Shown: in pieces, positions 1 to 64,000 of the stretch
Position numbering within the stretch: position 1 is the first letter of the stretch
How the letters are laid out: each line of letters opens with the position of its first letter
DNA from: an uncultured Pseudomonadota bacterium
Lineage (GTDB): Bacteria; Oederibacteriota; Muellerivitia; Muellerivitales; Muellerivitaceae
Direction of reading: 5' to 3'
Assembly: GCA_963836235.1 (NCBI GenBank)
Contig: CAWIIP010000002.1
Location: forward strand, 768,001 to 832,000
Length of the DNA: 64,000 nt
The notes under the pieces: model-generated
Seen by the model: the letters and a program-made list of their open reading frames with translations, nothing else
The model's database searches: none
What the model was told of the DNA's origin: nothing
Program-made: the position numbers and the translations under genes

Positions 1-1
1 A

Positions 2-424
2 TTAATTGTGATTCTTGATGGGATCCAAGACAAAAAGGTTATAGAAAGCTATTACAAAAAATATGATGATACTTTTGACAAAAAGGAAAAGGTCATCAAC
101 CGCTTCAAAGAAAACATTGATACAATTTCCCAACTCTTCGATGGAAATTTATCGAATACACACTTCTCATCAAAACCTCTTTTTTATTCTTTGTTTTCCG
201 CCATTAACTCTTTTAAAGATAAAACAAACCTGAGTAAAAATTTATTCTCAAAAATATCTGCTGCGTTAACTGAAATTGACTCCGTATTGGAAAATCCGCC
301 CGATTTAGTTTCTTCTCGCCTAAGACTATTCATTGATGCTTGCACCAAACATGTAACGGATTTGGAAGCTCGCAAAATTAGATACCAATACATTCTTTCC
401 GAGATAGAAAAAAGACTTAATTAG
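2..424 (+). CDS. Partial (5'-truncated) CDS, probable C-terminal part of a DUF262 (ParB-like/GmrSD-type) protein
   Basis: Frame is open from the window edge. Segments such as GIQD...YYKKYD and FYSLF resemble DUF262 C-termini. AT-rich and 7 bp upstream of a HEPN-like gene. Confidence 0.45.
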   Translation, partial: LIVILDGIQDKKVIESYYKKYDDTFDKKEKVINRFKENIDTISQLFDGNLSNTHFSSKPLFYSLFSAINSFKDKTNLSKNLFSKISAALTEIDSVLENPPDLVSSRLRLFIDACTKHVTDLEARKIRYQYILSEIEKRLN

Positions 425-431
425 GCGCCGA

Positions 432-1049
432 ATGCCAAGTTTAAAAGTTGTTAAACAAACGTTCCATCGCGCCTTAAATGAATCGTTCGGTTTAATTCGA
501 AAAGCCAATACAATTACCGCCCAATCTCCTTCAATTTTTTCGCCAAAAGACCTCGATTATATTTATGAGATTTCATTTATTAAAATGCTTACAAGTTTCG
601 AGATTTATTTAGAAACTTCCTTTATCGGTTATCTCGAAGGTAAATCAACACGCGTGTTTAGACCCAAAAAAATCACAAAATCCCTCTCAAACGAGAAAGC
701 TTATTTATTAGTGAAAAGAGGAAGAAAATATCCTGATTGGACCACCGTTTCGGAAGTAAAAGGAATGGCGGAAATATTCTTCGATAACGGAGAACCTTAT
801 TCCAACGCGTTTGTTGGAACTGAAACTCGATTCAACGACATGAAAACCACTCGCAATGCAATTGCTCATACTTCTAGAAACGCGATAAATTTTTTTGAAA
901 CTTTAGTTAGAACAGAACTCCCCACATTGGCTTCTAATATTTCTCCAGGTCAATTTCTACGTTCTAATGAAACAACTACAAGTACAACCTACATTGAATT
1001 CTATTCCAACTGTCTTAGGTTAGCCTCAGACCAAATTGTTCGTACATGA
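432..1049 (+). CDS. HEPN-domain protein (MAE_28990/RiboL-PSP-like), putative RNase
   Basis: 205 aa, helical; N-terminal FEIYLE and C-terminal RxxxxH motif (RNAIAH); AT-rich. Confidence 0.6.
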   Translation: MPSLKVVKQTFHRALNESFGLIRKANTITAQSPSIFSPKDLDYIYEISFIKMLTSFEIYLETSFIGYLEGKSTRVFRPKKITKSLSNEKAYLLVKRGRKYPDWTTVSEVKGMAEIFFDNGEPYSNAFVGTETRFNDMKTTRNAIAHTSRNAINFFETLVRTELPTLASNISPGQFLRSNETTTSTTYIEFYSNCLRLASDQIVRT

Positions 1050-1221
1050 AATCAATTTCCTGACTCGCGAGAACAGAAAGATGGGTCAAGCTACCATCGT
1101 CCATTTCTCCGAGCCATCCTTTTTTCTTCACTCTTGTGCACAAGGAGCCTGTCTTTTTCGGCTATTGCATCCGTGACTTTTCTCATGCTTGAATGTCTTT
1201 AATTTCCAAGGAGGTGTGCCC

Positions 1222-1701
1222 ATGCCGAAAATGACGACCTGCCTGTGGTTTAATAACGAAGCGGAGGAAGCCGCGCGCTTTTATTGCGGGGTTTTCAAGA
1301 AGTCCAAGATCCTGGACATCGCCTACTACGGGCCGGGGATGCCCAAACCCGAGGGGTCCGTGCTGACTGTGCGGTTTCGGATCAACGGGCAGGAATTCCT
1401 GGCCCTCAACGGTGGCACCGAATTCCGCTTCAATATGTCCATCTCCCTTATGGTGCCCTGCAAGACCCAAAAAGAGATCGACACCCTCTGGGAAAAACTC
1501 ACCGACGGCGGGAAGGAAGTTCAATGCGGGTGGCTTACGGACAAATACGGCCTTTCCTGGCAGATCGTCCCCGCGATCCTGGGCAAGCTGGTATCCGGCA
1601 AGGACAAGGCCAGGACCAACCGGGTCATGCAAGCCGTCATGAGCATGGTGAAACTGGACCTCAAGACGCTCAAACAGGCCTATGCCGGGAAGGGGAAATA
1701 A
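1222..1701 (+). CDS. VOC/PhnB-like (3-demethylubiquinone-9 3-methyltransferase family) protein
   Basis: Motifs TCLWF..EAEEAARFY, FLALNGG, CGWLTDKYGLSWQIVP; GGAGG RBS before ATG 1222. Confidence 0.9.
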   Translation: MPKMTTCLWFNNEAEEAARFYCGVFKKSKILDIAYYGPGMPKPEGSVLTVRFRINGQEFLALNGGTEFRFNMSISLMVPCKTQKEIDTLWEKLTDGGKEVQCGWLTDKYGLSWQIVPAILGKLVSGKDKARTNRVMQAVMSMVKLDLKTLKQAYAGKGK

Positions 1702-1741
1702 CGCGTGTCCGAATTGGGTAGTGTATCGGGTTGAAAAAATC

Positions 1742-1862
1742 CGTCATTGCGAGGAGGCCGTAGTAAGGCCGACGTGGCAATCCAAACGTTCCAGAAATTG
1801 CAGTTTTTTGATTGCTTTGGGTTGCCACGTCGCCCGAAAGTCATGGGCTCCTCGCAACGACG
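1742..1862. repeat. REP/RPE-like multibranch palindromic element
   Basis: Outer arms cgtcattgcgaggag/ctcctcgcaacgacg, inner arms cgacgtggcaatccaaa/tttgggttgccacgtcg, two side hairpins; lies between convergent genes. Confidence 0.8.
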
Positions 1863-1910
1863 AATCTAAAATCAAATTTGCAAAAGTCGAGCGTTAGCTA
1901 GTCCTCAACC

Positions 1911-2945
1911 TTAAGGCCGTTCGACGCGGAAGTCCGCGTGCTTGGCAAAACGGGTTTCTCCACGGGGATGAACCGGGTCGTCCGACATCCAAGGCCATCC
2001 GCCGAACTGGGTACGTTGGTAGTCCTCGAAAGCCTGCTGAATCTCTTCCCGGGTATTCATCACGAAAGGCCCGTACTGGGACACCGGCTCGCCGATGGGG
2101 CGGCCTTGCAAGAGAAGCAGTTCGGCCTCTTGGCCGCCGTTCTCCAATAAAACATCCATGTCCGGCTCCAGTTCGACCCCGTGGCGGAGCTTCACCGGCA
2201 CGCCGCCGATAACCATAAAATCCCCCCGGAAGAAATAGAGAGTACGGTTGGTTCCTTTCTTGGCCCTCGGCAAAACCCACCGGGCCTTCGGCTCCATCTT
2301 AAGGGTCCAAATGGCCAGATCGCTTTCCGGCTTGGAAGCCCAGGAATCGGGCGGCGGAGGCAGGGCCTTCTGATCCCCCAGTTGCCCGGCAATGAGGGTC
2401 ACTTCGGTCTTTCTCCCAGCCTCGTCTTTGGCCGTCACTTTTGGAATCTTCTCCGCCCATTGCATGGAAAAATAAGGCGCGACCATCTTCCCCGCCTTGG
2501 GCAGGTTCAGCCAGATTTGGAAAAGCTCGAGCGGGTTGGGATTCTTAGGGTCGAGCAAGGGGAACATTTCCGAATGGTTGATGCCCTTGCCGGCGGTCAG
2601 CCACTGGGCGTCGCCCTGGCCGAACCGGGCGGTGGCGCCAAGGGAATCCGAATGGTCGATGAAGCCACGATTCACGACGGTCACGGTCTCGAAGCCCCGG
2701 TGGGGGTGCTGGGGAAAACCCGGCACGGTATCCCCGTGGTACATGCGCCAGCCGTCCTTGCCCTCAAAGTCGTTTCCGAGGTTACGGCCCTTCAGGTAAG
2801 CCTGGGGACCCAGCCGGTCGTTGCCCGCCGGATAGGCATCGTCGTGGTGCGCGCAAAAAAGAAAGGGATCGGCCGTTTCCCAGGGAAACCCCAGGGGTTG
2901 CACCCGCTTCACAGCTTCGGTTGTTTCTGTCTTTTTGGTTTTCAT
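1911..2945 (-). CDS. Pirin family protein
   Basis: DPFLFCAHH, GFPQHPHRGFETVT, WLTAGKGINHSE, FQIWLNLP, YGPFVMNT. Confidence 0.95.
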   Translation of the reverse strand: MKTKKTETTEAVKRVQPLGFPWETADPFLFCAHHDDAYPAGNDRLGPQAYLKGRNLGNDFEGKDGWRMYHGDTVPGFPQHPHRGFETVTVVNRGFIDHSDSLGATARFGQGDAQWLTAGKGINHSEMFPLLDPKNPNPLELFQIWLNLPKAGKMVAPYFSMQWAEKIPKVTAKDEAGRKTEVTLIAGQLGDQKALPPPPDSWASKPESDLAIWTLKMEPKARWVLPRAKKGTNRTLYFFRGDFMVIGGVPVKLRHGVELEPDMDVLLENGGQEAELLLLQGRPIGEPVSQYGPFVMNTREEIQQAFEDYQRTQFGGWPWMSDDPVHPRGETRFAKHADFRVERP

Positions 2946-3034
2946 GCCGACCCTCCTGGACTTTCGATGACTCTATCATTAGGTCGTCCGCTCCCGGGAG
3001 GCAAGGAGTTACGCGGCGGAAACCAAGGCATTGA

Positions 3035-3143
3035 ACCACCAAGGCACCAAGGGCACCAAGAAAAGCCAAACCAAGCCTTGGATCAAAACTTAGAATCTCC
3101 TTAAGGCCTTTTTCGTTCTTGGTGCCCTTGGTGCCTTGGTGGT
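3035..3143. repeat. Inverted-repeat element with CACCAAG subunits, copy 1
   Basis: Perfect 28-bp inverted repeat: accaccaaggcaccaagggcaccaagaa at 3035-3062 and its reverse complement at 3116-3143. Confidence 0.85.
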
Positions 3144-3164
3144 AAAAATGGATTTTTCCTTGCC

Positions 3165-3566
3165 TTACATCCAGCCGGTTTTCCACTGGCGGTGGGAAAT
3201 AAGCACCAAAACGAAAAGCACCAGGGGGGCGATCATATGGAAAAGGGCGCCGTCGTGGAGGGCATAAGAGGCCGAGGCGCCGAGTAAATCAAAGGAGATA
3301 CCCGCGTAGGCCCATTCCTTGAGGGTCGGGAACTTGCCGCCAAAAAGGATCGCGATGGAGCCCAATATCTTGGCCACACCCAGGATGGTGCAAAGATAGG
3401 CCGGATAGCCCAGGTCCGTGATCCCTTTGACATTCTCGGGATTGCCGATGAGCATCATCACCCCGCCCGAACCGATTGCCGATACGAAGAGAAGGGTCAC
3501 CGTCCAATAAATCACCTTGGCGGTTTTCATCCACTTCGCTTTCTTTTCAGCCACGGAAATTGCCAT
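3165..3566 (-). CDS. DoxX-like family membrane protein
   Basis: IYW..T, LGYPAY...ILGVAKILG, LKEWAYAG..FD; four hydrophobic segments; AGGAG RBS. Confidence 0.9.
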   Translation of the reverse strand: MAISVAEKKAKWMKTAKVIYWTVTLLFVSAIGSGGVMMLIGNPENVKGITDLGYPAYLCTILGVAKILGSIAILFGGKFPTLKEWAYAGISFDLLGASASYALHDGALFHMIAPLVLFVLVLISHRQWKTGWM

Positions 3567-3660
3567 TTCGAGTCTCCTTTTAGGAATTGATACACCTCTA
3601 TACTATACGACGAACAAAAAATCCAAAACTGGACATCACAAAAATGAAAAACGAAAGAAA

Positions 3661-3758
3661 TTTGAACCACCAAGACACCAAGAACAACGAAAGACAAAGG
3701 TTTAAACGATATCGAAAGTCGTCATTTTTCGCTTTTCTTGGTGTCTTGGTGGTTCAAA
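3661..3758. repeat. Inverted-repeat element with CACCAAG subunits, copy 2
   Basis: Perfect 24-bp inverted repeat: tttgaaccaccaagacaccaagaa at 3661-3684 and its reverse complement at 3735-3758. Confidence 0.85.
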
Positions 3759-3768
3759 AGTGTTTTTT

Positions 3769-4299
3769 TTATACTATTTGAATAATCTTGCTGACCGTAT
3801 TCCAATTCCTCGTGGTAGCGGAAACCTTGAACTGCTTTTCGATGAAGGCGTTGGGGAAGCCCCAGCGGCCTCCCTTGAGGGGCAGGGCTTCGCAAAAGAT
3901 ATCGGCCTTCCTCATGCCCAAAACCTTCACCCCGTCCTTTTCCGATACCAGGGGGAGTTTGGGTTTTTCCTTTAGTTCCTCGGCGATCAGAACGACGTAA
4001 GTTTTGGCGTCGGGCTTCATTCCCTTAAAGGGATTGAGTTTGAGGAGGGCCTGGAGTTCTTCCTCCGTCCTCAATAACGCCGGTACCTCATAACCCAGTT
4101 CCTTTAAGAGTTTTTTCTCAATCTTTCCCGCGAGAGTTTTCTGGTCTTTATCCGGGGACTCGAAAATCACGTTGCCGCTTTGGATGAAGGTTTTGACGTT
4201 CTTGAGCTTCAAGGCAACGAACATCTCGGTCAGGGCGTCCATCTTGACCACCCGGCCGCCCACGTTGATGCCGCGAAGGAAGGCGTAGTATTTGATCAT
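3769..4299 (-). CDS. DUF1697 family protein
   Basis: YYAFLRGINVGG, VKTFIQSGNVIF, ATTRNWNTV. Confidence 0.93.
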   Translation of the reverse strand: MIKYYAFLRGINVGGRVVKMDALTEMFVALKLKNVKTFIQSGNVIFESPDKDQKTLAGKIEKKLLKELGYEVPALLRTEEELQALLKLNPFKGMKPDAKTYVVLIAEELKEKPKLPLVSEKDGVKVLGMRKADIFCEALPLKGGRWGFPNAFIEKQFKVSATTRNWNTVSKIIQIV

Positions 4300-4308
4300 T
4301 TGATTTCC

Positions 4309-4890
4309 CTAGGGATGAAGTTTCTCGCCCTTGGCGAGCATGGCGAGGAATTGCTTAAACCGCTTTTCCCGTGTTTCCGGCTTTTTAGCGGTTTGAAGCC
4401 GGTAAATGATGGCGTAAACATTCACCCGGTTCAAGCTTTCCAGAAAGGCTTTGGCCTTCTTGTTTTTATTTACTTCTTTCAGGAAATCCTCGGGCAGGGT
4501 GGCCGTGCTTGGGGGGTGGTAGGCCTTGGCCCAACGCCCGTCCTTCTTCGCCGCCTTGATTTGCCGGCGCCCCGCGGGCTTCATCCGGCCCGCTTTAATC
4601 AACCTTTCCGCGTGGACTGTATTGTTCTTGGACCATCCGCTCTTGGGACCCCGGGAAGTGAATTTCTGAAGCCAGACCTTTTCATCATAGCGGTCCTTCT
4701 GTCCGTCGATCCAGCCATAGCAGAGGGCGCCTTCCAAAGCTTCAGCGTAGGTAACCGAACCCGCACCTGAATCTTTTTTAAAAATCTTGAGCCAAATTCC
4801 CGGAGAAGCGGAATGGTTCTGGGCCAGCCAATTTTCCCATTCCCGGAGTGACTTAAAAGGCAGAATAGCCAAGCCCTTTAGCTTTTCCAT
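4309..4890 (-). CDS. YdeI/OmpD-associated family protein
   Basis: WENWLAQNH, EALEGALCYGWIDG, WSKNN, TAKKPETREKR; GGAGGA RBS before the ATG at 4890. Confidence 0.92.
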   Translation of the reverse strand: MEKLKGLAILPFKSLREWENWLAQNHSASPGIWLKIFKKDSGAGSVTYAEALEGALCYGWIDGQKDRYDEKVWLQKFTSRGPKSGWSKNNTVHAERLIKAGRMKPAGRRQIKAAKKDGRWAKAYHPPSTATLPEDFLKEVNKNKKAKAFLESLNRVNVYAIIYRLQTAKKPETREKRFKQFLAMLAKGEKLHP

Positions 4891-4908
4891 ACCGGTTCCT
4901 CCTGCCAT

Positions 4909-5013
4909 TTAAACGGGAATAAGAATTTGGGTGACTAATTTTCCCTCGGGGGTAATTCGAGGGTCGTTCATGTAGTTCTCAATACACCAGCCAGGTACTT
5001 TCGTCAATTTCAT
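4909..5013 (-). pseudogene. 34-aa remnant of a GyrI-like small-molecule-binding protein (probable internal deletion)
   Basis: Manual translation MKLTKVPGWCIENYMNDPRITPEGKLVTQILIPV with an AAGGAGG RBS. The ExYxNDP...L.T.I.IPV ending matches GyrI-like C-termini. Confidence 0.6.
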
Positions 5014-5038
5014 GATGCCTCCTTGTTTTCATTTTATC

Positions 5039-5082
5039 CGTCGTGGCGAGGAGGCTTATTTTAAGCCGACGCGGCCATCCAA
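5039..5082. repeat. 5' half-copy of the REP/RPE-like element
   Basis: cgtcgtggcgaggag-gcttattttaagcc-gacgcggccatccaa aligns with 1742-1785. Confidence 0.65.
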
Positions 5083-5180
5083 TGTCTTCCAAAAACCGCG
5101 GTTTATGGCCTGGTAGGGTTTGCTTCCTCCGACTAAAACCGGGCTTCTTAGGGAGGCTATCCGGGCGCTATTCCCGGATC

Positions 5181-5218
5181 TTGACAGATGCATACGAAAA
5201 GGCCATATTGATGCATAT
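5181..5218 (+). promoter_or_regulatory. Sigma70-type promoter of vapBC with a probable operator
   Basis: TTGACA (5181-5186), 17-bp spacer, CATATT (5204-5209); GATGCATA repeated at 5187 and 5210. Confidence 0.7.
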
Positions 5219-5417
5219 GAGAACAACCCTGAATATTGACGATCAACTGCTCAAAACAGCATCCCAAATGACCGGTGTTGAGGAAAAAACCTCACTCGTC
5301 CGCATGGGCTTGGAATCCCTGATTCGCAGCGAGGCCGCCAAAAGGCTCGCCGCCATGGGCGGCAGTGACCCCCATGCCTCCGCCGCACCCCGCGGGCGCA
5401 GGACTCCTAAAGCGTGA
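5217..5417 (+). CDS. vapB: VapB-family antitoxin
   Basis: MRTTLNIDDQLL...TG..EKT.LV..GL..LI...AA.RLA..GG; GTGA overlap with the PIN gene. Confidence 0.88.
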   Translation: MRTTLNIDDQLLKTASQMTGVEEKTSLVRMGLESLIRSEAAKRLAAMGGSDPHASAAPRGRRTPKA

Positions 5418-5782
5418 TTTTGGTCGACACCTCCGTTTGGATCGACCATTTCCATTCTCCCGATAAGAACCTGATTTCCCTTCTGGAAAAACAAGAGGTC
5501 CTCGTTCATCCTTTCGTGATCGGGGAATTATCCCTGGGCCACTTGAAACACCGGGACCAAATTCTGCGTGACCTCCAATTGCTGTCCCGGATACCCCCCG
5601 CCCCGGACTCGGAAGTGTTGGGCTGGGTGGAGAAACAACGGCTTTTCGGAAAGGGAATCAATTGGGTGGATGCCCATCTTTTGCTGTCCTGCCTTTTGAA
5701 TGGTTCCGAATTTTGGACTAGGGACAAGATACTGCTGGTGACGGGCCGCACAACGGGCGTTAAGGCTCATTCGGGCCGTTGA
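5414..5782 (+). CDS. vapC: VapC PIN-domain toxin
   Basis: MILVDTSVWIDH, HPFVIGEL, GINWVDAHLL, WTRDK. Confidence 0.92.
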   Translation: MILVDTSVWIDHFHSPDKNLISLLEKQEVLVHPFVIGELSLGHLKHRDQILRDLQLLSRIPPAPDSEVLGWVEKQRLFGKGINWVDAHLLLSCLLNGSEFWTRDKILLVTGRTTGVKAHSGR

Positions 5783-6882
5783 AGTTTCAAAGGAAATCAA
5801 CCTTGAAAAAAACAACACTCAAAATCGTCGTCTTCTCCGCCAAGGGCGGGGGAACGGGCTGCGCCCTGCGGGCCCGCTATATCGCCGAGGCCTTTCGCAA
5901 GCGGGGCCACCAAGCTCTCTTCGTCAAACCCATCCCCTCGCTCCCCCTTTGGTTCGACATGGTTCTGTCCCTCCCCTATTATTTCCTCGTATCCCTTTTC
6001 TCCCGTTTTGACGCGGCCATGGTCATCAAGCCTTACCCCATGGCGGTCCCGGCCCTTTGGTTGCAACGCTTGAAAGGCGCCAAGATTGTGATCGACGTGG
6101 ATGACTTGGATTACGACTATAGCCGCGGGCTTTTCCGGGCCTTCCACCGGTGGCTCCAAAAGCGCTGGCCCGTCTGGGCGGACCTCGTCACCTACCACAA
6201 TCCCGAGCTCTTGACCCCCATCCGGGAATTCTTCAAGGTTCCTTCCGAGAAGCTTGTCCAATTAGCCCAGGGAGTGGATACCGATCTCTTCCGCCTGGAA
6301 AAGCCGAGATTCGAGAACCTTCCCCCCGCCGCCGCCCAACTTCAAAGCCAAAAGGACCGGGGACCCATCCTGGCCTTTACCGCCCACCTGAACGTGGCCT
6401 GCGATTTGGAACCCGTCTTGGAATCCTTCAAACTCTTGCGCCAAACCCTGCCCAAGGTCCAATTGCTGATAGCGGGGGGCGGCCCGGACGAGACCCGCTT
6501 TAAAAGGCTGGCCGGGGAACTGGGGATTGCCGAATCAGTCCATTTCACCGGCATGGTGACGCCCGAACAGGTGGCCGCCTGTTTGGGGCTGGCTGGTACC
6601 GCCCTGGTTTATTACCGGGATACCCCGGTCAACCGGCACCGGGCCTCCATGAAACTGCGGGAAGCCCTGGCCTGCGGTTGTAAGGTGGTGGCCACCGACG
6701 TGGGCGAAGCCGCCCGGTTCAAAAAGGCCCTCTTTCTTTCGAAACCGGACCCCAAATCCTACGCAAAGGCGGTTTTAGGTGCGCTGAAAGCCAAAAAATC
6801 CCCCCAAGCGGGCGCCTTACTGGTAAAAAAGTGGGACTGGATACGTTGCGTGGAACCCCTTGAAAAGGAACTTTCGAAATAA
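5779..6882 (+). CDS. Glycosyltransferase family 4 (GT-B); start uncertain
   Basis: QGVDTDLF, LLIAGGGP, VHFTGMV, MKLREALACGCKVVATDVG. Confidence 0.88.
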   Translation: MKFQRKSTLKKTTLKIVVFSAKGGGTGCALRARYIAEAFRKRGHQALFVKPIPSLPLWFDMVLSLPYYFLVSLFSRFDAAMVIKPYPMAVPALWLQRLKGAKIVIDVDDLDYDYSRGLFRAFHRWLQKRWPVWADLVTYHNPELLTPIREFFKVPSEKLVQLAQGVDTDLFRLEKPRFENLPPAAAQLQSQKDRGPILAFTAHLNVACDLEPVLESFKLLRQTLPKVQLLIAGGGPDETRFKRLAGELGIAESVHFTGMVTPEQVAACLGLAGTALVYYRDTPVNRHRASMKLREALACGCKVVATDVGEAARFKKALFLSKPDPKSYAKAVLGALKAKKSPQAGALLVKKWDWIRCVEPLEKELSK

Positions 6883-7847
6883 TGCGACGCCTAGGCTCCT
6901 TCATTTTCCTCTTCGGCATCCTTTTGTTTCTACTTCTATTAAGGATGGTCGACCTGCCCGCCACCTGGAAGCTCCTGGAATCGGCCCAACTTTCCTGGGT
7001 CGCGGCGGCTTTCCTTTTCATTATTCCCGAGGTCGTGATCAAGGGCTTTAGGCTCATCGCCCTGACCCGGGTTTTCGGGTCCCACCTGACCTTCAAGAAC
7101 TCCATTTGGATTTACCTCTCCGGACAGCCCCTAGGCGCCGTCACCCCGGCCAAGCTGGGGGATATTGTTCGTGTCTTGGGCATCGGCAAGTGGGGAAAGC
7201 TCCGGCCCCACTCGGCTTTCGCGGTGCACGTGGCGGACAAGGTTTACGACCTCTTGGCCCTGGTTCTCCTGGCGGCCACCGGCCTCATCACCCTCATCGC
7301 CCAAAGCGAATTCAAGGGCCCGGCGGTGGCGGCCCTGATGGGCATCGGCATGGGCGTCCTTTTAATGGCGCTTTTCCTGAACCCCCAATGGATGCGCTAT
7401 ATCCTCAAGCCCCTGCTTCTCTTCCTGGCCCCCCAAAAGCTGGCGGAGCAATTGAGCGCCCATGGCCGGGAATTCTATAAAGACCTCCTAACCCTCTTCC
7501 AGCCTTCCCACCGCCTGGTTTGGCCCTTCTTTCTTTCCCTGAGCGCCTGGACGGTGGTTTTGGTCCGCACTTATTTTTGCTCCCTGGCGGTGGGCTTGCC
7601 CCTTTCTTTCATCACCATCGCCCTGCTTTTGCCCATCGTCATTGTGATAGAATTCCTGCCGATCACCATTTTGGGTTTCGGAACCCGGGAGGCCGCCTTG
7701 TTCTTCCTATTCGCCACGCCGCAGGTTTCCACCGCCGGACTGCTTTCCTTTTCCTTGATGACCGTCCTGGCCGGGCCCCTTTTGACTTCCCTGGTCGGTA
7801 TCCCTTGCGCCATGCGGCTGGGTTCCGCCGTGGGGGCCAAATCATGA
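6882..7847 (+). CDS. Lysylphosphatidylglycerol-synthase TM / flippase-like membrane protein
   Basis: Multi-TM; TPAKLGDIVR and LPITILGFGTREAA motifs. Confidence 0.85.
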   Translation: MRRLGSFIFLFGILLFLLLLRMVDLPATWKLLESAQLSWVAAAFLFIIPEVVIKGFRLIALTRVFGSHLTFKNSIWIYLSGQPLGAVTPAKLGDIVRVLGIGKWGKLRPHSAFAVHVADKVYDLLALVLLAATGLITLIAQSEFKGPAVAALMGIGMGVLLMALFLNPQWMRYILKPLLLFLAPQKLAEQLSAHGREFYKDLLTLFQPSHRLVWPFFLSLSAWTVVLVRTYFCSLAVGLPLSFITIALLLPIVIVIEFLPITILGFGTREAALFFLFATPQVSTAGLLSFSLMTVLAGPLLTSLVGIPCAMRLGSAVGAKS

Positions 7848-8878
7848 GCCTTTCCTATAGCGTGGTCATCGCCGTGGACCGCACCGACAAGCCCCTTCCC
7901 GTTTTGGAAGGCTTGAAACAACTGCCACCCAGTGAAAAGCCACGGGAGATCTACGCCTGCGTGGGCAAGAATCCTTCCCTCCAGAGAAACCTGGGCGTCC
8001 AGCAATGCAAAACCGACCTGGTTTATTTTTTGGATGACGACAGTTTCGTTTGCTCCGGTACCGTCAAGCACCTTTCCTCCCACTTTGAGGACAATCGCAC
8101 CGCGGTGGCGGGCGGTCCCAACCTGGTCCCTCCCGACGCCATCTCCTTCGAGAAGACCGTCAACGCGGTTTTGGCCTCCTGGATGGGCAGCTTCAAGGTG
8201 AGAAACCGCTACGCCGCCATCGGTTCCGTCAAGGAAGCCACGGAGAAGGACCTGATCCTTTGCAACATGATGGTGCGCCGGAAGGCCTTTTTAACCGAGA
8301 GCGGTTTTCGGGTCGATCTTTATCCCAACGAGGAAAATGAGTTCTTGAACCGGCTTCTCCACAAGGGCTATCGGCTGGTTTATGACCCCCGCGGGGCCGT
8401 CTACCGTTCCCGCCGGAAGTCCCTGGGGGCCTTTTGCTGGCAGGCCTTCCGCTATGGCCGGGGCCGGGCCCGGCAAATGAAGATTTATCCCTGCTTCTCG
8501 GACATCGTGCACCTGGCCCCCGCATTTTTGCTTTTTTACCTGGTGACCCTGGTCTCGGCCTTTATCCCGAATCTTCCCGCCCTCTATAGTTCGGTTGTCC
8601 GTTCCCCTCTTTGGTGGTTGCCCATGGGGCTCTTTCTTTTGGGCGCCATTGGAACAGGCGTTTCGGCGGCTTCCTGGCACCGGCGTTTCATGGACTCCTT
8701 CAAGGTTCCGATCCTGATTTTCCTCAGGCACTTCTTTTACGGATGGGGCCTCATCGCCGGTTTCTTCACCTCCATCCCCAAACCACCCCTTGACGTGAAG
8801 GTCTTCAAGATTCAAAAGGGGCCCAAGGGAAGCCGGTTTGTTCCCCTTTCCCCAAGGTCTCCCAAGCGCAACCCTTAA
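7844..8878 (+). CDS. Glycosyltransferase family 2 with C-terminal TM helices
   Basis: QRNLG, YFLDDD (DxD), ENEF, QAFRYGRGR; ATGA overlap at 7844. Confidence 0.88.
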   Translation: MSLSYSVVIAVDRTDKPLPVLEGLKQLPPSEKPREIYACVGKNPSLQRNLGVQQCKTDLVYFLDDDSFVCSGTVKHLSSHFEDNRTAVAGGPNLVPPDAISFEKTVNAVLASWMGSFKVRNRYAAIGSVKEATEKDLILCNMMVRRKAFLTESGFRVDLYPNEENEFLNRLLHKGYRLVYDPRGAVYRSRRKSLGAFCWQAFRYGRGRARQMKIYPCFSDIVHLAPAFLLFYLVTLVSAFIPNLPALYSSVVRSPLWWLPMGLFLLGAIGTGVSAASWHRRFMDSFKVPILIFLRHFFYGWGLIAGFFTSIPKPPLDVKVFKIQKGPKGSRFVPLSPRSPKRNP

Positions 8879-8914
8879 CAGCATGCTGAAAAAATCCGAA
8901 AGGCGGCCCCACTT

Positions 8915-11188
8915 ATGGAATTAACCACCCACCGAAAAACGGCCCTGACGTCCCTGGGACTTTACCTAGCCGTCGCCTTTGTGGCCTTTTTTCCTTCCCT
9001 GATCCTGGGCAAAGTCTACTTCGCCAACGACCTTTTAAACCAATACAGCCATTTCCGGGCCCTCTTGAAAAGCCAGCTGGCCATGGGCCACTTCCCCCTT
9101 TGGAACCCCTATTTTTTCGGGGGCCAGCCCTTCTTCGCCGACCCCAACGTGATGATGTGCTATCCCCTAACCTATCTCACCCTGATCTTTCCCATTCCCT
9201 ACGGTTTGGGTGTCTTTTTTTTCCTGCATATGTTCCTCGCGGCCTGGGGAATGCATCTTTGGCTTAAAAGCCTGCGCTTATCCGCGGGCGCTTGCCGCCT
9301 GGGCGCCCTGACCTTCGCCCTTTCCGGAGTTTTCTGGTGGGAATTGATCCATCCCCCCATCCTGGCCGCCTATACCTGGTTTCCCTGGCTTCTCTTGACC
9401 CTGGAACACTTGGCCCAAAAGCTGGAAAAGGGCTGGGCCTTCCTTTCCGGCCTTTGTTTCGCGGTCATCTTCTGTTGCGGGAATTTCCAATCGACGACTT
9501 GCGTTCTCTATACCGCCTTGCTTTATTTCTTTTTCCGTTTTTGGACAAGGGATGAAGCCACCCCCCTTTGGCCCTGGAAGAAGTTAGTGGCGGCCTTCCT
9601 ATTTATCCTTTGGGGTGGATTGCCCCTGGCTTGCCATTTCATACCTGCTTATGAATTTTCAAAATACACCAACCGTCAGGACGCCAACCAGACCTACGAT
9701 CACTTCAACGGGCAATTTTCCATGGTTCCCTCGACAAGCTATGAGTTCCTTTATCCCAGCCTGGGAGTTCCACCCGGAAGCAACATTGAGCTGGCGATCC
9801 AGCAAATTACCGACCAGGTCAATGTCGGGAACGACTTCCTCGGAGCCTTCGGCTACTTGGGAATCTGGGCGCCTTTCCTCATGGCATTAGCTTTCAAGCG
9901 GAAGGAGAAAAAATTCCTCATCTTCCTGGCAGGAGTGGCTTTTTTATCCGTCCTGACCGCCTGGGGGCGCTATACGCCCTTGCACCGCCTGGAATGCCTC
10001 TTGATGCCGGGAGTCAACTTGAGCCGGGCGCCTTTCCGCTTTGTCCAGGCCTACCTGCTTTTCGCCTGTGTCCTCCTGGCCTTCGGTTACCAGACCCTGG
10101 AAAGGGGATTCGCCGAAACGGGCCGCCGTTCCAACGCGGTTTGGTTTGCCTTGATTTACGCCTTTTTGCTTTTCGTCCCAACCTTCGTGAATCCCGGCCA
10201 AACTTGGCGTGAAATGCTGGCCCTGGGGCTAGGGCTGGGAGGCTTCCTTTTAATATTTTTAACGGAGTCCTGGAAACCCTTGGGCAAAAGCCTTCTCCAA
10301 GGCGCCTTGCTTTTTCCCCTTCTGCTCACCGGTTGGTCCGATTTCAGTTTGGGGCCCGCCTCCAATTTCAATTACGAGGAAAATTTCCCCGCTTTTACCT
10401 ATCTCAAGCAGAACTCAAGCCTGGGCCGCTACGATTTTGACCAAAGCCTGTTCTATCCCGTGCAAATGGGCAACGCCAATTACCGTTGGACCTTTCCCCA
10501 GGACGCTCCCATGGAATTCGGAATCCGGGACAGCGGCGGCTATAACCCGATTTACCTCCTCAAACCCATGACCCTCAAGTCCCTGCCCCTTCAAAATTTC
10601 GTGAGGCTTATGGCCATCCGCGGTTTTCTTCTGGGCCGGGACGCGGGCGAGATGAAAGGTTTTGACCGCCAGGTGATGGGAGAGGTTTACTATTACGGGG
10701 TGCAGGTCCCCTCCAGTTTCGTCACGGCTCCTTTCCAATGGAAAGTCGTTCCCGACGATCAGGCCATGATCACGGAAATGAAAAACCCGGATTTCGATCC
10801 GGCGAACCAAGTGTTTTTATCCGAAACGCCTCCCCCCGACATAGCCGCCAAACTAACGGGCCAAAAGGCCTCCCTTCAATATGACTGGGTGAAAAACGAC
10901 ATGAACGAGGAATCGTTCCAGATTCGCCTGGACCGGGATAGTTGGGTATTTTTCTCGGAAGTCATGTTTCCCGGATGGAAGGCGAAAGTGGATGGAAACC
11001 CATCGGAAATTTTCACCGGCAATTCCACCTTCCGGACCTTGTTCATTCCGGCCGGGGAACACTTGGCCGAATTTTATTATGAGCCCGTCTGGGCCCAACC
11101 GCTTCTGGTGGGATTTATTCTTTGGTTGATTTCAGCCCTGGGTTACGCCTTTTATTCCATGCGGGCCAAACCCGCCGCAAATGCTTAA
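8915..11188 (+). CDS. YfhO-family (GT-C fold) membrane glycosyltransferase 1
   Basis: DLLNQY, GHFPLWNPYFFGGQPFFAD, R.PFRF, GGYNP, FPGWKAKVDG; many TM helices. Confidence 0.85.
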   Translation: MELTTHRKTALTSLGLYLAVAFVAFFPSLILGKVYFANDLLNQYSHFRALLKSQLAMGHFPLWNPYFFGGQPFFADPNVMMCYPLTYLTLIFPIPYGLGVFFFLHMFLAAWGMHLWLKSLRLSAGACRLGALTFALSGVFWWELIHPPILAAYTWFPWLLLTLEHLAQKLEKGWAFLSGLCFAVIFCCGNFQSTTCVLYTALLYFFFRFWTRDEATPLWPWKKLVAAFLFILWGGLPLACHFIPAYEFSKYTNRQDANQTYDHFNGQFSMVPSTSYEFLYPSLGVPPGSNIELAIQQITDQVNVGNDFLGAFGYLGIWAPFLMALAFKRKEKKFLIFLAGVAFLSVLTAWGRYTPLHRLECLLMPGVNLSRAPFRFVQAYLLFACVLLAFGYQTLERGFAETGRRSNAVWFALIYAFLLFVPTFVNPGQTWREMLALGLGLGGFLLIFLTESWKPLGKSLLQGALLFPLLLTGWSDFSLGPASNFNYEENFPAFTYLKQNSSLGRYDFDQSLFYPVQMGNANYRWTFPQDAPMEFGIRDSGGYNPIYLLKPMTLKSLPLQNFVRLMAIRGFLLGRDAGEMKGFDRQVMGEVYYYGVQVPSSFVTAPFQWKVVPDDQAMITEMKNPDFDPANQVFLSETPPPDIAAKLTGQKASLQYDWVKNDMNEESFQIRLDRDSWVFFSEVMFPGWKAKVDGNPSEIFTGNSTFRTLFIPAGEHLAEFYYEPVWAQPLLVGFILWLISALGYAFYSMRAKPAANA

Positions 11189-13481
11189 TCCCTTCGGCCA
11201 AGACGGGAACGAAGAATCCGCTCTTCCCCGAAAAAGCTTTTTTCTTTATCTCGTGCTTTCCCTTCTGGCTTTTTACCCTTGTCTTTTTCAAGGAAAAGCC
11301 TATTTCGACAACGATCTTTTGGCCCAATTTGGGCCCTGGAGGGCCTTTTTAAGGGATCAATTGGCCCATGGCCATTTCCCCCTCTGGAACCCCTATTCCC
11401 TGGGCGGGCAGCCCTTTTTCGCCGACCTCCAAAACATGATGCTCTATCCTTTCAATTACCTGACCCTTCCCTTTTCCATACCTGTGGGTCTAAGCCTTTT
11501 TTTCCTGATTCATCTTCTTTGGGCGGCCTTCGGCATGCATTTATGGCTGAAGTCCATGGGCCTATCCGAAAACTCCTGCCGGGTCGGCGCCCTTTTGTTT
11601 TCCCTTTCGGGTTTTTTTTGGCTGGAGCTGATCCATCCGCCGGTTCTGGCGGCTTTCGCCTGGCTTCCTTGGCTTTTTTACCGCCTCGAACAATTGGCCA
11701 AAAACCAGAAACCGTCGAACGCTTTCGGGGCGGGTTTTGGCTTGGCCATGCTTTTTCTTTGCGGCAGTTTCCAGGTAACCGTGGGGGCCTTTTACGGCGG
11801 GCTGGCTTACTTTCTTTTCCGCTTCCTTTCGAATCATCAAAAAAGCGTGGCCCGATTATCCGTAAAGTCGCATTTGCTTTTTGGATTTTTTCTTCTTTGG
11901 GGGGCCTTACCCCTCTTGGGCCAGTTGATTCCAAGCCTGGAATTTTCCGCGCTCACCGACCGCCGCGCGCCGGGCCAAACCTACGAGCAATCTAACAGCC
12001 GTCTGCCCTTGAACCCCGCCACCCTTTACCAGTTTTTCCTCCCCCGCCTTACCGTTCCCGAGGGCAAGGAGATGGCCGAGGCCATCCAGTTCGGCAACAC
12101 GAATGGGGAGACCCACCTGGCCGCGAATTTAGGTTACCTGGGTATTTGGCTTCCTCTTTTTATTTTTTGGGCTTTCGGGCACAAGGAAAAGAACTTGGTG
12201 CGCTATCTGGGAGGTTTCGCCCTCTTTTCGCTGTTGCTTTGTTTCGGCGGCTATACTCCTCTTCACCGGATTCTTTGCGACCTCTTACCCGGGCTTTCGA
12301 TCATCCGGGTTCCCTATCGTTTCTTGTTTCTTTACGTCCTTGCCGCCTCGGCTTTGGCGGCTTTTGGTTTTGAGCAACGCTTATCGGAAGACCCGCCAAA
12401 AACCGAAATCTTTCACCGCCTGAAAACCCCGCTCGTCTATGCCTTTGTCTTGTACTTGGCGGCCCTTTGGAGGCCTTCCATGAACTGGAGGGAAATTCTG
12501 GGGCTGACCCTGGGGACTATCGCCCTTTTCCTACCGGCCTTCACCATTCCAAAATTAAAAACCCTCTCGTCTCTCTTGTGGGCGGGCGCCCTGGTCCTGC
12601 CCTTACTCTTGAGCGGCTTGGATGACTTCAAACCCGCGTCCGCGTCCAATTTCGATTTCGCCCAAAATTCCAAGGGGCTGGTGGAGGGCGCCCTCCGCTT
12701 GGGACCCTACCGGCTCATTTTCTATAATTCGACCATGGGATATCCCATCGAAGTGGGCGGGCGGGATTACATCCTGAATTATCCCCAAAACGCCGCCTGC
12801 GCCCTCCAAATCAAAAACTTCGGGGGCTACAATCCCTTAATGCTTCAAACCAAAAAGGACATCGGCACCCTCCCCTTGGGGCCTTTGGTTCAACTGGGGG
12901 CGATTCAAGGAGTTGTGACGGGAACCGCCAAAGGACCCTTGCCCGGTTTCAAACGGGAGTCCTTTCCCCCTTATTTTCTTTATGAATACGAAAAACCCTT
13001 GTCCTACGCTTATGCCCCCCAAAAACTGGTGATGGAACCTGATCCCCATCGCCGCTTGGCCCTATTGCAAAACCCGGGCTTTGACGCGGCCCAAACCGGG
13101 CTCCTCCCGGGGCCTTTTCCCGCCGAATGGACAAGCTCTTTGGAAAGCGGAAAACCCGCCGGGCTTCAATGCCGCTTTGAAAAGGATGAGGCGGACTTCC
13201 AAGCTTTTTCCCTGAACCTGGATCGCGCGAGCCTGGTCGTTTTTTGCGAGGTGATGTACCCGGGTTGGAAGGCTTTCATCGATGGACAAGCGGCGCCCCT
13301 TTACAATGCCGACTATTTTTTAAGAAGCGTTTACGTTCCTTCCGGGCAACACCGGGTGGAATTCCGGTTGGATCCCGCCTGGTGGCTTCCTCTTCGCGTC
13401 GGCTTGGCGATTTGGCTTTTGGTAACCCTGATGGGCCTTCTTTATATGGGACGTCCGGGCAAAGGAATCCAACGTGCGTAA
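11181..13481 (+). CDS. YfhO-family (GT-C fold) membrane glycosyltransferase 2
   Basis: GHFPLWNPYSLGGQPFFAD, RVPYRF, GGYNP, YPGWKAFIDG; paralogue of the upstream gene. Confidence 0.85.
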   Translation: MLNPFGQDGNEESALPRKSFFLYLVLSLLAFYPCLFQGKAYFDNDLLAQFGPWRAFLRDQLAHGHFPLWNPYSLGGQPFFADLQNMMLYPFNYLTLPFSIPVGLSLFFLIHLLWAAFGMHLWLKSMGLSENSCRVGALLFSLSGFFWLELIHPPVLAAFAWLPWLFYRLEQLAKNQKPSNAFGAGFGLAMLFLCGSFQVTVGAFYGGLAYFLFRFLSNHQKSVARLSVKSHLLFGFFLLWGALPLLGQLIPSLEFSALTDRRAPGQTYEQSNSRLPLNPATLYQFFLPRLTVPEGKEMAEAIQFGNTNGETHLAANLGYLGIWLPLFIFWAFGHKEKNLVRYLGGFALFSLLLCFGGYTPLHRILCDLLPGLSIIRVPYRFLFLYVLAASALAAFGFEQRLSEDPPKTEIFHRLKTPLVYAFVLYLAALWRPSMNWREILGLTLGTIALFLPAFTIPKLKTLSSLLWAGALVLPLLLSGLDDFKPASASNFDFAQNSKGLVEGALRLGPYRLIFYNSTMGYPIEVGGRDYILNYPQNAACALQIKNFGGYNPLMLQTKKDIGTLPLGPLVQLGAIQGVVTGTAKGPLPGFKRESFPPYFLYEYEKPLSYAYAPQKLVMEPDPHRRLALLQNPGFDAAQTGLLPGPFPAEWTSSLESGKPAGLQCRFEKDEADFQAFSLNLDRASLVVFCEVMYPGWKAFIDGQAAPLYNADYFLRSVYVPSGQHRVEFRLDPAWWLPLRVGLAIWLLVTLMGLLYMGRPGKGIQRA

Positions 13482-14334
13482 TCCCTTGTTTTCGTTACTC
13501 CAAAAAGTTTATTACGGCATCGGCGGGCATGGCTTGGGCCGGATCAAGCCCCTACGCTGGGCTTATGGGATCCTTTTTGGGCTTTTAAAACCCCGTTCGG
13601 TGATGGTCCAGGGCCACCGTATGTGGCTGGATGACAAGGACACCCTGGAGTTGGCGAATCACGAGGTTTATGAACCAGTTGAAACTGAAATTTTTAAAGG
13701 GGAGATCAAGGCCGGGGACAGGGTTTTGGACATCGGCGCCAATATCGGCTACTACACCCTCATTGCCGCCCATCTGGTAGGCCCCCAGGGCAAGGTTTAC
13801 GCCTTTGAACCCGATCCCGCTAATTTCCGCCTTCTCCAAAAAAACGTGGAAGCCAACGGCTATACCAATGTCGTTTTAGTGAACAAGGCCCTCTCGAACA
13901 AAAACGGAAAGATCCGCCTTTACTTGAATCCTTCCAACCGGGGTGACCACCGGGTTTACGACTCGAAAGACGGGCGTTCCTCCATAGAAATTGAAACGGT
14001 GGCCCTCGACCGTTTTTTTAAACCCTTGGACAAGAAAATTCATTTCATTAAAATGGATATCCAAGGAGCCGAAGCTTTGGCGCTGGCGGGCATGAAGGGA
14101 TTGATCCGAAGAAATAAGGGATTAAAGCTCGTCACCGAATTTTCCCCCGCTTCCCTTAAACTGGCCGGAAGCCGTCCCGAGAATTATTTAAACAGCCTCA
14201 AGTCCATGGGGTTCGGTTTTTTCGAGATATCCGAGAGGAAAAAGTCGGTCCAGCCGGTGAAAGCTAACCAGTTGTTGAAACGCTCCTGGGGCGGGAGTGA
14301 GGATTACACCAATTTGTTTTGCGTGAAAAAATAG
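13474..14334 (+). CDS. FkbM-family methyltransferase
   Basis: VLDIGANIGYYT, YAFEP, FIKMDIQGAE. Confidence 0.92.
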   Translation: MRNPLFSLLQKVYYGIGGHGLGRIKPLRWAYGILFGLLKPRSVMVQGHRMWLDDKDTLELANHEVYEPVETEIFKGEIKAGDRVLDIGANIGYYTLIAAHLVGPQGKVYAFEPDPANFRLLQKNVEANGYTNVVLVNKALSNKNGKIRLYLNPSNRGDHRVYDSKDGRSSIEIETVALDRFFKPLDKKIHFIKMDIQGAEALALAGMKGLIRRNKGLKLVTEFSPASLKLAGSRPENYLNSLKSMGFGFFEISERKKSVQPVKANQLLKRSWGGSEDYTNLFCVKK

Positions 14335-14346
14335 CCAAGGACTTCC

Positions 14347-15249
14347 ATGCTCTCTAAAAACCAATTCGTCCGTTCCCATGGTTTGGGAAACGACTATCTC
14401 GTGATGGACCCGGCCTCCCTTTCCTTTGATTTAACCCCCCAGAACATCATCCGGGTTTGTAACCGTAATACCGGCGTGGGTTCGGACGGCATCCTAGCCC
14501 TGGAGAAATCCGATTCTTCCCTGGCCCGCCTGCGGATTTATAACCCGGATGGAAGCGAAGCCGAAAAGAGCGGCAACGGCCTGAGGATTTTTTGCAAATT
14601 TCTCTTCGAGCATGGTTACACCGAGAAAACTTATTTCGAGATCGAGACGGCCGGAGGCAAGGTCCAGGCCCAACTGCACTTGGTGGTGGGCAAAGCCGCG
14701 GCGGTAACCGTGGATATGGGCAAGGCCGAATTCGCCGCCGGGAAGATTCCGGTGAATGTTCCTAATAGCGAAGCGGAAGTCATCGATAAGCTGATTCCTC
14801 CCATCAAGCCGGGCGACAGTTTCCGGATTAACTGCGTTTCCATGGGAAATCCTCACTGCGTGGTTTTCGTAGGCAATATCGAGGAAGCTGAATCCCTGGC
14901 CCACGAATATGGCCCTTTGTTCGAAAATCATCCCCTCTTCCCGAACCGCACCAACGTCCAATTCGCCGTGGTCAACAACCGTAAAGAGGTTAGTATCCGC
15001 ATTTGGGAAAGGGGTGCCGGCTATACCCTGGCTTCCGGTTCTTCCTCCTGCGCCGTGGCCGCTGTTTGCGTGAAAACGGGCAAAACCGACAGGGAATTGA
15101 CCCTTCATATGCCCGGAGGTGACCTGGCCTTGAAGGTCAACGATAACTTTGATTTGACCATGCGCGGACCCGTGGAGGAAATCTGCTTGGGAACGGTGAC
15201 CGGAGAATTACTCCAATTCCTTGAAAAAAACGCCCATCGAAAAGTCTAG
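14347..15249 (+). CDS. dapF: Diaminopimelate epimerase family protein (Ser/Ser active-site variant)
   Basis: HGLGNDY, GVGSDG, NPDGSEAEKSGNG, SMGNPHCV, FPNRTNVQF, WERGAGYTLASGS. Confidence 0.88.
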   Translation: MLSKNQFVRSHGLGNDYLVMDPASLSFDLTPQNIIRVCNRNTGVGSDGILALEKSDSSLARLRIYNPDGSEAEKSGNGLRIFCKFLFEHGYTEKTYFEIETAGGKVQAQLHLVVGKAAAVTVDMGKAEFAAGKIPVNVPNSEAEVIDKLIPPIKPGDSFRINCVSMGNPHCVVFVGNIEEAESLAHEYGPLFENHPLFPNRTNVQFAVVNNRKEVSIRIWERGAGYTLASGSSSCAVAAVCVKTGKTDRELTLHMPGGDLALKVNDNFDLTMRGPVEEICLGTVTGELLQFLEKNAHRKV

Positions 15250-17545
15250 TTCTCTCTCCCTAACCCCAAAGACCTTTTGGCGCCAAGAAGGCCCTCCGCT
15301 TCTCTTTTTAACCGCCGCTTTCCTATTATTTTTTAAGGAATGGTCCCATCCCTTCACCCGATTTTTTCTCTCCCTGGACCTGAGCGTTTTATACGAACCG
15401 GTTTATTTTTGGGTTCACCAGCATCTCTCCCAGGGTAAATTACCCCTCATTTGTGACAACGCCATGCATGGGGCCCCGATCGCCGCTTATTCGATGGCGG
15501 GTGTCTTGTCCCCTTTTCTTTGGTTGTTCCACTGGTTTTCATCTTATGTCTTAGTATTCAACCTTCTCTTCCTGTCTCCCCAAGCTATCTATTTATTCGG
15601 AACATATTTTTTGGGACGCCAACTGAACTTGTCGCGGTCCGCTGCCTTACTATTGGCCTTCTTTTGGTCTTTCAACGGCCATCAAATGGCCCAACTGGAC
15701 CACTTAAATGTGGCTTGGGCCCATGCCTTTTTTCCCTGGGCGTTCCTGGCCCTGTTACGTCACTTGGAAACCCGACGAGCCTTCTGGATTTTTCTTTCAT
15801 CTCTTTTGATGGGTTTGAACTTGCTCTCGGGCCATCCTCAGGTTTTCTTTTTGGAGTGTCTTTTTTTCCTTTTCCGGGCGCTTTTCTTCGACGCTTATAA
15901 GCTTAAAACGCGGTTGGGTTCCACGATCCTGATGGGCCTGGGATCTCTGATCGTAGCCTCACCCCTTATTCTCTTTACCGCCGAATGTTTGAAGGGTGAT
16001 TTTCAAACTCAATGGAGTGTTATTGATCGTTTTTATCACTCCTGGACACCGATGAATTTCCTCACCCTTTTCTTCCCTTGGTTCTTTGGAAAGACTCAAT
16101 ATGACCGCGCGGGAATGGACTATTGGTGGCAGTATCAGTTTGTGGAAATGCAGGTGGCCTTCTCCATTGTTGCCCTGTTCTTCATCGTCTTTTTCTTTTC
16201 CCGCAAAGATCCGCGAAGGAAATGGATCGCCTGGACTTTCGTCTTCGCTCTGGCCATGTCCATGGGCAAATTCACCTTCTTTTATTCCCTGGTCCAATCC
16301 CTCCCAGTCTTTTCCTTCTTCCGCGACCCGGCCCGTTATTGGTTCTTAGCCACTTGGGTCCTTGGGATAGGCGCGGCGACGGGTTGGGACCTCTGGTTTG
16401 AGGAAAGAGACCATGGGGTCCAAGGTAAAAAAATAACTCTTTGGATCGCTGGGGCGACAATTGGAATACCCCTGATGGGACTGGCCCTTTTGTCATTCGG
16501 ACGGCCTCTTTTGGAATCCTCCGCCGACTTCTTTATCCGCCATTTCCTTTTAGGGGATGCGGCCCATTTCCAGTCCCTTTCCTTTTACTTGAGCCGCGTT
16601 CCGCAAAAATTGGAGGCGCTTGCCGTTAATTTGAACCCCATCCGTCCCAGGGTTTTCCTCCCTATTCTCTTTTTAGGCGGTTTGCTGGCCGCTGTTTGGG
16701 GCCGCCCTCGATGGAATCTGACCTGTCTCAAGATTTTTCTTCTCTTTTTGGTTTTGGCCGACCTTTATGCTTTTCGCATGCCCTTGGGGAACGCTTTTTA
16801 TAATCCGTCGGATATTACCGCTCCTCAAGTTCCCGCGCCGGAAAATCGAACTCTCACTCTTCTTTACAACACTCCTTCGCCCCTTCCTAACCAATATCGG
16901 GAAATGGCCTATCCCAACATGAACTTGATGTTCAACCGGCCCAACCTAGTTTTCGACGCCAACCCCACCCCCCGGCGCTACGCCGACATCTGGGCCAAAC
17001 TAGGTTGGTTTTCATGGGTATATAAAGACCGGGATCCTATGGGCTTTTCCAACAATATCGATCTTCTTCGGATGATGGGTGTGGACCAGATTGTTTCTGA
17101 TATTCCTTTAAAACTTCCCCCGATTTTCACCGTGACTCAAAACCATTACCCCTTTGTTTATCACTTAGGATCAGCTATGCCCAAAGCCTATCTAGGGATT
17201 ACCCATGGAAAAGCGATGTTATTAAATCCCCCTGAATTTAAGCCGGATATATCCGAATGGAGCGAAACACGCCTTTTGTTGTCCGCCCGCAATAATAAAT
17301 CGGATTATGGATCCAATTTATTGTTTCTCCAGAAGACCTGCCTTCCTGGATGGAAAGCCAACATCAATGGAAACCCGGTTCAGATCCAAACCGAGGACGA
17401 GGTATTAACCGCCCTTCCTCTGGAAACAGGCGATAACCGAATCGAGCTTCATTTCGATCCCACCGGTCTGCGCCTGGGCTTTTTCCTGTTTTTCGCCTTT
17501 TCCGGGCTCTTTTCCTTCTTCCTGATTCGCCGCATCCTCGCTTGA
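15221..17545 (+). CDS. YfhO-like (GT-C fold) membrane glycosyltransferase 3
   Basis: GKLPL....HGAP, LSGHPQ, FRDPARY, LPGWKANING; multi-TM. Confidence 0.75.
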   Translation: MKKTPIEKSSSLSLTPKTFWRQEGPPLLFLTAAFLLFFKEWSHPFTRFFLSLDLSVLYEPVYFWVHQHLSQGKLPLICDNAMHGAPIAAYSMAGVLSPFLWLFHWFSSYVLVFNLLFLSPQAIYLFGTYFLGRQLNLSRSAALLLAFFWSFNGHQMAQLDHLNVAWAHAFFPWAFLALLRHLETRRAFWIFLSSLLMGLNLLSGHPQVFFLECLFFLFRALFFDAYKLKTRLGSTILMGLGSLIVASPLILFTAECLKGDFQTQWSVIDRFYHSWTPMNFLTLFFPWFFGKTQYDRAGMDYWWQYQFVEMQVAFSIVALFFIVFFFSRKDPRRKWIAWTFVFALAMSMGKFTFFYSLVQSLPVFSFFRDPARYWFLATWVLGIGAATGWDLWFEERDHGVQGKKITLWIAGATIGIPLMGLALLSFGRPLLESSADFFIRHFLLGDAAHFQSLSFYLSRVPQKLEALAVNLNPIRPRVFLPILFLGGLLAAVWGRPRWNLTCLKIFLLFLVLADLYAFRMPLGNAFYNPSDITAPQVPAPENRTLTLLYNTPSPLPNQYREMAYPNMNLMFNRPNLVFDANPTPRRYADIWAKLGWFSWVYKDRDPMGFSNNIDLLRMMGVDQIVSDIPLKLPPIFTVTQNHYPFVYHLGSAMPKAYLGITHGKAMLLNPPEFKPDISEWSETRLLLSARNNKSDYGSNLLFLQKTCLPGWKANINGNPVQIQTEDEVLTALPLETGDNRIELHFDPTGLRLGFFLFFAFSGLFSFFLIRRILA

Positions 17546-17599
17546 GTCCCTGACCCGCCCGCACTAAAATGCCCCCTCATTTCATTGAAGGAGGGTCTC

Positions 17600-18040
17600 A
17601 TGCCGCTTCAAGAAGGTAGCCCCGCTCCCGATTTCAGCCTGAAGTCCACCGACGGAAGCACTGTCCAATTGTCCCGCTTTAAGGGAAAGAAAAACGTCAT
17701 CGTTTATTTTTACCCCAAGGACGACACGCCGGGCTGTACCAAGGAAGCCTGCAGCTTCCGGGACGACGTCTCCCAGTTATTGGCCAAGGACACGGTGGTC
17801 TTCGGTGTTTCCACCGATAACCTGCAAAGTCACAACGAGTTCACTAAGAAATTTAGCCTGAATTTTCCCCTTCTTTCCGATCCCGATGGTTCCGTTTCCA
17901 AGTCTTACGACGGGTTTAATCCCGAAAAAGGAACCAGCCGCCGGGTCACTGCCGTTATCGATAAGGAAGGCAAGATTAAAAAGTACTTCGCCCAAGTCAA
18001 TCCTGAGGGCCACAGCAAGGAAGTATTGTCGTTTCTGTAA
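17600..18040 (+). CDS. bcp: Peroxiredoxin BCP/PrxQ
   Basis: [20 protein letters not shown]; AAGGAGG RBS. Confidence 0.93.
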
Positions 18041-18089
18041 AGGTTTCTTGCGTACTCGTTCCACCATTCCAAGCGCGAAAGGCATTTCA

Positions 18090-19778
18090 ATGACAAAAAA
18101 ACTCAATCAAAGGTCTTCCATGATGACAGAGGGGGACAATCGGGCTCCCAACCGGGCCATGCTGAGGGCCGTTGGCTTCACGGACGCGGATTTCCAGAAA
18201 CCCATCATCGGCATCGCCTCTCCCTGGAGCGAAATCACGCCTTGCAACATGCATTTGAACGAACTGGCCGAAAGGGCTAAGCAAGGAATCCAAAAGGCCC
18301 AGGGAATGGGGCAAACCTTCGGTACTATAACGGTCTCGGACGGCATTTCGATGGGTCATGAGGGAATGAAATTCTCATTGGTGTCCCGTGAGGTGATCGC
18401 CGATTCCATTGAGGTCGTTTCCAGCGCCCAGCGCTTCGACGGCTTGGTAGCTATCGGCGGCTGTGACAAAAACATGCCGGGTGCCCTCATGGGTATCGGG
18501 CGTCTGAACATTCCGTCCGTCTTCATCTATGGCGGTACCATCCTGCCGGGCAAGTACAACGGCAAGGATATTGACATCGTTTCGATTTTCGAGGCGGTCG
18601 GCCAATACAGCGCGGGCAAAATCAATAAGGAACAGCTTAAAGGCGTTGAATGCAACGCCTGCCCCACCGCCGGTTCCTGCGGCGGCATGTACACCGCCAA
18701 CACCATGGCCTCGGCCATTGAGGCGATGGGCATGGCCCTTCCCCACGATTCTTGCCAGCCCGCCGTGGGTGAGCCCAAGAGGCTTTTGTGCGACCAAGCT
18801 GGCGCCGCGGTGGTGGAAATGATCAAAAAAGGCACGCGCCCCAAAGACATCATGACCAAGAAAGCCTTCGAAAATGCCATCACGGTGGCCTTTGCCCTGG
18901 GGGGTTCCACCAACGTCGTCTTGCACTTGATCGCCATCGCCAAGTCCGTCGGCGTGAAGCTGACGATCGATGATTTCGACCGCCTTAGCGCCAAGGTTCC
19001 CCACTTGGCGGATTTAAAACCCAGCGGTAAATACGTTGCGGCCGACCTGGACCGCATTGGCGGCATTCCGGCCGTCATGAAAATGCTCTTGGAAGCCAAA
19101 TTGATCCACGGGGATTGCTTGACCGTTACCGGAAAAACGGTCAGGGAAAATCTCAAAGAGGCGGCTCCCCTTTCTAAGAACCAACCGATTATCCGGCACA
19201 TCAATAACCCCCTTTACCCTACCGCGCCCATGGTGATTTTGAAGGGCAATTTGGCGCCTGAGGGAGCCGTGGCAAAAATCTCCGGGCTGAAAGTCATCAC
19301 CCATACCGGTCCCGCCAAGGTTTTCAACGGTGAGGAGGCGGCTTTCGCCGCCATTCAAAAGAAGAAAATCAAAGCCGGCGACGTGGTGGTGATTCGCTAC
19401 GAGGGACCCAAAGGCGGGCCTGGAATGCGGGAAATGCTGGCAATAACGGCGGCCCTGGTGGGCCAGGGGCTGGGTGAAAAAGTCGGTTTGATTACGGACG
19501 GAAGGTTCAGCGGGGGTACCCACGGTTTGGTCGTGGGCCATATCGCCCCAGAAGCTCAAGTCGGGGGGCCTATCGGGTTGATAAAGGATGGCGACCTGAT
19601 CACCATTGACGCCAAGAAAAAAAAGCTGGATTTGCTTGTCAGCGGGGCTGAACTTCAAAAACGGAAAGCCAAATGGAAGCCGATTACCAATCCCTATCCT
19701 AAAGGGGTCCTGGGAAAATATACCCACTTGGTTTCATCCGCCAGCCAAGGCGCCGTCACTGACGAGTTTTCGAAATAA
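18090..19778 (+). CDS. ilvD: Dihydroxy-acid dehydratase
   Basis: [57 protein letters not shown]. Confidence 0.97.
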
Positions 19779-19786
19779 TTCAAGGC

Positions 19787-19820
19787 AAAAAAAATCGGGT
19801 GGACCCTAAGGCCCACCCGA
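19787..19820 (-). terminator. Intrinsic terminator (possibly bidirectional)
   Basis: tcgggtgg/ccacccga stem; the A8 run on + gives a U-tail on the minus strand. Confidence 0.75.
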
Positions 19821-19875
19821 CATGAGGAAGTTTCAGGCGGTTAAACCCGAAACCCCAACAGACTTGGCGCCGTTA

Positions 19876-20085
19876 TTACTTGGCGGCCGGAGTCGTGGAA
19901 GCAGCAGCCGGAGCAGCAGCGGCATCGGCTGACTTCTTCATTTTCTTGGCCTTCTTGTGCTTCTTCTTCATCGGAGCAGCGGCAGCCGGAGCAGCAGCAG
20001 CCGGAGCAGCAGCATCATCAGCCAAAACAACACCGGTTGCTCCGAGGAACAACACGGTCATCAACGCAGCAAAAAAACGCTTCAT
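19876..20085 (-). CDS. Small secreted Ala/Pro/Lys-rich protein (acid-shock-protein-like)
   Basis: AAGGAGG RBS, signal peptide ending VLA, then AAAP repeats and KKKHKKAKKMKK. Confidence 0.75.
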   Translation of the reverse strand: MKRFFAALMTVLFLGATGVVLADDAAAPAAAAPAAAAPMKKKHKKAKKMKKSADAAAAPAAASTTPAAK

Positions 20086-20252
20086 TAGAAGCCTCCTTGA
20101 AATTAAAACAGTGGTCGACCACTATTTCACAATTCCAACTCCCCACGCCGAAGCAGAAGGTCGTTGAAAGCCGGTATTGTAAGCACAGCCACTCCCAAGT
20201 GCAACTTTTTTTATTGGAAAGAAAGGGCAAAGCGGCTTGTTTTGTTGAGTTT

Positions 20253-21245
20253 TTAGGCTTTTGGGATGGATTGCCAGGCCAGCCGGGCAGCGCCGACGGC
20301 GCCCATATTATCCCCCAGCTTTGCCATTCGGAACTTTAATCCCTTCATATGGGACTTAAAGCAGCGCTTTTGAAGTTCTTTCCTCATGGGTTTCATCAAA
20401 AGATCTCCCGCTCCGGCCACCCCACCGCTAAAGATGATCATTCCGGGGTTCAAAAGATGGATCGCTGAGGTGAGTCCCACTCCCAATAGACGTCCCGCCT
20501 TTTCATAAACATTCAGGGCCTTTTTATTCCCGGCTTCGGCCATTTTCTGGAAGGAATAAGCTTCCCGGGGTTGGCCGGGGGCAAGCTTGAGCCCCGCTTC
20601 GGTGGCCAAACGGATAATTCCCGTGGCTGAAACATATTGTTCGAGGATGCCGCTATTGCCATAAGGGGTTGGAGGTCCATCGGGGATGACGACCATGTGG
20701 CCGATATGGTTGCTGACACCGGTTGCTCCCTCATAAATTTTTCCATCCAAGATAAGCCCGCCACCCACTCCCGTCCCCAAGGTCACGCACAAAACCACCT
20801 TCTCACCCTTGCCCGCGCCCACCCAGCTTTCGCCCAAGGCCGCCAGGTTGGCGTCATTTTCAAGGGCGACTTTTTTATGAAGTTTTTTTCTCAAATAATC
20901 AACGATATGAACATTTTTCCAATTGAGATTGGGGGTATAGAGAATGATCCCCTTTTTGGGGTCTAGCGGTCCGGGGGAGCCAATTCCCACCGCCAAGTGG
21001 GAAACCCAAGGTTGTCCGCTATTGGTGGAAGCAGCCCGCGCGCTTTCGACGATCCGGTTCATGACGCCCATCGCGCCCAGGGAGGCCATGGTCTTGCGTT
21101 TGTCCTTGCCGAGGACTTTTCCTTTATCATCCACGACAGCCGACACGATATTGGTTCCGCCCAGGTCCACGCCGATCACGGTTTTCAAGATACTTCTCCC
21201 GATGGAAAGTGGCGTTATTGTAGCCTTGGCTTTAGGATTAGGCAA
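20253..21245 (-). CDS. ROK family sugar kinase (glucokinase-like); start uncertain
   Basis: IGVDLGGT, GSPGP, LENDANLAALGE, TLGTGVGGG, GHM, SGGV. Confidence 0.92.
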   Translation of the reverse strand: MPNPKAKATITPLSIGRSILKTVIGVDLGGTNIVSAVVDDKGKVLGKDKRKTMASLGAMGVMNRIVESARAASTNSGQPWVSHLAVGIGSPGPLDPKKGIILYTPNLNWKNVHIVDYLRKKLHKKVALENDANLAALGESWVGAGKGEKVVLCVTLGTGVGGGLILDGKIYEGATGVSNHIGHMVVIPDGPPTPYGNSGILEQYVSATGIIRLATEAGLKLAPGQPREAYSFQKMAEAGNKKALNVYEKAGRLLGVGLTSAIHLLNPGMIIFSGGVAGAGDLLMKPMRKELQKRCFKSHMKGLKFRMAKLGDNMGAVGAARLAWQSIPKA

Positions 21246-21278
21246 AAAGATAAAAGCAAGCGGAAGGACTTTTTTCCC

Positions 21279-22910
21279 TTATTTCACCGGGCTTTGATAG
21301 AAGTGATAGTCCATTTGGGGAAACAGGTTATCCTTTTCTTCCAAATCCGAAAGAAATCGTTGATCCACTTTGTTTTCACGGACCTGTTCCAATAACTGGT
21401 TGAACCGGCTGAGATGGATTTTGATCCGGCGTTCCGCGTAAAGACCGTGGTTTCCGTTATACAGCATAAAGGCCCAATCACTGGACTGGGCCAAAAGCAA
21501 TTCACGGGCGGCCTGGTCCATGGCGCGTCGGTTTAACGGACCTTCCCCTTCTTCCCTATCCGCCAGGGCCTGTATTTCATCGCAGGCCGAGCTTAAGAGT
21601 GGATAAATCCAATCGTTCGTTTGGTTGAGCCAAACTTCCGAATAGCCACCCAAACCCCAGGAAGAAAAAACCGGTTGCGTGGGCTGGATTTCAGGGAAAC
21701 GCTTCAAATAACCGGAAGGGGTGATAAAAGAAAGGGATTCACCCCTTTGGTGGTTGAGTTCAAAAAGAAAATAGAGAAAATCCGGGCCTTCGTACCACCA
21801 ATGGCCAAATAGCTCGGCATCGTACAGGCAGTTCACTAGCGGGGTGCGTGTCATTAAGGGCCCCACTTTCCCTATTTGAGTTTGGCGGTTGGAAAGGAAG
21901 TCGAGCGCGTGTTGCCTGGCTTTCAGGCGGGCTCGCTCCGGTTGATAGGGTTCCTTTTGGTCCCCGGAACCCGTTACACGATAGTATTTAAGACCGGTAA
22001 ACCTCCGGATTCCTTCCGGTTGAAGGTAAGGATGAAGTTCTTTCTCATCTAAATCGAACCCCACATCCCGGTAAAATTCCCGGTAATCCGGATCGCCCGG
22101 ATAGCCTTCCTTTGAACTCCAAACCTGTTTGGAACTCTCCTGATCCCTTCCAAACGCGGCTAATCCCGACGGACATCGGATGGGGGCGAAAGTCCCGTAT
22201 TGGGGCCTTGGCGTCGCCTGAAGCAGCCCATGGGACTCGACAAAAAAATATTTCAATCCATAGTCTTTTAAGATTTCATCCTGGCCCGGCTGATAACCGC
22301 ATTCTGGCAGCCAAAAACCCTCAGGTTTTCCGCCAAAAAAACTTTCATGAAGTTGAAGGGCCGCTTGTATTTGGGCCCGGACAGCCGTTTCACGGACTCC
22401 CAGGATTGGCAGAAAGCCATGGGTGGCCGCGCAGGTAATAATTTCCACTTTTCCCAAAGCTTGGAATTTTTTAAACCCTATCGCGATATTACATTGATAT
22501 TGCTCGATAAAGGCCCGGCGATACTTCCCCAGTTTTTCAAGATACATCTGGAGTACCGGCTCGAACTCCGGATGATTTCGGATTCGTCCTTTTTCTTTTT
22601 CAGCCAGGGCGACGAGCTGGTCCACGTAACGAACGGCTCTTTTTTGCAAAAGCGGATCCAAGCACATGGAGAGAAGTGTGGGCGAAACGGATAAAGTAAT
22701 TTGAAAAGGGATATTCTTTTGGGATAACTCCTCAAAAACACAAAGTAAAGGAAGATAGGTCTCAAAAAGCGCCTCGTAATACCAATTTTCTTCCAAAAAA
22801 TAATCATGTTCGGGATGGCGCACATAAGGAAGATGACAGTGGAGGACCAGGGAAAGAAATCCGGAATGATTCCCTTGATCCTTGGCGACAGCGGAGGAAG
22901 AATTGGACAA
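21279..22910 (-). CDS. GH57 1,4-alpha-glucan branching enzyme (DUF1957)
   Basis: HCHLPYV, ETYLPL, THGFLP, FWLPECGY, YDAELFGHWWYEG, AQSSDWAF. Confidence 0.95.
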   Translation of the reverse strand: MSNSSSAVAKDQGNHSGFLSLVLHCHLPYVRHPEHDYFLEENWYYEALFETYLPLLCVFEELSQKNIPFQITLSVSPTLLSMCLDPLLQKRAVRYVDQLVALAEKEKGRIRNHPEFEPVLQMYLEKLGKYRRAFIEQYQCNIAIGFKKFQALGKVEIITCAATHGFLPILGVRETAVRAQIQAALQLHESFFGGKPEGFWLPECGYQPGQDEILKDYGLKYFFVESHGLLQATPRPQYGTFAPIRCPSGLAAFGRDQESSKQVWSSKEGYPGDPDYREFYRDVGFDLDEKELHPYLQPEGIRRFTGLKYYRVTGSGDQKEPYQPERARLKARQHALDFLSNRQTQIGKVGPLMTRTPLVNCLYDAELFGHWWYEGPDFLYFLFELNHQRGESLSFITPSGYLKRFPEIQPTQPVFSSWGLGGYSEVWLNQTNDWIYPLLSSACDEIQALADREEGEGPLNRRAMDQAARELLLAQSSDWAFMLYNGNHGLYAERRIKIHLSRFNQLLEQVRENKVDQRFLSDLEEKDNLFPQMDYHFYQSPVK

Positions 22911-22948
22911 TCGAATCCTTTTTCAACGATCAATTAAAAAGGGGCCTT

Positions 22949-23686
22949 TTAGTTAATTCTAGACGCGGAATATCGGTCCAACTTTTTCTTTTCCAAATTC
23001 TTCCGATAGGCTTCCGCGGAAGAAATTCCCGGAATAGGCGTGGAAGTTTCGGTTTCTTCCGCGTCCGAGAAATATTCCAAAAGGCCTTCCGGGGTTTCCC
23101 ATTTGGACCCCGTCCGCGCCGCGGAACCAACGGGTGTTTCCGAAGAGATCCCGGTTATGAGTTTACTGGAACGGGCGTAAACGACAACGCGGCCGGAAGG
23201 GGCTTTTTGGGCGATTTCGACGAAATAACTTCCATAAGCTTCTTTTAACTGGACATAACGGTTCATTTCGCCGGGTTCCACTCTGATTTCCTCAATTAAT
23301 TCGGTTTCTCCGTCCGATCCGGTTTTAAAAACACGTAAAACCATCGAGCTGTCTTTGTATTCGGCCGCCAATTGCTGTTTCATGGCTTCGATGCTCTCCG
23401 GCGTAACTTCCCAATAAGTAAAGATACAGCGCGGATCCCGGATAAAAGCGACCATCTGGGTCTCTCCCTGGCGTTTGCTCTTTTTTTGAATGGGCTCTCC
23501 CGAAGTCGCGGACAGTTTTGAAGTTTTGGTCCGAGCCACGGTCTTCTTGGCTTTGGCGCCCAAAGGCTTGGAGAGTGGCGTCTTCTTGGGCTTTGTTGGA
23601 TTTTTTTTGGGAACTTTCGTTCCTACGGACCGTTTGGGTTTCTTGGAAGAGGTAGATTCGGTTTCTTTCTTTTTTTTGCCGGGCAT
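22949..23686 (-). CDS. DUF4912 domain protein with Lys-rich N-terminus
   Basis: RDPRCIFTYWEV and ARS motifs; typical position upstream of a GH57 gene. Confidence 0.85.
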   Translation of the reverse strand: MPGKKKKETESTSSKKPKRSVGTKVPKKNPTKPKKTPLSKPLGAKAKKTVARTKTSKLSATSGEPIQKKSKRQGETQMVAFIRDPRCIFTYWEVTPESIEAMKQQLAAEYKDSSMVLRVFKTGSDGETELIEEIRVEPGEMNRYVQLKEAYGSYFVEIAQKAPSGRVVVYARSSKLITGISSETPVGSAARTGSKWETPEGLLEYFSDAEETETSTPIPGISSAEAYRKNLEKKKLDRYSASRIN

Positions 23687-23881
23687 GGGTCCCCCTCTAA
23701 AAATGAAGATGTCGGTGCTTTATCTTCCATTTTTTAACCGGAAATGGCAAGCCGTGACTATGGGCTTGATCCGTCGCCGACAAAAATGTATCCGTAAGAT
23801 TTCCTAAAAGGTCGGGTAAACGTAACTGAAGCCCTCATCCGCCTTTTCACGCTTATCACAAAGGTGTTTTGGGTGGAAATC

Positions 23882-24907
23882 TCACGGTTTCGACGCGGAA
23901 TTCCTGACGATGAGTTCTACCGGCACTTCCTGCCGCTTAGGGGGGGTATCTTTGTTTTCAATCATTTCCAGCACCCGGGAAACAGCCAACTTTCCCATAT
24001 ATTCCTTAGCCGCGCTCACGGTAGTCAAGGGCGGATCGGTATAATTGCTCATGGTGATGTTATCAAACCCGACAACACTTAAATCCGAAGGCACAGACCG
24101 GCCCATTTCACGGGCGGCCCTCAAGGCGCCCGCCGCCATTTCATCATTGACGCAAAAAAGGGCCGTCATCTTCTTATTCTTCCTCAAAATTTCCTTTGTT
24201 TTCTCATAGCCCCCTTGGAACGATAGGGACTGGCTCTCAAAGGAAAATGCGTCCTGGGCGGGCAAATCATATTTGGTGAGGGCGTTTTTCCAGCCTTCTT
24301 TTCGTTCCTCAATGCTGGGGCGGCCCTTGGCGATGCTTAAAAGACCGATATTTTTGTGGCCCAACCCTATCAAATGTTCCACCGCGATCAGCCCTCCCTG
24401 CTTATTGTCGATCTGAATGGTGTCGACTCCCTTCAGGGACGGATAATTGTCGATCGCCAACAGCGAAAGGCGGCGCTCCTGTATGTCTTTCACCATTTCG
24501 GCTTCCACCCGCCCGATTAAGAGAACTCCATCCACGTTCTTTTCCCGAATGATGAGGGGAAGGCTTTGGTAACCCTTGTAGGCCTTTTCCACGTATGAAA
24601 AAAGAAGGTTGAAATTTTTATCCACCGCTTCTTTGACCATTCCTTCGATGACAAAGGAATAAAACTGGTTGGAGATAATTTTGTCTTCCTGGTAAAAAAC
24701 CACTCCCAGGTTGCGGGTTCGGCGTCCGGCCAACCCCGCCGCCATGGCGCTGGGGTGATAATCCATTTCCCTGGCCACGTTCAAAACCCGTTTTTTGACT
24801 CCCTCGCTGATGGTCACGTTTGTCCGGTTGTTCAGGACGAACGAAACGGTGGTAATGGAGACTCCCGCTTTTTTCGCGACATCCTTGATGGTGGGGTGGG
24901 AACCCAT
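23882..24907 (-). CDS. LacI-family transcriptional regulator
   Basis: TIKDVAKKAGVSITTVSFVLN, LGHKNI, NDEMAAG, DLSVVGFDN, PPLTTV; GGAG RBS before the ATG at 24907. Confidence 0.95.
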   Translation of the reverse strand: MGSHPTIKDVAKKAGVSITTVSFVLNNRTNVTISEGVKKRVLNVAREMDYHPSAMAAGLAGRRTRNLGVVFYQEDKIISNQFYSFVIEGMVKEAVDKNFNLLFSYVEKAYKGYQSLPLIIREKNVDGVLLIGRVEAEMVKDIQERRLSLLAIDNYPSLKGVDTIQIDNKQGGLIAVEHLIGLGHKNIGLLSIAKGRPSIEERKEGWKNALTKYDLPAQDAFSFESQSLSFQGGYEKTKEILRKNKKMTALFCVNDEMAAGALRAAREMGRSVPSDLSVVGFDNITMSNYTDPPLTTVSAAKEYMGKLAVSRVLEMIENKDTPPKRQEVPVELIVRNSASKP

Positions 24908-25008
24908 GAATAACTCCAATGGATGAGTCTTGGTCCGGAAGGATTTGGACTTCATCGCGATTAAATCCAGCAAGGCGTCAAAGCCAAAGCCTTCTTCGGC
25001 GGAATTTA

Positions 25009-25039
25009 TTTTACTAAAAATTTTACTAAAAAAGTAAAA
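25009..25039. promoter_or_regulatory. Candidate operator upstream of the LacI gene
   Basis: Tandem ttttactaaaaa x2, the second forming the inverted repeat ttttact-N5-agtaaaa. Confidence 0.4.
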
Positions 25040-25206
25040 ACCCCGGTTTGCCCCGGATCTTTCAAAACTCCGAAACCGAGAAAACCTTTATTTTGCATAA
25101 ACCATTTTTGTGCGTTTGTTGGGGAAGGGACGGCCTGGACTAGAAAGATCGGTGGCGACCACTAGGTGAATCGTAGAATCCCGTTAAAATGAAAAAAGGC
25201 TAAATA

Positions 25207-28200
25207 TTAGTGAACGACCAGCAGTTTGAGGGTTTGACGGCCCATAAGGCCTCCCCCGTTCGGGTTCGTTAATTCCACCACCGCCAGGTAGACGCCGCTG
25301 GCCACATGGGAAGCGTCCCAGGAAACAAGGCCGGTTCCGGCGTCGCCGCTATTCACTTGGACCAATTCCCCCGCAAGCGTGTAAATGGACACCTGTAAGG
25401 TCAGGCTCAAGGACGAGTTAGTGTGGAAGGTCGTCGTCATTGATCCCTTGGAAGCGTTCAACACATTGGGCCAAGCCGTCACCACGCCCATCCCGCTGGC
25501 CGTATTGCGGTCTTCCACCGAAACTTCCTTAATCACCGTGGTTTCCCCGCCGCTCCCGTCCACCGTATGCACTTCCACCAGGTACTGCCCGCTTTGCACA
25601 TAGGAGCCGTCGTCGCTGGTCCCGTTCCATACCATCGTCGTTCCGTTGCTCAGCGTGATCGTCAACTGACTGGGCGCGCCGGGGCTGGGCGCCAGTCCAG
25701 GTTCGATGACGGTGGAAGACAGGTTCACCGAGGCTACCCCCACCTGGCCGGGATCGTCAGTATAGGCATAAAGGTGCTTCACCACTTCCCCCGCCTCGTT
25801 ATAAATGAGGATGGTCGAGGTATAGAGCGTCCGGTTGACCATCACCTCCTGGGTCGTGCTCACCTCGGACCCCAAACTACTGAGGCTGTCCACCTTCACG
25901 TAATAGGCCCCATTGGCCGCCAGGGTTCCACTGGAAGTCGTCCCGTTCCAACTGCCCAGGGGCATACCGTCGTAATAAATCGTCACGGCGTTATTGGGCC
26001 CGTTCAGGCTGGTGATGGCGTTGCTGGACGCAAGCGTGATGTTCTCGACCGGTTGGGATAGTTGTTCCGTCAGGATCGTATCCACCAACTCACCCGCTTC
26101 GTTGTAAACCCCGATTTTGACCGAGTATTGGCCCGTCACCAGCACGCTCACGCTGGCCGTGACGGGAGCCCCTTCCGCATAGATCAATAGGGCGTTATTG
26201 GTGATGGTACTTCCGGAGGTCAGAAGGTTATTCAATTGTGCCTGGTAGACCAGCTGGTAATTCCCAGTCGCAAGGGGCGAGGGTAAAGTCCAAGTCAATA
26301 AGCTCCCAGCTGAGCTGGTGGCGGTTCCAGGCGGGCTGGAGACGAAATCAACAAAGGTTTCACTGGCAGGCAAAGGGTCGTTTACTACTAAGTTCTGGGC
26401 GCTGTTGCCCGTAACCACCAAGTTAAGGGTATAAGTCAAGGTGTTGCCCGATTGGGCCGAGGTGGCGGTAACCTGCTTGTTCATCGAAACCGAAGTCGGG
26501 GGTGTGGGAGTGGCGGTGTAAGTAGGGGTCAATGTCGGGGTAGTGGTTGAAGTGTTGGTCGGGGTCAATGTCGCGGTCCTGGTCGAAGTGTTGGTGGCGC
26601 TATTGGTCGCGGTAAAGGTCGCGGTCGCGGTGCGGCTATTGGTAGGCGAACTGGTGGGAGTGGCGGTAGCCGTGTTGGTGGTCGTGGAAGTGGGGGTATA
26701 GGTGGGAGTATCCGTGGCGGTGTTCGCCAAAGTGTTCGTGGCTGTGGCGGTGGGCGTATTGGTCAAGGAGTTCGTCGGAGTGTTCGTAGCGGTATCCGTG
26801 GCGGTATTGGCCAAAGTGTTCGTCGCCGTGGCGGTGGCCGTATTAGTCGGGGTGCCTGTCGCTGTGTTCGTTGGAGTGTTCGTGGCGGTGTTCGCCAAAG
26901 TATTCGTGGCTGTGGCGGTGGCGGTATTGGTCGGAGTGCCTGTCGCTGTGTTCGTTGGAGTGTTCGTGGCGCTATTCGCCAGGGTTTCCGTAGGGGTGAA
27001 AGTAGCCGTATTGCTGGGCGTGGCGGTCGAGGTATTAGTCGGGGTATTGGTGGCGGTGTTCGCCAAAGTGTTCGTTGGCGTGTTAGTGGCGGTGGAAGTT
27101 GGAGTGCGGGTGAAGGTATAGGTCGCCGTGTTCGTGAGCGTGCTGGTGGATGTGAAGGTGGGCGTGTTGGTGGGGGTACTGGTCGCTGTGGGCGTAATGA
27201 CATTGGTATTGGTCGGGGTCATCGTAATCGTGGCTGTGGCGGTGTTCGTGGGGGTATTGGTAGGTGAAGCGGTTGGGGTTTTCGTCATGGTATTGGTGAG
27301 CGTGTTGGTTTGTGTCGAAGTGGCGGTATTAGTCGGGGTGTTCGTCGCCGTGGGCGTATTGACGAAAGTATTGGTGGGCGTCGTGGTGGGAGTGTTGGTG
27401 GCCGTGGAGGTCGGCGTTTTAGTGGGGGTGATGGTGGCGGTATTGGTGGGCGTGTTCGTGAGGGTGTTGGTAATCGTAGGTGTGGGGGTTTTAGTGGGTG
27501 TGCTTGTGGCTGTTGGCGTAATGACGTTGGTGTTCGTCGGCGTCATGGTAATGGTATTGGTAGCCGTGTTCGTGGCCGTGTTCGTGGGAGTTGGGCTTGG
27601 CGTACGGGTCGGGGTGTTGGTGAGCGTGTTGGTGGCCGTAGCGGTATCAGTGTTAGTGGGGGTATTGGTCACCGTATTCGTGGGAGTATTCGTGCGCGTG
27701 GGAGTGGGCGTATTGGTAAGTGTCGGGGTGGCGGTATTGGTCGGAGTATTCGTTACCGTATTGGTAGGGGTATTCGTGCGGGTGGCAGTGGGCGTATTCG
27801 TAGCGGTATTCGTAAGCGTGTTCGCTATTGTGTTGGTGGGCGTGGGAGTCACCGTATTGGTCGGAGTGTTGGTGTGCGTGGGAGTGGGGGTGTTGGTCGC
27901 AGTATTCGTCACCGTATTGGTGGCTGTATTCGTGTGAGTGGGCGTGGGGGTGTTGGTCGGAGTGGGGGTGTACGTATTGGTTGGGGTATTGGTATTGGTT
28001 TTGGTGGGGGTATTAGTGGGCGTATTGACGACCGTATTGGTCGGAGTATTGGTTTGCGTATTGGTGGGAGTGTTAGTCCGAGTGGGGGTTTGGGTATTGG
28101 TGGGTGTGAAAGTGGGAGTCTTTGTTGGTGTGTTCGTGGGCGTATTGACGACGGTATTAGTTGGAGTGAGGGTGAAAGTGTGGGTAGGTGTATTCGTGGG

Positions 28201-29502
28201 TGTATTCGTGAATGTATTCGTGTGAGTATTGGTGTTGGTGGGGGTAGGAGTGCTGACTGGGGTTGTAGGCGTCGGTGTAGGGGTGAAAGTGCGAGTCCAA
28301 GTGGGGGTGGGCGTGTTGGTATAAGTGGGCGAATTGGTAAAAGTGAAGGTATTCGTAAAGGTGGGCGTAAAGCAGGGAATGCCGACGGTAAACTGGGCGG
28401 AAGGCCCCGCATGGCCGGCACCCCATGAAACGCTGGCATCGTCCACCACCGTCTGGCATTGGTTGTTGGGCCAATAATTCTGCACGAAAGCGAAACCGAC
28501 GGTAACGCAAGAGGAGCCCGGTAGCCCTGACGGAAAGGCTACATAGGCGGGCTGTCCCTGGCCGAATGTCGGGTCGTCACCTACTCCAAAGGTGGGACTG
28601 TAGCTCCAAGTGTAGGGATTGTTCCCAAAATTATCCCATCCAAAGCCCGAGACTTGAAAACCGGCGGTTCCATTGGCTCCCGTTCCCCAATTGTCGAAAA
28701 CCGTCACGGGGCCCGTCGTTATCGGCCCACCCGTATTGCAAACCGCCACCATGAAAGTGACGGCAATGGTATTCCCGGAAGTCACTCCACCACTGTAAGT
28801 CTTGGTGATACTAAGATTCGGGGGCCCAATGGTAGGTTCAGGGGTGGGGATGGTGGTGCATTGGCGCCAAAAAAGGGCGCCAGTGGAGGTGCCGTAGTCA
28901 CCCGAACAATTGTTGGAGGCGAAAGGAAGAGTCTTACCAGTGACCGGATTATACAATTGATTGGCCCAGGTGGAAGCCGTCACCCCGCTGGAACAATAGG
29001 CAGAACTAAAAGCGCCTCCCCCATAGGTTGGGCTGTACCAAGGATTGCCGCTGGAGTCGTTTGCGGGACCAGTGCAAGGATTACAATTGGAGGCATTGGT
29101 ATAATAATTTGAGATGCCACTTCCCGTACTGGTGATTTCAGAGTGCTGGCCGCCGGTGCAGGTAATATCCAGGTCCCAGGAGGTGAAGGTGTCTTGGGGG
29201 GCGGTATTTTGGGTGTAAATTCCCAAACAGACTTGCGCGCCCGTCAAGAGGGATGTCGATACGCTGATGCAAGTGGGACTTCCGGCTCCACCCGTTCCGG
29301 GAGCGCCGGCATAAGGAAAGGTTCCGATTAAAGTTCCGCCGACATAAGCTTGAGAAAAGTCATCGCTGGAGATACAGAGTGTCGCGGACTGAGGGGTACA
29401 TTGGGCCATAGCCTGGTTCGCGGGTATCGAAAGAAAACACAAAACCGCGAGCCCGGAAACCCAAAAACGATTTAAATTATTTTTTAATGTCTTGATGAAC
29501 AT
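25207..29502 (-). CDS. Large secreted Thr-rich surface protein: lectin-like N-domain, Cys-containing DUF11-like domain, about 620-aa (T-x)n stalk, DUF11, two FlgD-Ig-like domains, T9SS-like CTD
   Basis: Signal peptide ending AMA-Q; GNTLTYTL...VVNDPLP (DUF11); YNEAGE..WNGT..G.Y repeated; C-terminal WPN..IYTLAGE..ASGVY..KLLVVH. Start at 29502 preferred, 29574 possible. Confidence 0.85.
26500..28370 (-). repeat. Alternating-Thr low-complexity coding repeat
   Basis: TPTNT/TATNT arrays, including an 84-nt near-exact duplication starting at about 26846 and 26930. Confidence 0.9.
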
Positions 29503-29916
29503 TTCTTGTCTTTCTCGAAAAATAAACAACAACCGATAGTAAGCAAAACCCATCTGGCCTTCTATGATTGCCATCAGGTCACGATTTTTGAATCTTAGCT
29601 AAAGAAGTACCAAAAGCTCGAAACCGTCTATTAAACCGGTACCATTCCAAATCACTTAAAAAATACCCTCCAACCACTCAGCATTTGTGGTCGTTCAGGC
29701 GTTGGAAAACTATTACCTTATAACGATATTAACGGTCAATATTGTTCCTACTTGAGGAGTATCTCATACTTTTTTGATTTTAAAGAGGGTCTTGAACAAA
29801 AAAATAGGGGGATTTTGCCACATTATTGAGCCAAATTCCCTTTTAAGCCGGAAAGAGGTTTAAGTCTAACAAGTGGTTGCAGGGCTAAGTCCAAAGATTG
29901 AAAGCGTTGAAACCGT

Positions 29917-32070
29917 TCAGGGGTTTATCTCCGCCGACATAGCCCGAGCCTTGGCCATACATTCTTGGGCTAGGCTGGCCTGCCCAAGCGTCTCAAAGTC
30001 CTCCCCTATTTGCTGAACCCATTTGGGGTTCGTCGGATTGAGGTTCCAGGCGATTCGAAGCTCTTCCAAAGCCTTTGCCTTCAGCCCCTGAGAAATGTAA
30101 ATGTCCGCCATCTTGAGGTAATAAACCGGCTCCCGGGGATGTTGGTTGATTCCCTTCCGGTATAACTCCAAAGCCTGTTCGGATTTTCCTTCCCATTGGT
30201 AAATCGTGGCGAGATTCACGAGGTACTCGGAATTATCCGGGTCCAAGCGATGGGCTTTTTCGAAAGCCGTCCGGGCTTCCCCATACTTTTTCAAAAAACC
30301 ATAACTCACTCCCAAATTATTGTAGAACAGCGATGAACTCGGCTCGATCTGGAGGGCGGCTTGCATTTGTCCAATGGCCTCCTCATGCCGCCCTTGGCGT
30401 TCGTAAATAGTCCAAAGGCTGAGGCGAGGCAAGATGAATTGAGGATTCAGCGTCAGGGCATAGTCGAATTCCTGAACCGCTTCCGGAACCCGGTCCTTGT
30501 ACAAAAGGGCCGTTCCCAGTCCGCCGAAAGTCTCCGCCAGGGGCGGGGGAATGGCCGCGGCCCGGCTATAAGCCGCCAGCGCCTCGTCATAGCGATGGGC
30601 CTTGATATAAGCCGCCCCCAATTTGGAATAAGCGGTCGGATTTTCGTCTGGGTAAACTTGCGTCACCCTTTCCCACAAGGCCTGGGAATTTTTCCAGGTT
30701 CCGATCTGGGCCATGGTTCCCACTCCCAGAAGGGGCGTGGCCAAAAAGAGTAATGCCGCGTACAAAACCCAGTGGTAAGAAAGAAGAAATGCCACTCCCG
30801 CCGAGAAAGGCAGAAAAAAACCAAGGCTGGCCAAATAGGTATAGCGATCGGCGGCCGCTTCACTTCCCGTTTGGATGATTCCCACGACCGGCAAAAGGGT
30901 GACGACGTAAAAAAGCCAGGCTGTCAAAAGATAGGGAACCTGGCGGCGGTAACGGAATAAAAGAATGAAAATCAGAACCACCGCCGCCGCCGCGCCGAAA
31001 TTCTCCAAAAGGTAAAAATCATTCATTTCCGGGGGAAAGGGATAATAGGCCGTCAGCCCCAGGGGCCATGCCATTTTCAGCGGATAAAAAACCAGCGACC
31101 GGAAAGAATTCATCACCCAATAAAACTCGACCCCGCTCTTGGCATAGGAAAGGGTATTTTTATGCGAGACCACCGTCATTAAGACGGCTCCAAAAGCGAC
31201 GATGAAAAATGCGGTTTTCTCCCGGATGATTTTGGCCAAGCCCAATCGCCACCGGCCCAAAGGCCAACCATCGAGAATCAGGAAAACTAGGGGAAGGGTG
31301 ATGGCCATGGGTTTAGCCATCAAGGCAAGCAAGTAAAGCCCCAGACAGGCCCAGTACTTGAAACCCTTTCCTTTAAAGGAAAAAGGCTCGTCCAAATAAA
31401 GCCACAGGGCCCCCAGGTAGAAAAAAGAATAAAGCACATCCTTGCGCTCCGTGGCCCAGGCCACCGATTCCACATGGATCGGATGAAGCCCGAAAAGCAG
31501 AGCCGTCATAAAGGCGATGGGCAGGCCAAAAGCTTTGGGCCCATCGGCGTTTCCGGATACGGACTTATCGGGAAAATGCCTCATCAACCGAAAACACACC
31601 AGGAAAACCAGAACGGTATTTAATACATGGAAAAGAACATTGGTGGCATGGAACATCCGGGGGTCTAACCCGGTTAGCCGATAATTAAGGGCGAAAGAAA
31701 GCCAGGTGAGGGGTATCCAATTTCCCGTGGGGAAGGTGGTAAACATCCATCGTACCGAGTTCCAATCAAGCCGCCGGATTTGGACGTTATTCGTAATGTT
31801 GTCCATATCGTCCCAATTGACGAAATCATTTTTCAGGACCGGAAGATAAAAGAAAGCCACCGCCAGGGCCAAGAATATCGCGCAAACCCAGAGGATCTCC
31901 CGACCTCCCTGGAGAAAAGGGGGTAGTGGCGCGGTTGAAACCTTATCCAGGCTTCCCTTTTCGAGAACTTGGGCGACCTCCGCCTCGGTAAGCCCCGTTT
32001 GGGCCGATAATTCCCGAATCGAAAGGTGTCTTTTTCGCAGGATAAAATTAATTTTATTAGCTTTGGACAA
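29917..32070 (-). CDS. TMTC-like GT-C glycosyltransferase with C-terminal TPRs and N-terminal HTH-like segment
   Basis: FVNWDD, LHPIHVESVAWATERKDVL, AKPMAITLP, ADRYTYL, W.NS..LW, TPR array; TTG start. Confidence 0.85.
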   Translation of the reverse strand: MSKANKINFILRKRHLSIRELSAQTGLTEAEVAQVLEKGSLDKVSTAPLPPFLQGGREILWVCAIFLALAVAFFYLPVLKNDFVNWDDMDNITNNVQIRRLDWNSVRWMFTTFPTGNWIPLTWLSFALNYRLTGLDPRMFHATNVLFHVLNTVLVFLVCFRLMRHFPDKSVSGNADGPKAFGLPIAFMTALLFGLHPIHVESVAWATERKDVLYSFFYLGALWLYLDEPFSFKGKGFKYWACLGLYLLALMAKPMAITLPLVFLILDGWPLGRWRLGLAKIIREKTAFFIVAFGAVLMTVVSHKNTLSYAKSGVEFYWVMNSFRSLVFYPLKMAWPLGLTAYYPFPPEMNDFYLLENFGAAAAVVLIFILLFRYRRQVPYLLTAWLFYVVTLLPVVGIIQTGSEAAADRYTYLASLGFFLPFSAGVAFLLSYHWVLYAALLFLATPLLGVGTMAQIGTWKNSQALWERVTQVYPDENPTAYSKLGAAYIKAHRYDEALAAYSRAAAIPPPLAETFGGLGTALLYKDRVPEAVQEFDYALTLNPQFILPRLSLWTIYERQGRHEEAIGQMQAALQIEPSSSLFYNNLGVSYGFLKKYGEARTAFEKAHRLDPDNSEYLVNLATIYQWEGKSEQALELYRKGINQHPREPVYYLKMADIYISQGLKAKALEELRIAWNLNPTNPKWVQQIGEDFETLGQASLAQECMAKARAMSAEINP

Positions 32071-32317
32071 AGCCCTTCAACCTTTCGACAAGAATCCAAC
32101 AGCCTTATAAACCTGGACAGGATTTTATCAAGAAAAGATATAAGACAGGATGTATTGATATAACTCGGAATTATCCTTGTGGGCCTTATCATTCCGAAGA
32201 TTCATGGAAAGTGGACAAGGTTTGTTTTGCCTCATAAACTAATGGCCAAAGACCAAGATTCCAAAGAGATCATGCGTGTCCAGAGCATTTTCCGTCTGAG
32301 AAAAAGGGAAGCCGGAA

Positions 32318-34426
32318 TTGTCGAAAATAAAGAAAAAAATAGAGTTCATCCGGCAGAACCAGCATCTTCCAATTCCAGCGTTAGTCACGCAAACGGGTTT
32401 GAATGAGCGACAGATTACAGAGATATTAAATCGTTTAAAAGAAAAACCGAAACCCTCTCCTCCGCCCTCTAACTCCGTTCAAATGGATGGGCGTCAATTA
32501 TGGGTATGCTCCATTCTCTTGGTTTTGGCCGTGGTTTTATTTTACCTGCCGCTACTGAAAAACGAATTCGTCAACTGGGACGACAGTGAATTTATTCTAA
32601 AAAATATTAATATTCGCTATTTGAATTTCCAAGCCATTCAATGGATGTTCACGAACAAATTCACCTATTGGATGCCCCTCACCTGGTTTTCTTGGGCATT
32701 GAATTTTTGGATGGGCGGGCTCAACCCCCAGGTTTATCACCTCACCAATCTTTTTCTTCACGCTTCAAATACCGTGTTGGTTTTCCTAATTTGCCTTCGG
32801 CTATTAGCTTTGGCCCAAAACAAGCCGGAAATCCTTAAGGATAGAAATGTTCAGGATTTCGTCATTCCCACCGCCTTAATGACGGCCCTCGTGTTCGGGC
32901 TCCACCCTATACATGTGGAATCCGTGGCCTGGGCCACGGAAAGAAAAGACGTCCTTTACGCCTTTTTTTATCTATCGGGCATCTTTTTTTACCTGGGTAA
33001 TACTTCCAACCCCGCCAATAAAAATTTGAGGCTGTACGTTTGCTTTGGGTTGTACCTTTTCTCCTTGATGTCTAAGCCTATGGCAGTAACCCTCCCGCTG
33101 GTTTTCCTCATACTGGATTATTGGCCTTTGAAACGCTTTCTAGGTGAATTTTCTAAGGTTGTAACTGAAAAAATTCCATTTTTCGTCTTGGCTTTTATGA
33201 TTGGTGTTTTTTCGGTACTGTCCGCCAAGGATACCCTTTCCACCAACGCAGGTACCCCCACGGCTTTATGGGTCATGAACGCATTCCGTTCTTTGGTTTA
33301 TTACCCATGCAAAATCCTCGTGCCCTTAGACCTCGTTCCTTTGGTTCCATTTCCTCACACAATGGGTATTGTTTACGAAATGGAGAATATTCTGGCCGCC
33401 TTCTCGGCAGTATTAATAACCCTAGGTTGTTTTCTTTACCGAAAGAAATGGCCGTTCTTGGGGGCAGCATGGCTGTATTACTTGGTCACTCTAGCGCCTG
33501 TGGTTGGTTTTTTCAAAACGGGAACCCAAGCGGCAGCAGACCGATTTACTTACCTATCCACCTTGAGCTTGTTTCTGTTGTTTGCGGTAGGGGTCGCCTT
33601 TTTATTATCGAACCGGCGGATGATCTTTAGGATTTTTCTGTTGATTTTAACCGGAGCGTTAGGTTACGGAACAATCAAACAACTTGAAATCTGGAGGAAT
33701 TCCCAAACCCTGTGGGAAAGCGTGGTGCGGGTTTATCCAGATGATGCCGCGGTTGCCTATTCCTATCTGGGAGGCACTTATACCGAAGCCAAAAGGTGGG
33801 ATGATGCTTTAACAGCATTCAATCGGGCTCTTTCCATTTCTCCTTCCTTGGCCAAAGCCCATCAAGGCTTGGGGCGCCTTCTTTTTTATACGGGAAAACT
33901 GAATGAGGCTATCCCGGAATTCAAGACCGCCATCTCCCTCGACCCAAAAGATGTTCTCCTATACCAAAACCTTTGGAATGTTTATGAAGGCCTGGGAAAG
34001 CATGAAGAAGCCATCACCGAGATGCAGGAAGCGATTCAATTAGACCCAAATAACGAATTGAACTACAGCAATCTCGGGATAAGTTATTCTTTTTTGAAAA
34101 AATATCCCGAAGCGCAAGCTGCTTTTCAAAAAGCCTACGACTTGGAACCGGACAAACCCCAAAACTTGCTTTACCTGGCGACGGTCCACTTATGGCAGGG
34201 GCATTTGGATGAGGCGACGGACTTATACCGGAAAGGGATCGAGCAAAATCCCCGTGCTGCGGTTTATTACCTGAAACTGTCGGAAATCTATATCGAAAAG
34301 AAAATGCTTCCTGAAGCGATGGAAATGCTTCATGCCGCATCGGACTTAAATCCCCAAGATCCAACGCTAATCCAAGAAATGAAGACGGATTACCAAAAGA
34401 TAGGTCAAAAAGCTCCCGAACAATAA
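32318..34426 (+). CDS. TMTC-like GT-C glycosyltransferase with TPRs, divergent paralogue
   Basis: FVNWDD, LHPIHVESVAWATERKDVL, SKPMAVTLP, ADRFTYL, TPR array; TTG start. Confidence 0.85.
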   Translation: MSKIKKKIEFIRQNQHLPIPALVTQTGLNERQITEILNRLKEKPKPSPPPSNSVQMDGRQLWVCSILLVLAVVLFYLPLLKNEFVNWDDSEFILKNINIRYLNFQAIQWMFTNKFTYWMPLTWFSWALNFWMGGLNPQVYHLTNLFLHASNTVLVFLICLRLLALAQNKPEILKDRNVQDFVIPTALMTALVFGLHPIHVESVAWATERKDVLYAFFYLSGIFFYLGNTSNPANKNLRLYVCFGLYLFSLMSKPMAVTLPLVFLILDYWPLKRFLGEFSKVVTEKIPFFVLAFMIGVFSVLSAKDTLSTNAGTPTALWVMNAFRSLVYYPCKILVPLDLVPLVPFPHTMGIVYEMENILAAFSAVLITLGCFLYRKKWPFLGAAWLYYLVTLAPVVGFFKTGTQAAADRFTYLSTLSLFLLFAVGVAFLLSNRRMIFRIFLLILTGALGYGTIKQLEIWRNSQTLWESVVRVYPDDAAVAYSYLGGTYTEAKRWDDALTAFNRALSISPSLAKAHQGLGRLLFYTGKLNEAIPEFKTAISLDPKDVLLYQNLWNVYEGLGKHEEAITEMQEAIQLDPNNELNYSNLGISYSFLKKYPEAQAAFQKAYDLEPDKPQNLLYLATVHLWQGHLDEATDLYRKGIEQNPRAAVYYLKLSEIYIEKKMLPEAMEMLHAASDLNPQDPTLIQEMKTDYQKIGQKAPEQ

Positions 34427-34466
34427 GGTTCAAAAAGGCAGGTAGAGACGATATTCTCCTTGCGAT

Positions 34467-37400
34467 TTATCTCAAGACCGCAATGTTCCCTGTCCTCGAT
34501 TCACTGGTTTGGCCATCATCGACTTGCAGAAGATAAACATAAAGCCCACTGGCAACTGCTTGGTTGTTAGAGTTTTGAATATTCCACAAAAGGCTGTTTA
34601 ATCCCACCTGGCCTTCCACCATGGTTTGATAAATCTCCTCACCAGCCAAGCTGTAGAGTGTCAAGTGAACTTGGGCATTTCTTCCTAAATTAACCAAGAG
34701 CTTTACTGGTCCACCGTTTCGGGAAACATTAGGTGCCACAACAGCTGAAGCCAAGAGACCGGTGAAAGGCGTGGGAGTGATTGTTGGAGTTTGAGAAGGC
34801 GTTGGTGTGGTTGTTGATTGCCCCCCCAAGGTGGAACTCTTAATGCCCTTAAAAGCAGGCGAGGGAGAACTGGGATTCGCACATGTAAACCCAAGTACCC
34901 GAACACCATCATAATCGGTCACATATAACGTTCCATTGGAATACTGGAGGTCAATAGGCAAAAGATTATTTTGCTGCGAAGAAGAAGGAGGGGTGTTAGT
35001 CGTGAGGTTGGGTTGTCCTAAAACTTGATCGGCAGGGGGATCGGTGGTGCCTGTTGGAATATTGTTATAAACCACCACTCTGAAGTTCTGGCTGTCCGCA
35101 ATGTAAAGCTGGCAGTTATTCGAATAAACACCCGTTGGAAAATTCAAACCATTAGCGGCATTACTAGGGGCATTGGCAGTGAAGCTATTTTGGCCAACCA
35201 CGGCATCAGCTGCAACGTTAGTAGTACCTTCCGATAAGGTATCGATCCCCTGACCAGCATTATTGTAAACCAATACACGGTTATTCTGCGAATCCGCAAC
35301 GAATAAACTTCCATTCGATACCCACAAACCACTAGGTCCAAAAAGACCTTGGGGACCGCTCCCCTGAGACAGGCCATTTGTGAAACTCGATTGCCCAATC
35401 ACTTCATCGGCAGGCGCATTATTTGTCACCGGCAGCGAATTAAAAATCAAAACCCTATTGTTGCCTGTATCTGAGATGAATAATCGCTGACCATCATAAA
35501 ATACGCCGACAAAGTACTGCGCTTGATTAATGTTCAGGGTTCGAGGACCAACGGCAGACCCTTGATTCGCTTGACTATGGACCATATCGACTTGTCCGAT
35601 TTCAACATCCGCAGAACCATCGACTATAGGAAGGGTACTGATATTGTGATAGATGAGAACACGATTGTTATTTGTGTCCGACACAATCAAAGTCGTGCCA
35701 TTACTCCACACTCCTTCAGGCCCGGCCAACGTATTGGCGGTAACCGAAGCACTTAGGCCAGTTTGGTTCGATAGTGAACCCGTGAAGGATGATTGGCCAA
35801 GGACTTGTGTTGCACCTGGATCGTTGCCTGTAGGAACGGGATTGTAAAGCAATACACGGTTGTTTACTGGGTCCGATACAAACAAGTTATTCCCAGCCTG
35901 GAAAACACCCATTTGCGACCCTGCCAATGTTTGACTCGTCGGATTTGATAACCCTTGATTTACGGAGTTCGAAGTAAAATTCGGTTGACCGATGACCAAA
36001 CCGGAATTCTGGTTCGGTGTGAAGATACAAGCTGGTGGACAAGTTGGGCTTGGCGTTGCAGTTGGAGACGAGATCAATGTTAAGGTAAAAGTCGGTGTCA
36101 TGGACAACGCGGCTATTGTCGTCGCGGTTTCATTGGCCTGGGTAGTGGCGACTGCAATTTCCGTAGCCGTCCCAGCGGCTATGGCGGTCGAGGTGGCGTT
36201 GGCTTGGGCCGTTGCCGTCCCTTGAGCGGTCGCCGTGCTGTTGGCAGTCGGCGATGGTGTCGGGCTTATCGTGGGCGTAAAGGTTGGCGTAATCGTAAAG
36301 GTCCGGGTGGCCGTAAAGGTAGAGGTCGGCGTGAAAGTAACGGTGGGGGTGCAGGTGACTTGCTGGGCGCAGGGCGGCACGCCGGATTCGGGATCAGGAA
36401 CGGTAGAACTGACGAATTCCTGCAACAAATGCCCGTTGTTGTAAATCGCCATGTAAGGGTCATCGGCATAAGCCGTTCCGTTGCATTGAGTATAATCCAC
36501 AACCGGCGTATCCCAATTTCCGCAGGGAGTGCCACAACGGGTCATCCAGGCTTCCAATCCATCCACCCATCCGCCCACCGGAATAGCCCCCGAAATGCCA
36601 GCAAAGGTAAGCGTCGCCACCTGGTTTGCTATATGGGAGGAATCCGCTACGCAGGGAGGGCTCATGGCAACAGCCTGGGCTGAATTGGGGGGCGGGTTGA
36701 TAGTGCCTGCCGTCGAGCCTCCGGAATTATAAATGGTGCCATTGCTACCGGACCATTGGGCGGTAACCAGCCCGGACTGGTCAAACCACATCTTGATGGA
36801 CAAAGTGGAAAGAGTTACGGGCACTGAATCCTCATTGAGTATCTTGACCTTCCATCGGCGGCTCTGGCTGTCCGTCTGGGAACAATAGACCTGCAAATTA
36901 ACCTTAGGCGATGCAACCCCGCCATACCCACAAAGCGCAGGTGTCGGCGAAATAGTAGGCGTAAAAGTTGGGGTTGGTGTGAAAGCAGGGACAATTCCTG
37001 GATCACAGGAACTGCATGTATGACCGTTTGCATCAATCATGTTAATGATGAAATTCTTACCGGACAAAGCCGAAGTAAGGTCGCAAACCGTTACCGATAC
37101 AGTAACTGGAAGGCTACTTATCGTGAGACTAGTTGGAACTATTGAAAACGTATCCGTTCCAGTAGCCGGGGTTGCAGAAAGCGTTACTGTCACGCTAGAG
37201 CAACCAGCAGGCATCGTCCCGGTAATGGTTAAAGCCACCGAGGCGCAATTGGTTGATGTTAATCCTGTAATGCCGCAGGAAGTTGACCAACCAGTGCAAA
37301 CGCAACTTGTCCCAGGTGTTGCCGTGGAGGTTGGCGTCGCAGTGGGGGTAGCCGCAAACGTAGAGGTATAGGTTGGTGAAAGGGGCCCAAAGCCCTCGGT

Positions 37401-40400
37401 AATCACCTGATTACAAACTGTATTCCCCAATGATTTAAGAATCACGAAAACTGGATTATTACTGATAGCAGGCCCACAAATCGTATAGGGGATGGATATG
37501 GCGTAGGGTGTAGGGGCTGCTGGTACGGCGAAAGTATTGTCTGGTGAACTGGAAGTGATCGTATAAGTTCCAACCGTAGCAACGACGGAAAAGGAAACGG
37601 ATACGGAGTTTGAGCAATAATTTTTGCTCGGATTAGGAACTAAGAGAAGCTGTTCATTAAAACAGTAATTTCCAACTACCGGTGTTTCAATTGGGCCATG
37701 CGCGATTACCGCTCCATTTACAAAGTCACAATTGCATGGAGTGGTAGTCGGAGTAAAGGTAAGGGTGGAAGTATAGGAAGGGGTAAAGGTTGGGGTGGTG
37801 GTTAGAGTGAACGTATTCGTGAAGGTATACGTGGCAGTATAAGTCACGGTATTGGTGGCTGAAGTGGTTGAAGTATTGGTCGTTGTAAATGTGGGGGTAA
37901 AAGTCGCTGTCGGTGTCGGGGTATTAGTGAGCGTGAAGGTTGAAGTTAAGGTGGCCGTATTGGTTAAGGTGTTCGTTGTGGTGTAGGTGTCGGTAAAGGT
38001 CGGAGTTTTGGTTGCCGTGTGAGTGGGAGTATTCGTGGGTGTGGTAGTAAAGGTTGTCGTGACCGTAGGCGTAAATGGGTTACAGACAATGGAAAAATCC
38101 AACCCCGTAAAAGGTTTTTGGGTATCTTCAACGACAATTGTGAGGATGTTAAACCCGGTCGTATTCAGACAACCTGGTGGGATAGCTATTGAACCAAAAC
38201 TTTTCCCTCCAAAGAAGACTGGAAAGACGCAGGCGTTGATCCTTATTTCCGTGACCGCGTCATCCGCCGCAGCTATGATTGCATAACTCGAAAAAGCCGA
38301 AGTCGCCGGAAAAGTTCCGCTATAAACATAATTTTCCGTTGTCGTTCCAGTATCATCTCCATTAGCATCCAGGCCTATCCACGAGGTACCAGGAAGGGCG
38401 GTTGGCCAAGTTCCATTGTTAGCGTCCACCGCCGCTTGCGTCACTAAACCAGTAAATTTAATATATGATACGCTCATTGGGATTTGCCCACTACCAACCT
38501 TAAAATTAGTGCAAACGGTTGTGGGTGTTAATGTGGGCGTAAAGCTAATTGTAAACGTGTTAGTAACCGTAAAAGTGTAGGTAGGCGTAAAGGTGTTTGT
38601 GAAGGTACCTGATGGAGTTAAAGTGGGTGTATTAGTCGTGGTGCTAGTAGTGGTATAGGTAGGCGTGAAGGTAGGCGTGAAAGTAAATGTTCCCCCTACC
38701 GCGAAGGGACTGCAATCGGAGATGGGCTGGAAAAGTCCTTCCAGACCGCATACCACACAGGAACAAACAGCCGTCAGAGTGCCACCAATTTGGGTAACAG
38801 GGAGTAGATTGGGCGCTCCGGTAACGGGGTCTTGGGTGAACTCGATCAACTGCCCGGTGGAGGTGGTTATCCGAACCGTGTTGGCTTCGATATTAATTCC
38901 CGTCATGTTGGAAACACCGTTCGGAAGGCCGGGAATAGTATACAACTGGGGATAGGAAGTCCAAGTCCGGCCATCGTCTGTGGAATGCAAAATAACGTTG
39001 TAACAAGTGCCACCCGCACAGGCTTCGTTTCCAACCGCCCAGATATTGGTGGAACCGGGAGGACCGGTCTGCTCGAAAATATCGGTGATCTCGGTGATAT
39101 TTACGGCGGTTCCGTTGATAGTTGTTGGCAATGAGCTTTCGCAGAAAATCCCTGAGCCTGAACTATGTAAGATAAATCCTTGCCCCAAATTGTTTCGGCC
39201 CACGATCCATTGTTCACCGCCGCTTGAGAAATCGAAAGTTTTATCGAATCTCAATAATCCACCAGAGAAATCCGAGGGATTGGGGACCGCATAGCCTGTG
39301 CAATTAGCAGCACTCCCAAAACTCGTAGCACCCAAAGTTCCACCACTAACGGAGGTTCCTCCCGGCGTCCCATTCGTTGCCACATTCCAAAGTTGCCCGC
39401 CTACCCCGATAATTTGAAGTTGCGAACAGCCCAGATTGCCCTTCACGTCAGTCAGGTCTACGCCAGTACCACCCGGTAAAACCAGGCTATTCCAAGTCAC
39501 TCCCCCGTCCGTGGTCCAAACCACTGTGCCATTCGCCCCGACGATCCACCATTCATCCGCCGTGCAGGCGAAGATGGCGTGGAAGCCGACGGTAACCGGA
39601 ACACCACTGACCACCACCGGAATAACACGGCTTGAAGCCCCTGAACCGGTCGTGGTTCGTTCGACAAGCGTTCCGTCATCCCCCACGACCAGGTTAATGA
39701 AGGTTCCGTTGCCCGCCGAAATGCAGGCCACTCCATGGTAATCCACCACGGGAATAGTGGAAGTCGGGGTGGGGGTTGGCGTGGGTGTAAGCGTATTTTG
39801 GTTTGCGACACCAGTTTCCGTCAAAGTGGGGCTGATGGTAGGCGTCGGCGTGTCCGTCGAAAAAGAAGTTGAATTGGGAGTTGTCGTAACGGTTCCAGTG
39901 CCAACCCCCGATGTTCCATTTGGAGTTATGGTAAATGTCGGAGTGCCGGTAAAGGTAGCGGCGGCTGTTTGAGTGGAAGTGGGACTACCTGGGGTTCCGG
40001 TACCCGAAGTTCCATTAGGACTTTGGGTAAATGTGAAAGTAAAAGTACCGGTGAAGGTAGCCGCAGCCGTTTGCGTGGAAGTGGGACTGCCGGGAGTTCC
40101 GGGCCCTGAAGTAATAGTAAAGGTGGGTGTATTAGTCGCAGTAGAGGTTGCAAAAGCCGTAGAGGTAATGGTGGTTGTGACAGTCGGCGGTGTGCGGGTA
40201 CCAGTAAGCGAGGGGGTATTGGTGGGAGTGTTGGTTGGTGTAACCGTTCCAGAAGGAGGTCCAATTGGTGGAACAGGCGGAAGACAATATGTCGTTACTG
40301 TTCCCTCGCAGACTACCGCGTAACCAATAATGTCGCCGTTGGCATTGGTAATCCAAGCCACAGCTTTGTTTTGCATCATGGAATTCGAAAGGTTTTGAAC

Positions 40401-41846
40401 CCCACTACCATTAAAGAGATATACGGCCCCATGGTTGCCGCCGATCAACACATTGTTAGCGTTCACGGCGGCCACGGAAAGAAGGTTCTCAGTCACAGGA
40501 ATACCCAAGGCCCCTCCAGCGTTCAGATTGGTAAAGGTGGGAGGACTGCCTACGGTCTCATTATTATTGGAGTAATAGACTTGTCCGTTATTGCCCACGG
40601 CATAAATGTCACCGGAGCCATCATGAGTAATGGCGTTGATACTTCCTACCGGTTGAGCGCCAGGTAATAGGTTAGAGAAAGTTGTACAGCTATTTGGAAA
40701 AGTAACATTGGAAACTTGGAAAACAACGTTAGTCACGCCAGCGGCATTCAAATCATATCCGCCTATAAGAAGCCATCCATCGTTTGTCAAATCTATGGCG
40801 TCCAAATGATCCATGGAATTGGCCCCGCAAAAAGTTGTCGTATTAGTTGGGCCGCCCCCACCCAAAATTGGGGTTAAACAGCCGCCATTGGTATTGATAA
40901 GATTGGCAACGGAAGAACAGAATAAAACTGCGCCGTCACTCGCGGTCACATAAACACCACCACAACTTGGCCCAATTTTAATTGCGGTGAAATTTACCAA
41001 ATCATCCGGGTCCGTCGATCCAGGGTTATCATCAGGATCGTTATCCGCCTCAAAAAATGGAATGGCACCCAAACTAATAAACCCCGACCCACTGTTTACC
41101 AGCACAGTCCTATCATTGCCGACGACCACGTTGGTTACTCCGCCTGTACAGCAATCGATTCCATTTAAGTTTTGGGTGGTGGGTGAGGATTGGGTGGTTA
41201 AGGTGTTATTCGTCTCATTAAGACTTCCGATAAAACCGTTGTTCCCCACCACGTAGCCGCTGGTACTGCCGGGTGAAATACAAATGCCATTACCCTGATA
41301 ACTCACCGGTTGCCCCGGCGTCGGCTCAAAGGCGAGGGCCACACCCGCGCAGGCCTGTCCCAAGGCATTGCTATTCGCCACTGGGCTATTGTTCTGAAAA
41401 AGGGTGGCCGCGTTGGAGACCGGAACCGTCATACCCGAAACGCTTCCCACTAAAACTTGCAGGTCGATATGTTTAGTCGTGTTGTTAGCCATGCTAAAGG
41501 AGCCGAAGGTTACCGGGTTAGGGCCTGTCACCGGTAATACGGGAGAGACGGTGTAAGTACCGGTCGTGATATCCGTCTCGGTACTGACTATCGTGAATCC
41601 TGGCGGAAGGGTGTCCACCACGGTCAAATTATTCTCGGTAGTACCGGTTTGAAAATTATTGATGGTAAGATCGTAGGTGATAGTTGTGCCGGTCGCAAAA
41701 ATTCCCTCGTTGACGATCTTCACGATGGAAAGCCCCGGGGTGGGCGTGAATACGGGAGTTTGGGTTTGCGCCAAAAGCCGCGAAAAGGAAAACGATGTTA
41801 ACGCAAGGGACAAGAAAATTTGGAGAGGAATCTTTTTCAAGGCCAT
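34467..41846 (-). CDS. 2459-aa secreted mosaic protein: DUF11, YCF48/BNR-like propellers, lectin-like and CBM3-like modules, NHL propeller, Thr stalks, T9SS-like CTD
   Basis: Signal peptide; TITYDLTI..VVDTLP; V/IVG.NG repeats; TTDGGVTW and STDDGRTW Asp-boxes; six V.GQ..F blades with SD..NNRVL; C-terminal APN..LYSLAGE..ASGLY. Confidence 0.85.
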   Translation of the reverse strand: MALKKIPLQIFLSLALTSFSFSRLLAQTQTPVFTPTPGLSIVKIVNEGIFATGTTITYDLTINNFQTGTTENNLTVVDTLPPGFTIVSTETDITTGTYTVSPVLPVTGPNPVTFGSFSMANNTTKHIDLQVLVGSVSGMTVPVSNAATLFQNNSPVANSNALGQACAGVALAFEPTPGQPVSYQGNGICISPGSTSGYVVGNNGFIGSLNETNNTLTTQSSPTTQNLNGIDCCTGGVTNVVVGNDRTVLVNSGSGFISLGAIPFFEADNDPDDNPGSTDPDDLVNFTAIKIGPSCGGVYVTASDGAVLFCSSVANLINTNGGCLTPILGGGGPTNTTTFCGANSMDHLDAIDLTNDGWLLIGGYDLNAAGVTNVVFQVSNVTFPNSCTTFSNLLPGAQPVGSINAITHDGSGDIYAVGNNGQVYYSNNNETVGSPPTFTNLNAGGALGIPVTENLLSVAAVNANNVLIGGNHGAVYLFNGSGVQNLSNSMMQNKAVAWITNANGDIIGYAVVCEGTVTTYCLPPVPPIGPPSGTVTPTNTPTNTPSLTGTRTPPTVTTTITSTAFATSTATNTPTFTITSGPGTPGSPTSTQTAAATFTGTFTFTFTQSPNGTSGTGTPGSPTSTQTAAATFTGTPTFTITPNGTSGVGTGTVTTTPNSTSFSTDTPTPTISPTLTETGVANQNTLTPTPTPTPTSTIPVVDYHGVACISAGNGTFINLVVGDDGTLVERTTTGSGASSRVIPVVVSGVPVTVGFHAIFACTADEWWIVGANGTVVWTTDGGVTWNSLVLPGGTGVDLTDVKGNLGCSQLQIIGVGGQLWNVATNGTPGGTSVSGGTLGATSFGSAANCTGYAVPNPSDFSGGLLRFDKTFDFSSGGEQWIVGRNNLGQGFILHSSGSGIFCESSLPTTINGTAVNITEITDIFEQTGPPGSTNIWAVGNEACAGGTCYNVILHSTDDGRTWTSYPQLYTIPGLPNGVSNMTGINIEANTVRITTSTGQLIEFTQDPVTGAPNLLPVTQIGGTLTAVCSCVVCGLEGLFQPISDCSPFAVGGTFTFTPTFTPTYTTTSTTTNTPTLTPSGTFTNTFTPTYTFTVTNTFTISFTPTLTPTTVCTNFKVGSGQIPMSVSYIKFTGLVTQAAVDANNGTWPTALPGTSWIGLDANGDDTGTTTENYVYSGTFPATSAFSSYAIIAAADDAVTEIRINACVFPVFFGGKSFGSIAIPPGCLNTTGFNILTIVVEDTQKPFTGLDFSIVCNPFTPTVTTTFTTTPTNTPTHTATKTPTFTDTYTTTNTLTNTATLTSTFTLTNTPTPTATFTPTFTTTNTSTTSATNTVTYTATYTFTNTFTLTTTPTFTPSYTSTLTFTPTTTPCNCDFVNGAVIAHGPIETPVVGNYCFNEQLLLVPNPSKNYCSNSVSVSFSVVATVGTYTITSSSPDNTFAVPAAPTPYAISIPYTICGPAISNNPVFVILKSLGNTVCNQVITEGFGPLSPTYTSTFAATPTATPTSTATPGTSCVCTGWSTSCGITGLTSTNCASVALTITGTMPAGCSSVTVTLSATPATGTDTFSIVPTSLTISSLPVTVSVTVCDLTSALSGKNFIINMIDANGHTCSSCDPGIVPAFTPTPTFTPTISPTPALCGYGGVASPKVNLQVYCSQTDSQSRRWKVKILNEDSVPVTLSTLSIKMWFDQSGLVTAQWSGSNGTIYNSGGSTAGTINPPPNSAQAVAMSPPCVADSSHIANQVATLTFAGISGAIPVGGWVDGLEAWMTRCGTPCGNWDTPVVDYTQCNGTAYADDPYMAIYNNGHLLQEFVSSTVPDPESGVPPCAQQVTCTPTVTFTPTSTFTATRTFTITPTFTPTISPTPSPTANSTATAQGTATAQANATSTAIAAGTATEIAVATTQANETATTIAALSMTPTFTLTLISSPTATPSPTCPPACIFTPNQNSGLVIGQPNFTSNSVNQGLSNPTSQTLAGSQMGVFQAGNNLFVSDPVNNRVLLYNPVPTGNDPGATQVLGQSSFTGSLSNQTGLSASVTANTLAGPEGVWSNGTTLIVSDTNNNRVLIYHNISTLPIVDGSADVEIGQVDMVHSQANQGSAVGPRTLNINQAQYFVGVFYDGQRLFISDTGNNRVLIFNSLPVTNNAPADEVIGQSSFTNGLSQGSGPQGLFGPSGLWVSNGSLFVADSQNNRVLVYNNAGQGIDTLSEGTTNVAADAVVGQNSFTANAPSNAANGLNFPTGVYSNNCQLYIADSQNFRVVVYNNIPTGTTDPPADQVLGQPNLTTNTPPSSSQQNNLLPIDLQYSNGTLYVTDYDGVRVLGFTCANPSSPSPAFKGIKSSTLGGQSTTTPTPSQTPTITPTPFTGLLASAVVAPNVSRNGGPVKLLVNLGRNAQVHLTLYSLAGEEIYQTMVEGQVGLNSLLWNIQNSNNQAVASGLYVYLLQVDDGQTSESRTGNIAVLR

Positions 41847-42019
41847 TGTCCCGGTAAAGCGTTAAGGGTTCATGATTTTTGTTTGGAGATATTTTTTTGT
41901 GGAGGCCTTATTTTGTTCAAAAGAACTATCTTTGGCAATAAAAAATAACTAATTTGTTGTTCACTTTTTGACGCACCTTAAAGTGCTATAATTTCCACAT
42001 TATTCCGACTAAGGGCCGC

Positions 42020-44668
42020 ATGAAAGCATCCAAATTTTTCATATTGGCATTCAGCCTAATGCCTTTTTCTACTTGGGCAGCTTCTCAAGCCATATCTTTC
42101 TCTGCTCCCCCCAAAAATCCAGCCAATTGGCCTTATGAAGATGGCCAGGTACTCGTTCATTTCCAGAAATCCATACCAAAAGAAACAAGAGAGTCTTGGA
42201 TCAAGACTCTTGGTTACGAATATATCAAACCCCTCTATTCCGACGGATTCCTTTTAAAGGTTCCAAGTGGAACAGTTCCTGAAAAAGTAGAGAGTCTCAA
42301 GCATGACCCTCACTTTCGCCAAGTAACCCCCAACTACCTGGCTTATCCCTTGTCCTACACGCCCTACCCATTTCCCAATGACCCTAACTACCAAAATGGC
42401 AACGACGAATGGAATGTGAATGCCGTTCACATGGACCAAGCCTGGAACTCTAACGACCCTTGGATTGCTAACGCATCGTTAGGCAGATCAACCGCCGTGA
42501 TCGCCGTTTGTGACAGCGGCATCCGAACAACCCATGAGGACTTTGCCGGAAAAATAAATTCCAGCAGTTGGAATTTTTACGACGGGAACAGTGATGTAAC
42601 CGATATTTTTGGCCATGGTACTGCTGTTGCCGGCATTGCCAGTGCGGATGTCAACAACGGGCTTGGTGGAACCGGGATTTGCGCCAATTGTTCACTACTT
42701 GTTATAAAAATCACCCTGCCTAGTGGGGATAGCACGGATTTTTACCTAGAGGAAGGAATACAATACGCATTGCAAAACGGAGCGAAGGGAATCAACATAA
42801 GTTTTGGTGCTCCAGCGGGAACTCTCGATTATTACAGTAATCTTGCCTTCCAAGAAAACAGTGTTGTCGTTGGAGGAATGGGCAATGATGGTTCGAATAA
42901 CCAATATAGTCCTGCTAGTGATCCCAATGCGATCGGCGTGGGGGGGGTGGATCAAAGTGGTTCAAAGTGCTCTTTTTCCACTTATGGTTCTTGGATAGGA
43001 TTAGTGGCTCCAATTTGCAGTTCTGATTTTACTACCCAATACACCTGCGATAGTTGTTATGGTTTTTGGACAGGCACTTCCATGGCCGCTCCCCAGGTTT
43101 CTGCCATGGCCGCCATCCTGCTGGACCTAGGTCTCTCTCCTGCCGCAACTAAACAATGCCTCTATACCACCGCTGATACCTTAGGGGGTGGGTTCAATAT
43201 TCAAACTGGCTGGGGCCGTTTGAATTGCTACCGGGCTTTGGCCGCTATACGCCCCGCTTCCAATCTTTCCGCCTCTGGAGGGATGACCCAAGTTACCCTG
43301 AATTGGGTTGCCCCCCAGACCACCGCTTTTACGACCATCGACTATCTGATTTCCCGTTCCAACACGACTGGCGGCCCCTATACCCAGATAGGCCAAACCC
43401 CTAACGGTACCACTTTGAGTTTCAACGATACTTCTCCCAATCCCAATGTCCCTTACTACTATGTTGTCCAAGCCGTGGACGCCCAAGGCAACACCACGGT
43501 CGTTTCCAACGAATCCTCGGCCATGGCCACCGGCCCAACCTTCACCCCCACCGCCACCACCACCTTTACCGTCACTTCCACCCCCACGCCCAATTACGGC
43601 GACATGAGCGGCTTCACTTACGAAGGGCTCTGGCACCCGGTGAACGACCTGACTTCTCCTTGCCCCAACAGCTATACCCCGCCTTGGGCCGCCTATTGGG
43701 GCATCGACAGCCAATGCAATTTCCAATCAGGGAACACCAACCCAAGCACACTTATTTGCCCACCGTCGCTGTTCAAGGGTGTTGGTACTTCCAATTTTTG
43801 GATTTGGATGGATACGTCACCTAACGGGGCATATATTTACATGCAAACAGAAAGTTGTGGTGGTTGGTCAAATACGTCAATTTCCATACCTCAAAAAACT
43901 TGGTTTCCTATTAGCTATAATCAGGACGCTTGTTCAGGCGTGACCATCATCGCTTCCGCTTTGTCGGCAACCGGTAATACAGGGCGTGGTATATATATTG
44001 ATGACGTGGGTATCGGCACCCCCATCCCTACTTTCACTTTTACCCCCACCGGCACCATCTCCCCCTCGCCTACGGGCACCCCCACCTTCAACGAGTTCGC
44101 CGGAACCCCCACCTCGTCTTCCACCCCTACAAACACCTCCACGGGTACTCCCACACCAACCCCGTCAGCGACCCCCACCGACACCCCAACCGACTCGCCT
44201 ACCGACACCCCCTGCATGGTAGGCGGCATCCCCTGCACCAGCACTTTTAGCTTCACGCCGACCGACAGCTTTACCCCAACCAATAGCCCCACCAACAGCC
44301 CAAGCTTCACGCCGACTTATACCCCTACCTCGACTTCAAGCGTCACACCGACACCCACGACGACCCCCACTTCCACCCTCAACCCTTCCAGCCTTATTTA
44401 CGGTTACCTGGCCTATCCTAACCCCGTCAAAGGAAGCCAAGTGACCTTCGCTTACCAGCTTTCCCTCCCCGCGGATAAAGTCACCTTCAAGCTTTTCACC
44501 ACCGCCTTCCGCAAGGCCGCCGAGTTCAACGGCGCCACCAATGCCGGGGCCAATACCGTGCCTTTCGACGCTTCGAGCCTGGCTAATGGCCTTTACTATG
44601 CCGTTATGGAAGCGCAAGCGGGGGGGCATAAGGAACAGAAAATCGGAAAGCTGATTGTGGCGAAATAA
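42020..44668 (+). CDS. Secreted S8 subtilase with FnIII-like domain, Thr stalk and T9SS-like CTD
   Basis: Triad IAVCDSG / GHGTAVAG / GTSMAAP, oxyanion GMGND; VTLNW..YYYVVQAVD; AYPNP..LANGLYY..KLIV. Confidence 0.92.
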   Translation: MKASKFFILAFSLMPFSTWAASQAISFSAPPKNPANWPYEDGQVLVHFQKSIPKETRESWIKTLGYEYIKPLYSDGFLLKVPSGTVPEKVESLKHDPHFRQVTPNYLAYPLSYTPYPFPNDPNYQNGNDEWNVNAVHMDQAWNSNDPWIANASLGRSTAVIAVCDSGIRTTHEDFAGKINSSSWNFYDGNSDVTDIFGHGTAVAGIASADVNNGLGGTGICANCSLLVIKITLPSGDSTDFYLEEGIQYALQNGAKGINISFGAPAGTLDYYSNLAFQENSVVVGGMGNDGSNNQYSPASDPNAIGVGGVDQSGSKCSFSTYGSWIGLVAPICSSDFTTQYTCDSCYGFWTGTSMAAPQVSAMAAILLDLGLSPAATKQCLYTTADTLGGGFNIQTGWGRLNCYRALAAIRPASNLSASGGMTQVTLNWVAPQTTAFTTIDYLISRSNTTGGPYTQIGQTPNGTTLSFNDTSPNPNVPYYYVVQAVDAQGNTTVVSNESSAMATGPTFTPTATTTFTVTSTPTPNYGDMSGFTYEGLWHPVNDLTSPCPNSYTPPWAAYWGIDSQCNFQSGNTNPSTLICPPSLFKGVGTSNFWIWMDTSPNGAYIYMQTESCGGWSNTSISIPQKTWFPISYNQDACSGVTIIASALSATGNTGRGIYIDDVGIGTPIPTFTFTPTGTISPSPTGTPTFNEFAGTPTSSSTPTNTSTGTPTPTPSATPTDTPTDSPTDTPCMVGGIPCTSTFSFTPTDSFTPTNSPTNSPSFTPTYTPTSTSSVTPTPTTTPTSTLNPSSLIYGYLAYPNPVKGSQVTFAYQLSLPADKVTFKLFTTAFRKAAEFNGATNAGANTVPFDASSLANGLYYAVMEAQAGGHKEQKIGKLIVAK

Positions 44669-44678
44669 AACAGAAAAT

Positions 44679-44710
44679 AAAAAAGGCCCTCGAATTTTTC
44701 GGGAGCCCTT
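44679..44710 (-). terminator. Intrinsic terminator between convergent genes
   Basis: Imperfect stem ggccctcgaa/ttcgggagcc with an A6 run on + (U-tail on minus). Confidence 0.6.
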
Positions 44711-44768
44711 GTCTCGAGCAAGCGAACCACGTGCTCAATCAGAGAATCAATCGCCTTCCACGAGCCCT

Positions 44769-45203
44769 TTAAAGGGGAATATTGAAGGCATTAAGCCGCT
44801 TGAGGAAATGGGCGGGCGGTTCAATGATGACACCTTGGAAGGACATTAATGGCAGCAGGTGTTTCTTGTCCCCGGTGACGAGCACATCGCATTTTCCAAT
44901 GATTGCCACTTCCAAAACCCTGTCATCGGGTTGGTAGTTGATCGCGTTGATCCCGCCAGCCGGGACACAAACCGTGGAAGCGCTTCTGAACCGGTCTATC
45001 AAACGGCCGACTTTGTGCTCATGTTGGCCCATCTTATGGATGAGAACCCGGCGGACTTCCTCGAGGATATTGGGGCCGGTAACGTGGGAATAATCGAAGT
45101 CATAAAGCCGGTTTAAAATTTGGAGCGGGACGCCGCCATAAGCCACGCCGGAGATAATGACGTTGGCATCCAGGCAAACGGTTAAGGCGGACTTACCCGG
45201 CAA
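44769..45203 (-). CDS. PIN-family (PIN_3-like) toxin
   Basis: VCLDANVIISG, ILEE, DDRVLEVA, DVLVTGDKKHLL. Confidence 0.9.
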   Translation of the reverse strand: MPGKSALTVCLDANVIISGVAYGGVPLQILNRLYDFDYSHVTGPNILEEVRRVLIHKMGQHEHKVGRLIDRFRSASTVCVPAGGINAINYQPDDRVLEVAIIGKCDVLVTGDKKHLLPLMSFQGVIIEPPAHFLKRLNAFNIPL

Positions 45204-45429
45204 ATGGGCCGCCGAAGGCCGCGGAAGTTATCTTGTGTTTTTTGACGTACTTGCTGGTGCTCGCGTGGAGCTCGAGAAGTTCTTTTTTGGCCTGGTAGCG
45301 GTCGAAAGCGTCCCTAAGAATCGCGGTAACGGTGCGGTGTTCTTTCTTGGCCGCGGCGAGGACTTCTTTGCCCATGTCGGCGGGGAACGCGAACGTTATC
45401 GTCTTTGGCATCTTCAATTTTGTTGTCAT
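45193..45429 (-). CDS. Ribbon-helix-helix antitoxin
   Basis: TITFAFP...V...AKKEHRT...ILRDAF; overlaps the PIN gene. Confidence 0.8.
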   Translation of the reverse strand: MTTKLKMPKTITFAFPADMGKEVLAAAKKEHRTVTAILRDAFDRYQAKKELLELHASTSKYVKKHKITSAAFGGPFAG

Positions 45430-45459
45430 GGGATCCCCAGGTTGAATTCTTAATACATC

Positions 45460-45528
45460 TTATGGGCCTCCATCGGCCAATTCAAGGAGAAGAAGAAAAG
45501 GAAAAAAAATATCGGCTAAAAACCTCAT
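45460..45528 (-). pseudogene. Truncated remnant of a DUF5615 (PIN-like) toxin gene
   Basis: ATGA overlap with the DUF433 stop; begins MRFLAD, then unrelated sequence to a stop after 22 codons. Confidence 0.55.
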
Positions 45529-45752
45529 ACACCACTGCCCGTCAGGGGATGAACCTCCTCTTGGACCAGGGCGGCGGCATATTGGAGGGCTTGGTGGATA
45601 TCCTCCGCTTCAAGGTCGGGGTATTCCTGGAGTATTTCCTTCGTCGTCATGCCATCGGCAACCATGTTCACGACATGCGCAACGGTGATCCTCATTCCAC
45701 GGATACAAGCCTTCCCACCCATGATTTTCGGTTCAAAAGTAATCCTGTCCAT
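45525..45752 (-). CDS. DUF433 family antitoxin-like protein
   Basis: RITFEPKIMGGKACIRGMRITV...EILQEYPDLEAEDI..AL.YAA; GGAGG RBS. Confidence 0.93.
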   Translation of the reverse strand: MDRITFEPKIMGGKACIRGMRITVAHVVNMVADGMTTKEILQEYPDLEAEDIHQALQYAAALVQEEVHPLTGSGV

Positions 45753-46164
45753 TCACGGCCTCCCTTAGCCAAAAGCCTTGCGACGAAAACAGTTTAGCAC
45801 ACACGGCGCACTGAATGAATCCTGCCTATTATTGGGAATGAATTTGCCTATCAAAACCGGCTTGCCTTTTCACCATCCAACAAAAGTGACCCCCTTCAGG
45901 ACTAACTCAAGCCCGTCACAAAGTTCGTTTCTCTCGTTTCAGAACCACCGAAATTTTCCGCCTCGGCGCTTATCTTCACAGTCAGCTTCTATTCGAATCC
46001 CAAAACAGGCCAATTATTGTTCAAAAAATGTCTAAGGTTAAAGCGGAAACCTTTTTTCCCTAAAATTTTATTTGACGAAAAACATTTTTTGGAAATATCC
46101 TCCCCGCCATCAAGCTTCTTTAAAAATTTCATGGGCTTGAAATTTATTTTCTGGAGGAACGTTT

Positions 46165-47625
46165 ATGGAACCGATTTTGCTTCAAATCCCTGTCGCCAGG
46201 ATAAGACCCAACCCCAACAACTCCCGCCCAGTGATTACCCACGAAATGATCGAGATCAAGAAAGCCTCACTCGAGGCCGACGGCCAGTTGGACCCCATCA
46301 AGGTTCGACCCCTCACCCAGGAGGAAAAGGCTTCCGACCCGGAGCATGACTATGAGCTCATCGGGGGCCATATCCGGCTGGAGGCCGCCAAAAGCCTGGG
46401 CTGGGAAACCTTGAGGGCTTTGGTCTTTGCCTATACCCCCGCCGAAGCCGTCCTGCCTGGCATCATGGACAACAAGGGCCAGGACAGGCATTGGTTCTGT
46501 AAGTACCTGGATATCGAAGCCTTGTTGAAGGTATACCCGGACCTCTCCCAAAGACAGCTGGCCAACCGGCTGGAAATGAGCAAAACCGTCATAAACGAAG
46601 GTTTAAAACTATTAAAGTTCCTTAATCCATCCGCAAGGGAGTTGGTTGTCCGCACTGCGAACATAACAGAGCCTGCTACGACCTCAAGTGTCCGCAGTGC
46701 GGACACTACGGAACCTTCAAAAGCCTCAGATGTCCGCACTGCGGACACCATGGAGACGCCAGAAGACCCATGGGAGCTGGCGGAAGCCCCCGTCTATTGC
46801 CTCATGGACCTGGCGAACCCTCAAATGTCCTTGGAAGATATCCAGGACCTCATCTTAAAAGCCTTAAAAGTGGTCATTGACCGTCAAATGAGCGAATCCC
46901 AGGTGGAAAAACTGGTCGTTTGGATTGAAAAGGGCAACAGCCCCGAAAGTTTTGAGGATAAGGCTGAGCAGGTTCCTAACGAGGACCCCAACGACCCCCA
47001 TTCCTCTTATTGGACGGCCCTCCCCCCAAACGTCAAGGTAACCCGGACCAAAAAGGGATATGAAGTGCACGCCTCCCTGGCCCATAACGAGGGAGTACCG
47101 GTGGTTTATGGGATGTTGTCGAACCTTGAACACCTCAAACTGTTGTCGAAGGAACCCCATGACCCGCAATTCCGAAGCAAGCTGGAAGGGGTGATGGAGG
47201 AGGGGCGAAAAGCCCGGATCACCGCGAGGGAAGAGGCGGCCAAACAGGAAGCGGAACGCCAGGCGGCCCTTCAAGCGAAGGCCCAAGCCAAGGCCCAAAA
47301 GGCGGAGGCGGCAAAAGCAAAAAAAGAAGCATTATCTAAAACTGAGGTTGCTTCGTCGTCTTCGGCTTCCTATTCGGAAGCCACTCCTCGCAATGACGGA
47401 CAGCCCCAAGTTGGCCAGCCGAGTGCCGAAGCCGAAGCGGCTTCGGCCAATGACAGCAAAAAGGGATGGCTGAATCGAATCGCGGAAATGCTGAAGCAAA
47501 AGACCGGCATGGATGGGGGAGAGGTGGTGGAAGCCGTCGAAAGAAACCTTTGGAAGGACCTCAAATCGGCGGTCAATACCGTCATCAAGCAGATCTTTCG
47601 GCGATTCATTAAGAGAACCTTTTAG
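46165..47625 (+). CDS. Orphan ParB/Spo0J-like protein (CTPase-like N-domain, HTH, long C-terminal extension)
   Basis: IRPNPNNSR, GQLDPIKVR, YELIGGHIRLEAAKSLG, HTH LSQRQLANRLEMSKTVI; GGAGGA RBS; no parA adjacent. Confidence 0.85.
   Translation: MEPILLQIPVARIRPNPNNSRPVITHEMIEIKKASLEADGQLDPIKVRPLTQEEKASDPEHDYELIGGHIRLEAAKSLGWETLRALVFAYTPAEAVLPGIMDNKGQDRHWFCKYLDIEALLKVYPDLSQRQLANRLEMSKTVINEGLKLLKFLNPSARELVVRTANITEPATTSSVRSADTTEPSKASDVRTADTMETPEDPWELAEAPVYCLMDLANPQMSLEDIQDLILKALKVVIDRQMSESQVEKLVVWIEKGNSPESFEDKAEQVPNEDPNDPHSSYWTALPPNVKVTRTKKGYEVHASLAHNEGVPVVYGMLSNLEHLKLLSKEPHDPQFRSKLEGVMEEGRKARITAREEAAKQEAERQAALQAKAQAKAQKAEAAKAKKEALSKTEVASSSSASYSEATPRNDGQPQVGQPSAEAEAASANDSKKGWLNRIAEMLKQKTGMDGGEVVEAVERNLWKDLKSAVNTVIKQIFRRFIKRTF
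46647..46747. repeat. Three 17-bp palindromes TGTCCGCA(C/G)TGCG(G/A)ACA at 42-bp period inside the ParB-like gene
   Basis: tgtccgcactgcgaaca 46647-46663; tgtccgcagtgcggaca 46689-46705; tgtccgcactgcggaca 46731-46747. Confidence 0.92.
47344..47398. repeat. 3' half-copy of the REP/RPE-like element, in frame within the ParB-like CDS
   Basis: gaggttgcttcgtcg..ggcttcc-tattc-ggaagcc..ctcctcgcaatgacg aligns with about 1818-1862. Confidence 0.7.
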
Positions 47626-47642
47626 GGATAAAGGCCTCTTGA

Positions 47643-47690
47643 ACCACGACCTCTTAGCCTTTGGCCAAGAGGTCGTGGTGAAATGTTTTT
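47643..47690 (+). terminator. Strong hairpin after the ParB-like gene, probable terminator
   Basis: 13-bp perfect stem accacgacctctt/aagaggtcgtggt, followed shortly by tgttttt. Confidence 0.65.
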
Positions 47691-47788
47691 AAACAAGTAA
47701 CCGACTTTTCGCTTAATTTCCCCCACTCTTATAAAACACTTCACCGGAAAGGCCTCTTATAATAAGCCAATCCAATTTCCGGGTATTC

Positions 47789-50155
47789 ATGAACCAAGAA
47801 CATCCATCTCCCCTCATCCAAGAGCTTCACCAAGGGTTCTTCTCCCCCGCCTCAAGCCGGAAGGCCTGGGCGGCCCTGGTCCTAGGCGTAGCGGTCTTGG
47901 TCCTTTTCGCCCGGGCCCTCTTCTCCGGCGATACCCTGGTTTCCACTCCGGACGGCGACCTGGCCAACCAGTTTTACGCCTGGCGGGATTTCGGTTTTTC
48001 CGAACTGCGAAAAGGGCATTTGGCCCTTTGGAACCCCTACATCTATTGCGGGGCGCCTTTCTTCGCCGGTTTCCAGTCCGCCCTTCTCTATCCCCCTAAC
48101 TGGCTTTTTCTCTTTCTTCCCCTGGTATTCGCCCTGAACTTTTCCATCGCCCTCCACGTCTTCCTGGCGGGCTTTTTCACCTACCTTTGGCTGGCCGCGA
48201 ACCGCTTAAGTTTCCTGGCCGCACTCTTCGGAGCCTTCGTTTTCATGTTCGGCGGGGCTTACTTTTCGCATGTTACCCCCGGCCACTTGCCGAACCTTTG
48301 CACCATGGCCTGGATTCCCCTGGTCTTTCTTTGCGTGGAGGGTCTCTTGAAATCCCCCGGTTTAATAGAAGCCCTCGTGGGCATGGGGGTTTTGTCCCTC
48401 CAACTCTTGTCCGGCCATGCCCAATATTTTATTTACACCCTCTTCCTGGCGGGCCTTTACGCCTTGGCGCTCGAGATCCGGAACCCCGAAAAGAGATGGA
48501 GCAAGGCCCTTTATGGCCTGTCCATGCTTTTGGGGGCGCTCGCGGTCACTTCCATCCAATGGCTGGCCGGATTGGAGGCTAAGGGAGAAAACCTACGGGT
48601 AAGCGCCGGCTCCCCGGAGGCCCAACGTTTCTTTTCCCTGAACCCCCTGGATTCCTTGACGGTTTTGGCCTCCGGCCTGGGCGGGAAAGAAACCCGTTTC
48701 TTTTGCTGGAGCGGCTCCCGGATTTGGTGGGAGTCCTGCCTCTATATTGGAATCACCGCTTTTCTCTTGGCGATTTACGGGCTCACCCGAAGCGAAAGTC
48801 CCAAGGGGAAAAAAGGGGTCCTGTTGGGCCTGGCCCTTTTATCGCTCTTATTGGCCTTTGGTTTTTACACGCCCCTTTATCCCCTCCTGAACGAATGCGT
48901 TCCTTTCTTTGACTCCTTCCGGGGTACTTTCAAGTTCGGCATCTTTTTCCAATTAGCTTTCGCTTTCCTCGCCGCCGGAGGGCTCCAATGCTGGTTTTCC
49001 GCCACGAGGGAAAAAAAGTGGCCCGCTTTCCTGGCCTTCGGCCTGTCGGCAGTTTTTCTGGCCGCCACCTTTTCGGTTTTCCAAGGGTCCAGCTTGGACG
49101 GACTTTCTTCCCTACTTTCCTGGAACGATTCCGAAGCCCTTTCACCCCAATCTCCCCAATTCCTTCTCCAGATAGACGCGGCAAGAATCGTCAACCTAGC
49201 CGGGGCTTCCCTCCTTTTCCTGGCTTTCGGCCTGCTCTGGAGTTGGACTTCCCTAGGGGCAGTAAGAAAAATCGCCCTGGCCTTCCTGGGCATGGCGAAC
49301 TTGTGGGCCTTCGCGGGGGCCAATCTTCCCACCTTTGACGCCCAACAAATGAAATCCAGGGAAGCCGAGATTCAAAAAGCCTTGTCCCCCCAATTGGGGG
49401 ATGGGCGGATCTATTGGACCTCCCATGACGACCGTGCCCTTTCCCTGGGCTTGCCGGACATCTGGGGCGATGACCCCCTGCTTCCGAGGCGCTACAATTA
49501 TTTCATGACCTACACGGGAAATCCCTTGAACCCCTCTTTCGCTCCTGACACCCAAAAGCTTACCCTCACTCTTTCTAAAATCCGTCTAGTCCGCCTAGGC
49601 TATCTCCTAGACACGAAGAGCGAAGGCCTTCATATCACGCCCCTACCCTATTCCCGCCTGCCGCGCGCCTTTTTGGCCGGGCGATGGAAGCAAGTGGGAA
49701 GCGCCCAGGAGGCGATGGAAAATATTTCCCGTCCGGATTTTGATCCGGGGGCTGAAGTTCTTTTGGAAGAGTCACCCGTCATCTTGCCGGAGGAAAATGT
49801 CGCTCAAGGACAAGTAACACTGCAGGACCGGACCACCGATGAGGTCGAAATCCATGTCCAAACGGAGAAACCCCAAATCCTCATGATGACCGACAACTAC
49901 AGCCGGGGATGGAAAGCGGTAGCCTACCCTGACAGTGTTCAGCAAAAATACAAGGTGATGCCCGGAGATTATTTTAGCCGGGCCATCCCACTTTCATCCG
50001 GGAACCACCATTTTCTTTTGAAATACAACCCGGCGGCCTTCGAGGTTGGAAAATGGATTTCCTTAGCATCGCTCCTGGCTTATCTCCTCGCTTGGGTCTG
50101 GTGGGGATGGAAAAACAACCCTTTCCAAGGTGGAAAAGCGGCTCCCCTTGGATAA
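47789..50155 (+). CDS. YfhO-like (GT-C fold) membrane glycosyltransferase 4
   Basis: DLANQF, GHLALWNPYIYCGAPFFA, LLYPPN, LSGHAQ, YSRGWKA. Confidence 0.82.
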   Translation: MNQEHPSPLIQELHQGFFSPASSRKAWAALVLGVAVLVLFARALFSGDTLVSTPDGDLANQFYAWRDFGFSELRKGHLALWNPYIYCGAPFFAGFQSALLYPPNWLFLFLPLVFALNFSIALHVFLAGFFTYLWLAANRLSFLAALFGAFVFMFGGAYFSHVTPGHLPNLCTMAWIPLVFLCVEGLLKSPGLIEALVGMGVLSLQLLSGHAQYFIYTLFLAGLYALALEIRNPEKRWSKALYGLSMLLGALAVTSIQWLAGLEAKGENLRVSAGSPEAQRFFSLNPLDSLTVLASGLGGKETRFFCWSGSRIWWESCLYIGITAFLLAIYGLTRSESPKGKKGVLLGLALLSLLLAFGFYTPLYPLLNECVPFFDSFRGTFKFGIFFQLAFAFLAAGGLQCWFSATREKKWPAFLAFGLSAVFLAATFSVFQGSSLDGLSSLLSWNDSEALSPQSPQFLLQIDAARIVNLAGASLLFLAFGLLWSWTSLGAVRKIALAFLGMANLWAFAGANLPTFDAQQMKSREAEIQKALSPQLGDGRIYWTSHDDRALSLGLPDIWGDDPLLPRRYNYFMTYTGNPLNPSFAPDTQKLTLTLSKIRLVRLGYLLDTKSEGLHITPLPYSRLPRAFLAGRWKQVGSAQEAMENISRPDFDPGAEVLLEESPVILPEENVAQGQVTLQDRTTDEVEIHVQTEKPQILMMTDNYSRGWKAVAYPDSVQQKYKVMPGDYFSRAIPLSSGNHHFLLKYNPAAFEVGKWISLASLLAYLLAWVWWGWKNNPFQGGKAAPLG

Positions 50156-52199
50156 AGGAGTGAACGAGAAAAGCTTTTTACCCGGAATCCTGCTTTTGCT
50201 GCTGGCTTTTGAGCTGGCCCTTTTGGGCCTGAACCCTTCCTTCTATATGGATGACAGCCCGGAGATCATCACCGTCTCGGCCTGCCTGGGGATCGCCCAT
50301 CCTCCCGGTTATCCCCTCTTCATCCTCCTGGGCCGACTCTTTTCCCTTCTGCCCCTGGGGCCGCTCTGCCTTCGGGTCAACCTGCTTTCGGCTTTCACGG
50401 GGGCCCTGGCCTGCTATTTATTGTTTCGGTTCCTGAAGGATCGTTTCAACCTGGGCCTTTCCTTGAGCCTTCCCTTTGCCCTTCTTTGGATGGCCGGGGC
50501 CACCGCCTATCCCGCCGCCTTGAGCGCCAAGAACGGTATTTACCAGCTGACGGCTGTTTTCCTTTTAGCCGTCCTGGGCGCCCTTTTTCGGGGACGCCGC
50601 TCCCTCGCTCTTTTTCTTTTTGGCCTGTCCCTGGGCAACCATTGGATGAGCATGATGGCGGCCGGGAGCGGTTTCGCCTTTCTGGCCTGGATCCAGTTGA
50701 GGGAAAGGGAAGGGGCGGCCAAGGAACTGGTAAAAAGCGCGGCCTTCTTGGTGGTGGGACTTTCCCTTTACCTTTACCTGCCCTTAAGGTCCTCCCTGGA
50801 CCCCCTCGTCAATTGGGCCCATCCCGTGGATGCGGAAAATTTCCTGCGCCACGTGAGCCGTTACGTAGACAAGGACAAGGATTTTACGGGAGACGCTTTT
50901 TTGTGGGCCCAGCAGGGTTTTTACTACCTGCGTTCGGCCTTGGTGGAATTTTCAGGCCTGGGCCTTTTGGCCCTTTGCGGAATCTTCGCCGCTTGGCGCG
51001 GGGAGCGCCGTCAGGCGGCGGGCTTGCTTCTTTCCTGGGCGGGGCTCTTCGCCGCCGTTTGTGTTTTCTCCAAGTTCTCCAGCCAAAAAATTTACCTGAT
51101 GCAGAATTATTCCATCGCCTCTTTTATTTTCATCCCCCTCTTCGCGGGCCTGGGTTTTCGTTTCCTCCTCCAACTTCTAGGCCGCCGCCATCCTAAGGCC
51201 GTCAAGGCCGCCCCCGTTGCCGTCTGGTTGCTGGTGCTGGCCCTGGCCGTGGCCCGCTGGCTTCAAGGGGGCCAAGAATTTTACACCTACACTTACGATT
51301 ATGTTTTGAACGCCTGGCGTTCGGTTCCCGTGGGCGGGCTCTTCTTTTGCAAGGGCGACGTTTTGGATTTCCCCTGCTGGTACTTCCAGCTGTTGGAGGG
51401 AAAAAGGCCCGACCTTCCGGTGTTGGGCGGCGGAAGCCTGCCGATGGATTGGTACCGGATCTTTTTAGCCCGCACCCAGCCGGGACTCAAAGTCCCCTAT
51501 CCTTTCCACGAGAAGGGCAAGGAATATATCTCGGGCCACCTGATCCAATGGATGGTGGAGCAAAACCCCGGGCACCGGCTCTTTTTCACTTATCCTGACT
51601 TGGGGCCGGACGGTTTGGGTGAAATGCGTCTGGTTCCCAACGGCATGACCCAGGAGGGCTTTCTGCCCCCCGCCGGTCCCCTCTTTGACGAAGCGGAAGC
51701 CGAACGGCTTTGGGCCGATATGCGCCTGAGGCATTATCAAAAACCGGATGATTCGGTGGATGAGGTTTCCTGGGACTACTTCTTGAAGGACTACGGGATG
51801 GCGCGGCTTTGGATGGCGGCGAAATACATGGGAGAAGCCCAGGCGTTAGCGGTTCAGGGAAACCCTTCCCCGGCCCCGCGACAAAAGGCCCATTCCCTTT
51901 ATGAAAAAACCCTTCCCCATCTTTTATGGGCGCAAAACTGGGACCCCCAAAATCCCGGCTATGCCGTCAATGTCGGCCTCGACCTCTTTTTCATGGGGGA
52001 TTTGAAACAAGCCGGGGACTGGTTCGCGAAAGCGGCCCGGATCGATCCCCGCTATGCGGATGCCTATTACTATGAGGGCGTGGTGGCCTATCAAACCGGG
52101 AATAAGGCGGAAGCCCGGAGATTATTTGAGAAAACCCTCGCCTTAAACCCCAACCACGCCCAAGCCGCCCGGTCTTTTCGGGCACTCTCGGTGCCTTGA
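50130..52199 (+). CDS. DUF2723/TMEM260-like GT-C protein with C-terminal TPRs; start uncertain
   Basis: DDSPE, GIAHPPGYPL, GLSLGNH, YLYLPLRS...NW, GD..F..WY.Q..EG.RPD, TPRs. Confidence 0.85.
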   Translation: MEKRLPLDKGVNEKSFLPGILLLLLAFELALLGLNPSFYMDDSPEIITVSACLGIAHPPGYPLFILLGRLFSLLPLGPLCLRVNLLSAFTGALACYLLFRFLKDRFNLGLSLSLPFALLWMAGATAYPAALSAKNGIYQLTAVFLLAVLGALFRGRRSLALFLFGLSLGNHWMSMMAAGSGFAFLAWIQLREREGAAKELVKSAAFLVVGLSLYLYLPLRSSLDPLVNWAHPVDAENFLRHVSRYVDKDKDFTGDAFLWAQQGFYYLRSALVEFSGLGLLALCGIFAAWRGERRQAAGLLLSWAGLFAAVCVFSKFSSQKIYLMQNYSIASFIFIPLFAGLGFRFLLQLLGRRHPKAVKAAPVAVWLLVLALAVARWLQGGQEFYTYTYDYVLNAWRSVPVGGLFFCKGDVLDFPCWYFQLLEGKRPDLPVLGGGSLPMDWYRIFLARTQPGLKVPYPFHEKGKEYISGHLIQWMVEQNPGHRLFFTYPDLGPDGLGEMRLVPNGMTQEGFLPPAGPLFDEAEAERLWADMRLRHYQKPDDSVDEVSWDYFLKDYGMARLWMAAKYMGEAQALAVQGNPSPAPRQKAHSLYEKTLPHLLWAQNWDPQNPGYAVNVGLDLFFMGDLKQAGDWFAKAARIDPRYADAYYYEGVVAYQTGNKAEARRLFEKTLALNPNHAQAARSFRALSVP

Positions 52200-52259
52200 T
52201 AATAGGCTGGCATCAACCGCTTTTAAAATTTTTCCGTGAGCCCGAAATCCTAACAAGGA

Positions 52260-55200
52260 TTAATGAATGACGACGACCTTGCCCGTCCATCGCTGGGACC
52301 CTGAGCCATTATTGACCTCAAGCGCGTAAAGGTACAAACTGCTCGCGACCGCCTGCCCGGACTGGTTTTGAACCTGCCAAAGCAGGTTGTTCAGGCCCGC
52401 GTTTCCCGCAATAGTGCTTTGGTAGATTTGTTCCCCCAAAAGGGTGTACAAGGACAAATGAACCTGGGCCGGCCCCGGCAACTGGACTTTAAATTGAATA
52501 GGTTCATCGTTCCGGGAAATATTCGGCGCCACCACCACCGCCAGGTTGCCCAAGGTGGGACTGGGGGTGACGGTAAATGTCGGTGTCATCGTGGAAGTGG
52601 GCGTTTCCGCGCGTTGCGCATTCTTGGAAAGGGCCGCGATTTTGACCGACAGGGCAACGGCGGTGGGCGTGGGCCCGCAAGGCACGTATTCCCCCACGAT
52701 CATATTGACCGAATTAACATAAAGTACCCCGCTCGGGCTGACGGCTACCCCCAAGGGGTAACCTATTTGATTGGCGGCCTCATCCGGACCCGTGGCGATC
52801 TGGCAGACCGGATTGCCATTGGGGTCATATTTGGAGACGGGGTTTAAGCCTTCACCCGCCACGTAAATATATCCCGCCGAATCCGCCGTTAAATTGACGC
52901 CGATGCTGCTCCAGGAGATACCGGTAGCGACTCCCGCCGCGGTGAATTGATGAACCCCGGTGCCGTCGAGTACGTAAACCAATTCCGTGTTGCTGACGCA
53001 GATTCCCTTAGGGGCGCTAAATCCCCCGCTTTCCCCAAATTGCGTGGGGATACCCCCGGGCGCCCCCCCGTTGTAGGTAAATTCCTGGACCCTGCCGTTT
53101 AAGCCCTCATCCACCGTGTAAACATTATTGGACACCGGGTCCACCGCGACGCCGAACAGCCCCGCGAATTGGCCAATGGCAATCCCGCTGGTTCCCCATT
53201 GGTTTAAATAACCGCCGGTGGGACCGAATACCTCCACCCGGCTGTTTCCTTGGTCCGCCACGTAAATGGAAGTGCCGGCCGAATTGACGGCGATTTCATA
53301 GGGACCGTTTAAATTGCCGTTTCCGGATCCCGTCCCGCCAAAGGAGAGGATGAAATTCGTGGAGGAACCGGAGGTGTCGAACTTATCCACCAGGTTGTTC
53401 GCCTGGTCCGTGACATAGACGCACGGCCCGGGCTGCCCGTTGCAGTTGGTGCTGTTATCAAGGGCGATGTCATAAACGGGGTTGCCGAAACTATAGCTCC
53501 CGTCTGCGTCGCTTCCGGAAGTTCCCCACTTTAAGGAGAAGTTATAACAGCAGCCGCCCGGGGTTGAAGTGACGCTGGGTGTGGGAGTCAGGGTGGGCGT
53601 ATTGGTTAGGGTTGAAGTGGCCGTCGACATGCTGGTGTTGGTTGGCGTCGGGCTTGGCGTAATAGTTGTCGTCTCCGTAAGCGTATTCGTGGGAGTGCGT
53701 GTTTCCGTTACGGTCCTGGTATTCGTCACCGTACGAGTTGCGGTGGTTGTGGGGGAATTAGTCCTCGTCGGCGTTATGGTGGCGGTCCTCGTCGGTGTGC
53801 GAGTGTCGGTGACCGTCCGTGTATTGGTCGGCGTGCGGGTTTCTGTCACTGTCCTCGTATTGGTTACGGTTCCCGTCGGCGTATGAGTCTCCGTTACGGT
53901 TCGTGTATGTGTCGGGGTGTGGGTATCCGTCACGGTCCTGGTATTCGTCACCGTATGAGTCGCGGTGATTGTGGGGGAATTAGTCCTCGTGGGGGTTATG
54001 GTCGGCGTCCTGGTGGGGGTACGGGTATCCGTTACTGTTCGAGTATTGGTCGGGGTGCGGGTGTCTGTTGCTGTCCTTGTGTTGGTAACGGTTCTCGTCG
54101 GGGTGCCGGTGGGGGTTTGGGTTACCGTCACGGTGGGCGTAAAAGTCCAGGTGGGAGCCGGAATGCATGACGAAATACTCGAGAGAGCTTTGTAGACGTC
54201 CAACAGGCCATAGCCCTGGGTGGGTGTCCAGCCCGTTTGGCCCGGCAGAAGGTCGGTATTGCTGATAATGGCTTGGGTGACTTGCACATTCGTGAGGTTC
54301 GGGCACAAGCAGAACATCAAAGCGGCCGTGCCGGAGACGTAAGGAGCCGAGGCCGAGGTTCCGGCGGCGATGCAAAAGTTGCTGTCCGCGGGGTTGGCTA
54401 TGAAATCGGCCGGGTTGGCCGAAAAGGGGCAATTGAGGCGGGCCCCAAAGACATTCTGCGAGGCGTCAAGGGTGAAATTACCGGTAGCCATGGCCGACCC
54501 TCCCGGGGCGACCAGGTCCAACCCGGGGCCTGAGTTGGAATAAAAAGCAATGCCGCCGCTGGCGTCCGTGGCTCCTACCGATATCAACGCCGGAAGGGAA
54601 TAAGGAGGATTGGTAAAGCTCGCGGGGAAAAGCAAGGGAACGGCCGTACCATCGTCCCCGGAGGAAGCCACCGCGACGCAACCGTTGGACATCGCGTATT
54701 GCAGCACTAAGTACTGTAAATAATCAGGAAGCATTCCTCCCAAGGACAGGTTTAAAACCTTGGCGCCGTTTTCGATCGCGTAAAGCGTTCCATAAGCCAC
54801 ACCAGCGGCGGAGCCACTGCCCGTGTTGTCCAAAACCTTGACCGGCATGAGCTTCACACCCGGAGCCAAACCCGCCATCCCGGTGGTGGAAGAACCCGGA
54901 TTGCAGGCTTCCGGCTGAACCGTACTTTGCCATTGGGCCCAAAGAAGAGAGGAAACAAAAGTCCCGTGACCAAAATCATCGTCCGTCGGTTCGACCGTTG
55001 TGTAGGGAGCTAACCCCAAAGTGGGTTGGGGTGGATCCACCAAACCCGTAAAGGCGTTGTATCCTGGAACAAAAAGGGAAGGGGGAAGATCCGGATGGGA
55101 CCTCGTCACGCCAGTATCGATCACGGCTACCGTCACCGAGCAACCCGGTGGACAGGAATTCCAAGTAATATTTTGCCAGGCTTGGGGAGCGCTGATTTGC

Positions 55201-55607
55201 TGTAGGGGCCAATTATAAGGTGAACTGTAATACTGGTCGGTTGGCAGAGGACAGCCCAGCGCGTAATAGCGGACATTCGGCTCGGCCCAAAGGACGGAAG
55301 GATCGCTTTGGCATTCGCTGACGGCTTGGGAAACCCCTAACCCGCCTTGAAGCTCAACTTTGAAAATACCCTCGAACAAGGGATTGGAAACCGGCAGTTT
55401 CAGGCGGTCGGCTCTTCCCAGGTGGCGCAAAAAAATTTCCGATTGAAACCGGTTTATGCCGGGTTTGAACTGGACAAGGATTTCCCCCGGTACGTAGGCT
55501 TCTTTTCCGGCCATACCCGATACCAAAGACTTCGCTTCGCTTGCGGTTCCAATGAGGAAGAACGCCATGAATAACCATACGATTCCAGTCAATAATAAAT
55601 TTTTCAT
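52260..55607 (-). CDS. Secreted S8 subtilase with Thr stalk, NHL propeller and T9SS-like CTD
   Basis: YVPGEILVQFK and AEPN prodomain; VAVIDTG / GHGTFVS / GTSASAP; YVADQGNSRV NHL repeats; APN..LYTLLGE..ASSLY..KVVVIH. Confidence 0.92.
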   Translation of the reverse strand: MKNLLLTGIVWLFMAFFLIGTASEAKSLVSGMAGKEAYVPGEILVQFKPGINRFQSEIFLRHLGRADRLKLPVSNPLFEGIFKVELQGGLGVSQAVSECQSDPSVLWAEPNVRYYALGCPLPTDQYYSSPYNWPLQQISAPQAWQNITWNSCPPGCSVTVAVIDTGVTRSHPDLPPSLFVPGYNAFTGLVDPPQPTLGLAPYTTVEPTDDDFGHGTFVSSLLWAQWQSTVQPEACNPGSSTTGMAGLAPGVKLMPVKVLDNTGSGSAAGVAYGTLYAIENGAKVLNLSLGGMLPDYLQYLVLQYAMSNGCVAVASSGDDGTAVPLLFPASFTNPPYSLPALISVGATDASGGIAFYSNSGPGLDLVAPGGSAMATGNFTLDASQNVFGARLNCPFSANPADFIANPADSNFCIAAGTSASAPYVSGTAALMFCLCPNLTNVQVTQAIISNTDLLPGQTGWTPTQGYGLLDVYKALSSISSCIPAPTWTFTPTVTVTQTPTGTPTRTVTNTRTATDTRTPTNTRTVTDTRTPTRTPTITPTRTNSPTITATHTVTNTRTVTDTHTPTHTRTVTETHTPTGTVTNTRTVTETRTPTNTRTVTDTRTPTRTATITPTRTNSPTTTATRTVTNTRTVTETRTPTNTLTETTTITPSPTPTNTSMSTATSTLTNTPTLTPTPSVTSTPGGCCYNFSLKWGTSGSDADGSYSFGNPVYDIALDNSTNCNGQPGPCVYVTDQANNLVDKFDTSGSSTNFILSFGGTGSGNGNLNGPYEIAVNSAGTSIYVADQGNSRVEVFGPTGGYLNQWGTSGIAIGQFAGLFGVAVDPVSNNVYTVDEGLNGRVQEFTYNGGAPGGIPTQFGESGGFSAPKGICVSNTELVYVLDGTGVHQFTAAGVATGISWSSIGVNLTADSAGYIYVAGEGLNPVSKYDPNGNPVCQIATGPDEAANQIGYPLGVAVSPSGVLYVNSVNMIVGEYVPCGPTPTAVALSVKIAALSKNAQRAETPTSTMTPTFTVTPSPTLGNLAVVVAPNISRNDEPIQFKVQLPGPAQVHLSLYTLLGEQIYQSTIAGNAGLNNLLWQVQNQSGQAVASSLYLYALEVNNGSGSQRWTGKVVVIH

Positions 55608-55994
55608 AAATCAGCTCCTTTAAATAATTAGCGGGATCATACTCAAACGACTCATTGAAACAACAGAATCCGAAACAATGCGGTCGGTTAAATTAAAAGG
55701 TTTAAAATAATAAATGGTTTACAGTCGGTGAATGTGAGGAGTGTATTTTATTTTAAGTTGGGGATCAATCTTAAATCTTGGCCGGTCATGAATTAAACAA
55801 TTCTAATTTCACGATAAATTTTGAAAAAATGAACCCTTTTCTCCCGGATTTTGAAAGCTAACCTGGTCCTAACATTTCCACGAGAAAAGATTGAACCTTT
55901 AGGATTTTTGAAAGAACTCGCTTAGGCCGAAAGCAAGAATTCCAACGGTGAAGGGAGGCGATGATCCAGAGAAAAGGTTCGCGACGATTCGGGA

Positions 55995-58900
55995 TTACCG
56001 CAGGATGAGTAGTTTGAGGATGCTTCTTCCCTGGTTGGTTTGGACCACCACGTAATAAAGCCCGCTGGCCAAAGGTGTTCCCCTCTTATCCACTAAGGGA
56101 ATCGGTACGCTCGCTCCCGGCTGCACGTTTGAATAATTCAAGGTGGCCACTTTCCGGAAGGCAATCGTGAAGATCTCAATGCTCACGTCCGATGGCGAAG
56201 TCAAATCCGGATTCAACTGAACCGTTCCTCCGGTAGTGGGATTCGGATAAACCACCGGTTTGGCTGAAGGGGTTGAGGTTGGAGTGGCGGTAACCGTCGG
56301 CATCGGCGTAATGGTTTTAGTGGCTGTTGAGGTGACCGTCGAACTGGGGGTGTAAGTCGCCGTAGCGGCCACGATGGTGACCGTGACACCGGACACGGGC
56401 AATCCGGTAAAGAGAAGGGGCTGGCCGTTGCTTCCCGTGGCGTTCGTGGCGCTGAAGGAATAGCTCCCCACCGGTGACGACGAGGAGAAGTTCGCGGTGA
56501 CTTCGTAGGTCACGGCTCCATTGGCTCCCGGAATGACTCCGTTGAAGTTGAAGGTGGCGTTTGACCCGCTAAAGCTGGCCGTGGAAATGAGCGTTCCATT
56601 CGCGAAAAGATTGACCGAGGTGATCCCGCTGGGAAGGCTTCCCGTCCCGGTGAGGGTGATGCTGGTGAGCGTGACTGGGTTGCTGCTGGGATTGTTCATC
56701 TGGATCTGTTGGATGGGAACTCCGGAAGCGCCTGGGATTTGGGTGGAGCTACCCGGCGGGCTGGACCCTTGCGAGGCCGAAACCGTCACCGGCGTGGGGC
56801 TGAAAGTGGGTGTGACGGACGCCGTTGAGGTGGTGGTCGCCGTGGCGGTATTAACCAAGGTGTTGGTGGCGGTGGAAGTGGGAGTCATGGTGCTGGTCTT
56901 AGTCGGGGTTCCGGTGTTGATCAGGGTATTGGTAGCAGTCGCCGTGGAAGTTCGGGTAGGGCTGTTGGTCAACGTCTCCGTCGGAGTTAACGAAGAGGTG
57001 TAAGTCGGGCTGTTACTGGCGGTATTCGTGGTGGTGACGGTAGCCGTTGAAGTCGGCGTCCCGGTGTTAATGAGAGTATTGGTAACGGTAGCCGTGGAAG
57101 TGCGGGTGGGGCTATTGGTGGGTGAACCTGTCGGAGTCAATGAAGACGTGTAAGTTGGACTGTTGCTGGCCGTGTTCGTGGTGGTGACCGTGGCGGTTGA
57201 GGTCGGAGTTCCGGTATTGATGAGGGTATTGGTGGCCGTCGCCGTGGAAGTGCGAGTAGGGCTGTTGGTGGCTGTCCCAGTTGGAGTCAACGAAGAGGTG
57301 TAAGTCGGGCTATTGCTGGCGGTGTTCGTGGTGGTGACGGTAGCAGTCGAAGTTGGGGTTCCGGTGTTAATGAGAGTATTGGTAACGGTAGCCGTGGAAG
57401 TGCGAGTAGGGCTGTTGGTGGCTGTCCCAGTTGGAGTCAACGAAGAGGCGTAAGTCGGGCTATTGCTGGCGGTGTTCGTGGTGGTGACGGTAGCAGTCGA
57501 AGTTGGGGTTCCGGTGTTGATGAGAGTATTGGTAGCCGTTGCCGTGGAAGTGCGGGTGGGGCTGTTGGTGGGCGAACCGGTTGGGGTCAACGAAGAGGTG
57601 TAAGTCGGGCTGTTGCTGGCGGTGTTCGTGGTGGTTGCCGTGGCGGTACGAGTTGAGGTGGACGTTGCGGTTAAAGTCGCCGTATTAACCAGGGTATTGG
57701 TGGCCGTTGCCGTGAAAGTGCGGGTGGGGCTATTGGTGGGCGAACCTGTCGGAGTCAATGAAGACGTGTAAGTTGGGCTGTTACTCGCGGTATTCGTGGT
57801 CGTTGCCGTGGCGGTACGGGTTGCGGTGGAAGTTGAAGTATTCGTAGGGCTATTCGTTACGGTCTTCGTGGGCGTACTAGTCGCCGTAGTAGTGGCTGTG
57901 TTCGTCGTGGTACTGGTAACCGTACTAGTTGAAGTGTTCGCCGGGGTATTCGTGCGGGTTGTGGTTGGAGTAGAAGTCAATGTATTCGTGGGGCTGTTCG
58001 TTACGGTTTTCGTGGCCGTATTGGTGGCGCTATTCGTCGGGGTGCTGGTAGCGTTCAATGGAGTGTTTGTCGGGCTATTGGAAGGGGTAAAGGTGGGTGT
58101 TTTGGTCGCGGTGGGCGTTGCGCTATTGGTGGCGGTTTTCGTGGCCGTGCTGGTATTAACCACCGGCGTGTTCGTCGGGCTGCTGGTGGGTGTGGGACTG
58201 GGTGTGTTGCAAATAACCGTAATGGCAATGGTATTGCTGTTAACCGGTCCTCCTCCGGACCAAGTCGCCGTTCCCTTGTCGCTCACCACCTGGCAGGAAT
58301 CGCTGGCGTTGAAGGAATAAGCGACCACGCTAAAAGCGATCGGAACGCAATCCCCGCCTGGTAAATTGCTCACGACCCAAGTAATTGGAAATCCTGAAGT
58401 ATTCAGGGGATTGATCGTCACCGGCACACCCGAAACCGTGACCGCCCATTGGCTAAAATTGGGGCCGTCCTGGGACCAACTCAAGGGATTGGTGATATTG
58501 TCCACCACCGTAACGCCGTTGGCCGTCACCGATCCCGAGGCGTTGCAAACCGTGATGGTCATGGCGATGGCTGTTCCCGTTTCGGGATAACCGGACGTGG
58601 GCCCACCGGTCGTCTTAGTCAAGGTAATACTGGGAGGAACGGTTGTGGCGGTGGGAGTAAAGCTAGGGGTCGCGGTGAAGGTCTTGGTGGGTGTGCCGGT
58701 AGGCACCGGGCTTCCCGCCACGCAATTAGGGGTCGGCGTTTGGTTGAGTTGAGCCAGCCAAGTGGAAACCGGGGCTCCGTGATAGGAAGTGGTGGGGTAG
58801 CCACTGAAGCTCGTCAAGAGCGTCGGACTCACGTCCGAGCTGAAAGCCCAAGCCATTCCGGAATAAACATAATTATGGTCGTTGGTCCCGTTGAGCCAGG

Positions 58901-59924
58901 CGATGGTGCTGTTGTCCCATGCGACTCCGTCGGAAGAGGTCGCGCCGAATTCCTCGATGATAACAGCGTGGGCCGGGCTGGTGGCCGTGGCATCCGTGAT
59001 ATAGGTGTCCCATTGGGATCCGCCCGCCGGGTATCCCTTGCTGGAATAAACATGGGAGGAATAGAGGACGCCATTGCCCGAACCCGTATCGGTCAGGTCA
59101 TTGGCGGGTAGCCCCGTCAAGTCGAAAGCCCAGTTAAGTCCGCCCGCCACCACGATGTTATTGGCGCCCGCGTTGCGGACAGCGGTCAAGAGGGCCTGGA
59201 GGCCCGGAGTTGTGAAACCATTGGCCGCGCCACCGTCCCGCCAGATGGACCAGCTGACGTCGTGGGGCTCGTTATAGATGTCGAACATGACGGCGGGATT
59301 GTTGGCATAAGTGGAGGCCACCGAGGACCAGAAAGTGACGGCGTTCATGTCCGGCATATCTTGTTGGGCGGTAGCGCCACCCCATCCCGTTCCGCAAGGT
59401 GCTGTCGCGGTGCTTGAGGTTCCCGACCAATGGAGGTCCAAATCCAAATAGACATTGTTCGCGGAGCAATAGTTGATGACCGCCTGGATTTCCGCCCGAT
59501 AGGCGGTTTGATTGGGCGTCCCTCCTGAATTGGTACAGCCGAACCAAAAATCCTGGTTGATGGGGAACCGGACGCAGTTGGCGTGCCAAACGCTGACCGC
59601 CTCAGTGATGATCGAAACGTAATCCGTCATGGTGACGCCGCTAATAGTGGTCGTGGGACGGCCTGTGCCACCGTCACCCGTGGGGCTATATTCCATTCCG
59701 GAAACGTCCACACCCTTTAAGCGGACAGTACAACCGCCGCTGGCTGTAACAATCTGGTTACCCGAGATTTTAAGTTGAGCGGAAGTCGCGTGAACTTCGG
59801 AAGGAACCACCACAAAAAAGAGGAAAACCGCAAGGGACAAAAAGGACACAAAAACAAATCGAGCGAAAAACGTTTTTAAGTTTTCGCATAAAGTGAATTT
59901 CTGGATTTTAAAGGACCCGTTCAT
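55995..59924 (-). CDS. Secreted GH5 glycoside hydrolase (cellulase-like) with DUF11-like domain, Thr/Ser stalk and T9SS-like CTD
   Basis: LKGV..SGME, ANCVRFP, LDLHW, FDIYNEPH (acid/base), H.Y, IIEEFG (nucleophile); VYPNP..LASGLYY..KLLILR. Confidence 0.9.
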   Translation of the reverse strand: MNGSFKIQKFTLCENLKTFFARFVFVSFLSLAVFLFFVVVPSEVHATSAQLKISGNQIVTASGGCTVRLKGVDVSGMEYSPTGDGGTGRPTTTISGVTMTDYVSIITEAVSVWHANCVRFPINQDFWFGCTNSGGTPNQTAYRAEIQAVINYCSANNVYLDLDLHWSGTSSTATAPCGTGWGGATAQQDMPDMNAVTFWSSVASTYANNPAVMFDIYNEPHDVSWSIWRDGGAANGFTTPGLQALLTAVRNAGANNIVVAGGLNWAFDLTGLPANDLTDTGSGNGVLYSSHVYSSKGYPAGGSQWDTYITDATATSPAHAVIIEEFGATSSDGVAWDNSTIAWLNGTNDHNYVYSGMAWAFSSDVSPTLLTSFSGYPTTSYHGAPVSTWLAQLNQTPTPNCVAGSPVPTGTPTKTFTATPSFTPTATTVPPSITLTKTTGGPTSGYPETGTAIAMTITVCNASGSVTANGVTVVDNITNPLSWSQDGPNFSQWAVTVSGVPVTINPLNTSGFPITWVVSNLPGGDCVPIAFSVVAYSFNASDSCQVVSDKGTATWSGGGPVNSNTIAITVICNTPSPTPTSSPTNTPVVNTSTATKTATNSATPTATKTPTFTPSNSPTNTPLNATSTPTNSATNTATKTVTNSPTNTLTSTPTTTRTNTPANTSTSTVTSTTTNTATTTATSTPTKTVTNSPTNTSTSTATRTATATTTNTASNSPTYTSSLTPTGSPTNSPTRTFTATATNTLVNTATLTATSTSTRTATATTTNTASNSPTYTSSLTPTGSPTNSPTRTSTATATNTLINTGTPTSTATVTTTNTASNSPTYASSLTPTGTATNSPTRTSTATVTNTLINTGTPTSTATVTTTNTASNSPTYTSSLTPTGTATNSPTRTSTATATNTLINTGTPTSTATVTTTNTASNSPTYTSSLTPTGSPTNSPTRTSTATVTNTLINTGTPTSTATVTTTNTASNSPTYTSSLTPTETLTNSPTRTSTATATNTLINTGTPTKTSTMTPTSTATNTLVNTATATTTSTASVTPTFSPTPVTVSASQGSSPPGSSTQIPGASGVPIQQIQMNNPSSNPVTLTSITLTGTGSLPSGITSVNLFANGTLISTASFSGSNATFNFNGVIPGANGAVTYEVTANFSSSSPVGSYSFSATNATGSNGQPLLFTGLPVSGVTVTIVAATATYTPSSTVTSTATKTITPMPTVTATPTSTPSAKPVVYPNPTTGGTVQLNPDLTSPSDVSIEIFTIAFRKVATLNYSNVQPGASVPIPLVDKRGTPLASGLYYVVVQTNQGRSILKLLILR
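56900..57800 (-). repeat. 150-nt (50-aa) tandem repeat in the GH5 stalk, about six copies
   Basis: The anchor taagt(c/t)gg recurs at 57001, 57151, 57301, 57451 and 57601, then at 57769. Confidence 0.9.
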
Positions 59925-60116
59925 GGTGTCCCCTTTTTGAGATGACTACTTTTCCAACCGGGTAAATTATTTGTAAAACACCCGCTGATTTTAATGAAAT
60001 TAGACCGGTTTCACTAAAATCGTTATTATAAATATACCACCTTATACAACAAATGGTCAAAAAGGGCTAAAACTAAAGGATTAAGCAAAGATCTTCCAAA
60101 CAGAAGAATTACACGT

Positions 60117-60485
60117 TCAACTTATTTTCTTAGTTTTGGAATGAACCTTTTTTGGAACGTGATAATGAATAACCTGAATGTCCTGCACCGTCACGAGGCA
60201 ATGTTGGGGAAGCATGGGCTCCACGACATTCAATGCCTTCAGGATTTGCTTAGGGATATCCACGACTTCAATCATCACTGGAAGATTTTCCATGATTTCG
60301 ATGATTTGCGCCGAATGGATTCGGGCGGAAGAGCCATAGCCCTCGATACCTTTAAAGACCGAGGCGCCCGCGACGCCGATGCTTAAAAACTTCTCCACGA
60401 TGGCCCGGTAAAGCAATTGGTTTTGCCATTTAATGTCTTCGTCGACATAGATCCGAAGCGCCTTGCATTTTCCTTGAAGCTTCAT
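60117..60485 (-). CDS. DUF190 family protein
   Basis: LRIYVDE, GVAGASVFKGIEGYG, LPVMIEVVD; typical crcB partner. Confidence 0.92.
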   Translation of the reverse strand: MKLQGKCKALRIYVDEDIKWQNQLLYRAIVEKFLSIGVAGASVFKGIEGYGSSARIHSAQIIEIMENLPVMIEVVDIPKQILKALNVVEPMLPQHCLVTVQDIQVIHYHVPKKVHSKTKKIS

Positions 60486-60494
60486 GGTTTCCTC

Positions 60495-60869
60495 CTATAG
60501 GACCCTTCCAACCGTGACGCCAGCCCAAGTGGCCGCCAAACAACCCATCAATGTCAAAGTAACATTCACCGCGGCCAGTTTCAAGTTGCCTTCCTGGATG
60601 TAACGGAAGGTATCCCAACTGAAGGTGGAATAGGTGGTGAAGGAGGCGCACCAGCCGACCGCCACAAAATAGCGGGCATTAGGCGTGAACAGGCCCCGGT
60701 CCAAATGCATCGTCAGGAACAGCCCCAGCACGAAAGAACCGATCAAGTTGATCAGGAGCGTTCCGTATACAAAATGGGTCCCCAACTTGTCGGCCGCGAA
60801 AAGCCCGAACCAATAGCGGCAAAAGGCGCCCAGGATGGCTCCCGTTGCCATGATGAGATATTTATCCAT
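60495..60869 (-). CDS. crcB: Fluoride efflux channel Fluc/CrcB
   Basis: GAILGAFCRY, GTLLINLIGSF, FTTYSTF; GGAGG RBS; riboswitch upstream. Confidence 0.95.
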   Translation of the reverse strand: MDKYLIMATGAILGAFCRYWFGLFAADKLGTHFVYGTLLINLIGSFVLGLFLTMHLDRGLFTPNARYFVAVGWCASFTTYSTFSWDTFRYIQEGNLKLAAVNVTLTLMGCLAATWAGVTVGRVL

Positions 60870-60903
60870 CGCTTCCCTCCTCAAATTAAATGTGGCCTAA
60901 AAT

Positions 60904-60936
60904 AAAAAACTCCTATCCCCGGATGGGGATAGGAGT
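60904..60936 (-). terminator. Riboswitch-controlled intrinsic terminator
   Basis: 12-bp stem actcctatcccc/ggggataggagt with a U6 tail on minus; overlaps the aptamer 3' end. Confidence 0.88.
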
Positions 60937-60982
60937 CATCGGCCTCTCAAAGAGACGGTTGTGGCGAACTCCATCGCCTTAG
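60929..60982 (-). ncRNA. Fluoride riboswitch (crcB motif)
   Basis: Minus strand reads GGCGATGGAGTTCGCC..AACCG..hairpin..GCCGATGACTCCTA, matching the consensus; directly upstream of crcB. Confidence 0.95.
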
Positions 60983-61052
60983 TTTTATGTGGAATAATTT
61001 TAAGACATCCTCCGCCCCTTCGGCAACAAAGAAAGAGGCCCATTTCTCCCGC

Positions 61053-61751
61053 TCAAACTTCCGCCCAACGCCTTAAGAGATTGTTGTAAATCCCGGTGAA
61101 TTGCACAAGTGAGGAATGGTCCGGATGGTCACGATGGAGCGTCTGGACCGCCAATTCCAACTCCACTAGAAGGGCTCTCTTCCCCTCGTCGCGCACCATG
61201 CTTTGGATCCAAAAAAAAGCCGCCATCCGCGTCCCGCGTATCACCGACTTTACCTCATGGAGGCTACTGGCCGGATAAAGCACCATATGTCCCGCCGGAA
61301 GTTTGACCTTGTGAACCCCATAGGTGTCCTCGACCACCAATTCTCCCCCGTCGTAATCCTCGGGGTTGGCGAGGAAAAGGGTGGCCGAAAGGTCACTGCG
61401 CATCCGCAACTGCCGCCCCGCCGGATCCGGTGCCTGGCGGATGGCGTTGTCGATATGGGGTCCATAGGTTTGTCCTCCCTCGTAGCGGTTGAAAAGCGGC
61501 GGGGACACTTTGAAGCACAGGGACACCATATTGAAGATCTTGTTTTGCTCCAGCGCGGAACGGATCATCGCCCCGGCCTCCAGTTCGGCGGGCTGGCCCT
61601 TTTTTAGTTCCATGTTGCTCTTCACCTTGGCCGCCTGGTGCCCCGCGGTCAGCCGCCCGTCCACCCACTCGGCCTTCTCCAGTTTCTGGCGGATTTGAGC
61701 CACCTGCTCGGGACTGAGAACATCCGGCACGTTGAATAACATGTTCGGCAC
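61053..61751 (-). CDS. PKHD-type Fe(II)/2-oxoglutarate dioxygenase (PiuC/YbiX family)
   Basis: WVDGRLTAG, PPLFNRY, HIDNA, DLSATLFL, YDGGEL, LHEV, FFWIQS. Confidence 0.93.
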   Translation of the reverse strand: MPNMLFNVPDVLSPEQVAQIRQKLEKAEWVDGRLTAGHQAAKVKSNMELKKGQPAELEAGAMIRSALEQNKIFNMVSLCFKVSPPLFNRYEGGQTYGPHIDNAIRQAPDPAGRQLRMRSDLSATLFLANPEDYDGGELVVEDTYGVHKVKLPAGHMVLYPASSLHEVKSVIRGTRMAAFFWIQSMVRDEGKRALLVELELAVQTLHRDHPDHSSLVQFTGIYNNLLRRWAEV

Positions 61752-61955
61752 CCTCCTCCATTAACTTTCGGGCTTGTTCTTAACGGATACCCAAGACATT
61801 TTTACCACCAATTTCACCCGGGGAGCAAAACAAATCAAAAAAGCCGAAGCATCCTTTATTCGAACTCCCCCTTGACCGAGAAAAGGGCTGGTCAGCTAGT
61901 TCTATATAGAGAACAGATAGGATAAAATGCGGCATTCCCAAGGCAGGAGCGGCCC

Positions 61956-62654
61956 ATGCCCCATATTACTTGTTTCCAGCATATCGATTGTGAAGGTCCC
62001 GGTTACCTGTTGAACGTCCTGAAGGCCAAGCGGATTGAAGTGGAGCTATTAAAACCCTTCAAGGGTGACACCGTTCCGGAACGTTTGGGGGACGGCCTCA
62101 TCGTCCTGGGCGGACCCATGGGTGTATATGAGGAAAACCAGTTTCCCTGGATGACGGCGGAGCTCAAGGCCATCCGCCATTGCTTGGCCTCTTCGATTCC
62201 TGTTTTGGGAATCTGCCTGGGTTCCCAGATGCTGGCCCATGCCGCCGGTGGCCAGGTTTTCCGCGGTGCCCAGCCCGAGGTGGGTTGGTACCCCATCGAA
62301 CAGACTCCGGAAGGCCGCCTGGACTCCCTATTCTTGGGAGTTGCCCCGGAGTTTGAAGCCTTTCATTGGCACGGGGACACCTTCACGCTTCCTTCCAATG
62401 CCCTGCGCCTGGCAGGAAGCCGCCTCTATCCTAATCAAATATTTAAAACAGGGAATAACGCTTATGGTTTCCAATGCCACTTGGAAGTCACGGAAGAAAT
62501 GGTGAAAAACTGGGCCGCGATTTACGCTAAGGAACTGACGCCCTCGGGTGGGCCCAACCGTCCTGAGCGCATCGAGGACCATCTTTCCGAAAAGGCCAAG
62601 GCCCTCCAGGCTGTTGGCGAAACGGTTTTCAGCCGCTTCGCCGCGCTGTTGTAA
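61956..62654 (+). CDS. Type 1 glutamine amidotransferase-like protein
   Basis: QH..CEGPG, LGGPMG, LGICLGSQ, WHGDTF, FQCHLE. Confidence 0.92.
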   Translation: MPHITCFQHIDCEGPGYLLNVLKAKRIEVELLKPFKGDTVPERLGDGLIVLGGPMGVYEENQFPWMTAELKAIRHCLASSIPVLGICLGSQMLAHAAGGQVFRGAQPEVGWYPIEQTPEGRLDSLFLGVAPEFEAFHWHGDTFTLPSNALRLAGSRLYPNQIFKTGNNAYGFQCHLEVTEEMVKNWAAIYAKELTPSGGPNRPERIEDHLSEKAKALQAVGETVFSRFAALL

Positions 62655-62655
62655 T

Positions 62656-62684
62656 AAAAAAGGCGCGCCTGGGGAGGCGCGCCT
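62656..62684 (-). terminator. Intrinsic terminator between convergent genes
   Basis: aggcgcgcct-gggg-aggcgcgcct stem with an A6 run on +. Confidence 0.7.
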
Positions 62685-62891
62685 CAACTTCAAAGGGAGA
62701 AATAAATAAAGTCGTTTGTTATTTGGTGCTTTCCAGCAGCCAAGCCGCCTCGGCAATCCATCCGCTCAAAATGAAAACTCCCCATCCAATTTTCCAGCCT
62801 TTAGAAAGACCCGGTTTCATAGAAACCTCCCTACCCGTTCTTGCCTGCTACAACCTATAGACGGGGAGGGTTGGATTTAGTTCAAAAATAA

Positions 62892-64000
62892 TTATTCCGT
62901 TGGAACTGAGGGCCTCAAGGGCACCGATAGGGTTTTAATCTCCAACGAAGTTCCCGAAAGACCTTCCGAAGAAGCCTTCAAGACGATGGGACCGGCCTTT
63001 TTATCCGACTGTACGATCACCTGGGCCAAGCCGGAAAAGAGGCTTCGCTTCCATTGGCCCGCCGGGATAACTGTTCGGATGGACCCCGGGTCTCCGTTCA
63101 GGTTTTCCCACTTCCAGCGCCGCAATAATTCTGTCCCCACTACCGCGTAAATATTACGGCCCTTTCTTAAGATGGACTTAGGGAGAGGGTAAGCCTTCCC
63201 GGTGTCGTCCCGCTTGATTTTATCGGCGATCAAGTGCCCGTTCACGTAAATAGCCTGCCCATCCACGATGCTTTTGGGAAGCAAAACGATCTCGCTATAT
63301 TCATCCAATTGGGGAAGATAGAACCGGCAACGAACAACCCTTACCGAGGGTTTATCCTTGGAAACGTTTCCCTGGTCGTCGTCCCGGCCCTGGAAGAGGT
63401 CAGGCCATTTTGATTCATCCGGCAGGTCATATTCCACCTCGGGCCTTTTTCCTAAAGAGCCCCCATTCATCATTTTCGGCTCCAAAAGTCTTAATTGGGA
63501 AACCGTCTCGAAATATTGGTCCGGCTCGTGGCAGGAGGGATCTCCATTCCCCACTCCAATAATCTTCCCCGGGCCTTCCAGTGAGAATCGGATTTCGCTC
63601 CCCGCCGTGGGAACCAGCCTTCCTTTATTGTCCTTCACTTCCACCGTCACCACCGAAACATCCTCCCCATCCGCCTTGATCTGGGCGCGGTCGGGCATGA
63701 GCGCGATAGAAGCCGGTTTGCCCGTGGTTTCCTGCTTGGCCATGGCCACGACTTTCCCACCCTTATAACCCTTGGCCGAAAGAGTCCCCGGCTCATAGGA
63801 AACCTGCCATTCCAAATGGGAATTCACCGGCATAGCTTCTCTCCCCAGGCTCTTGCCATTCAGGAACAATTCCACTTCCTCACAATTGCTGAAAGCCCGT
63901 ACCTGTATATTCTGACCTTCCTTTCCCGGCCAATTCCAATGGGGCGAAAGCAAAAGCACCGGTTCGTCGGTCCAGAAAGCCTTCAGGTAGTCATAGCAGT
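62892..64000 (-). CDS. Partial (5'-truncated) GH2 beta-galactosidase-like protein, C-terminal domains
   Basis: Frame is open to the edge: YLKAFWTDEPVLLLSPHWNW, SNCEEVELFLNG, YEPGTL, GVGNGDPS, FSGLAQVIVQ. Confidence 0.9.
   Translation of the reverse strand, partial: CYDYLKAFWTDEPVLLLSPHWNWPGKEGQNIQVRAFSNCEEVELFLNGKSLGREAMPVNSHLEWQVSYEPGTLSAKGYKGGKVVAMAKQETTGKPASIALMPDRAQIKADGEDVSVVTVEVKDNKGRLVPTAGSEIRFSLEGPGKIIGVGNGDPSCHEPDQYFETVSQLRLLEPKMMNGGSLGKRPEVEYDLPDESKWPDLFQGRDDDQGNVSKDKPSVRVVRCRFYLPQLDEYSEIVLLPKSIVDGQAIYVNGHLIADKIKRDDTGKAYPLPKSILRKGRNIYAVVGTELLRRWKWENLNGDPGSIRTVIPAGQWKRSLFSGLAQVIVQSDKKAGPIVLKASSEGLSGTSLEIKTLSVPLRPSVPTE

Follow-up and report, generated by a model that had tools for sequence, protein, structure and literature searches.

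The window, a stretch of DNA of 64,000 nucleotides analyzed as a whole, contained genes for five exported proteins that bear (T-x)n linkers and have a C-terminal domain (CTD) in common, interleaved with putative GT-C glycosyltransferase genes at the positions given in the earlier note. All five had a signal-like hydrophobic N terminus, and their Thr-rich segments (at least 35% T per 40-amino-acid [aa] window) were mostly in T-x-T register. Linker protein 1 (1,455 aa; 25207-29574, minus strand) consisted of a Cys-rich/DUF11-like N-terminal domain, a 661-aa (T-x)n segment (residues 390 to 1050) with 301 Thr residues, Ig-like (FlgD_ig) repeats, and the CTD. Linker protein 2 (2,459 aa; 34467-41846, minus strand) combined BNR/Ycf48-like, CBM3-like, and NHL repeats with five intervening (T-x)n segments, followed by the CTD (198 Thr in T-rich segments). 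A subtilisin-like S8 protease (Peptidase_S8) with a prodomain preceded the (T-x)n stretch (residues 667 to 793) and CTD of linker protein 3 (882 aa; 42020-44668, plus strand; 43 Thr), while linker protein 4 (1,115 aa; 52260-55607, minus strand; 96 Thr) was composed of an S8 protease, a (T-x)n segment (residues 473 to 689), an NHL beta-propeller, and the CTD. Linker protein 5 (1,309 aa; 55995-59924, minus strand) carried a GH5 cellulase, a DUF11-like domain, a linker, and the CTD, with 238 Thr in T-rich segments and 610 linker residues, including approximately six 50-aa tandem repeats.

The final ~85 residues of the five linker proteins were mutually alignable, and their matches to type IX secretion system (T9SS) sorting domains ranged from weak to passing. 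The CTD of linker protein 5 matched TIGR04183 at 28.2 bits (cut-off, 23), and those of the other four matched Por_Secre_tail, FlgD_ig, and CHU_C, all below the cut-offs. In the genome, a SprA-like frame of 2,029 aa was matched as three pieces (112, 72, and 29 bits), along with 19 weak PorV-like matches; every one of these scores was under its cut-off, and the T9SS components are divergent. A C-terminal CTD was present in 112 proteins of the genome, 95 of which also contained linkers.

Two divergently oriented paralogues, TMTC-like candidate 1 (TMTC1; 717 aa; 29917-32070, minus strand) and candidate 2 (702 aa; 32318-34426, plus strand), shared ~49 to 51% identity in their transmembrane (TM) domains; both combined a multipass N-terminal domain with TPRs. 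The predicted layout of TMTC1 comprises a ~55-aa cytoplasmic N terminus, a multipass TM domain, and ~7 TPRs at residues ~460 to 710. Its TM domain contained D87-D88, HPxHxE, R209-x-D211, K253, and D408-R409-x-x-Y412; the DD pair, located in the first loop after TM1, was nearly invariant across the TMTC-like family. By visual comparison with the motifs in Table 4 of PMC7801869, the two proteins share with animal TMTC enzymes the DD that follows TM1, RxD, (D/E)RxxY, and a motif of the HPIHxE type. Unlike those enzymes, they lack the DUF1736 loop and, within the KE(T/Q)xxT motif, the Glu. The TM domain had no match among Pfam or NCBIfam models, a PDB profile search yielded no hits at E ≤ 10, and the best hhalign result was PMT_2 (E = 0.0025; probability, 12%), so that homology to a solved GT-C could not be demonstrated by sequence. 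Homologues are labeled "protein O-mannosyl-transferase" by JGI, which is an annotation only.

A YfhO-like gene (YfhO4; 788 aa; 47789-50155, plus strand) scored 17.5 bits against Pfam YfhO, below the cut-off, but in phmmer it was homologous to ten further members of the YfhO-like set in this genome (E = 3e-138 to 7.5e-10). Its end overlapped a TMEM260-like gene with C-terminal TPRs (689 aa; 50130-52199, plus strand; PF11028, E = 2e-19) by 26 nt, and the two are therefore likely to form an operon. The TMEM260-like protein matched the human TMEM260 structure 9rql (E = 6.7e-19) over residues 31 to 456; its D42 aligned with Asp52, described as the catalytic residue of the human enzyme (PMC10214176), and the HPPGYPLF motif was common to both. 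No GT-A donor synthase adjoined the pair, and a search for a GtrA-type flippase gave no matches. With three further YfhO-like genes upstream, the seven GT-C genes per 64 kb counted in the earlier note (2 TMTC-like, 1 TMEM260-like, and 4 YfhO-like) were confirmed, and its gene identifications proved essentially right.

In the TMTC-like and TMEM260-like proteins alike, the TPRs follow the last TM segment, an order resembling that of animal TMTC1-4 (GT105) and TMEM260, in which a multipass GT-C-type domain precedes C-terminal TPRs (PMC7801869, PMC10214176). For TMEM260, the resemblance extends to a conserved catalytic Asp and to similarity that is significant along the entire module, and distant homologues are reported to exist in bacteria (PMC10214176). 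However, the targets described for the animal enzymes are folded cadherin EC or IPT domains rather than mucin-like stretches (PMC7801869, PMC10214176).

Both gene classes were very abundant in the genome, and the region is a juxtaposition of the two. Linkers were found in 144 of 3,400 crude open reading frames (ORFs) and made up 3.4% of proteome residues, with a Thr share of 41% and P as the x of T-x in 22.5% of cases. The (T-x)8 DNA pattern occurred 5,109 times, compared to 9 times for a reversed control, so that chance is far from sufficient to account for the linkers. The 57 GT-C genes included 34 PMT_2 matches (27 above the cut-off), 13 YfhO-like, 8 TMEM260-like, and 2 TMTC-like genes.

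The earlier note had proposed a dedicated pathway in which the four interleaved GT-C genes O-glycosylate hundreds of Thr residues in the five neighboring proteins, with the TPRs possibly recognizing the CTD or Ig-like domains. The presence of four GT-C and five linker genes within 35 kb, the position of both TMTC-like genes of the genome next to a linker gene, and published cases of GT-C genes located beside their own substrates (PMC12041528, PMC6151902) are consistent with such a pathway. However, genome-wide, 4 of the 57 GT-C genes had a linker gene as a direct neighbor, compared to 4.4 ± 2.3 under the null (P = 0.60), and the 50 GT-C genes outside the window yielded 1 adjacent pair (~4.2 expected). 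In 39% of cases, circular shifts produced a co-cluster as dense as the observed maximum (three or more genes of each class within 11 genes). The longest run of linker genes (13 genes; C2:1,053,591-1,105,314) contained none of the 57 GT-C genes. Likewise, in an independent relative with 14 TMTC-like copies (G012), 2 of the 14 had a linker-gene neighbor, compared to 14 of 171 controls (8.2%; P = 0.32). The interleaving in the window is not beyond chance.

In the sister species (G001), the gene order was GH5-linker protein, TMEM260, YfhO, TMTC, TMTC1, linker protein 1, and LacI, with protein identities to the window of 82% (TMEM260-like), 75% (YfhO-like), and 74% (TMTC1). As the four GT-C genes were uninterrupted there and flanked by just two linker genes, three of the five "interleaved" linker genes and the toxin-antitoxin (TA)/ParB island of the window do not lie between GT-C genes in that species, which argues against a dedicated pathway; linker protein 2 was missing from the orthologous block. 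The island (44769-47625, mixed strands) encodes a PIN-family toxin (44769-45203, minus strand), ORFs of 78 aa (45193-45429, minus strand) and 75 aa (45525-45752, minus strand), and a ParB-N-domain protein (46165-47625, plus strand). It falls outside the glycosylation/linker set and, unlike in the sister species, splits the two GT-C pairs in the window.

The YfhO4-TMTC1-linker protein 1 order was kept in two other genomes belonging to two genera (G001 and G020), with the linker protein 1 orthologue (L013 and L014, respectively) immediately downstream of the TMTC1 orthologue, and linker protein 1 was the only linker gene whose GT-C adjacency (to TMTC1) was conserved in other genera. A linker gene directly adjoined each of the four TMTC1 orthologues that were nearest in sequence (G001, G020, G024, and G022; identity, at least 55%). 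Among the local pairings, that of linker protein 1 with TMTC1 (and YfhO4) is alone in being supported by evolutionary conservation; this synteny, together with the four-of-four adjacency, leaves room for a real local coupling, which would be nearer to the view of the earlier note than chance alone.

In a comparison of 41 genomes of the phylum, the abundance of linkers was correlated with CTD count (Spearman's rho = 0.86), PMT_2 count (rho = 0.74; 0.54 as a partial correlation on genome size), and YfhO-like count (rho = 0.61). It did not track the TMTC-like (rho = 0.35; partial, 0.13) or TMEM260-like (rho = 0.18; partial, -0.06) counts; these two families may use other protein acceptors. The five genomes without any (T-x)8 match all had TMEM260-like matches (3 to 16 each) and four of the five had TMTC-like matches, while no TMTC-like match was found in eight linker-bearing genomes. 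With adjacency at chance and co-occurrence negative for the TMTC-like and TMEM260-like families, the dedicated local pathway for the five neighbors did not withstand these comparisons, and we consider it very unlikely.

Another reading is a division of labor among the GT-C families, patterned on the animal enzymes. PMT_2 (GT39/GT83-like) enzymes, and perhaps YfhO-like enzymes, would then act on the disordered Thr linkers. The TMTC-like and TMEM260-like enzymes would target particular strands in folded domains of the beta-sandwich type (CTD, FlgD_ig-like, and DUF11-like), in the way that TMTC1-4 modify cadherin EC domains and TMEM260 modifies IPT domains. PMT_2 was the family that tracked linkers best, both within family f1 (rho = 0.66) and outside it (rho = 0.52), and the linker-free genomes retained CTD proteins (8 to 29 matches) along with their TMEM260-like genes. 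Animal TMEM260 and TMTC have been reported to modify folded Ig-like domains (PMC10214176, PMC11292533), and linker protein 1, the conserved neighbor of TMTC1, is rich in such domains. However, CTD counts were not tracked by TMTC-like (rho = 0.39; partial on size, 0.14) or TMEM260-like (rho = 0.23; partial, -0.06) counts. Moreover, genome size (rho = 0.61) and relatedness confound the correlations seen for PMT_2 and YfhO, and that of PMT_2 was weaker at the level of family means (rho = 0.49; n = 10; P = 0.15) and within genera, where hand-worked contrasts agreed in sign in only four of seven informative cases. This partitioning of acceptors is an unlikely reading of the data.

The acceptors might also not be proteins. 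Upstream in the window, three of the YfhO-like genes lie within a glycan-transfer module of overlapping or abutting ORFs (5779-17545, all plus strand), comprising GT4 (5779-6882), a flippase-like protein (6882-7847; TIGR00374), GT2 (7847-8878), two YfhO-like genes (8915-11188 and 11181-13481), an FkbM methyltransferase (13474-14334), DapF (14347-15249), and the third YfhO-like gene (15221-17545). YfhO homologues of Bacillus subtilis and Listeria are reported to glycosylate teichoic acids (PMC12041528), and PMT_2 proteins in this genome carry carbohydrate-binding PA14 or YkcB_C ends. The GT-C genes could act on lipid A/lipopolysaccharide core, envelope polysaccharides or exopolysaccharides, or periplasmic glucans, with the TPRs serving complex assembly, the (T-x)n stretches acting as plain unglycosylated spacers, and the neighborhood being coincidental. 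Chance-level adjacency and the retention of GT-C families in linker-free genomes fit this reading. However, among GT-C enzymes that bear TPRs, those whose acceptors are known (TMTC and TMEM260) are described as protein glycosyltransferases (PMC7801869, PMC10214176), and the TMEM260-like protein keeps both the catalytic Asp and overall similarity to TMEM260; the JGI name of the TMTC-like homologues points the same way, as an annotation rather than a test. In addition, a proteome with this share of Thr linkers, together with secreted S8 proteases, would seem to require protection from proteolysis, to judge from the findings in PMC6151902. Taken as a whole, the non-protein reading is improbable.

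The explanation that we favor, and to which we give an even chance, is a genome-wide capacity for periplasmic protein O-glycosylation, spread over the 57 GT-C genes and 144 linker proteins, with no dedicated operon and at most one local enzyme-substrate pair. By analogy with published systems (PMC6151902, PMC12041528), it is plausible that GT-C enzymes in the periplasm O-glycosylate exported proteins at Thr-rich linkers. Under this proposal, T9SS-like cargo, in which functional domains (S8, GH5, NHL, and Ig-like) are followed by (T-x)n linkers and a C-terminal sorting domain, would be exported by Sec. Periplasmic GT-C enzymes, including those of a conserved and presumably inner membrane block (two TMTC-like genes plus the overlapping YfhO-like and TMEM260-like genes), would transfer sugars from polyprenyl-phosphate carriers onto Ser/Thr residues of the exported proteins. 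Passage through a SprA-like translocon, directed by the CTD, would follow, and the linker would serve as a spacer holding the working domain off the cell surface. Several points weigh against this proposal: the linkers may be unglycosylated, no GtrA-type flippase was matched, no GT-A donor synthase adjoins the YfhO4/TMEM260 pair, the PMT_2 and YfhO correlations are confounded as described above, and the TMTC-like TM domain could not be tied by sequence to a solved GT-C.

Parts of this proposal have counterparts in known systems. In streptococci, the YfhO-family proteins PgtC2 and PgfM1 are reported to function in glycosylation of Ser/Thr-rich regions, and the pgf operon adjoins its adhesin substrates (PMC12041528). 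The GtrB/PgtC2 and Pgf (PgfS-PgfM1-PgfE-PgfM2) systems resemble the one proposed here in having extracytoplasmic YfhO-family GT-C enzymes, more than one of them cooperating, that act on disordered Ser/Thr-rich regions of exported proteins (PMC12041528). They occur in monoderm Firmicutes with a neighboring GT-A donor synthase (PMC12041528), whereas the present organism is apparently diderm, its cargo is T9SS-like, and the YfhO4/TMEM260 pair has no GT-A next to it; the local YfhO-like gene is below the Pfam cut-off, and its activity is predicted from sequence. In Caldicellulosiruptor bescii, the GT39 enzyme Cbes_1864, encoded near celA, was needed to glycosylate secreted cellulases with alternating Thr/Pro linkers, and CelA was cleaved more in its absence (PMC6151902). 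As with actinobacterial Pmt, this places a GT-C gene near multidomain glycanases, with an architecture like that of the GH5 and S8 proteins in the window (PMC6151902). However, one GT39 enzyme is responsible for the entire exoproteome in C. bescii, while here 34 PMT_2-type matches lie elsewhere in the genome and the GT-C genes of the window are from different families; P also occupies the x position of the present linkers in only 22.5% of cases. In Bacteroidota, too, T9SS cargo bears a C-terminal beta-sandwich sorting domain. The general O-glycosylation of Bacteroidota is likewise periplasmic and proceeds from undecaprenyl-phosphate carriers (PMC12871550). It differs in the en bloc transfer to a short sequon, as opposed to the long T-x arrays that are the candidate acceptors here, and in having T9SS components from which the present ones diverge; its transferase was still undiscovered according to the same review (PMC12871550).

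Finally, TMTC-like genes were found near other GT-C genes in several relatives (G020, G021, G022, and G004), and in G012, other GT-C genes accounted for 10 of the 143 other genes in TMTC windows, compared to 5 of the 219 genes in windows around controls (P = 0.033 by Fisher's test).

The region between positions 25207 and 59924 of the window contains ten large genes, and the earlier observation that exported Thr-linker proteins are interleaved there with GT-C glycosyltransferase genes was right in every particular, with each element found at its window coordinates. Five genes encode exported proteins with (T-x)n linkers, namely, an Ig-like-domain protein (linker protein 1; 25207-29574, minus strand, 1455 aa), a BNR/CBM3/NHL protein of 2459 aa (linker protein 2), an S8 protease (linker protein 3), a second S8 protease, which also carries an NHL propeller (linker protein 4), and a GH5 cellulase (linker protein 5). 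The Thr-rich segments of linker proteins 1 to 5 (at least 35% Thr) hold 301, 198, 43, 96, and 238 Thr residues, respectively, largely in T-x-T register, and are partly made of tandem DNA repeats with units of 84, 150, and 168 nt. Wrong-frame artefacts were ruled out as the source of these T-rich reading frames, as the Pfam domains that flank the linkers on either side are read in the same frame. The GT-C genes of the region are a pair of paralogous TM-plus-TPR genes, TMTC1 (29917-32070, minus strand) and a second TMTC-like copy (32318-34426, plus strand), and a YfhO-like gene (YfhO4; 47789-50155, plus strand), the 3' end of which overlaps a TMEM260-like TPR gene (50130-52199, plus strand) by 26 nt.

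Thr segments were found in 144 of the 3400 ORFs of the genome under study (G000; 3.97 Mb in 5 contigs, 99.4% complete, with the window at C2:768001-832000), the ORFs being crude longest-ORF calls made with no gene finder. Together, these segments comprise 40,933 residues (3.4% of the proteome), of which 41% are Thr, and the x residue of T-x-T is most commonly Pro (22.5%), followed by Ala, Asn, or Ser. Each of the five window linker proteins ends in a related domain of ~85 aa (the CTD). The CTD of the GH5 protein passes the T9SS type A sorting model TIGR04183 (28.2 versus a cut-off of 23), and those of the other four gave Por_Secre_tail, FlgD_ig, or CHU_C matches, all sub-threshold. A home-made HMM built from the five window tails detected a C-terminal copy in 112 G000 proteins, 95 of which are also linker bearing. 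The 49 of 144 linker proteins without a CTD are mostly 180 to 750 aa long and have no sorting domain. Their T-rich segment often lies right after the N-terminal hydrophobic stretch (e.g., residues ~30 to 150), and they may be membrane- or lipid-anchored proteins of the periplasm or surface. An SprA-like frame of 2029 aa (contig C1, ~510.5 to 516.6 kb) was matched in three pieces (112, 72, and 29 bits), each under the 200-bit cut-off, and PorV-like models gave 19 scattered weak matches in G000, all under the cut-off. These profile matches suggest a divergent T9SS-type route in this organism.

Judged by its sequence matches, the TMEM260-like protein is solidly identified. PF11028 matched it with 70.4 bits (cut-off, 24.2), over profile positions 1 to 62 only, and residues 31 to 456 aligned to residues 41 to 487 of the human TMEM260 structure 9rql_A (E = 6.7e-19). 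The catalytic residue of human TMEM260 is given as Asp52 in the first luminal loop (PMC10214176). D42 of the window protein is aligned to D52 of 9rql_A, the motif HPPGYPLF is identical, and D42 is invariant across the 8 TMEM260-like paralogues. TPRs follow at residues 613 to 681. In a control panel, PF11028 also matched Bacteroides thetaiotaomicron. For the YfhO-like proteins, PF09586 (cut-off, 28.5 bits) scored below the cut-off for 47789-50155 (17.5) and 8915-11188 (20.5) and above it for 11181-13481 (40.0) and 15221-17545 (29.9). All four were joined by phmmer, directly or via a shared paralogue (E = 2e-27 to 7e-6), and the name appears acceptable for the window genes via transitive homology.

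Three of these YfhO-like genes belong to a tightly packed upstream glycan module (5779-17545, plus strand), which encodes a GT4, a flippase-like TIGR00374 protein (6882-7847), a GT2 (7847-8878), two YfhO-like proteins, an FkbM methyltransferase, DapF, and a third YfhO-like protein. The flippase-like and GT2 genes precede the YfhO-like genes, and the module is possibly a set for lipid-carrier sugar loading, flipping, and transfer, with sugar methylation. YfhO-family enzymes of the PgfM1/PgtC2 type have a partner GT-A, encoded close by, for loading the polyprenyl-phosphate sugar. No GT-A gene adjoins YfhO4, and the GtrA-type flippase family had 0 matches in the G000 genome.

The name TMTC-like is an assignment made on architecture and motifs. 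As in TMTC (GT105), TMTC1 has a multi-pass N-terminal membrane domain (residues 53 to 456, with ~9 to 11 hydrophobic segments by crude hydropathy) followed by C-terminal TPRs (family matches at ~460 to 710). For TMTC, PMC7801869 describes a DD motif (M1) that is strictly conserved in the first loop on the extracytoplasmic side, and D87 and D88 of TMTC1 are nearly invariant among 34 homologues and invariant (D33 and D34) in a 13-sequence TM alignment. Further TMTC motifs listed in Table 4 of that source are RxD (M3), KE(T/Q)xxT (M4), and ERxxY (M7). R209-K-D211 and D408-R409-x-x-Y412 of TMTC1 are conserved and in the right order, as assigned by eye with no real TMTC aligned. In a by-eye comparison of the M4 region with the same table (PMC7801869), K253 and T258 were present and the metal-binding Glu was replaced by Pro. 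An HPIHxE-type motif in the TMTC-like proteins resembles one quoted for human TMTC3 (PMC7801869). The DD, HPIHxE-type, RxD, and DRxxY motifs speak for the name TMTC-like.

The DUF1736 loop (PF08409), which lies between TM7 and TM8 of TMTC, is described as critical for catalysis. PF08409 did not match the TMTC-like TM domain even at E ≤ 10, was absent from all 120 homologues listed for the TMTC-like protein, and gave a single, unrelated match (E = 0.013) in the whole G000 genome. Likewise, no Pfam or NCBIfam model matched the TM domain, a phmmer search of the PDB with the TMTC-like protein returned TPR matches only, and a PDB search with the TM-domain profile returned 0 matches at E ≤ 10. In hhalign comparisons, which covered the TMEM260-like protein by itself, alignments of the G000 TMEM260-like and PMT_2 proteins, and a deep profile of 119 sequences, neither TMEM260-like (E = 0.02 to 0.045) nor PMT_2 (best E = 0.0025, probability of 12%) gave a significant result. 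The JGI label "protein O-mannosyl-transferase" carried by TMTC-like homologues, which agrees with the name, is annotation only. The family comprises 98,763 clusters at 50% identity (E ≤ 0.001). Both window copies start with a K/R-rich cytoplasmic segment of ~40 to 55 aa (31908-32070, minus strand; 32318-32480, plus strand), which is weakly helix-turn-helix-like (HTH_26; E = 0.18, non-significant), and close orthologues in G001 (the sister species) and G024 (a relative in the phylum) align from residues 1 to 4.

Genomes saturated with two gene classes call for caution, as striking interleaving can then arise by chance. G000 holds 57 GT-C genes (34 PMT_2, 8 TMEM260-like, 13 YfhO-like, and 2 TMTC-like), the PMT_2 set used in the adjacency tests consisting of 27 matches over and 7 under the Pfam cut-off. 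PMT_2 genes often occur in tandem arrays of 2 to 4 paralogues of ~700 aa (e.g., C2:1537557-1546434, C2:1569486-1576381, and C5:84618-97973); of eight PMT_2 proteins scanned, two end in PA14 and one ends in YkcB_C. Against a null of circular shifts that preserve each gene class's own clustering, the closeness of GT-C and linker genes was at chance, with 4 of the 57 GT-C genes having a direct linker-gene neighbor (4.4 ± 2.3 expected, P = 0.60) and 4 adjacent pairs observed (4.67 expected). Windows of ±2, 3, and 5 genes gave the same outcome. The 23 non-PMT_2 GT-C genes alone formed 4 adjacent pairs versus 1.89 expected (P = 0.15), and the 50 GT-C genes outside the window formed 1 versus ~4.2 expected. 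The densest 11-gene stretch (at least 3 GT-C and at least 3 linker genes) is the observed maximum and recurs in 39% of shifts; the longest run of linker genes (13 genes; C2:1,053,591-1,105,314) includes none of the 57 GT-C genes. The interleaving in the window is thus not beyond chance.

An independent test was made in G012, a relative that carries 14 copies of the TMTC-like gene, with 20 evenly spaced windows as controls. A linker neighbor was present for 2 of 14 TMTC-like genes, compared with 14 of 171 interior control genes (8.2%; P = 0.32), and 6 of 14 test windows and 8 of 20 control windows held a linker gene. TMTC-like genes did lie near other GT-C genes, which made up 10 of the 143 other genes in the test windows and 5 of the 219 in the controls (P = 0.033). 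A dedicated enzyme-substrate cluster of the pgf-cnm or Cbes_1864-celA type is not supported, as adjacency within and across genomes is not above chance.

Part of the locus is conserved in relatives. In G001, the gene order is GH5-type linker protein, TMEM260-like, YfhO-like, TMTC-like, TMTC1, linker protein 1, LacI, DUF4912, GH57, and ROK, with identities to the window of 82% (TMEM260-like), 75% (YfhO-like), and 74% (TMTC1). The second TMTC-like gene of G001 is only ~41% identical to either window paralogue and is therefore not an orthologue of either copy. The four GT-C genes are contiguous in G001, uninterrupted by linker proteins 2 to 4 or by the toxin-antitoxin (TA)/ParB-like island of the window. 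In G020, which represents a different genus, the order YfhO4 ... TMTC1 and then the linker protein 1 orthologue recurs (58, 58, and 61% identity). TMTC and YfhO4 orthologues adjoin in G024 and G004, and in G022 the TMTC gene lies between the genes of a small linker protein and a TMEM260-like protein.

A partial exception to adjacency at chance came from the best TMTC-like match in each of 19 other genomes: a linker gene adjoined in 6 and not in 13, and all four matches with at least 55% identity (G001, G020, G024, and G022) were among the six. The count excludes G017, where the locus had no ORF with a TMTC-like label. Locus L016 duplicates L014, and in G015, G014, G024, and G018 the TMTC-like gene is at the edge of its contig, with only one neighbor visible. 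The nominal binomial P value for 7 of 20 genomes, including G000, is 0.0009, which overstates the case because G000, G001, and G020 share an orthologous locus and G024 and G022 hold the closest TMTC1 orthologues. The 342-nt gap from TMTC1 to linker protein 1 contains no terminator- or promoter-like site by a simple scan, a result that does not establish co-transcription in this organism. Overall, the defensible unit is the GT-C block plus one conserved co-directional neighbor, linker protein 1.

Co-occurrence was assessed in G000 and 40 relatives of the phylum, which represent 10 families. A (T-x)8 DNA pattern was found in 36 of the 41 genomes (132 to 18,252 matches; 0 to 165 per strand for a reversed control pattern) and had zero matches throughout families f4 and f5, the five genomes of which (G027, G028, G034, G035, and G040) are a natural contrast group. 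These five linker-free genomes keep matches to the CTD (8 to 29), TMEM260-like (3 to 16), PMT_2 (2 to 18), and YfhO-like (1 to 6) families, and four of the five have TMTC-like matches, mostly weak. Conversely, eight linker-bearing genomes (G002, G003, G019, G023, G025, G029, G031, and G037) had no TMTC-like match. In G036, a 100% complete genome where the pattern matched 2694 times and the CTD 81 times, no YfhO-like match was obtained with the query used, and TMEM260-like and TMTC-like queries gave one weak match each.

The CTD count correlated with linker abundance (Spearman rho = 0.86), and PMT_2 was the GT-C feature that best followed it across genomes (rho = 0.74; 0.54 as a partial correlation on genome size; 0.66 inside and 0.52 outside family f1). 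Correlations were lower for YfhO-like genes (rho = 0.61; partial, 0.42; 0.01 outside f1) and lowest for TMTC-like (rho = 0.35; partial, 0.13) and TMEM260-like (rho = 0.18; partial, −0.06) genes, the two "eukaryote-like" families. Genome size itself correlated with linker abundance (rho = 0.61), and related genomes are not independent. For PMT_2, the family-mean correlation was 0.49 (n = 10, P = 0.15), and 4 of 7 informative within-genus contrasts, counted by hand, agreed in sign. Given these caveats, no GT-C family is shown to track the linkers after relatedness is taken into account. The earlier interpretation was upheld in part: the proposed biochemistry is plausible, but the tests of adjacency and co-occurrence that the earlier note itself proposed lend no support to a dedicated interleaved system.

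O-glycosylation of Thr-rich linkers by GT-C enzymes in secreted bacterial proteins is of a known kind, with the enzyme gene sometimes located beside its substrates (PMC12041528, PMC6151902). In streptococci, YfhO-family enzymes are reported to glycosylate disordered Ser/Thr-rich regions (PMC12041528). In C. bescii, the linkers of secreted cellulases alternate Thr and Pro, their glycosylation is reported to require a GT39 gene near celA, and loss of this GT39 led to more CelA cleavage (PMC6151902). By analogy, the Thr linkers would be the most plausible bulk acceptor in G000, and their glycosylation could shield them from S8 proteases of the organism itself and make them stiffer spacers. As candidates for serving the linkers, PMT_2 and YfhO-like enzymes are weakly favored by the comparative data over TMTC-like or TMEM260-like ones. 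Animal TMTC and TMEM260 are described as modifying folded Ig-like domains, in the case of TMEM260 by O-mannosylation of IPT-type domains, and not mucin-like stretches (PMC10214176 for TMEM260). This behavior of the animal homologues suggests, as a rival reading, a division of labor, in which the TMTC-like and TMEM260-like enzymes would not be the linker glycosylators and would act on folded Ig-like domains instead.

GT-C enzymes are described as using polyprenyl-phosphate-linked sugar donors and having extracytoplasmic catalytic acidic residues (PMC7801869, PMC10214176, PMC12041528). A cytoplasmic K/R-rich N terminus combined with an acidic first-loop motif would place the TPR domains in the periplasm, where they could meet Sec-exported cargo before its T9SS-like export. 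The conserved YfhO-like/TMTC-like/TMEM260-like block might be a bacterial periplasmic counterpart of animal domain-specific O-mannosylation, in which TPR-bearing GT-Cs would recognize defined clients prior to T9SS-type export and TMTC1 would have linker protein 1 as its client, via the Ig-like domains or (T-x)n arrays of the latter; we consider this reading unlikely. If it were true, it would provide the first proposed substrates for the very large bacterial TMTC-like family, and TMEM260-like proteins would be candidates for the undiscovered O-glycosyltransferase of T9SS-bearing lineages. TMTC1 and linker protein 1 form a concrete candidate enzyme-substrate pair.

In the open-access literature searched, no substrate is described for bacterial TMTC-like or TMEM260-like proteins, both of which form very large families, and no description of the architecture itself was found; bacterial homologues of TMEM260 are mentioned in PMC10214176 as distant ones only, and passages on FCPU426 in PMC10434106 mention none of these features. 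The new elements here would be the GT-C families involved, the diderm T9SS-like context, and the scale. If the linkers are glycosylated, the lineage gives over ~3.4% of the residues of its proteome and no fewer than 57 genes for membrane glycosyltransferases to a mucin-like cell surface, which would make it an extreme of protein O-glycosylation in bacteria. This would also bear on the spacing of secreted proteases and glycanases from the cell and on their protection from proteolysis.

Other genes of the window belong to different functional contexts. Linker protein 1 abuts a glucan-metabolism block (20253-24973, minus strand) that encodes a ROK kinase, a GH57 branching enzyme, a DUF4912 protein, and a LacI-family regulator and is syntenic with G001. 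The TA/ParB-like island (44769-47625) lies between an S8 protease gene and YfhO4 and does not separate the GT-C pairs in G001. It encodes a PIN-family toxin (TIGR00305, 37.3 bits), same-strand ORFs of 78 and 75 aa without a family match, and a ParB-N-domain protein of 486 aa, the tail of which is long and charged. At 60923-60987 (minus strand), a fluoride riboswitch (RF01734, 49.8 bits) precedes two minus-strand ORFs, one of 129 aa that encodes a membrane protein (60495-60884) and one of 122 aa (60117-60485), and the segment 60117-60987 looks like an ordinary fluoride-export unit.

Follow-up and report, generated by a model that had tools for sequence, protein, structure and literature searches.

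The window, the whole 64-kb stretch of DNA that was analysed, carries at 46165-47625 an open reading frame for a 486 aa ParB/Noc-like protein, here designated P0001, with three palindromes inside the coding sequence. The features of the locus are:

46036-46164, + strand: region 5' of the gene, about 99% identical to that of a twin gene on contig C4 (BLAST against own genome)
46165-47625, + strand: open reading frame for the 486 aa ParB/Noc-like protein P0001 (ORF and translation)
46180-46473, + strand: ParB N-terminal (ParB/Srx fold) domain, residues 6-103 (Pfam match)
46549-46620, + strand: helix-turn-helix (HTH), residues 129-152, helices 129-136 and 140-152 (AF2, HMM alignment to Spo0J/Noc HTH)
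46647-46663, no strand: site copy 1, TGTCCGCACTGCGAACA, centre 46655, one arm mismatch
46648-46773, + strand: array of three 42-bp (14-codon) units (alignment, unit comparison)
46687-46707, no strand: site copy 2, AGTGTCCGCAGTGCGGACACT, 21-bp perfect palindrome, centre 46697
46731-46747, no strand: site copy 3, TGTCCGCACTGCGGACA, 17-bp perfect palindrome, centre 46739
46783-46950, + strand: conserved helical middle domain, residues 207-262 (family alignments)
47542-47622, + strand: basic-hydrophobic C-terminal tail, ...KQIFRRFIKRTF (sequence)

A consensus scan gave a single promoter-like match 5' of the gene (46072-46101), and a match of this kind alone is no evidence of function. No Rfam family was above threshold in 45000-48500; a mir-460 match in this segment (20.4 bits, with 52 needed) was treated as chance.

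The N-terminal domain of P0001 matched PF02195 (ParB_N) over residues 6-103 with 33.8 bits, above the Pfam gathering cut-off of 26.3, while TIGR00180 (parB_part) scored 46.4 bits, below its cut-off of 58.45, and the top NCBIfam match, TIGR04285 (Noc), scored 47.5 bits, far under its cut-off of 315. The fold resembles that of the ParB/Noc proteins. The AF2 model matched structures of ParB, Noc and sulfiredoxin, the best Foldseek matches in the PDB were Noc, ParB and KorB (E 2e-10 to 1e-6, alignments spanning about 250 columns), and a profile alignment extended across the HTH regions of Spo0J, Noc and ParB. In the predicted structure the HTH domain stands directly after the N-terminal domain, which is the order of ParB, Noc and KorB. 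Residues 1-282 were modelled with a pLDDT of 90.2, falling to 53-70 over residues 167-206; the middle domain consists of helices 207-216, 223-239 and 244-255 in the model and closes with the family motif W..GN.PE.F. No Kyte-Doolittle transmembrane segment was found in P0001, which has only the basic-hydrophobic tail where most members carry membrane segments (at least one in 37/65 family ORFs), and this tail may be a membrane-binding amphipathic helix.

The first-pass annotation of this DNA had described an orphan gene for a CTPase clamp that loads at the palindromes and spreads. For P0001 such a clamp is putative. The protein has GGHIRLEAA where ParB has the GERRxRA box, and MDNKGQD at the place of ENxxR. 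Among 61 members, only G68 (60/61), R71 (57/61) and N103 (57/61) are conserved, and the variable positions are 69 (H in 25, E in 21), 70 (L in 19, R in 18) and 73 (R in 19, A in 18). The predicted GERR/NTP-binding box of P0001 is degenerate. An N-terminal ParA-stimulating peptide, a motif named here as in PMC12704722, would not fit, as P0001 begins MEPILLQIPV... and its Pfam domain starts at residue 6. In keeping with the annotation, neither a ParA nor a Rep family was recognized in the seven large neighbouring ORFs scanned, and the ten ORFs around the twin gene were likewise without ParA.

The pattern TGTCCGCA-N-TGCGGACA was found at 46647-46663, 46689-46705 and 46731-46747, and gave 0 matches over 100 shuffles of the 64-kb window. 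The annotation had reported three 17-bp palindromes; the pattern is present at all three places, although copy 1 is imperfect, its right arm reading TGCGAACA, which is one mismatch. The other details it gave were confirmed: centres exactly 42 bp apart, symmetry of the middle copy reaching 21 bp, peptides VRTAN, VRSAD and VRTAD with central bases C, G and C, and diverged spacers. Indeed, 13-14/15 positions are identical between copies in the 15-bp cores against 11-16/27 (41-59%) in the 27-bp spacers, and in all five codons of the core the third base is the same across the three copies. Relative to close homologues, the alignment places the three-unit array as an insertion in the post-HTH loop. 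Copy 1 occupies the ancestral position, common to the whole family, and its peptide falls within helix 155-166 of the AF2 model, with copies 2 and 3 in a disordered insert. The copies form a diverged 14-codon tandem repeat and so do not represent three independent events; Tandem Repeats Finder (minimum score 30) did not report the array because its units are too diverged. The P0001 site has an odd central base, measures 17 bp rather than 16, and its 8-nt half-site starts with TGT. Many half-sites of the family begin with TGT, in one fixed register, which we take to be a resemblance to chromosomal parS.

The term orphan is wrong for this gene: G000, the genome from which the window comes, contains about 10 paralogous loci and a canonical parB. 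The twin at 488442-489716 of contig C4 has 11 differences in 1275 bp and the same three sites; identity of 99% over these 1275 bp with divergence beyond them indicates a recent conversion or duplication. Seven different palindromes occur among the paralogues, and each is present only in its own gene at up to one mismatch. The sites of L048, L010 and L008 (genomes G021, G016 and G013) are likewise confined to their own genes at up to two mismatches in 19. Scanning the genome for the palindrome had been proposed in the annotation, and the sites proved private to their own genes in the genomes tested. Look-alike sites outside genes are present in G000, and decayed fragments of a 'palindrome + NSNKGI' segment were seen in non-coding DNA. 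The 16-bp chromosomal parS consensus had no match in G000 at up to one mismatch and two at two mismatches. No neighbour gene recurs around the ten G000 paralogues.

The one other genome of the same genus that was searched (80% complete) had no member, and a search of genome contigs for related loci gave only two, which come from a single MAG bearing the label candidate division FCPU426. A narrower alignment (A3) gave 22 loci in metagenome contigs, all of one subfamily, and a word-indexed protein search returned six proteins only. Plasmid and phage collections contained no close relative (0/64 and 0/2 records with at least 80% query coverage), all matches there being distant ordinary ParB with less than 60% identity.

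The palindrome is a feature of the whole family. It was followed in 65 family genes from 14 genomes of uncultured soil bacteria, with a conserved Arg behind the HTH as anchor and base 2 of the sixth codon past it as centre. At least 7/10 complementary pairs at this one centre were present in 37/65 genes, and 10/10 in 14, against a background of 0.0053, measured in these genes at 28,639 other centres of the same phase. Perfect odd palindromes, counted with arms of at least 7 within 240 nt after the anchor codon, occurred at least once in 40/65 genes, and codon position 2 was the centre of 47 of the 48 found. Extra copies are confined to +42, +84, +168 and +210 nt relative to the first centre; they occur in several clades and form arrays of two to five 42-bp units. 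In 20/65 members, among them all of a short subfamily ('CHEG...GGYRF') that lacks palindromes altogether, fewer than 7/10 pairs were counted at all three anchored centres, so that the site is optional. At the protein level, a palindrome-compatible peptide (at least three pairs) stood at the anchored codon in 45 of 148 cluster representatives from a library of 1.84 billion proteins (background 0.0047), a set that overlaps the 65 genes (P0002 and P0007, for example).

The constraint acts on the DNA and not on the peptide, as the annotation had supposed. A peptide kept without DNA symmetry, named beforehand as the outcome that would speak against the idea, is the opposite of what the homologues show: symmetry is kept at the same codon and the peptide changes. 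Between C1_368 and C5_40 a compensatory C/G swap turns PIR into RIP, and the two copies of L048, 42 bp apart, differ by one compensatory pair. In one orthologue pair with 43% amino acid identity, nucleotide identity over the site region is 0.93-0.97; synonymous conservation in that pair extends about 60 nt past the palindrome, which a short site leaves unexplained.

The annotation had also proposed checking whether intragenic palindromes of homologues co-vary with HTH residues, and they do. Residue R130 of the P0001 HTH (codon 46552-46554) and site base -7 were the top mutual-information pair over all protein columns (z 8.9). The site had TG in 34/34 R-bearing members, and G was found in 3/19 non-R members. 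The codon linked to R encodes V, A, D or G, whose sole common feature is a first base G. L062 (R, TGTC) and its sister gene L029 (G, TAGT) differ in residue and in site alike. L012 and L014 carry the R, yet their sole perfect palindrome is without the initial TG. Contrasts on well-supported branches for R130/G(-7) numbered five in one tree (sign test p 0.06-0.25) and four in a larger set (p 0.25-1), none of them opposite, so that independent events are few and the test is underpowered. A first rule appears already visible in the sequences, pairing R130 with G, Q with T, and small residues with A at site -7. R130 lies in the first HTH helix, where it aligns with a Glu of canonical ParB and not with specificity residue 173. 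Base -7 is presumably the same as 'position 1' of Jalal, judging by the parS and NBS sequences. In ParB/Noc sites 'position 1' is a base that sets parS apart from NBS, where it is adenine; the residue that reads it, 173, is an R in ParB but a Q in Noc (PMC7383237).

With the idea that one gene holds a ParB-like binder together with its own palindromic sites every comparative test run agrees, and we consider it probable that each protein of the family binds its own intragenic parS-like sites, as far as sequences and models can tell. The product of the P0001 gene would be a diverged ParB/Noc-type DNA-binding protein and the three palindromes its own parS-like sites; for this protein and its own gene, binding appears rather likely.

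Little credence is given to the alternative that the palindromes act as nucleic-acid structures, either mRNA hairpins or pairing between repeats, which would pause translation or set the stability of the mRNA and might in this way time folding or membrane insertion, or else DNA cruciforms. A stem would be expected to show the compensatory changes and the freedom of sequence that are seen. The predicted RNA fold of 46630-46775, in which copies 2 and 3 pair (MFE -58.7 kcal/mol), is far stabler than shuffles (z -3.9), and mismatches fall most often on the innermost pair (25/99), as if the central codon were a 3-nt loop. Moreover, perfect symmetry spans 21-27 bp, and 43 bp in L063, which is longer than a ParB footprint of the 16-bp type needs and would suit a hairpin, or one arm having been copied from the other by template switching. 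However, a stem needs no link to the HTH, yet R130 tracks base -7, nor would it demand a TGT start in a fixed register. Sense RNA has no G.U bias (21 G.T-type against 25 A.C-type mismatches), the strict 42-bp register agrees with the helical phasing of DNA and serves no evident purpose in an RNA, and the Rfam scan is also against a known RNA.

Still less is to be said for the palindromes being genuine protein sites of another binder, which could be a short palindrome-less paralogue, as another family member, or an unrelated regulator. In relatives, short 'CHEG' modules without palindromes do adjoin palindrome-bearing ones or are fused behind them, and the look-alike sites outside genes of G000 would suit such a binder. 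Against it, every site differs and nothing but its own gene varies along with it, the covarying residue sits in the HTH of the same protein, and the P0001 gene has no such neighbour.

Just as slight are the chances of a functionless by-product, arising by intrastrand template switching or at a gene-conversion hotspot among paralogues. Long arms with symmetry perfect up to the centre, the divergence of the G000 twins after 1275 bp of 99% identity, and the decayed fragments in non-coding DNA all point that way. A neutral by-product, however, would not last at one codon among paralogues of 25-45% identity in 14 genomes, would not follow an HTH residue and would not duplicate in 42-bp steps only; template switching may well be the route of symmetry repair, but gives no reason for the retention of the element. 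Finally, a chance palindrome in a 14-residue peptide unit that was then triplicated, with the peptide under selection, is left with next to no probability: chance alone would give roughly one 8+1+8 palindrome in 64 kb (64,000 x 4^-8) and three copies make one tandem repeat, but 37/65 genes against a 0.5% background at one codon, symmetry persisting as peptides change, and frozen synonymous positions oppose it, and the family enrichment with the palindrome-compatible peptides at the anchored codon refutes it. A further thought, that the peptide encoded by the palindrome is what reads the site, was set aside.

If the proteins bind their own sites, a cognate site would be kept at a fixed coding position in each family gene, each paralogue having reached its private sequence via changes on both arms. 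In the P0001 gene the site-bearing 14-codon unit would have been triplicated, so that three dimers could sit 42 bp (about four helical turns) apart on one face of the DNA. What occupancy would do is less certain; autoregulation, silencing of surface genes and locus positioning were the candidate roles put forward in the annotation. We lean slightly against a role of binding within the transcribed region as a roadblock for negative autoregulation, together with linkage of protein and site through duplication. Somewhat more doubtful is that the complex marks the locus or tethers it to the membrane via the C-terminal membrane segments of most members, and NTP-dependent clamp loading with sliding onto neighbouring genes seems unlikely. 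A broader proposal, which we regard as rather improbable, is that some 250 clusters of orthogonal, self-addressed proteins constitute a system for chromosome-to-membrane addressing. The private palindrome would be the address, written at one set codon immediately after those of the reading head; the protein would reach its own locus, perhaps during its synthesis, and membrane segments would pin that locus to the membrane, with a dozen such genes per genome and specificity evolving by symmetric site changes along with HTH residues such as R130.

Should the proteins bind the embedded sites, dozens of natural protein-site pairs would be readable from sequence, the evolution of ParB/Noc-type specificity would become directly testable, and orthogonal ParB/site pairs would be at hand for labelling DNA loci. 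An operator and regulator physically inseparable through duplication and transfer would be a new arrangement. The findings point to an unstudied activity in uncultured soil bacteria, which may be autoregulation, locus marking or membrane tethering. In the literature searched, supplements aside, no ParB-family genes were described as carrying private palindromes within them, and the main text of survey PMC12704722 has no mention of palindromes, intragenic or coding-sequence sites, transmembrane segments or paralogs. PMC13371061 deals with Caulobacter parB and a structure in its mRNA at the 5' end, a feature different from these palindromes.

Among known systems, parS-359 of Bacillus subtilis lies in parB (spo0J) and is likewise a ParB site within the gene of its binder. 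It is one of several common parS copies near the origin and serves ParABS segregation, whereas here each paralogue has a private site at a fixed codon in the region of the DNA-binding domain, with no ParA and usually no other genomic copy. Multi-replicon genomes have orthogonal ParB/parS pairs, with several ParB paralogues per cell that each have their own palindromes; those pairs belong to separate replicons and have ParA partners and extragenic sites. The family described here differs in having up to about ten loci on chromosome-sized contigs, with the site inside each gene.

KorB is a gene-regulating protein of the ParB family that loads at palindromic operators (PMC11790492), and P0001 matched the KorB structure 8qa9 (E 1e-6; KorB/OB of plasmid RK2). 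KorB works on a plasmid with KorA and the ParA protein IncC, and no such partners are near the family genes. Noc, a ParB paralogue of altered palindrome specificity, joins DNA to the membrane (PMC8429893, PMC7383237). Its structures 7ol9, 7nfu and 7ng0 are the best structural and profile matches of P0001, and the predicted membrane segments of most family members (37/65) recall it. P0001, unlike Noc, has no N-terminal amphipathic helix, only five residues standing ahead of the domain, and Noc sites are many and scattered where those of the family are private and intragenic. The arrangement of the array itself resembles that of sopC, the site of SopB on the F plasmid, in which a 43-bp unit containing a 16-bp inverted repeat occurs 12 times (PMC3177203). 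Both are tandem direct repeats with one inverted-repeat site per unit, of 42 bp here; sopC, next to sopAB on a plasmid, is non-coding, whereas the array of P0001 is translated, belongs to a chromosome and has no partner ATPase. By analogy, the P0001 array could be like a miniature sopC centromere.

The gene for P0001, a ParB/Noc-like protein, was found to carry three matches to the pattern TGTCCGCA-N-TGCGGACA within its coding sequence; the pattern had no match in 100 shuffles of the window.

46165-47625, + strand: ORF and translation of P0001, 486 aa
46647-46663: site copy 1, pattern match with one mismatch
46689-46705: site copy 2, perfect pattern match, extending to a perfect 21-mer
46731-46747: site copy 3, perfect pattern match

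The palindromes are real, with corrections to the first-pass annotation, which had described three of 17 bp: copies 2 and 3 are perfect and copy 1 is not, while the extension of the middle copy to 21 bp and the exact 42-bp spacing, taken between centres, were both borne out. The central base differs among the copies and the spacers have diverged, as had been stated, and the three copies constitute a diverged tandem repeat with a unit of 14 codons. Their 15-bp cores are 13-14/15 identical and the spacers 11-16/27; within the core, none of the five third-codon positions varies among the three copies, variation falling on the central base and a single arm base. The array of 42-bp units, compared with the closest homologues in alignment A1, is inserted after the HTH. 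A further perfect 17-bp palindrome (GCCGAAGCGGCTTCGGC) lies further on in the gene, at 47431-47447, where the C-terminal part is of low complexity; a nearby 14-mer (47386) occurs seven times in the source genome, G000, whose contig C2 contains the window at 768001-832000.

The central proposal of the first-pass annotation, that the gene encodes a binder together with its own sites, is well supported by the comparative evidence, though not proven; across the family, each protein would bind the palindrome inside its own gene. The N-terminal domain of P0001 is of the ParB type (PF02195, 33.8 bits, cut-off 26.3, residues 6-103), and the protein's matches to the Noc model TIGR04285 (47.5, cut-off 315) and the partition-ParB model TIGR00180 (46.4, cut-off 58.45) are weak and sub-threshold. 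An AF2 model of residues 1-282, built on an input alignment of 61 sequences (pLDDT 90.2), has Noc, ParB and KorB as its closest solved structures. In this model the HTH helices span residues 129-136 and 140-152, site copy 1 is encoded within helix 155-166, and copies 2 and 3 are encoded in a low-confidence loop (167-206). Only G68, R71 and N103 of the CTP-box residues are conserved across the family, and in P0001 the box is degenerate (GGHIRLEAA), which was counted against binding to its own sites. At least one hydrophobic segment follows the DNA-binding module in 37/65 family ORFs, many of these ORFs being truncated where the locus stops; P0001 lacks such a segment and ends in a basic-hydrophobic tail.

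At the homologous spot directly after the HTH, six more G000 paralogues each have a perfect odd palindrome, 17-25 bp long and with a sequence of its own. For the DNA set, G000 and 13 related genomes supplied 65 distinct family genes, which were anchored on the equivalent of R158, a conserved Arg after the HTH. At least one perfect palindrome (arms of at least 7) lies within 240 nt in 40 of the 65; of the 48 palindromes of this kind, 47 have their centre at codon position 2. At a single centre 19 nt past the anchor codon, at least 7/10 pairs are complementary in 37/65 genes (10/10 in 14), against a background of 0.53% at the 28,639 other centres of the same phase in these genes; homologues do carry intragenic symmetry at the same codon. 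Taking the best of centres +19, +61 and +103 gives at least 7 pairs in 45/65. The other 20 genes are without strong symmetry at the anchored centres, and a palindrome-less subfamily exists, both of which weigh against own-site binding. A short palindrome-less module ('CHEG...GGYRF', ending GNEPEEYF) adjoins or is fused behind a palindrome-bearing one in several relatives (loci L011, L042, L043, L045 and L054).

A profile search run exhaustively over 1.84 billion cluster representatives yielded, at E 1e-30 or better, 244 proteins, taken as the family; ~35,859 more, at E 1e-10 or better, are ordinary ParB relatives. Among 148 top representatives, partly overlapping the proteins of the DNA set, the anchored peptide is palindrome-compatible over at least three residue pairs in 45 (background 0.47%) and over at least two in 98 (2.7%). 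Within one subfamily, 17 metagenome genes yielded 15 further sites with 10-11/11 pairs.

Judged from these comparisons, the conserved feature is the DNA symmetry and not the peptide, in agreement with the first-pass annotation: the dyad stays at the same codon while the encoded peptides vary (IYKTFIN, SVSSGNT, LIVRNPNNS, LIIPIRNNS, NPEPFRN and others). A compensatory C/G swap between two G000 paralogues exchanges Pro and Arg, and the two copies in locus L048, 42 bp apart, differ by a compensatory pair. In one subfamily the AATT ends are constant and the 7+1+7 core is variable yet always symmetric. One pair of orthologues, 43% identical at the amino-acid level, is 93-97% DNA-identical in the site region, third positions included, and this high identity reaches ~60 nt beyond the palindrome, more than a short binding site would account for. 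Additional copies occur in 42-bp steps only (the P0001 gene, L024, L030, L048, L057 and L022/L032), in genes that fall in separate clades of the tree.

The symmetry extends up to 43 bp, longer than a ParB footprint needs, which weighs against own-site binding, and the palindromes could have a hairpin role. This role stays a candidate because the predicted RNA would fold strongly (z -3.9), and it is favoured by the innermost pair being broken most often (25/99 mismatches); G.T-type and A.C-type mismatches, 21 vs 25, lend it no support.

As for binding of each protein to its own palindrome, many half-sites begin TGT, eight bases from the single central base, as chromosomal parS half-sites presumably do. 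Among all alignment columns and site positions, mutual information was highest (z 8.9) between site position -7 and R130, which lies in the first helix of the HTH; the independent contrasts of R130 with G(-7) were few (5 and 4, none opposite), with p not below 0.05. In an enlarged set, 53/85 rows have strong sites; among these, TG stands at -7 in 34/34 R130-bearing members, G in 3/19 members without R130 and T in 6/7 Q-bearing members. The codon carrying G(-7) specifies V, A, D or G, so the link with R130 lies in the base, not in the encoded amino acid; the close sisters L062 and L029 differ in both. Position -7 is probably the base called 'position 1' by Jalal et al. R130 does not align with residue 173 of ParB/Noc, the specificity residue (R in ParB, Q in Noc) that reads 'position 1' according to an excerpt of that work (PMC7383237).

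A genome scan confined each G000 palindrome to its own gene at ≤1 mismatch, and three sites tested in the related genomes G021, G016 and G013 were confined to their own genes at up to 2 mismatches in 19. Symmetric variants of two G000 palindromes were found in non-coding DNA outside the window, and such family-type palindromes may be extra binding sites.

C2:1300115 (C2:1300115-1300135): symmetric variant of the P0001-type site, non-coding
C4:953171 (C4:953000-953480): symmetric variant of the P0001-type site, non-coding
C2:2047123 (C2:2047084-2047149): symmetric variant of another paralogue's site type, non-coding

These three stretches include the exact 19-bp core of another paralogue's site, and their palindromes adjoin iteron-like direct repeats. 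At C4:276950-277320, 3.5 kb upstream of a paralogue, lie three decayed, out-of-frame, non-coding tandem fragments of a 'palindrome + NSNKGI...' coding segment. The chromosomal parS consensus had no match in G000 at ≤1 mismatch; a perfect 16-bp palindromic variant with two mismatches lies at C2:1753774.

The gene is not the orphan it had been called, as a family search of G000 found ~10 paralogous loci besides a canonical 292-aa ParB. A near-identical twin (G000:C4:488442-489716, equivalent to window 46036-47310) has the same three sites and shows 11 differences over 1275 bp; this stretch begins 129 bp ahead of the start codon, and the 3' part beyond it is diverged, a sign of recent duplication or gene conversion. 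Scanning of neighbouring ORFs found no ParA or Rep near either twin, as had been stated for P0001. Both are surrounded by glycosyltransferase and surface-protein genes, the C4 twin within a glycosyltransferase cluster.

34467-45203 and 47789-55607: neighbours of the P0001 gene, namely a 2459-aa protein with NHL/BNR repeats, two S8 peptidases (NHL repeats in one of them), an ORF with a PIN domain, a 788-aa protein without Pfam match and a GT-C glycosyltransferase that is TMEM260-like and has TPR repeats

No gene was found to recur beside all G000 paralogues. Two different ones are each followed downstream by a 455-459-aa ORF, 94.5% identical (G000:C1:372133-373512 and C4:609648-611015), which may be a mobile-element gene. 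One other genome of the same genus (80% complete) had no family member.

No description of ParB-family genes with private intragenic palindromes was found in the literature searched. The nearest precedents are parS-359 inside parB of B. subtilis (PMC4442127), the 43-bp repeats of sopC (PMC3177203), Noc and KorB; none of them is known to combine the lack of a ParA partner with sites that are private, a fixed codon and an expanded set of paralogues.
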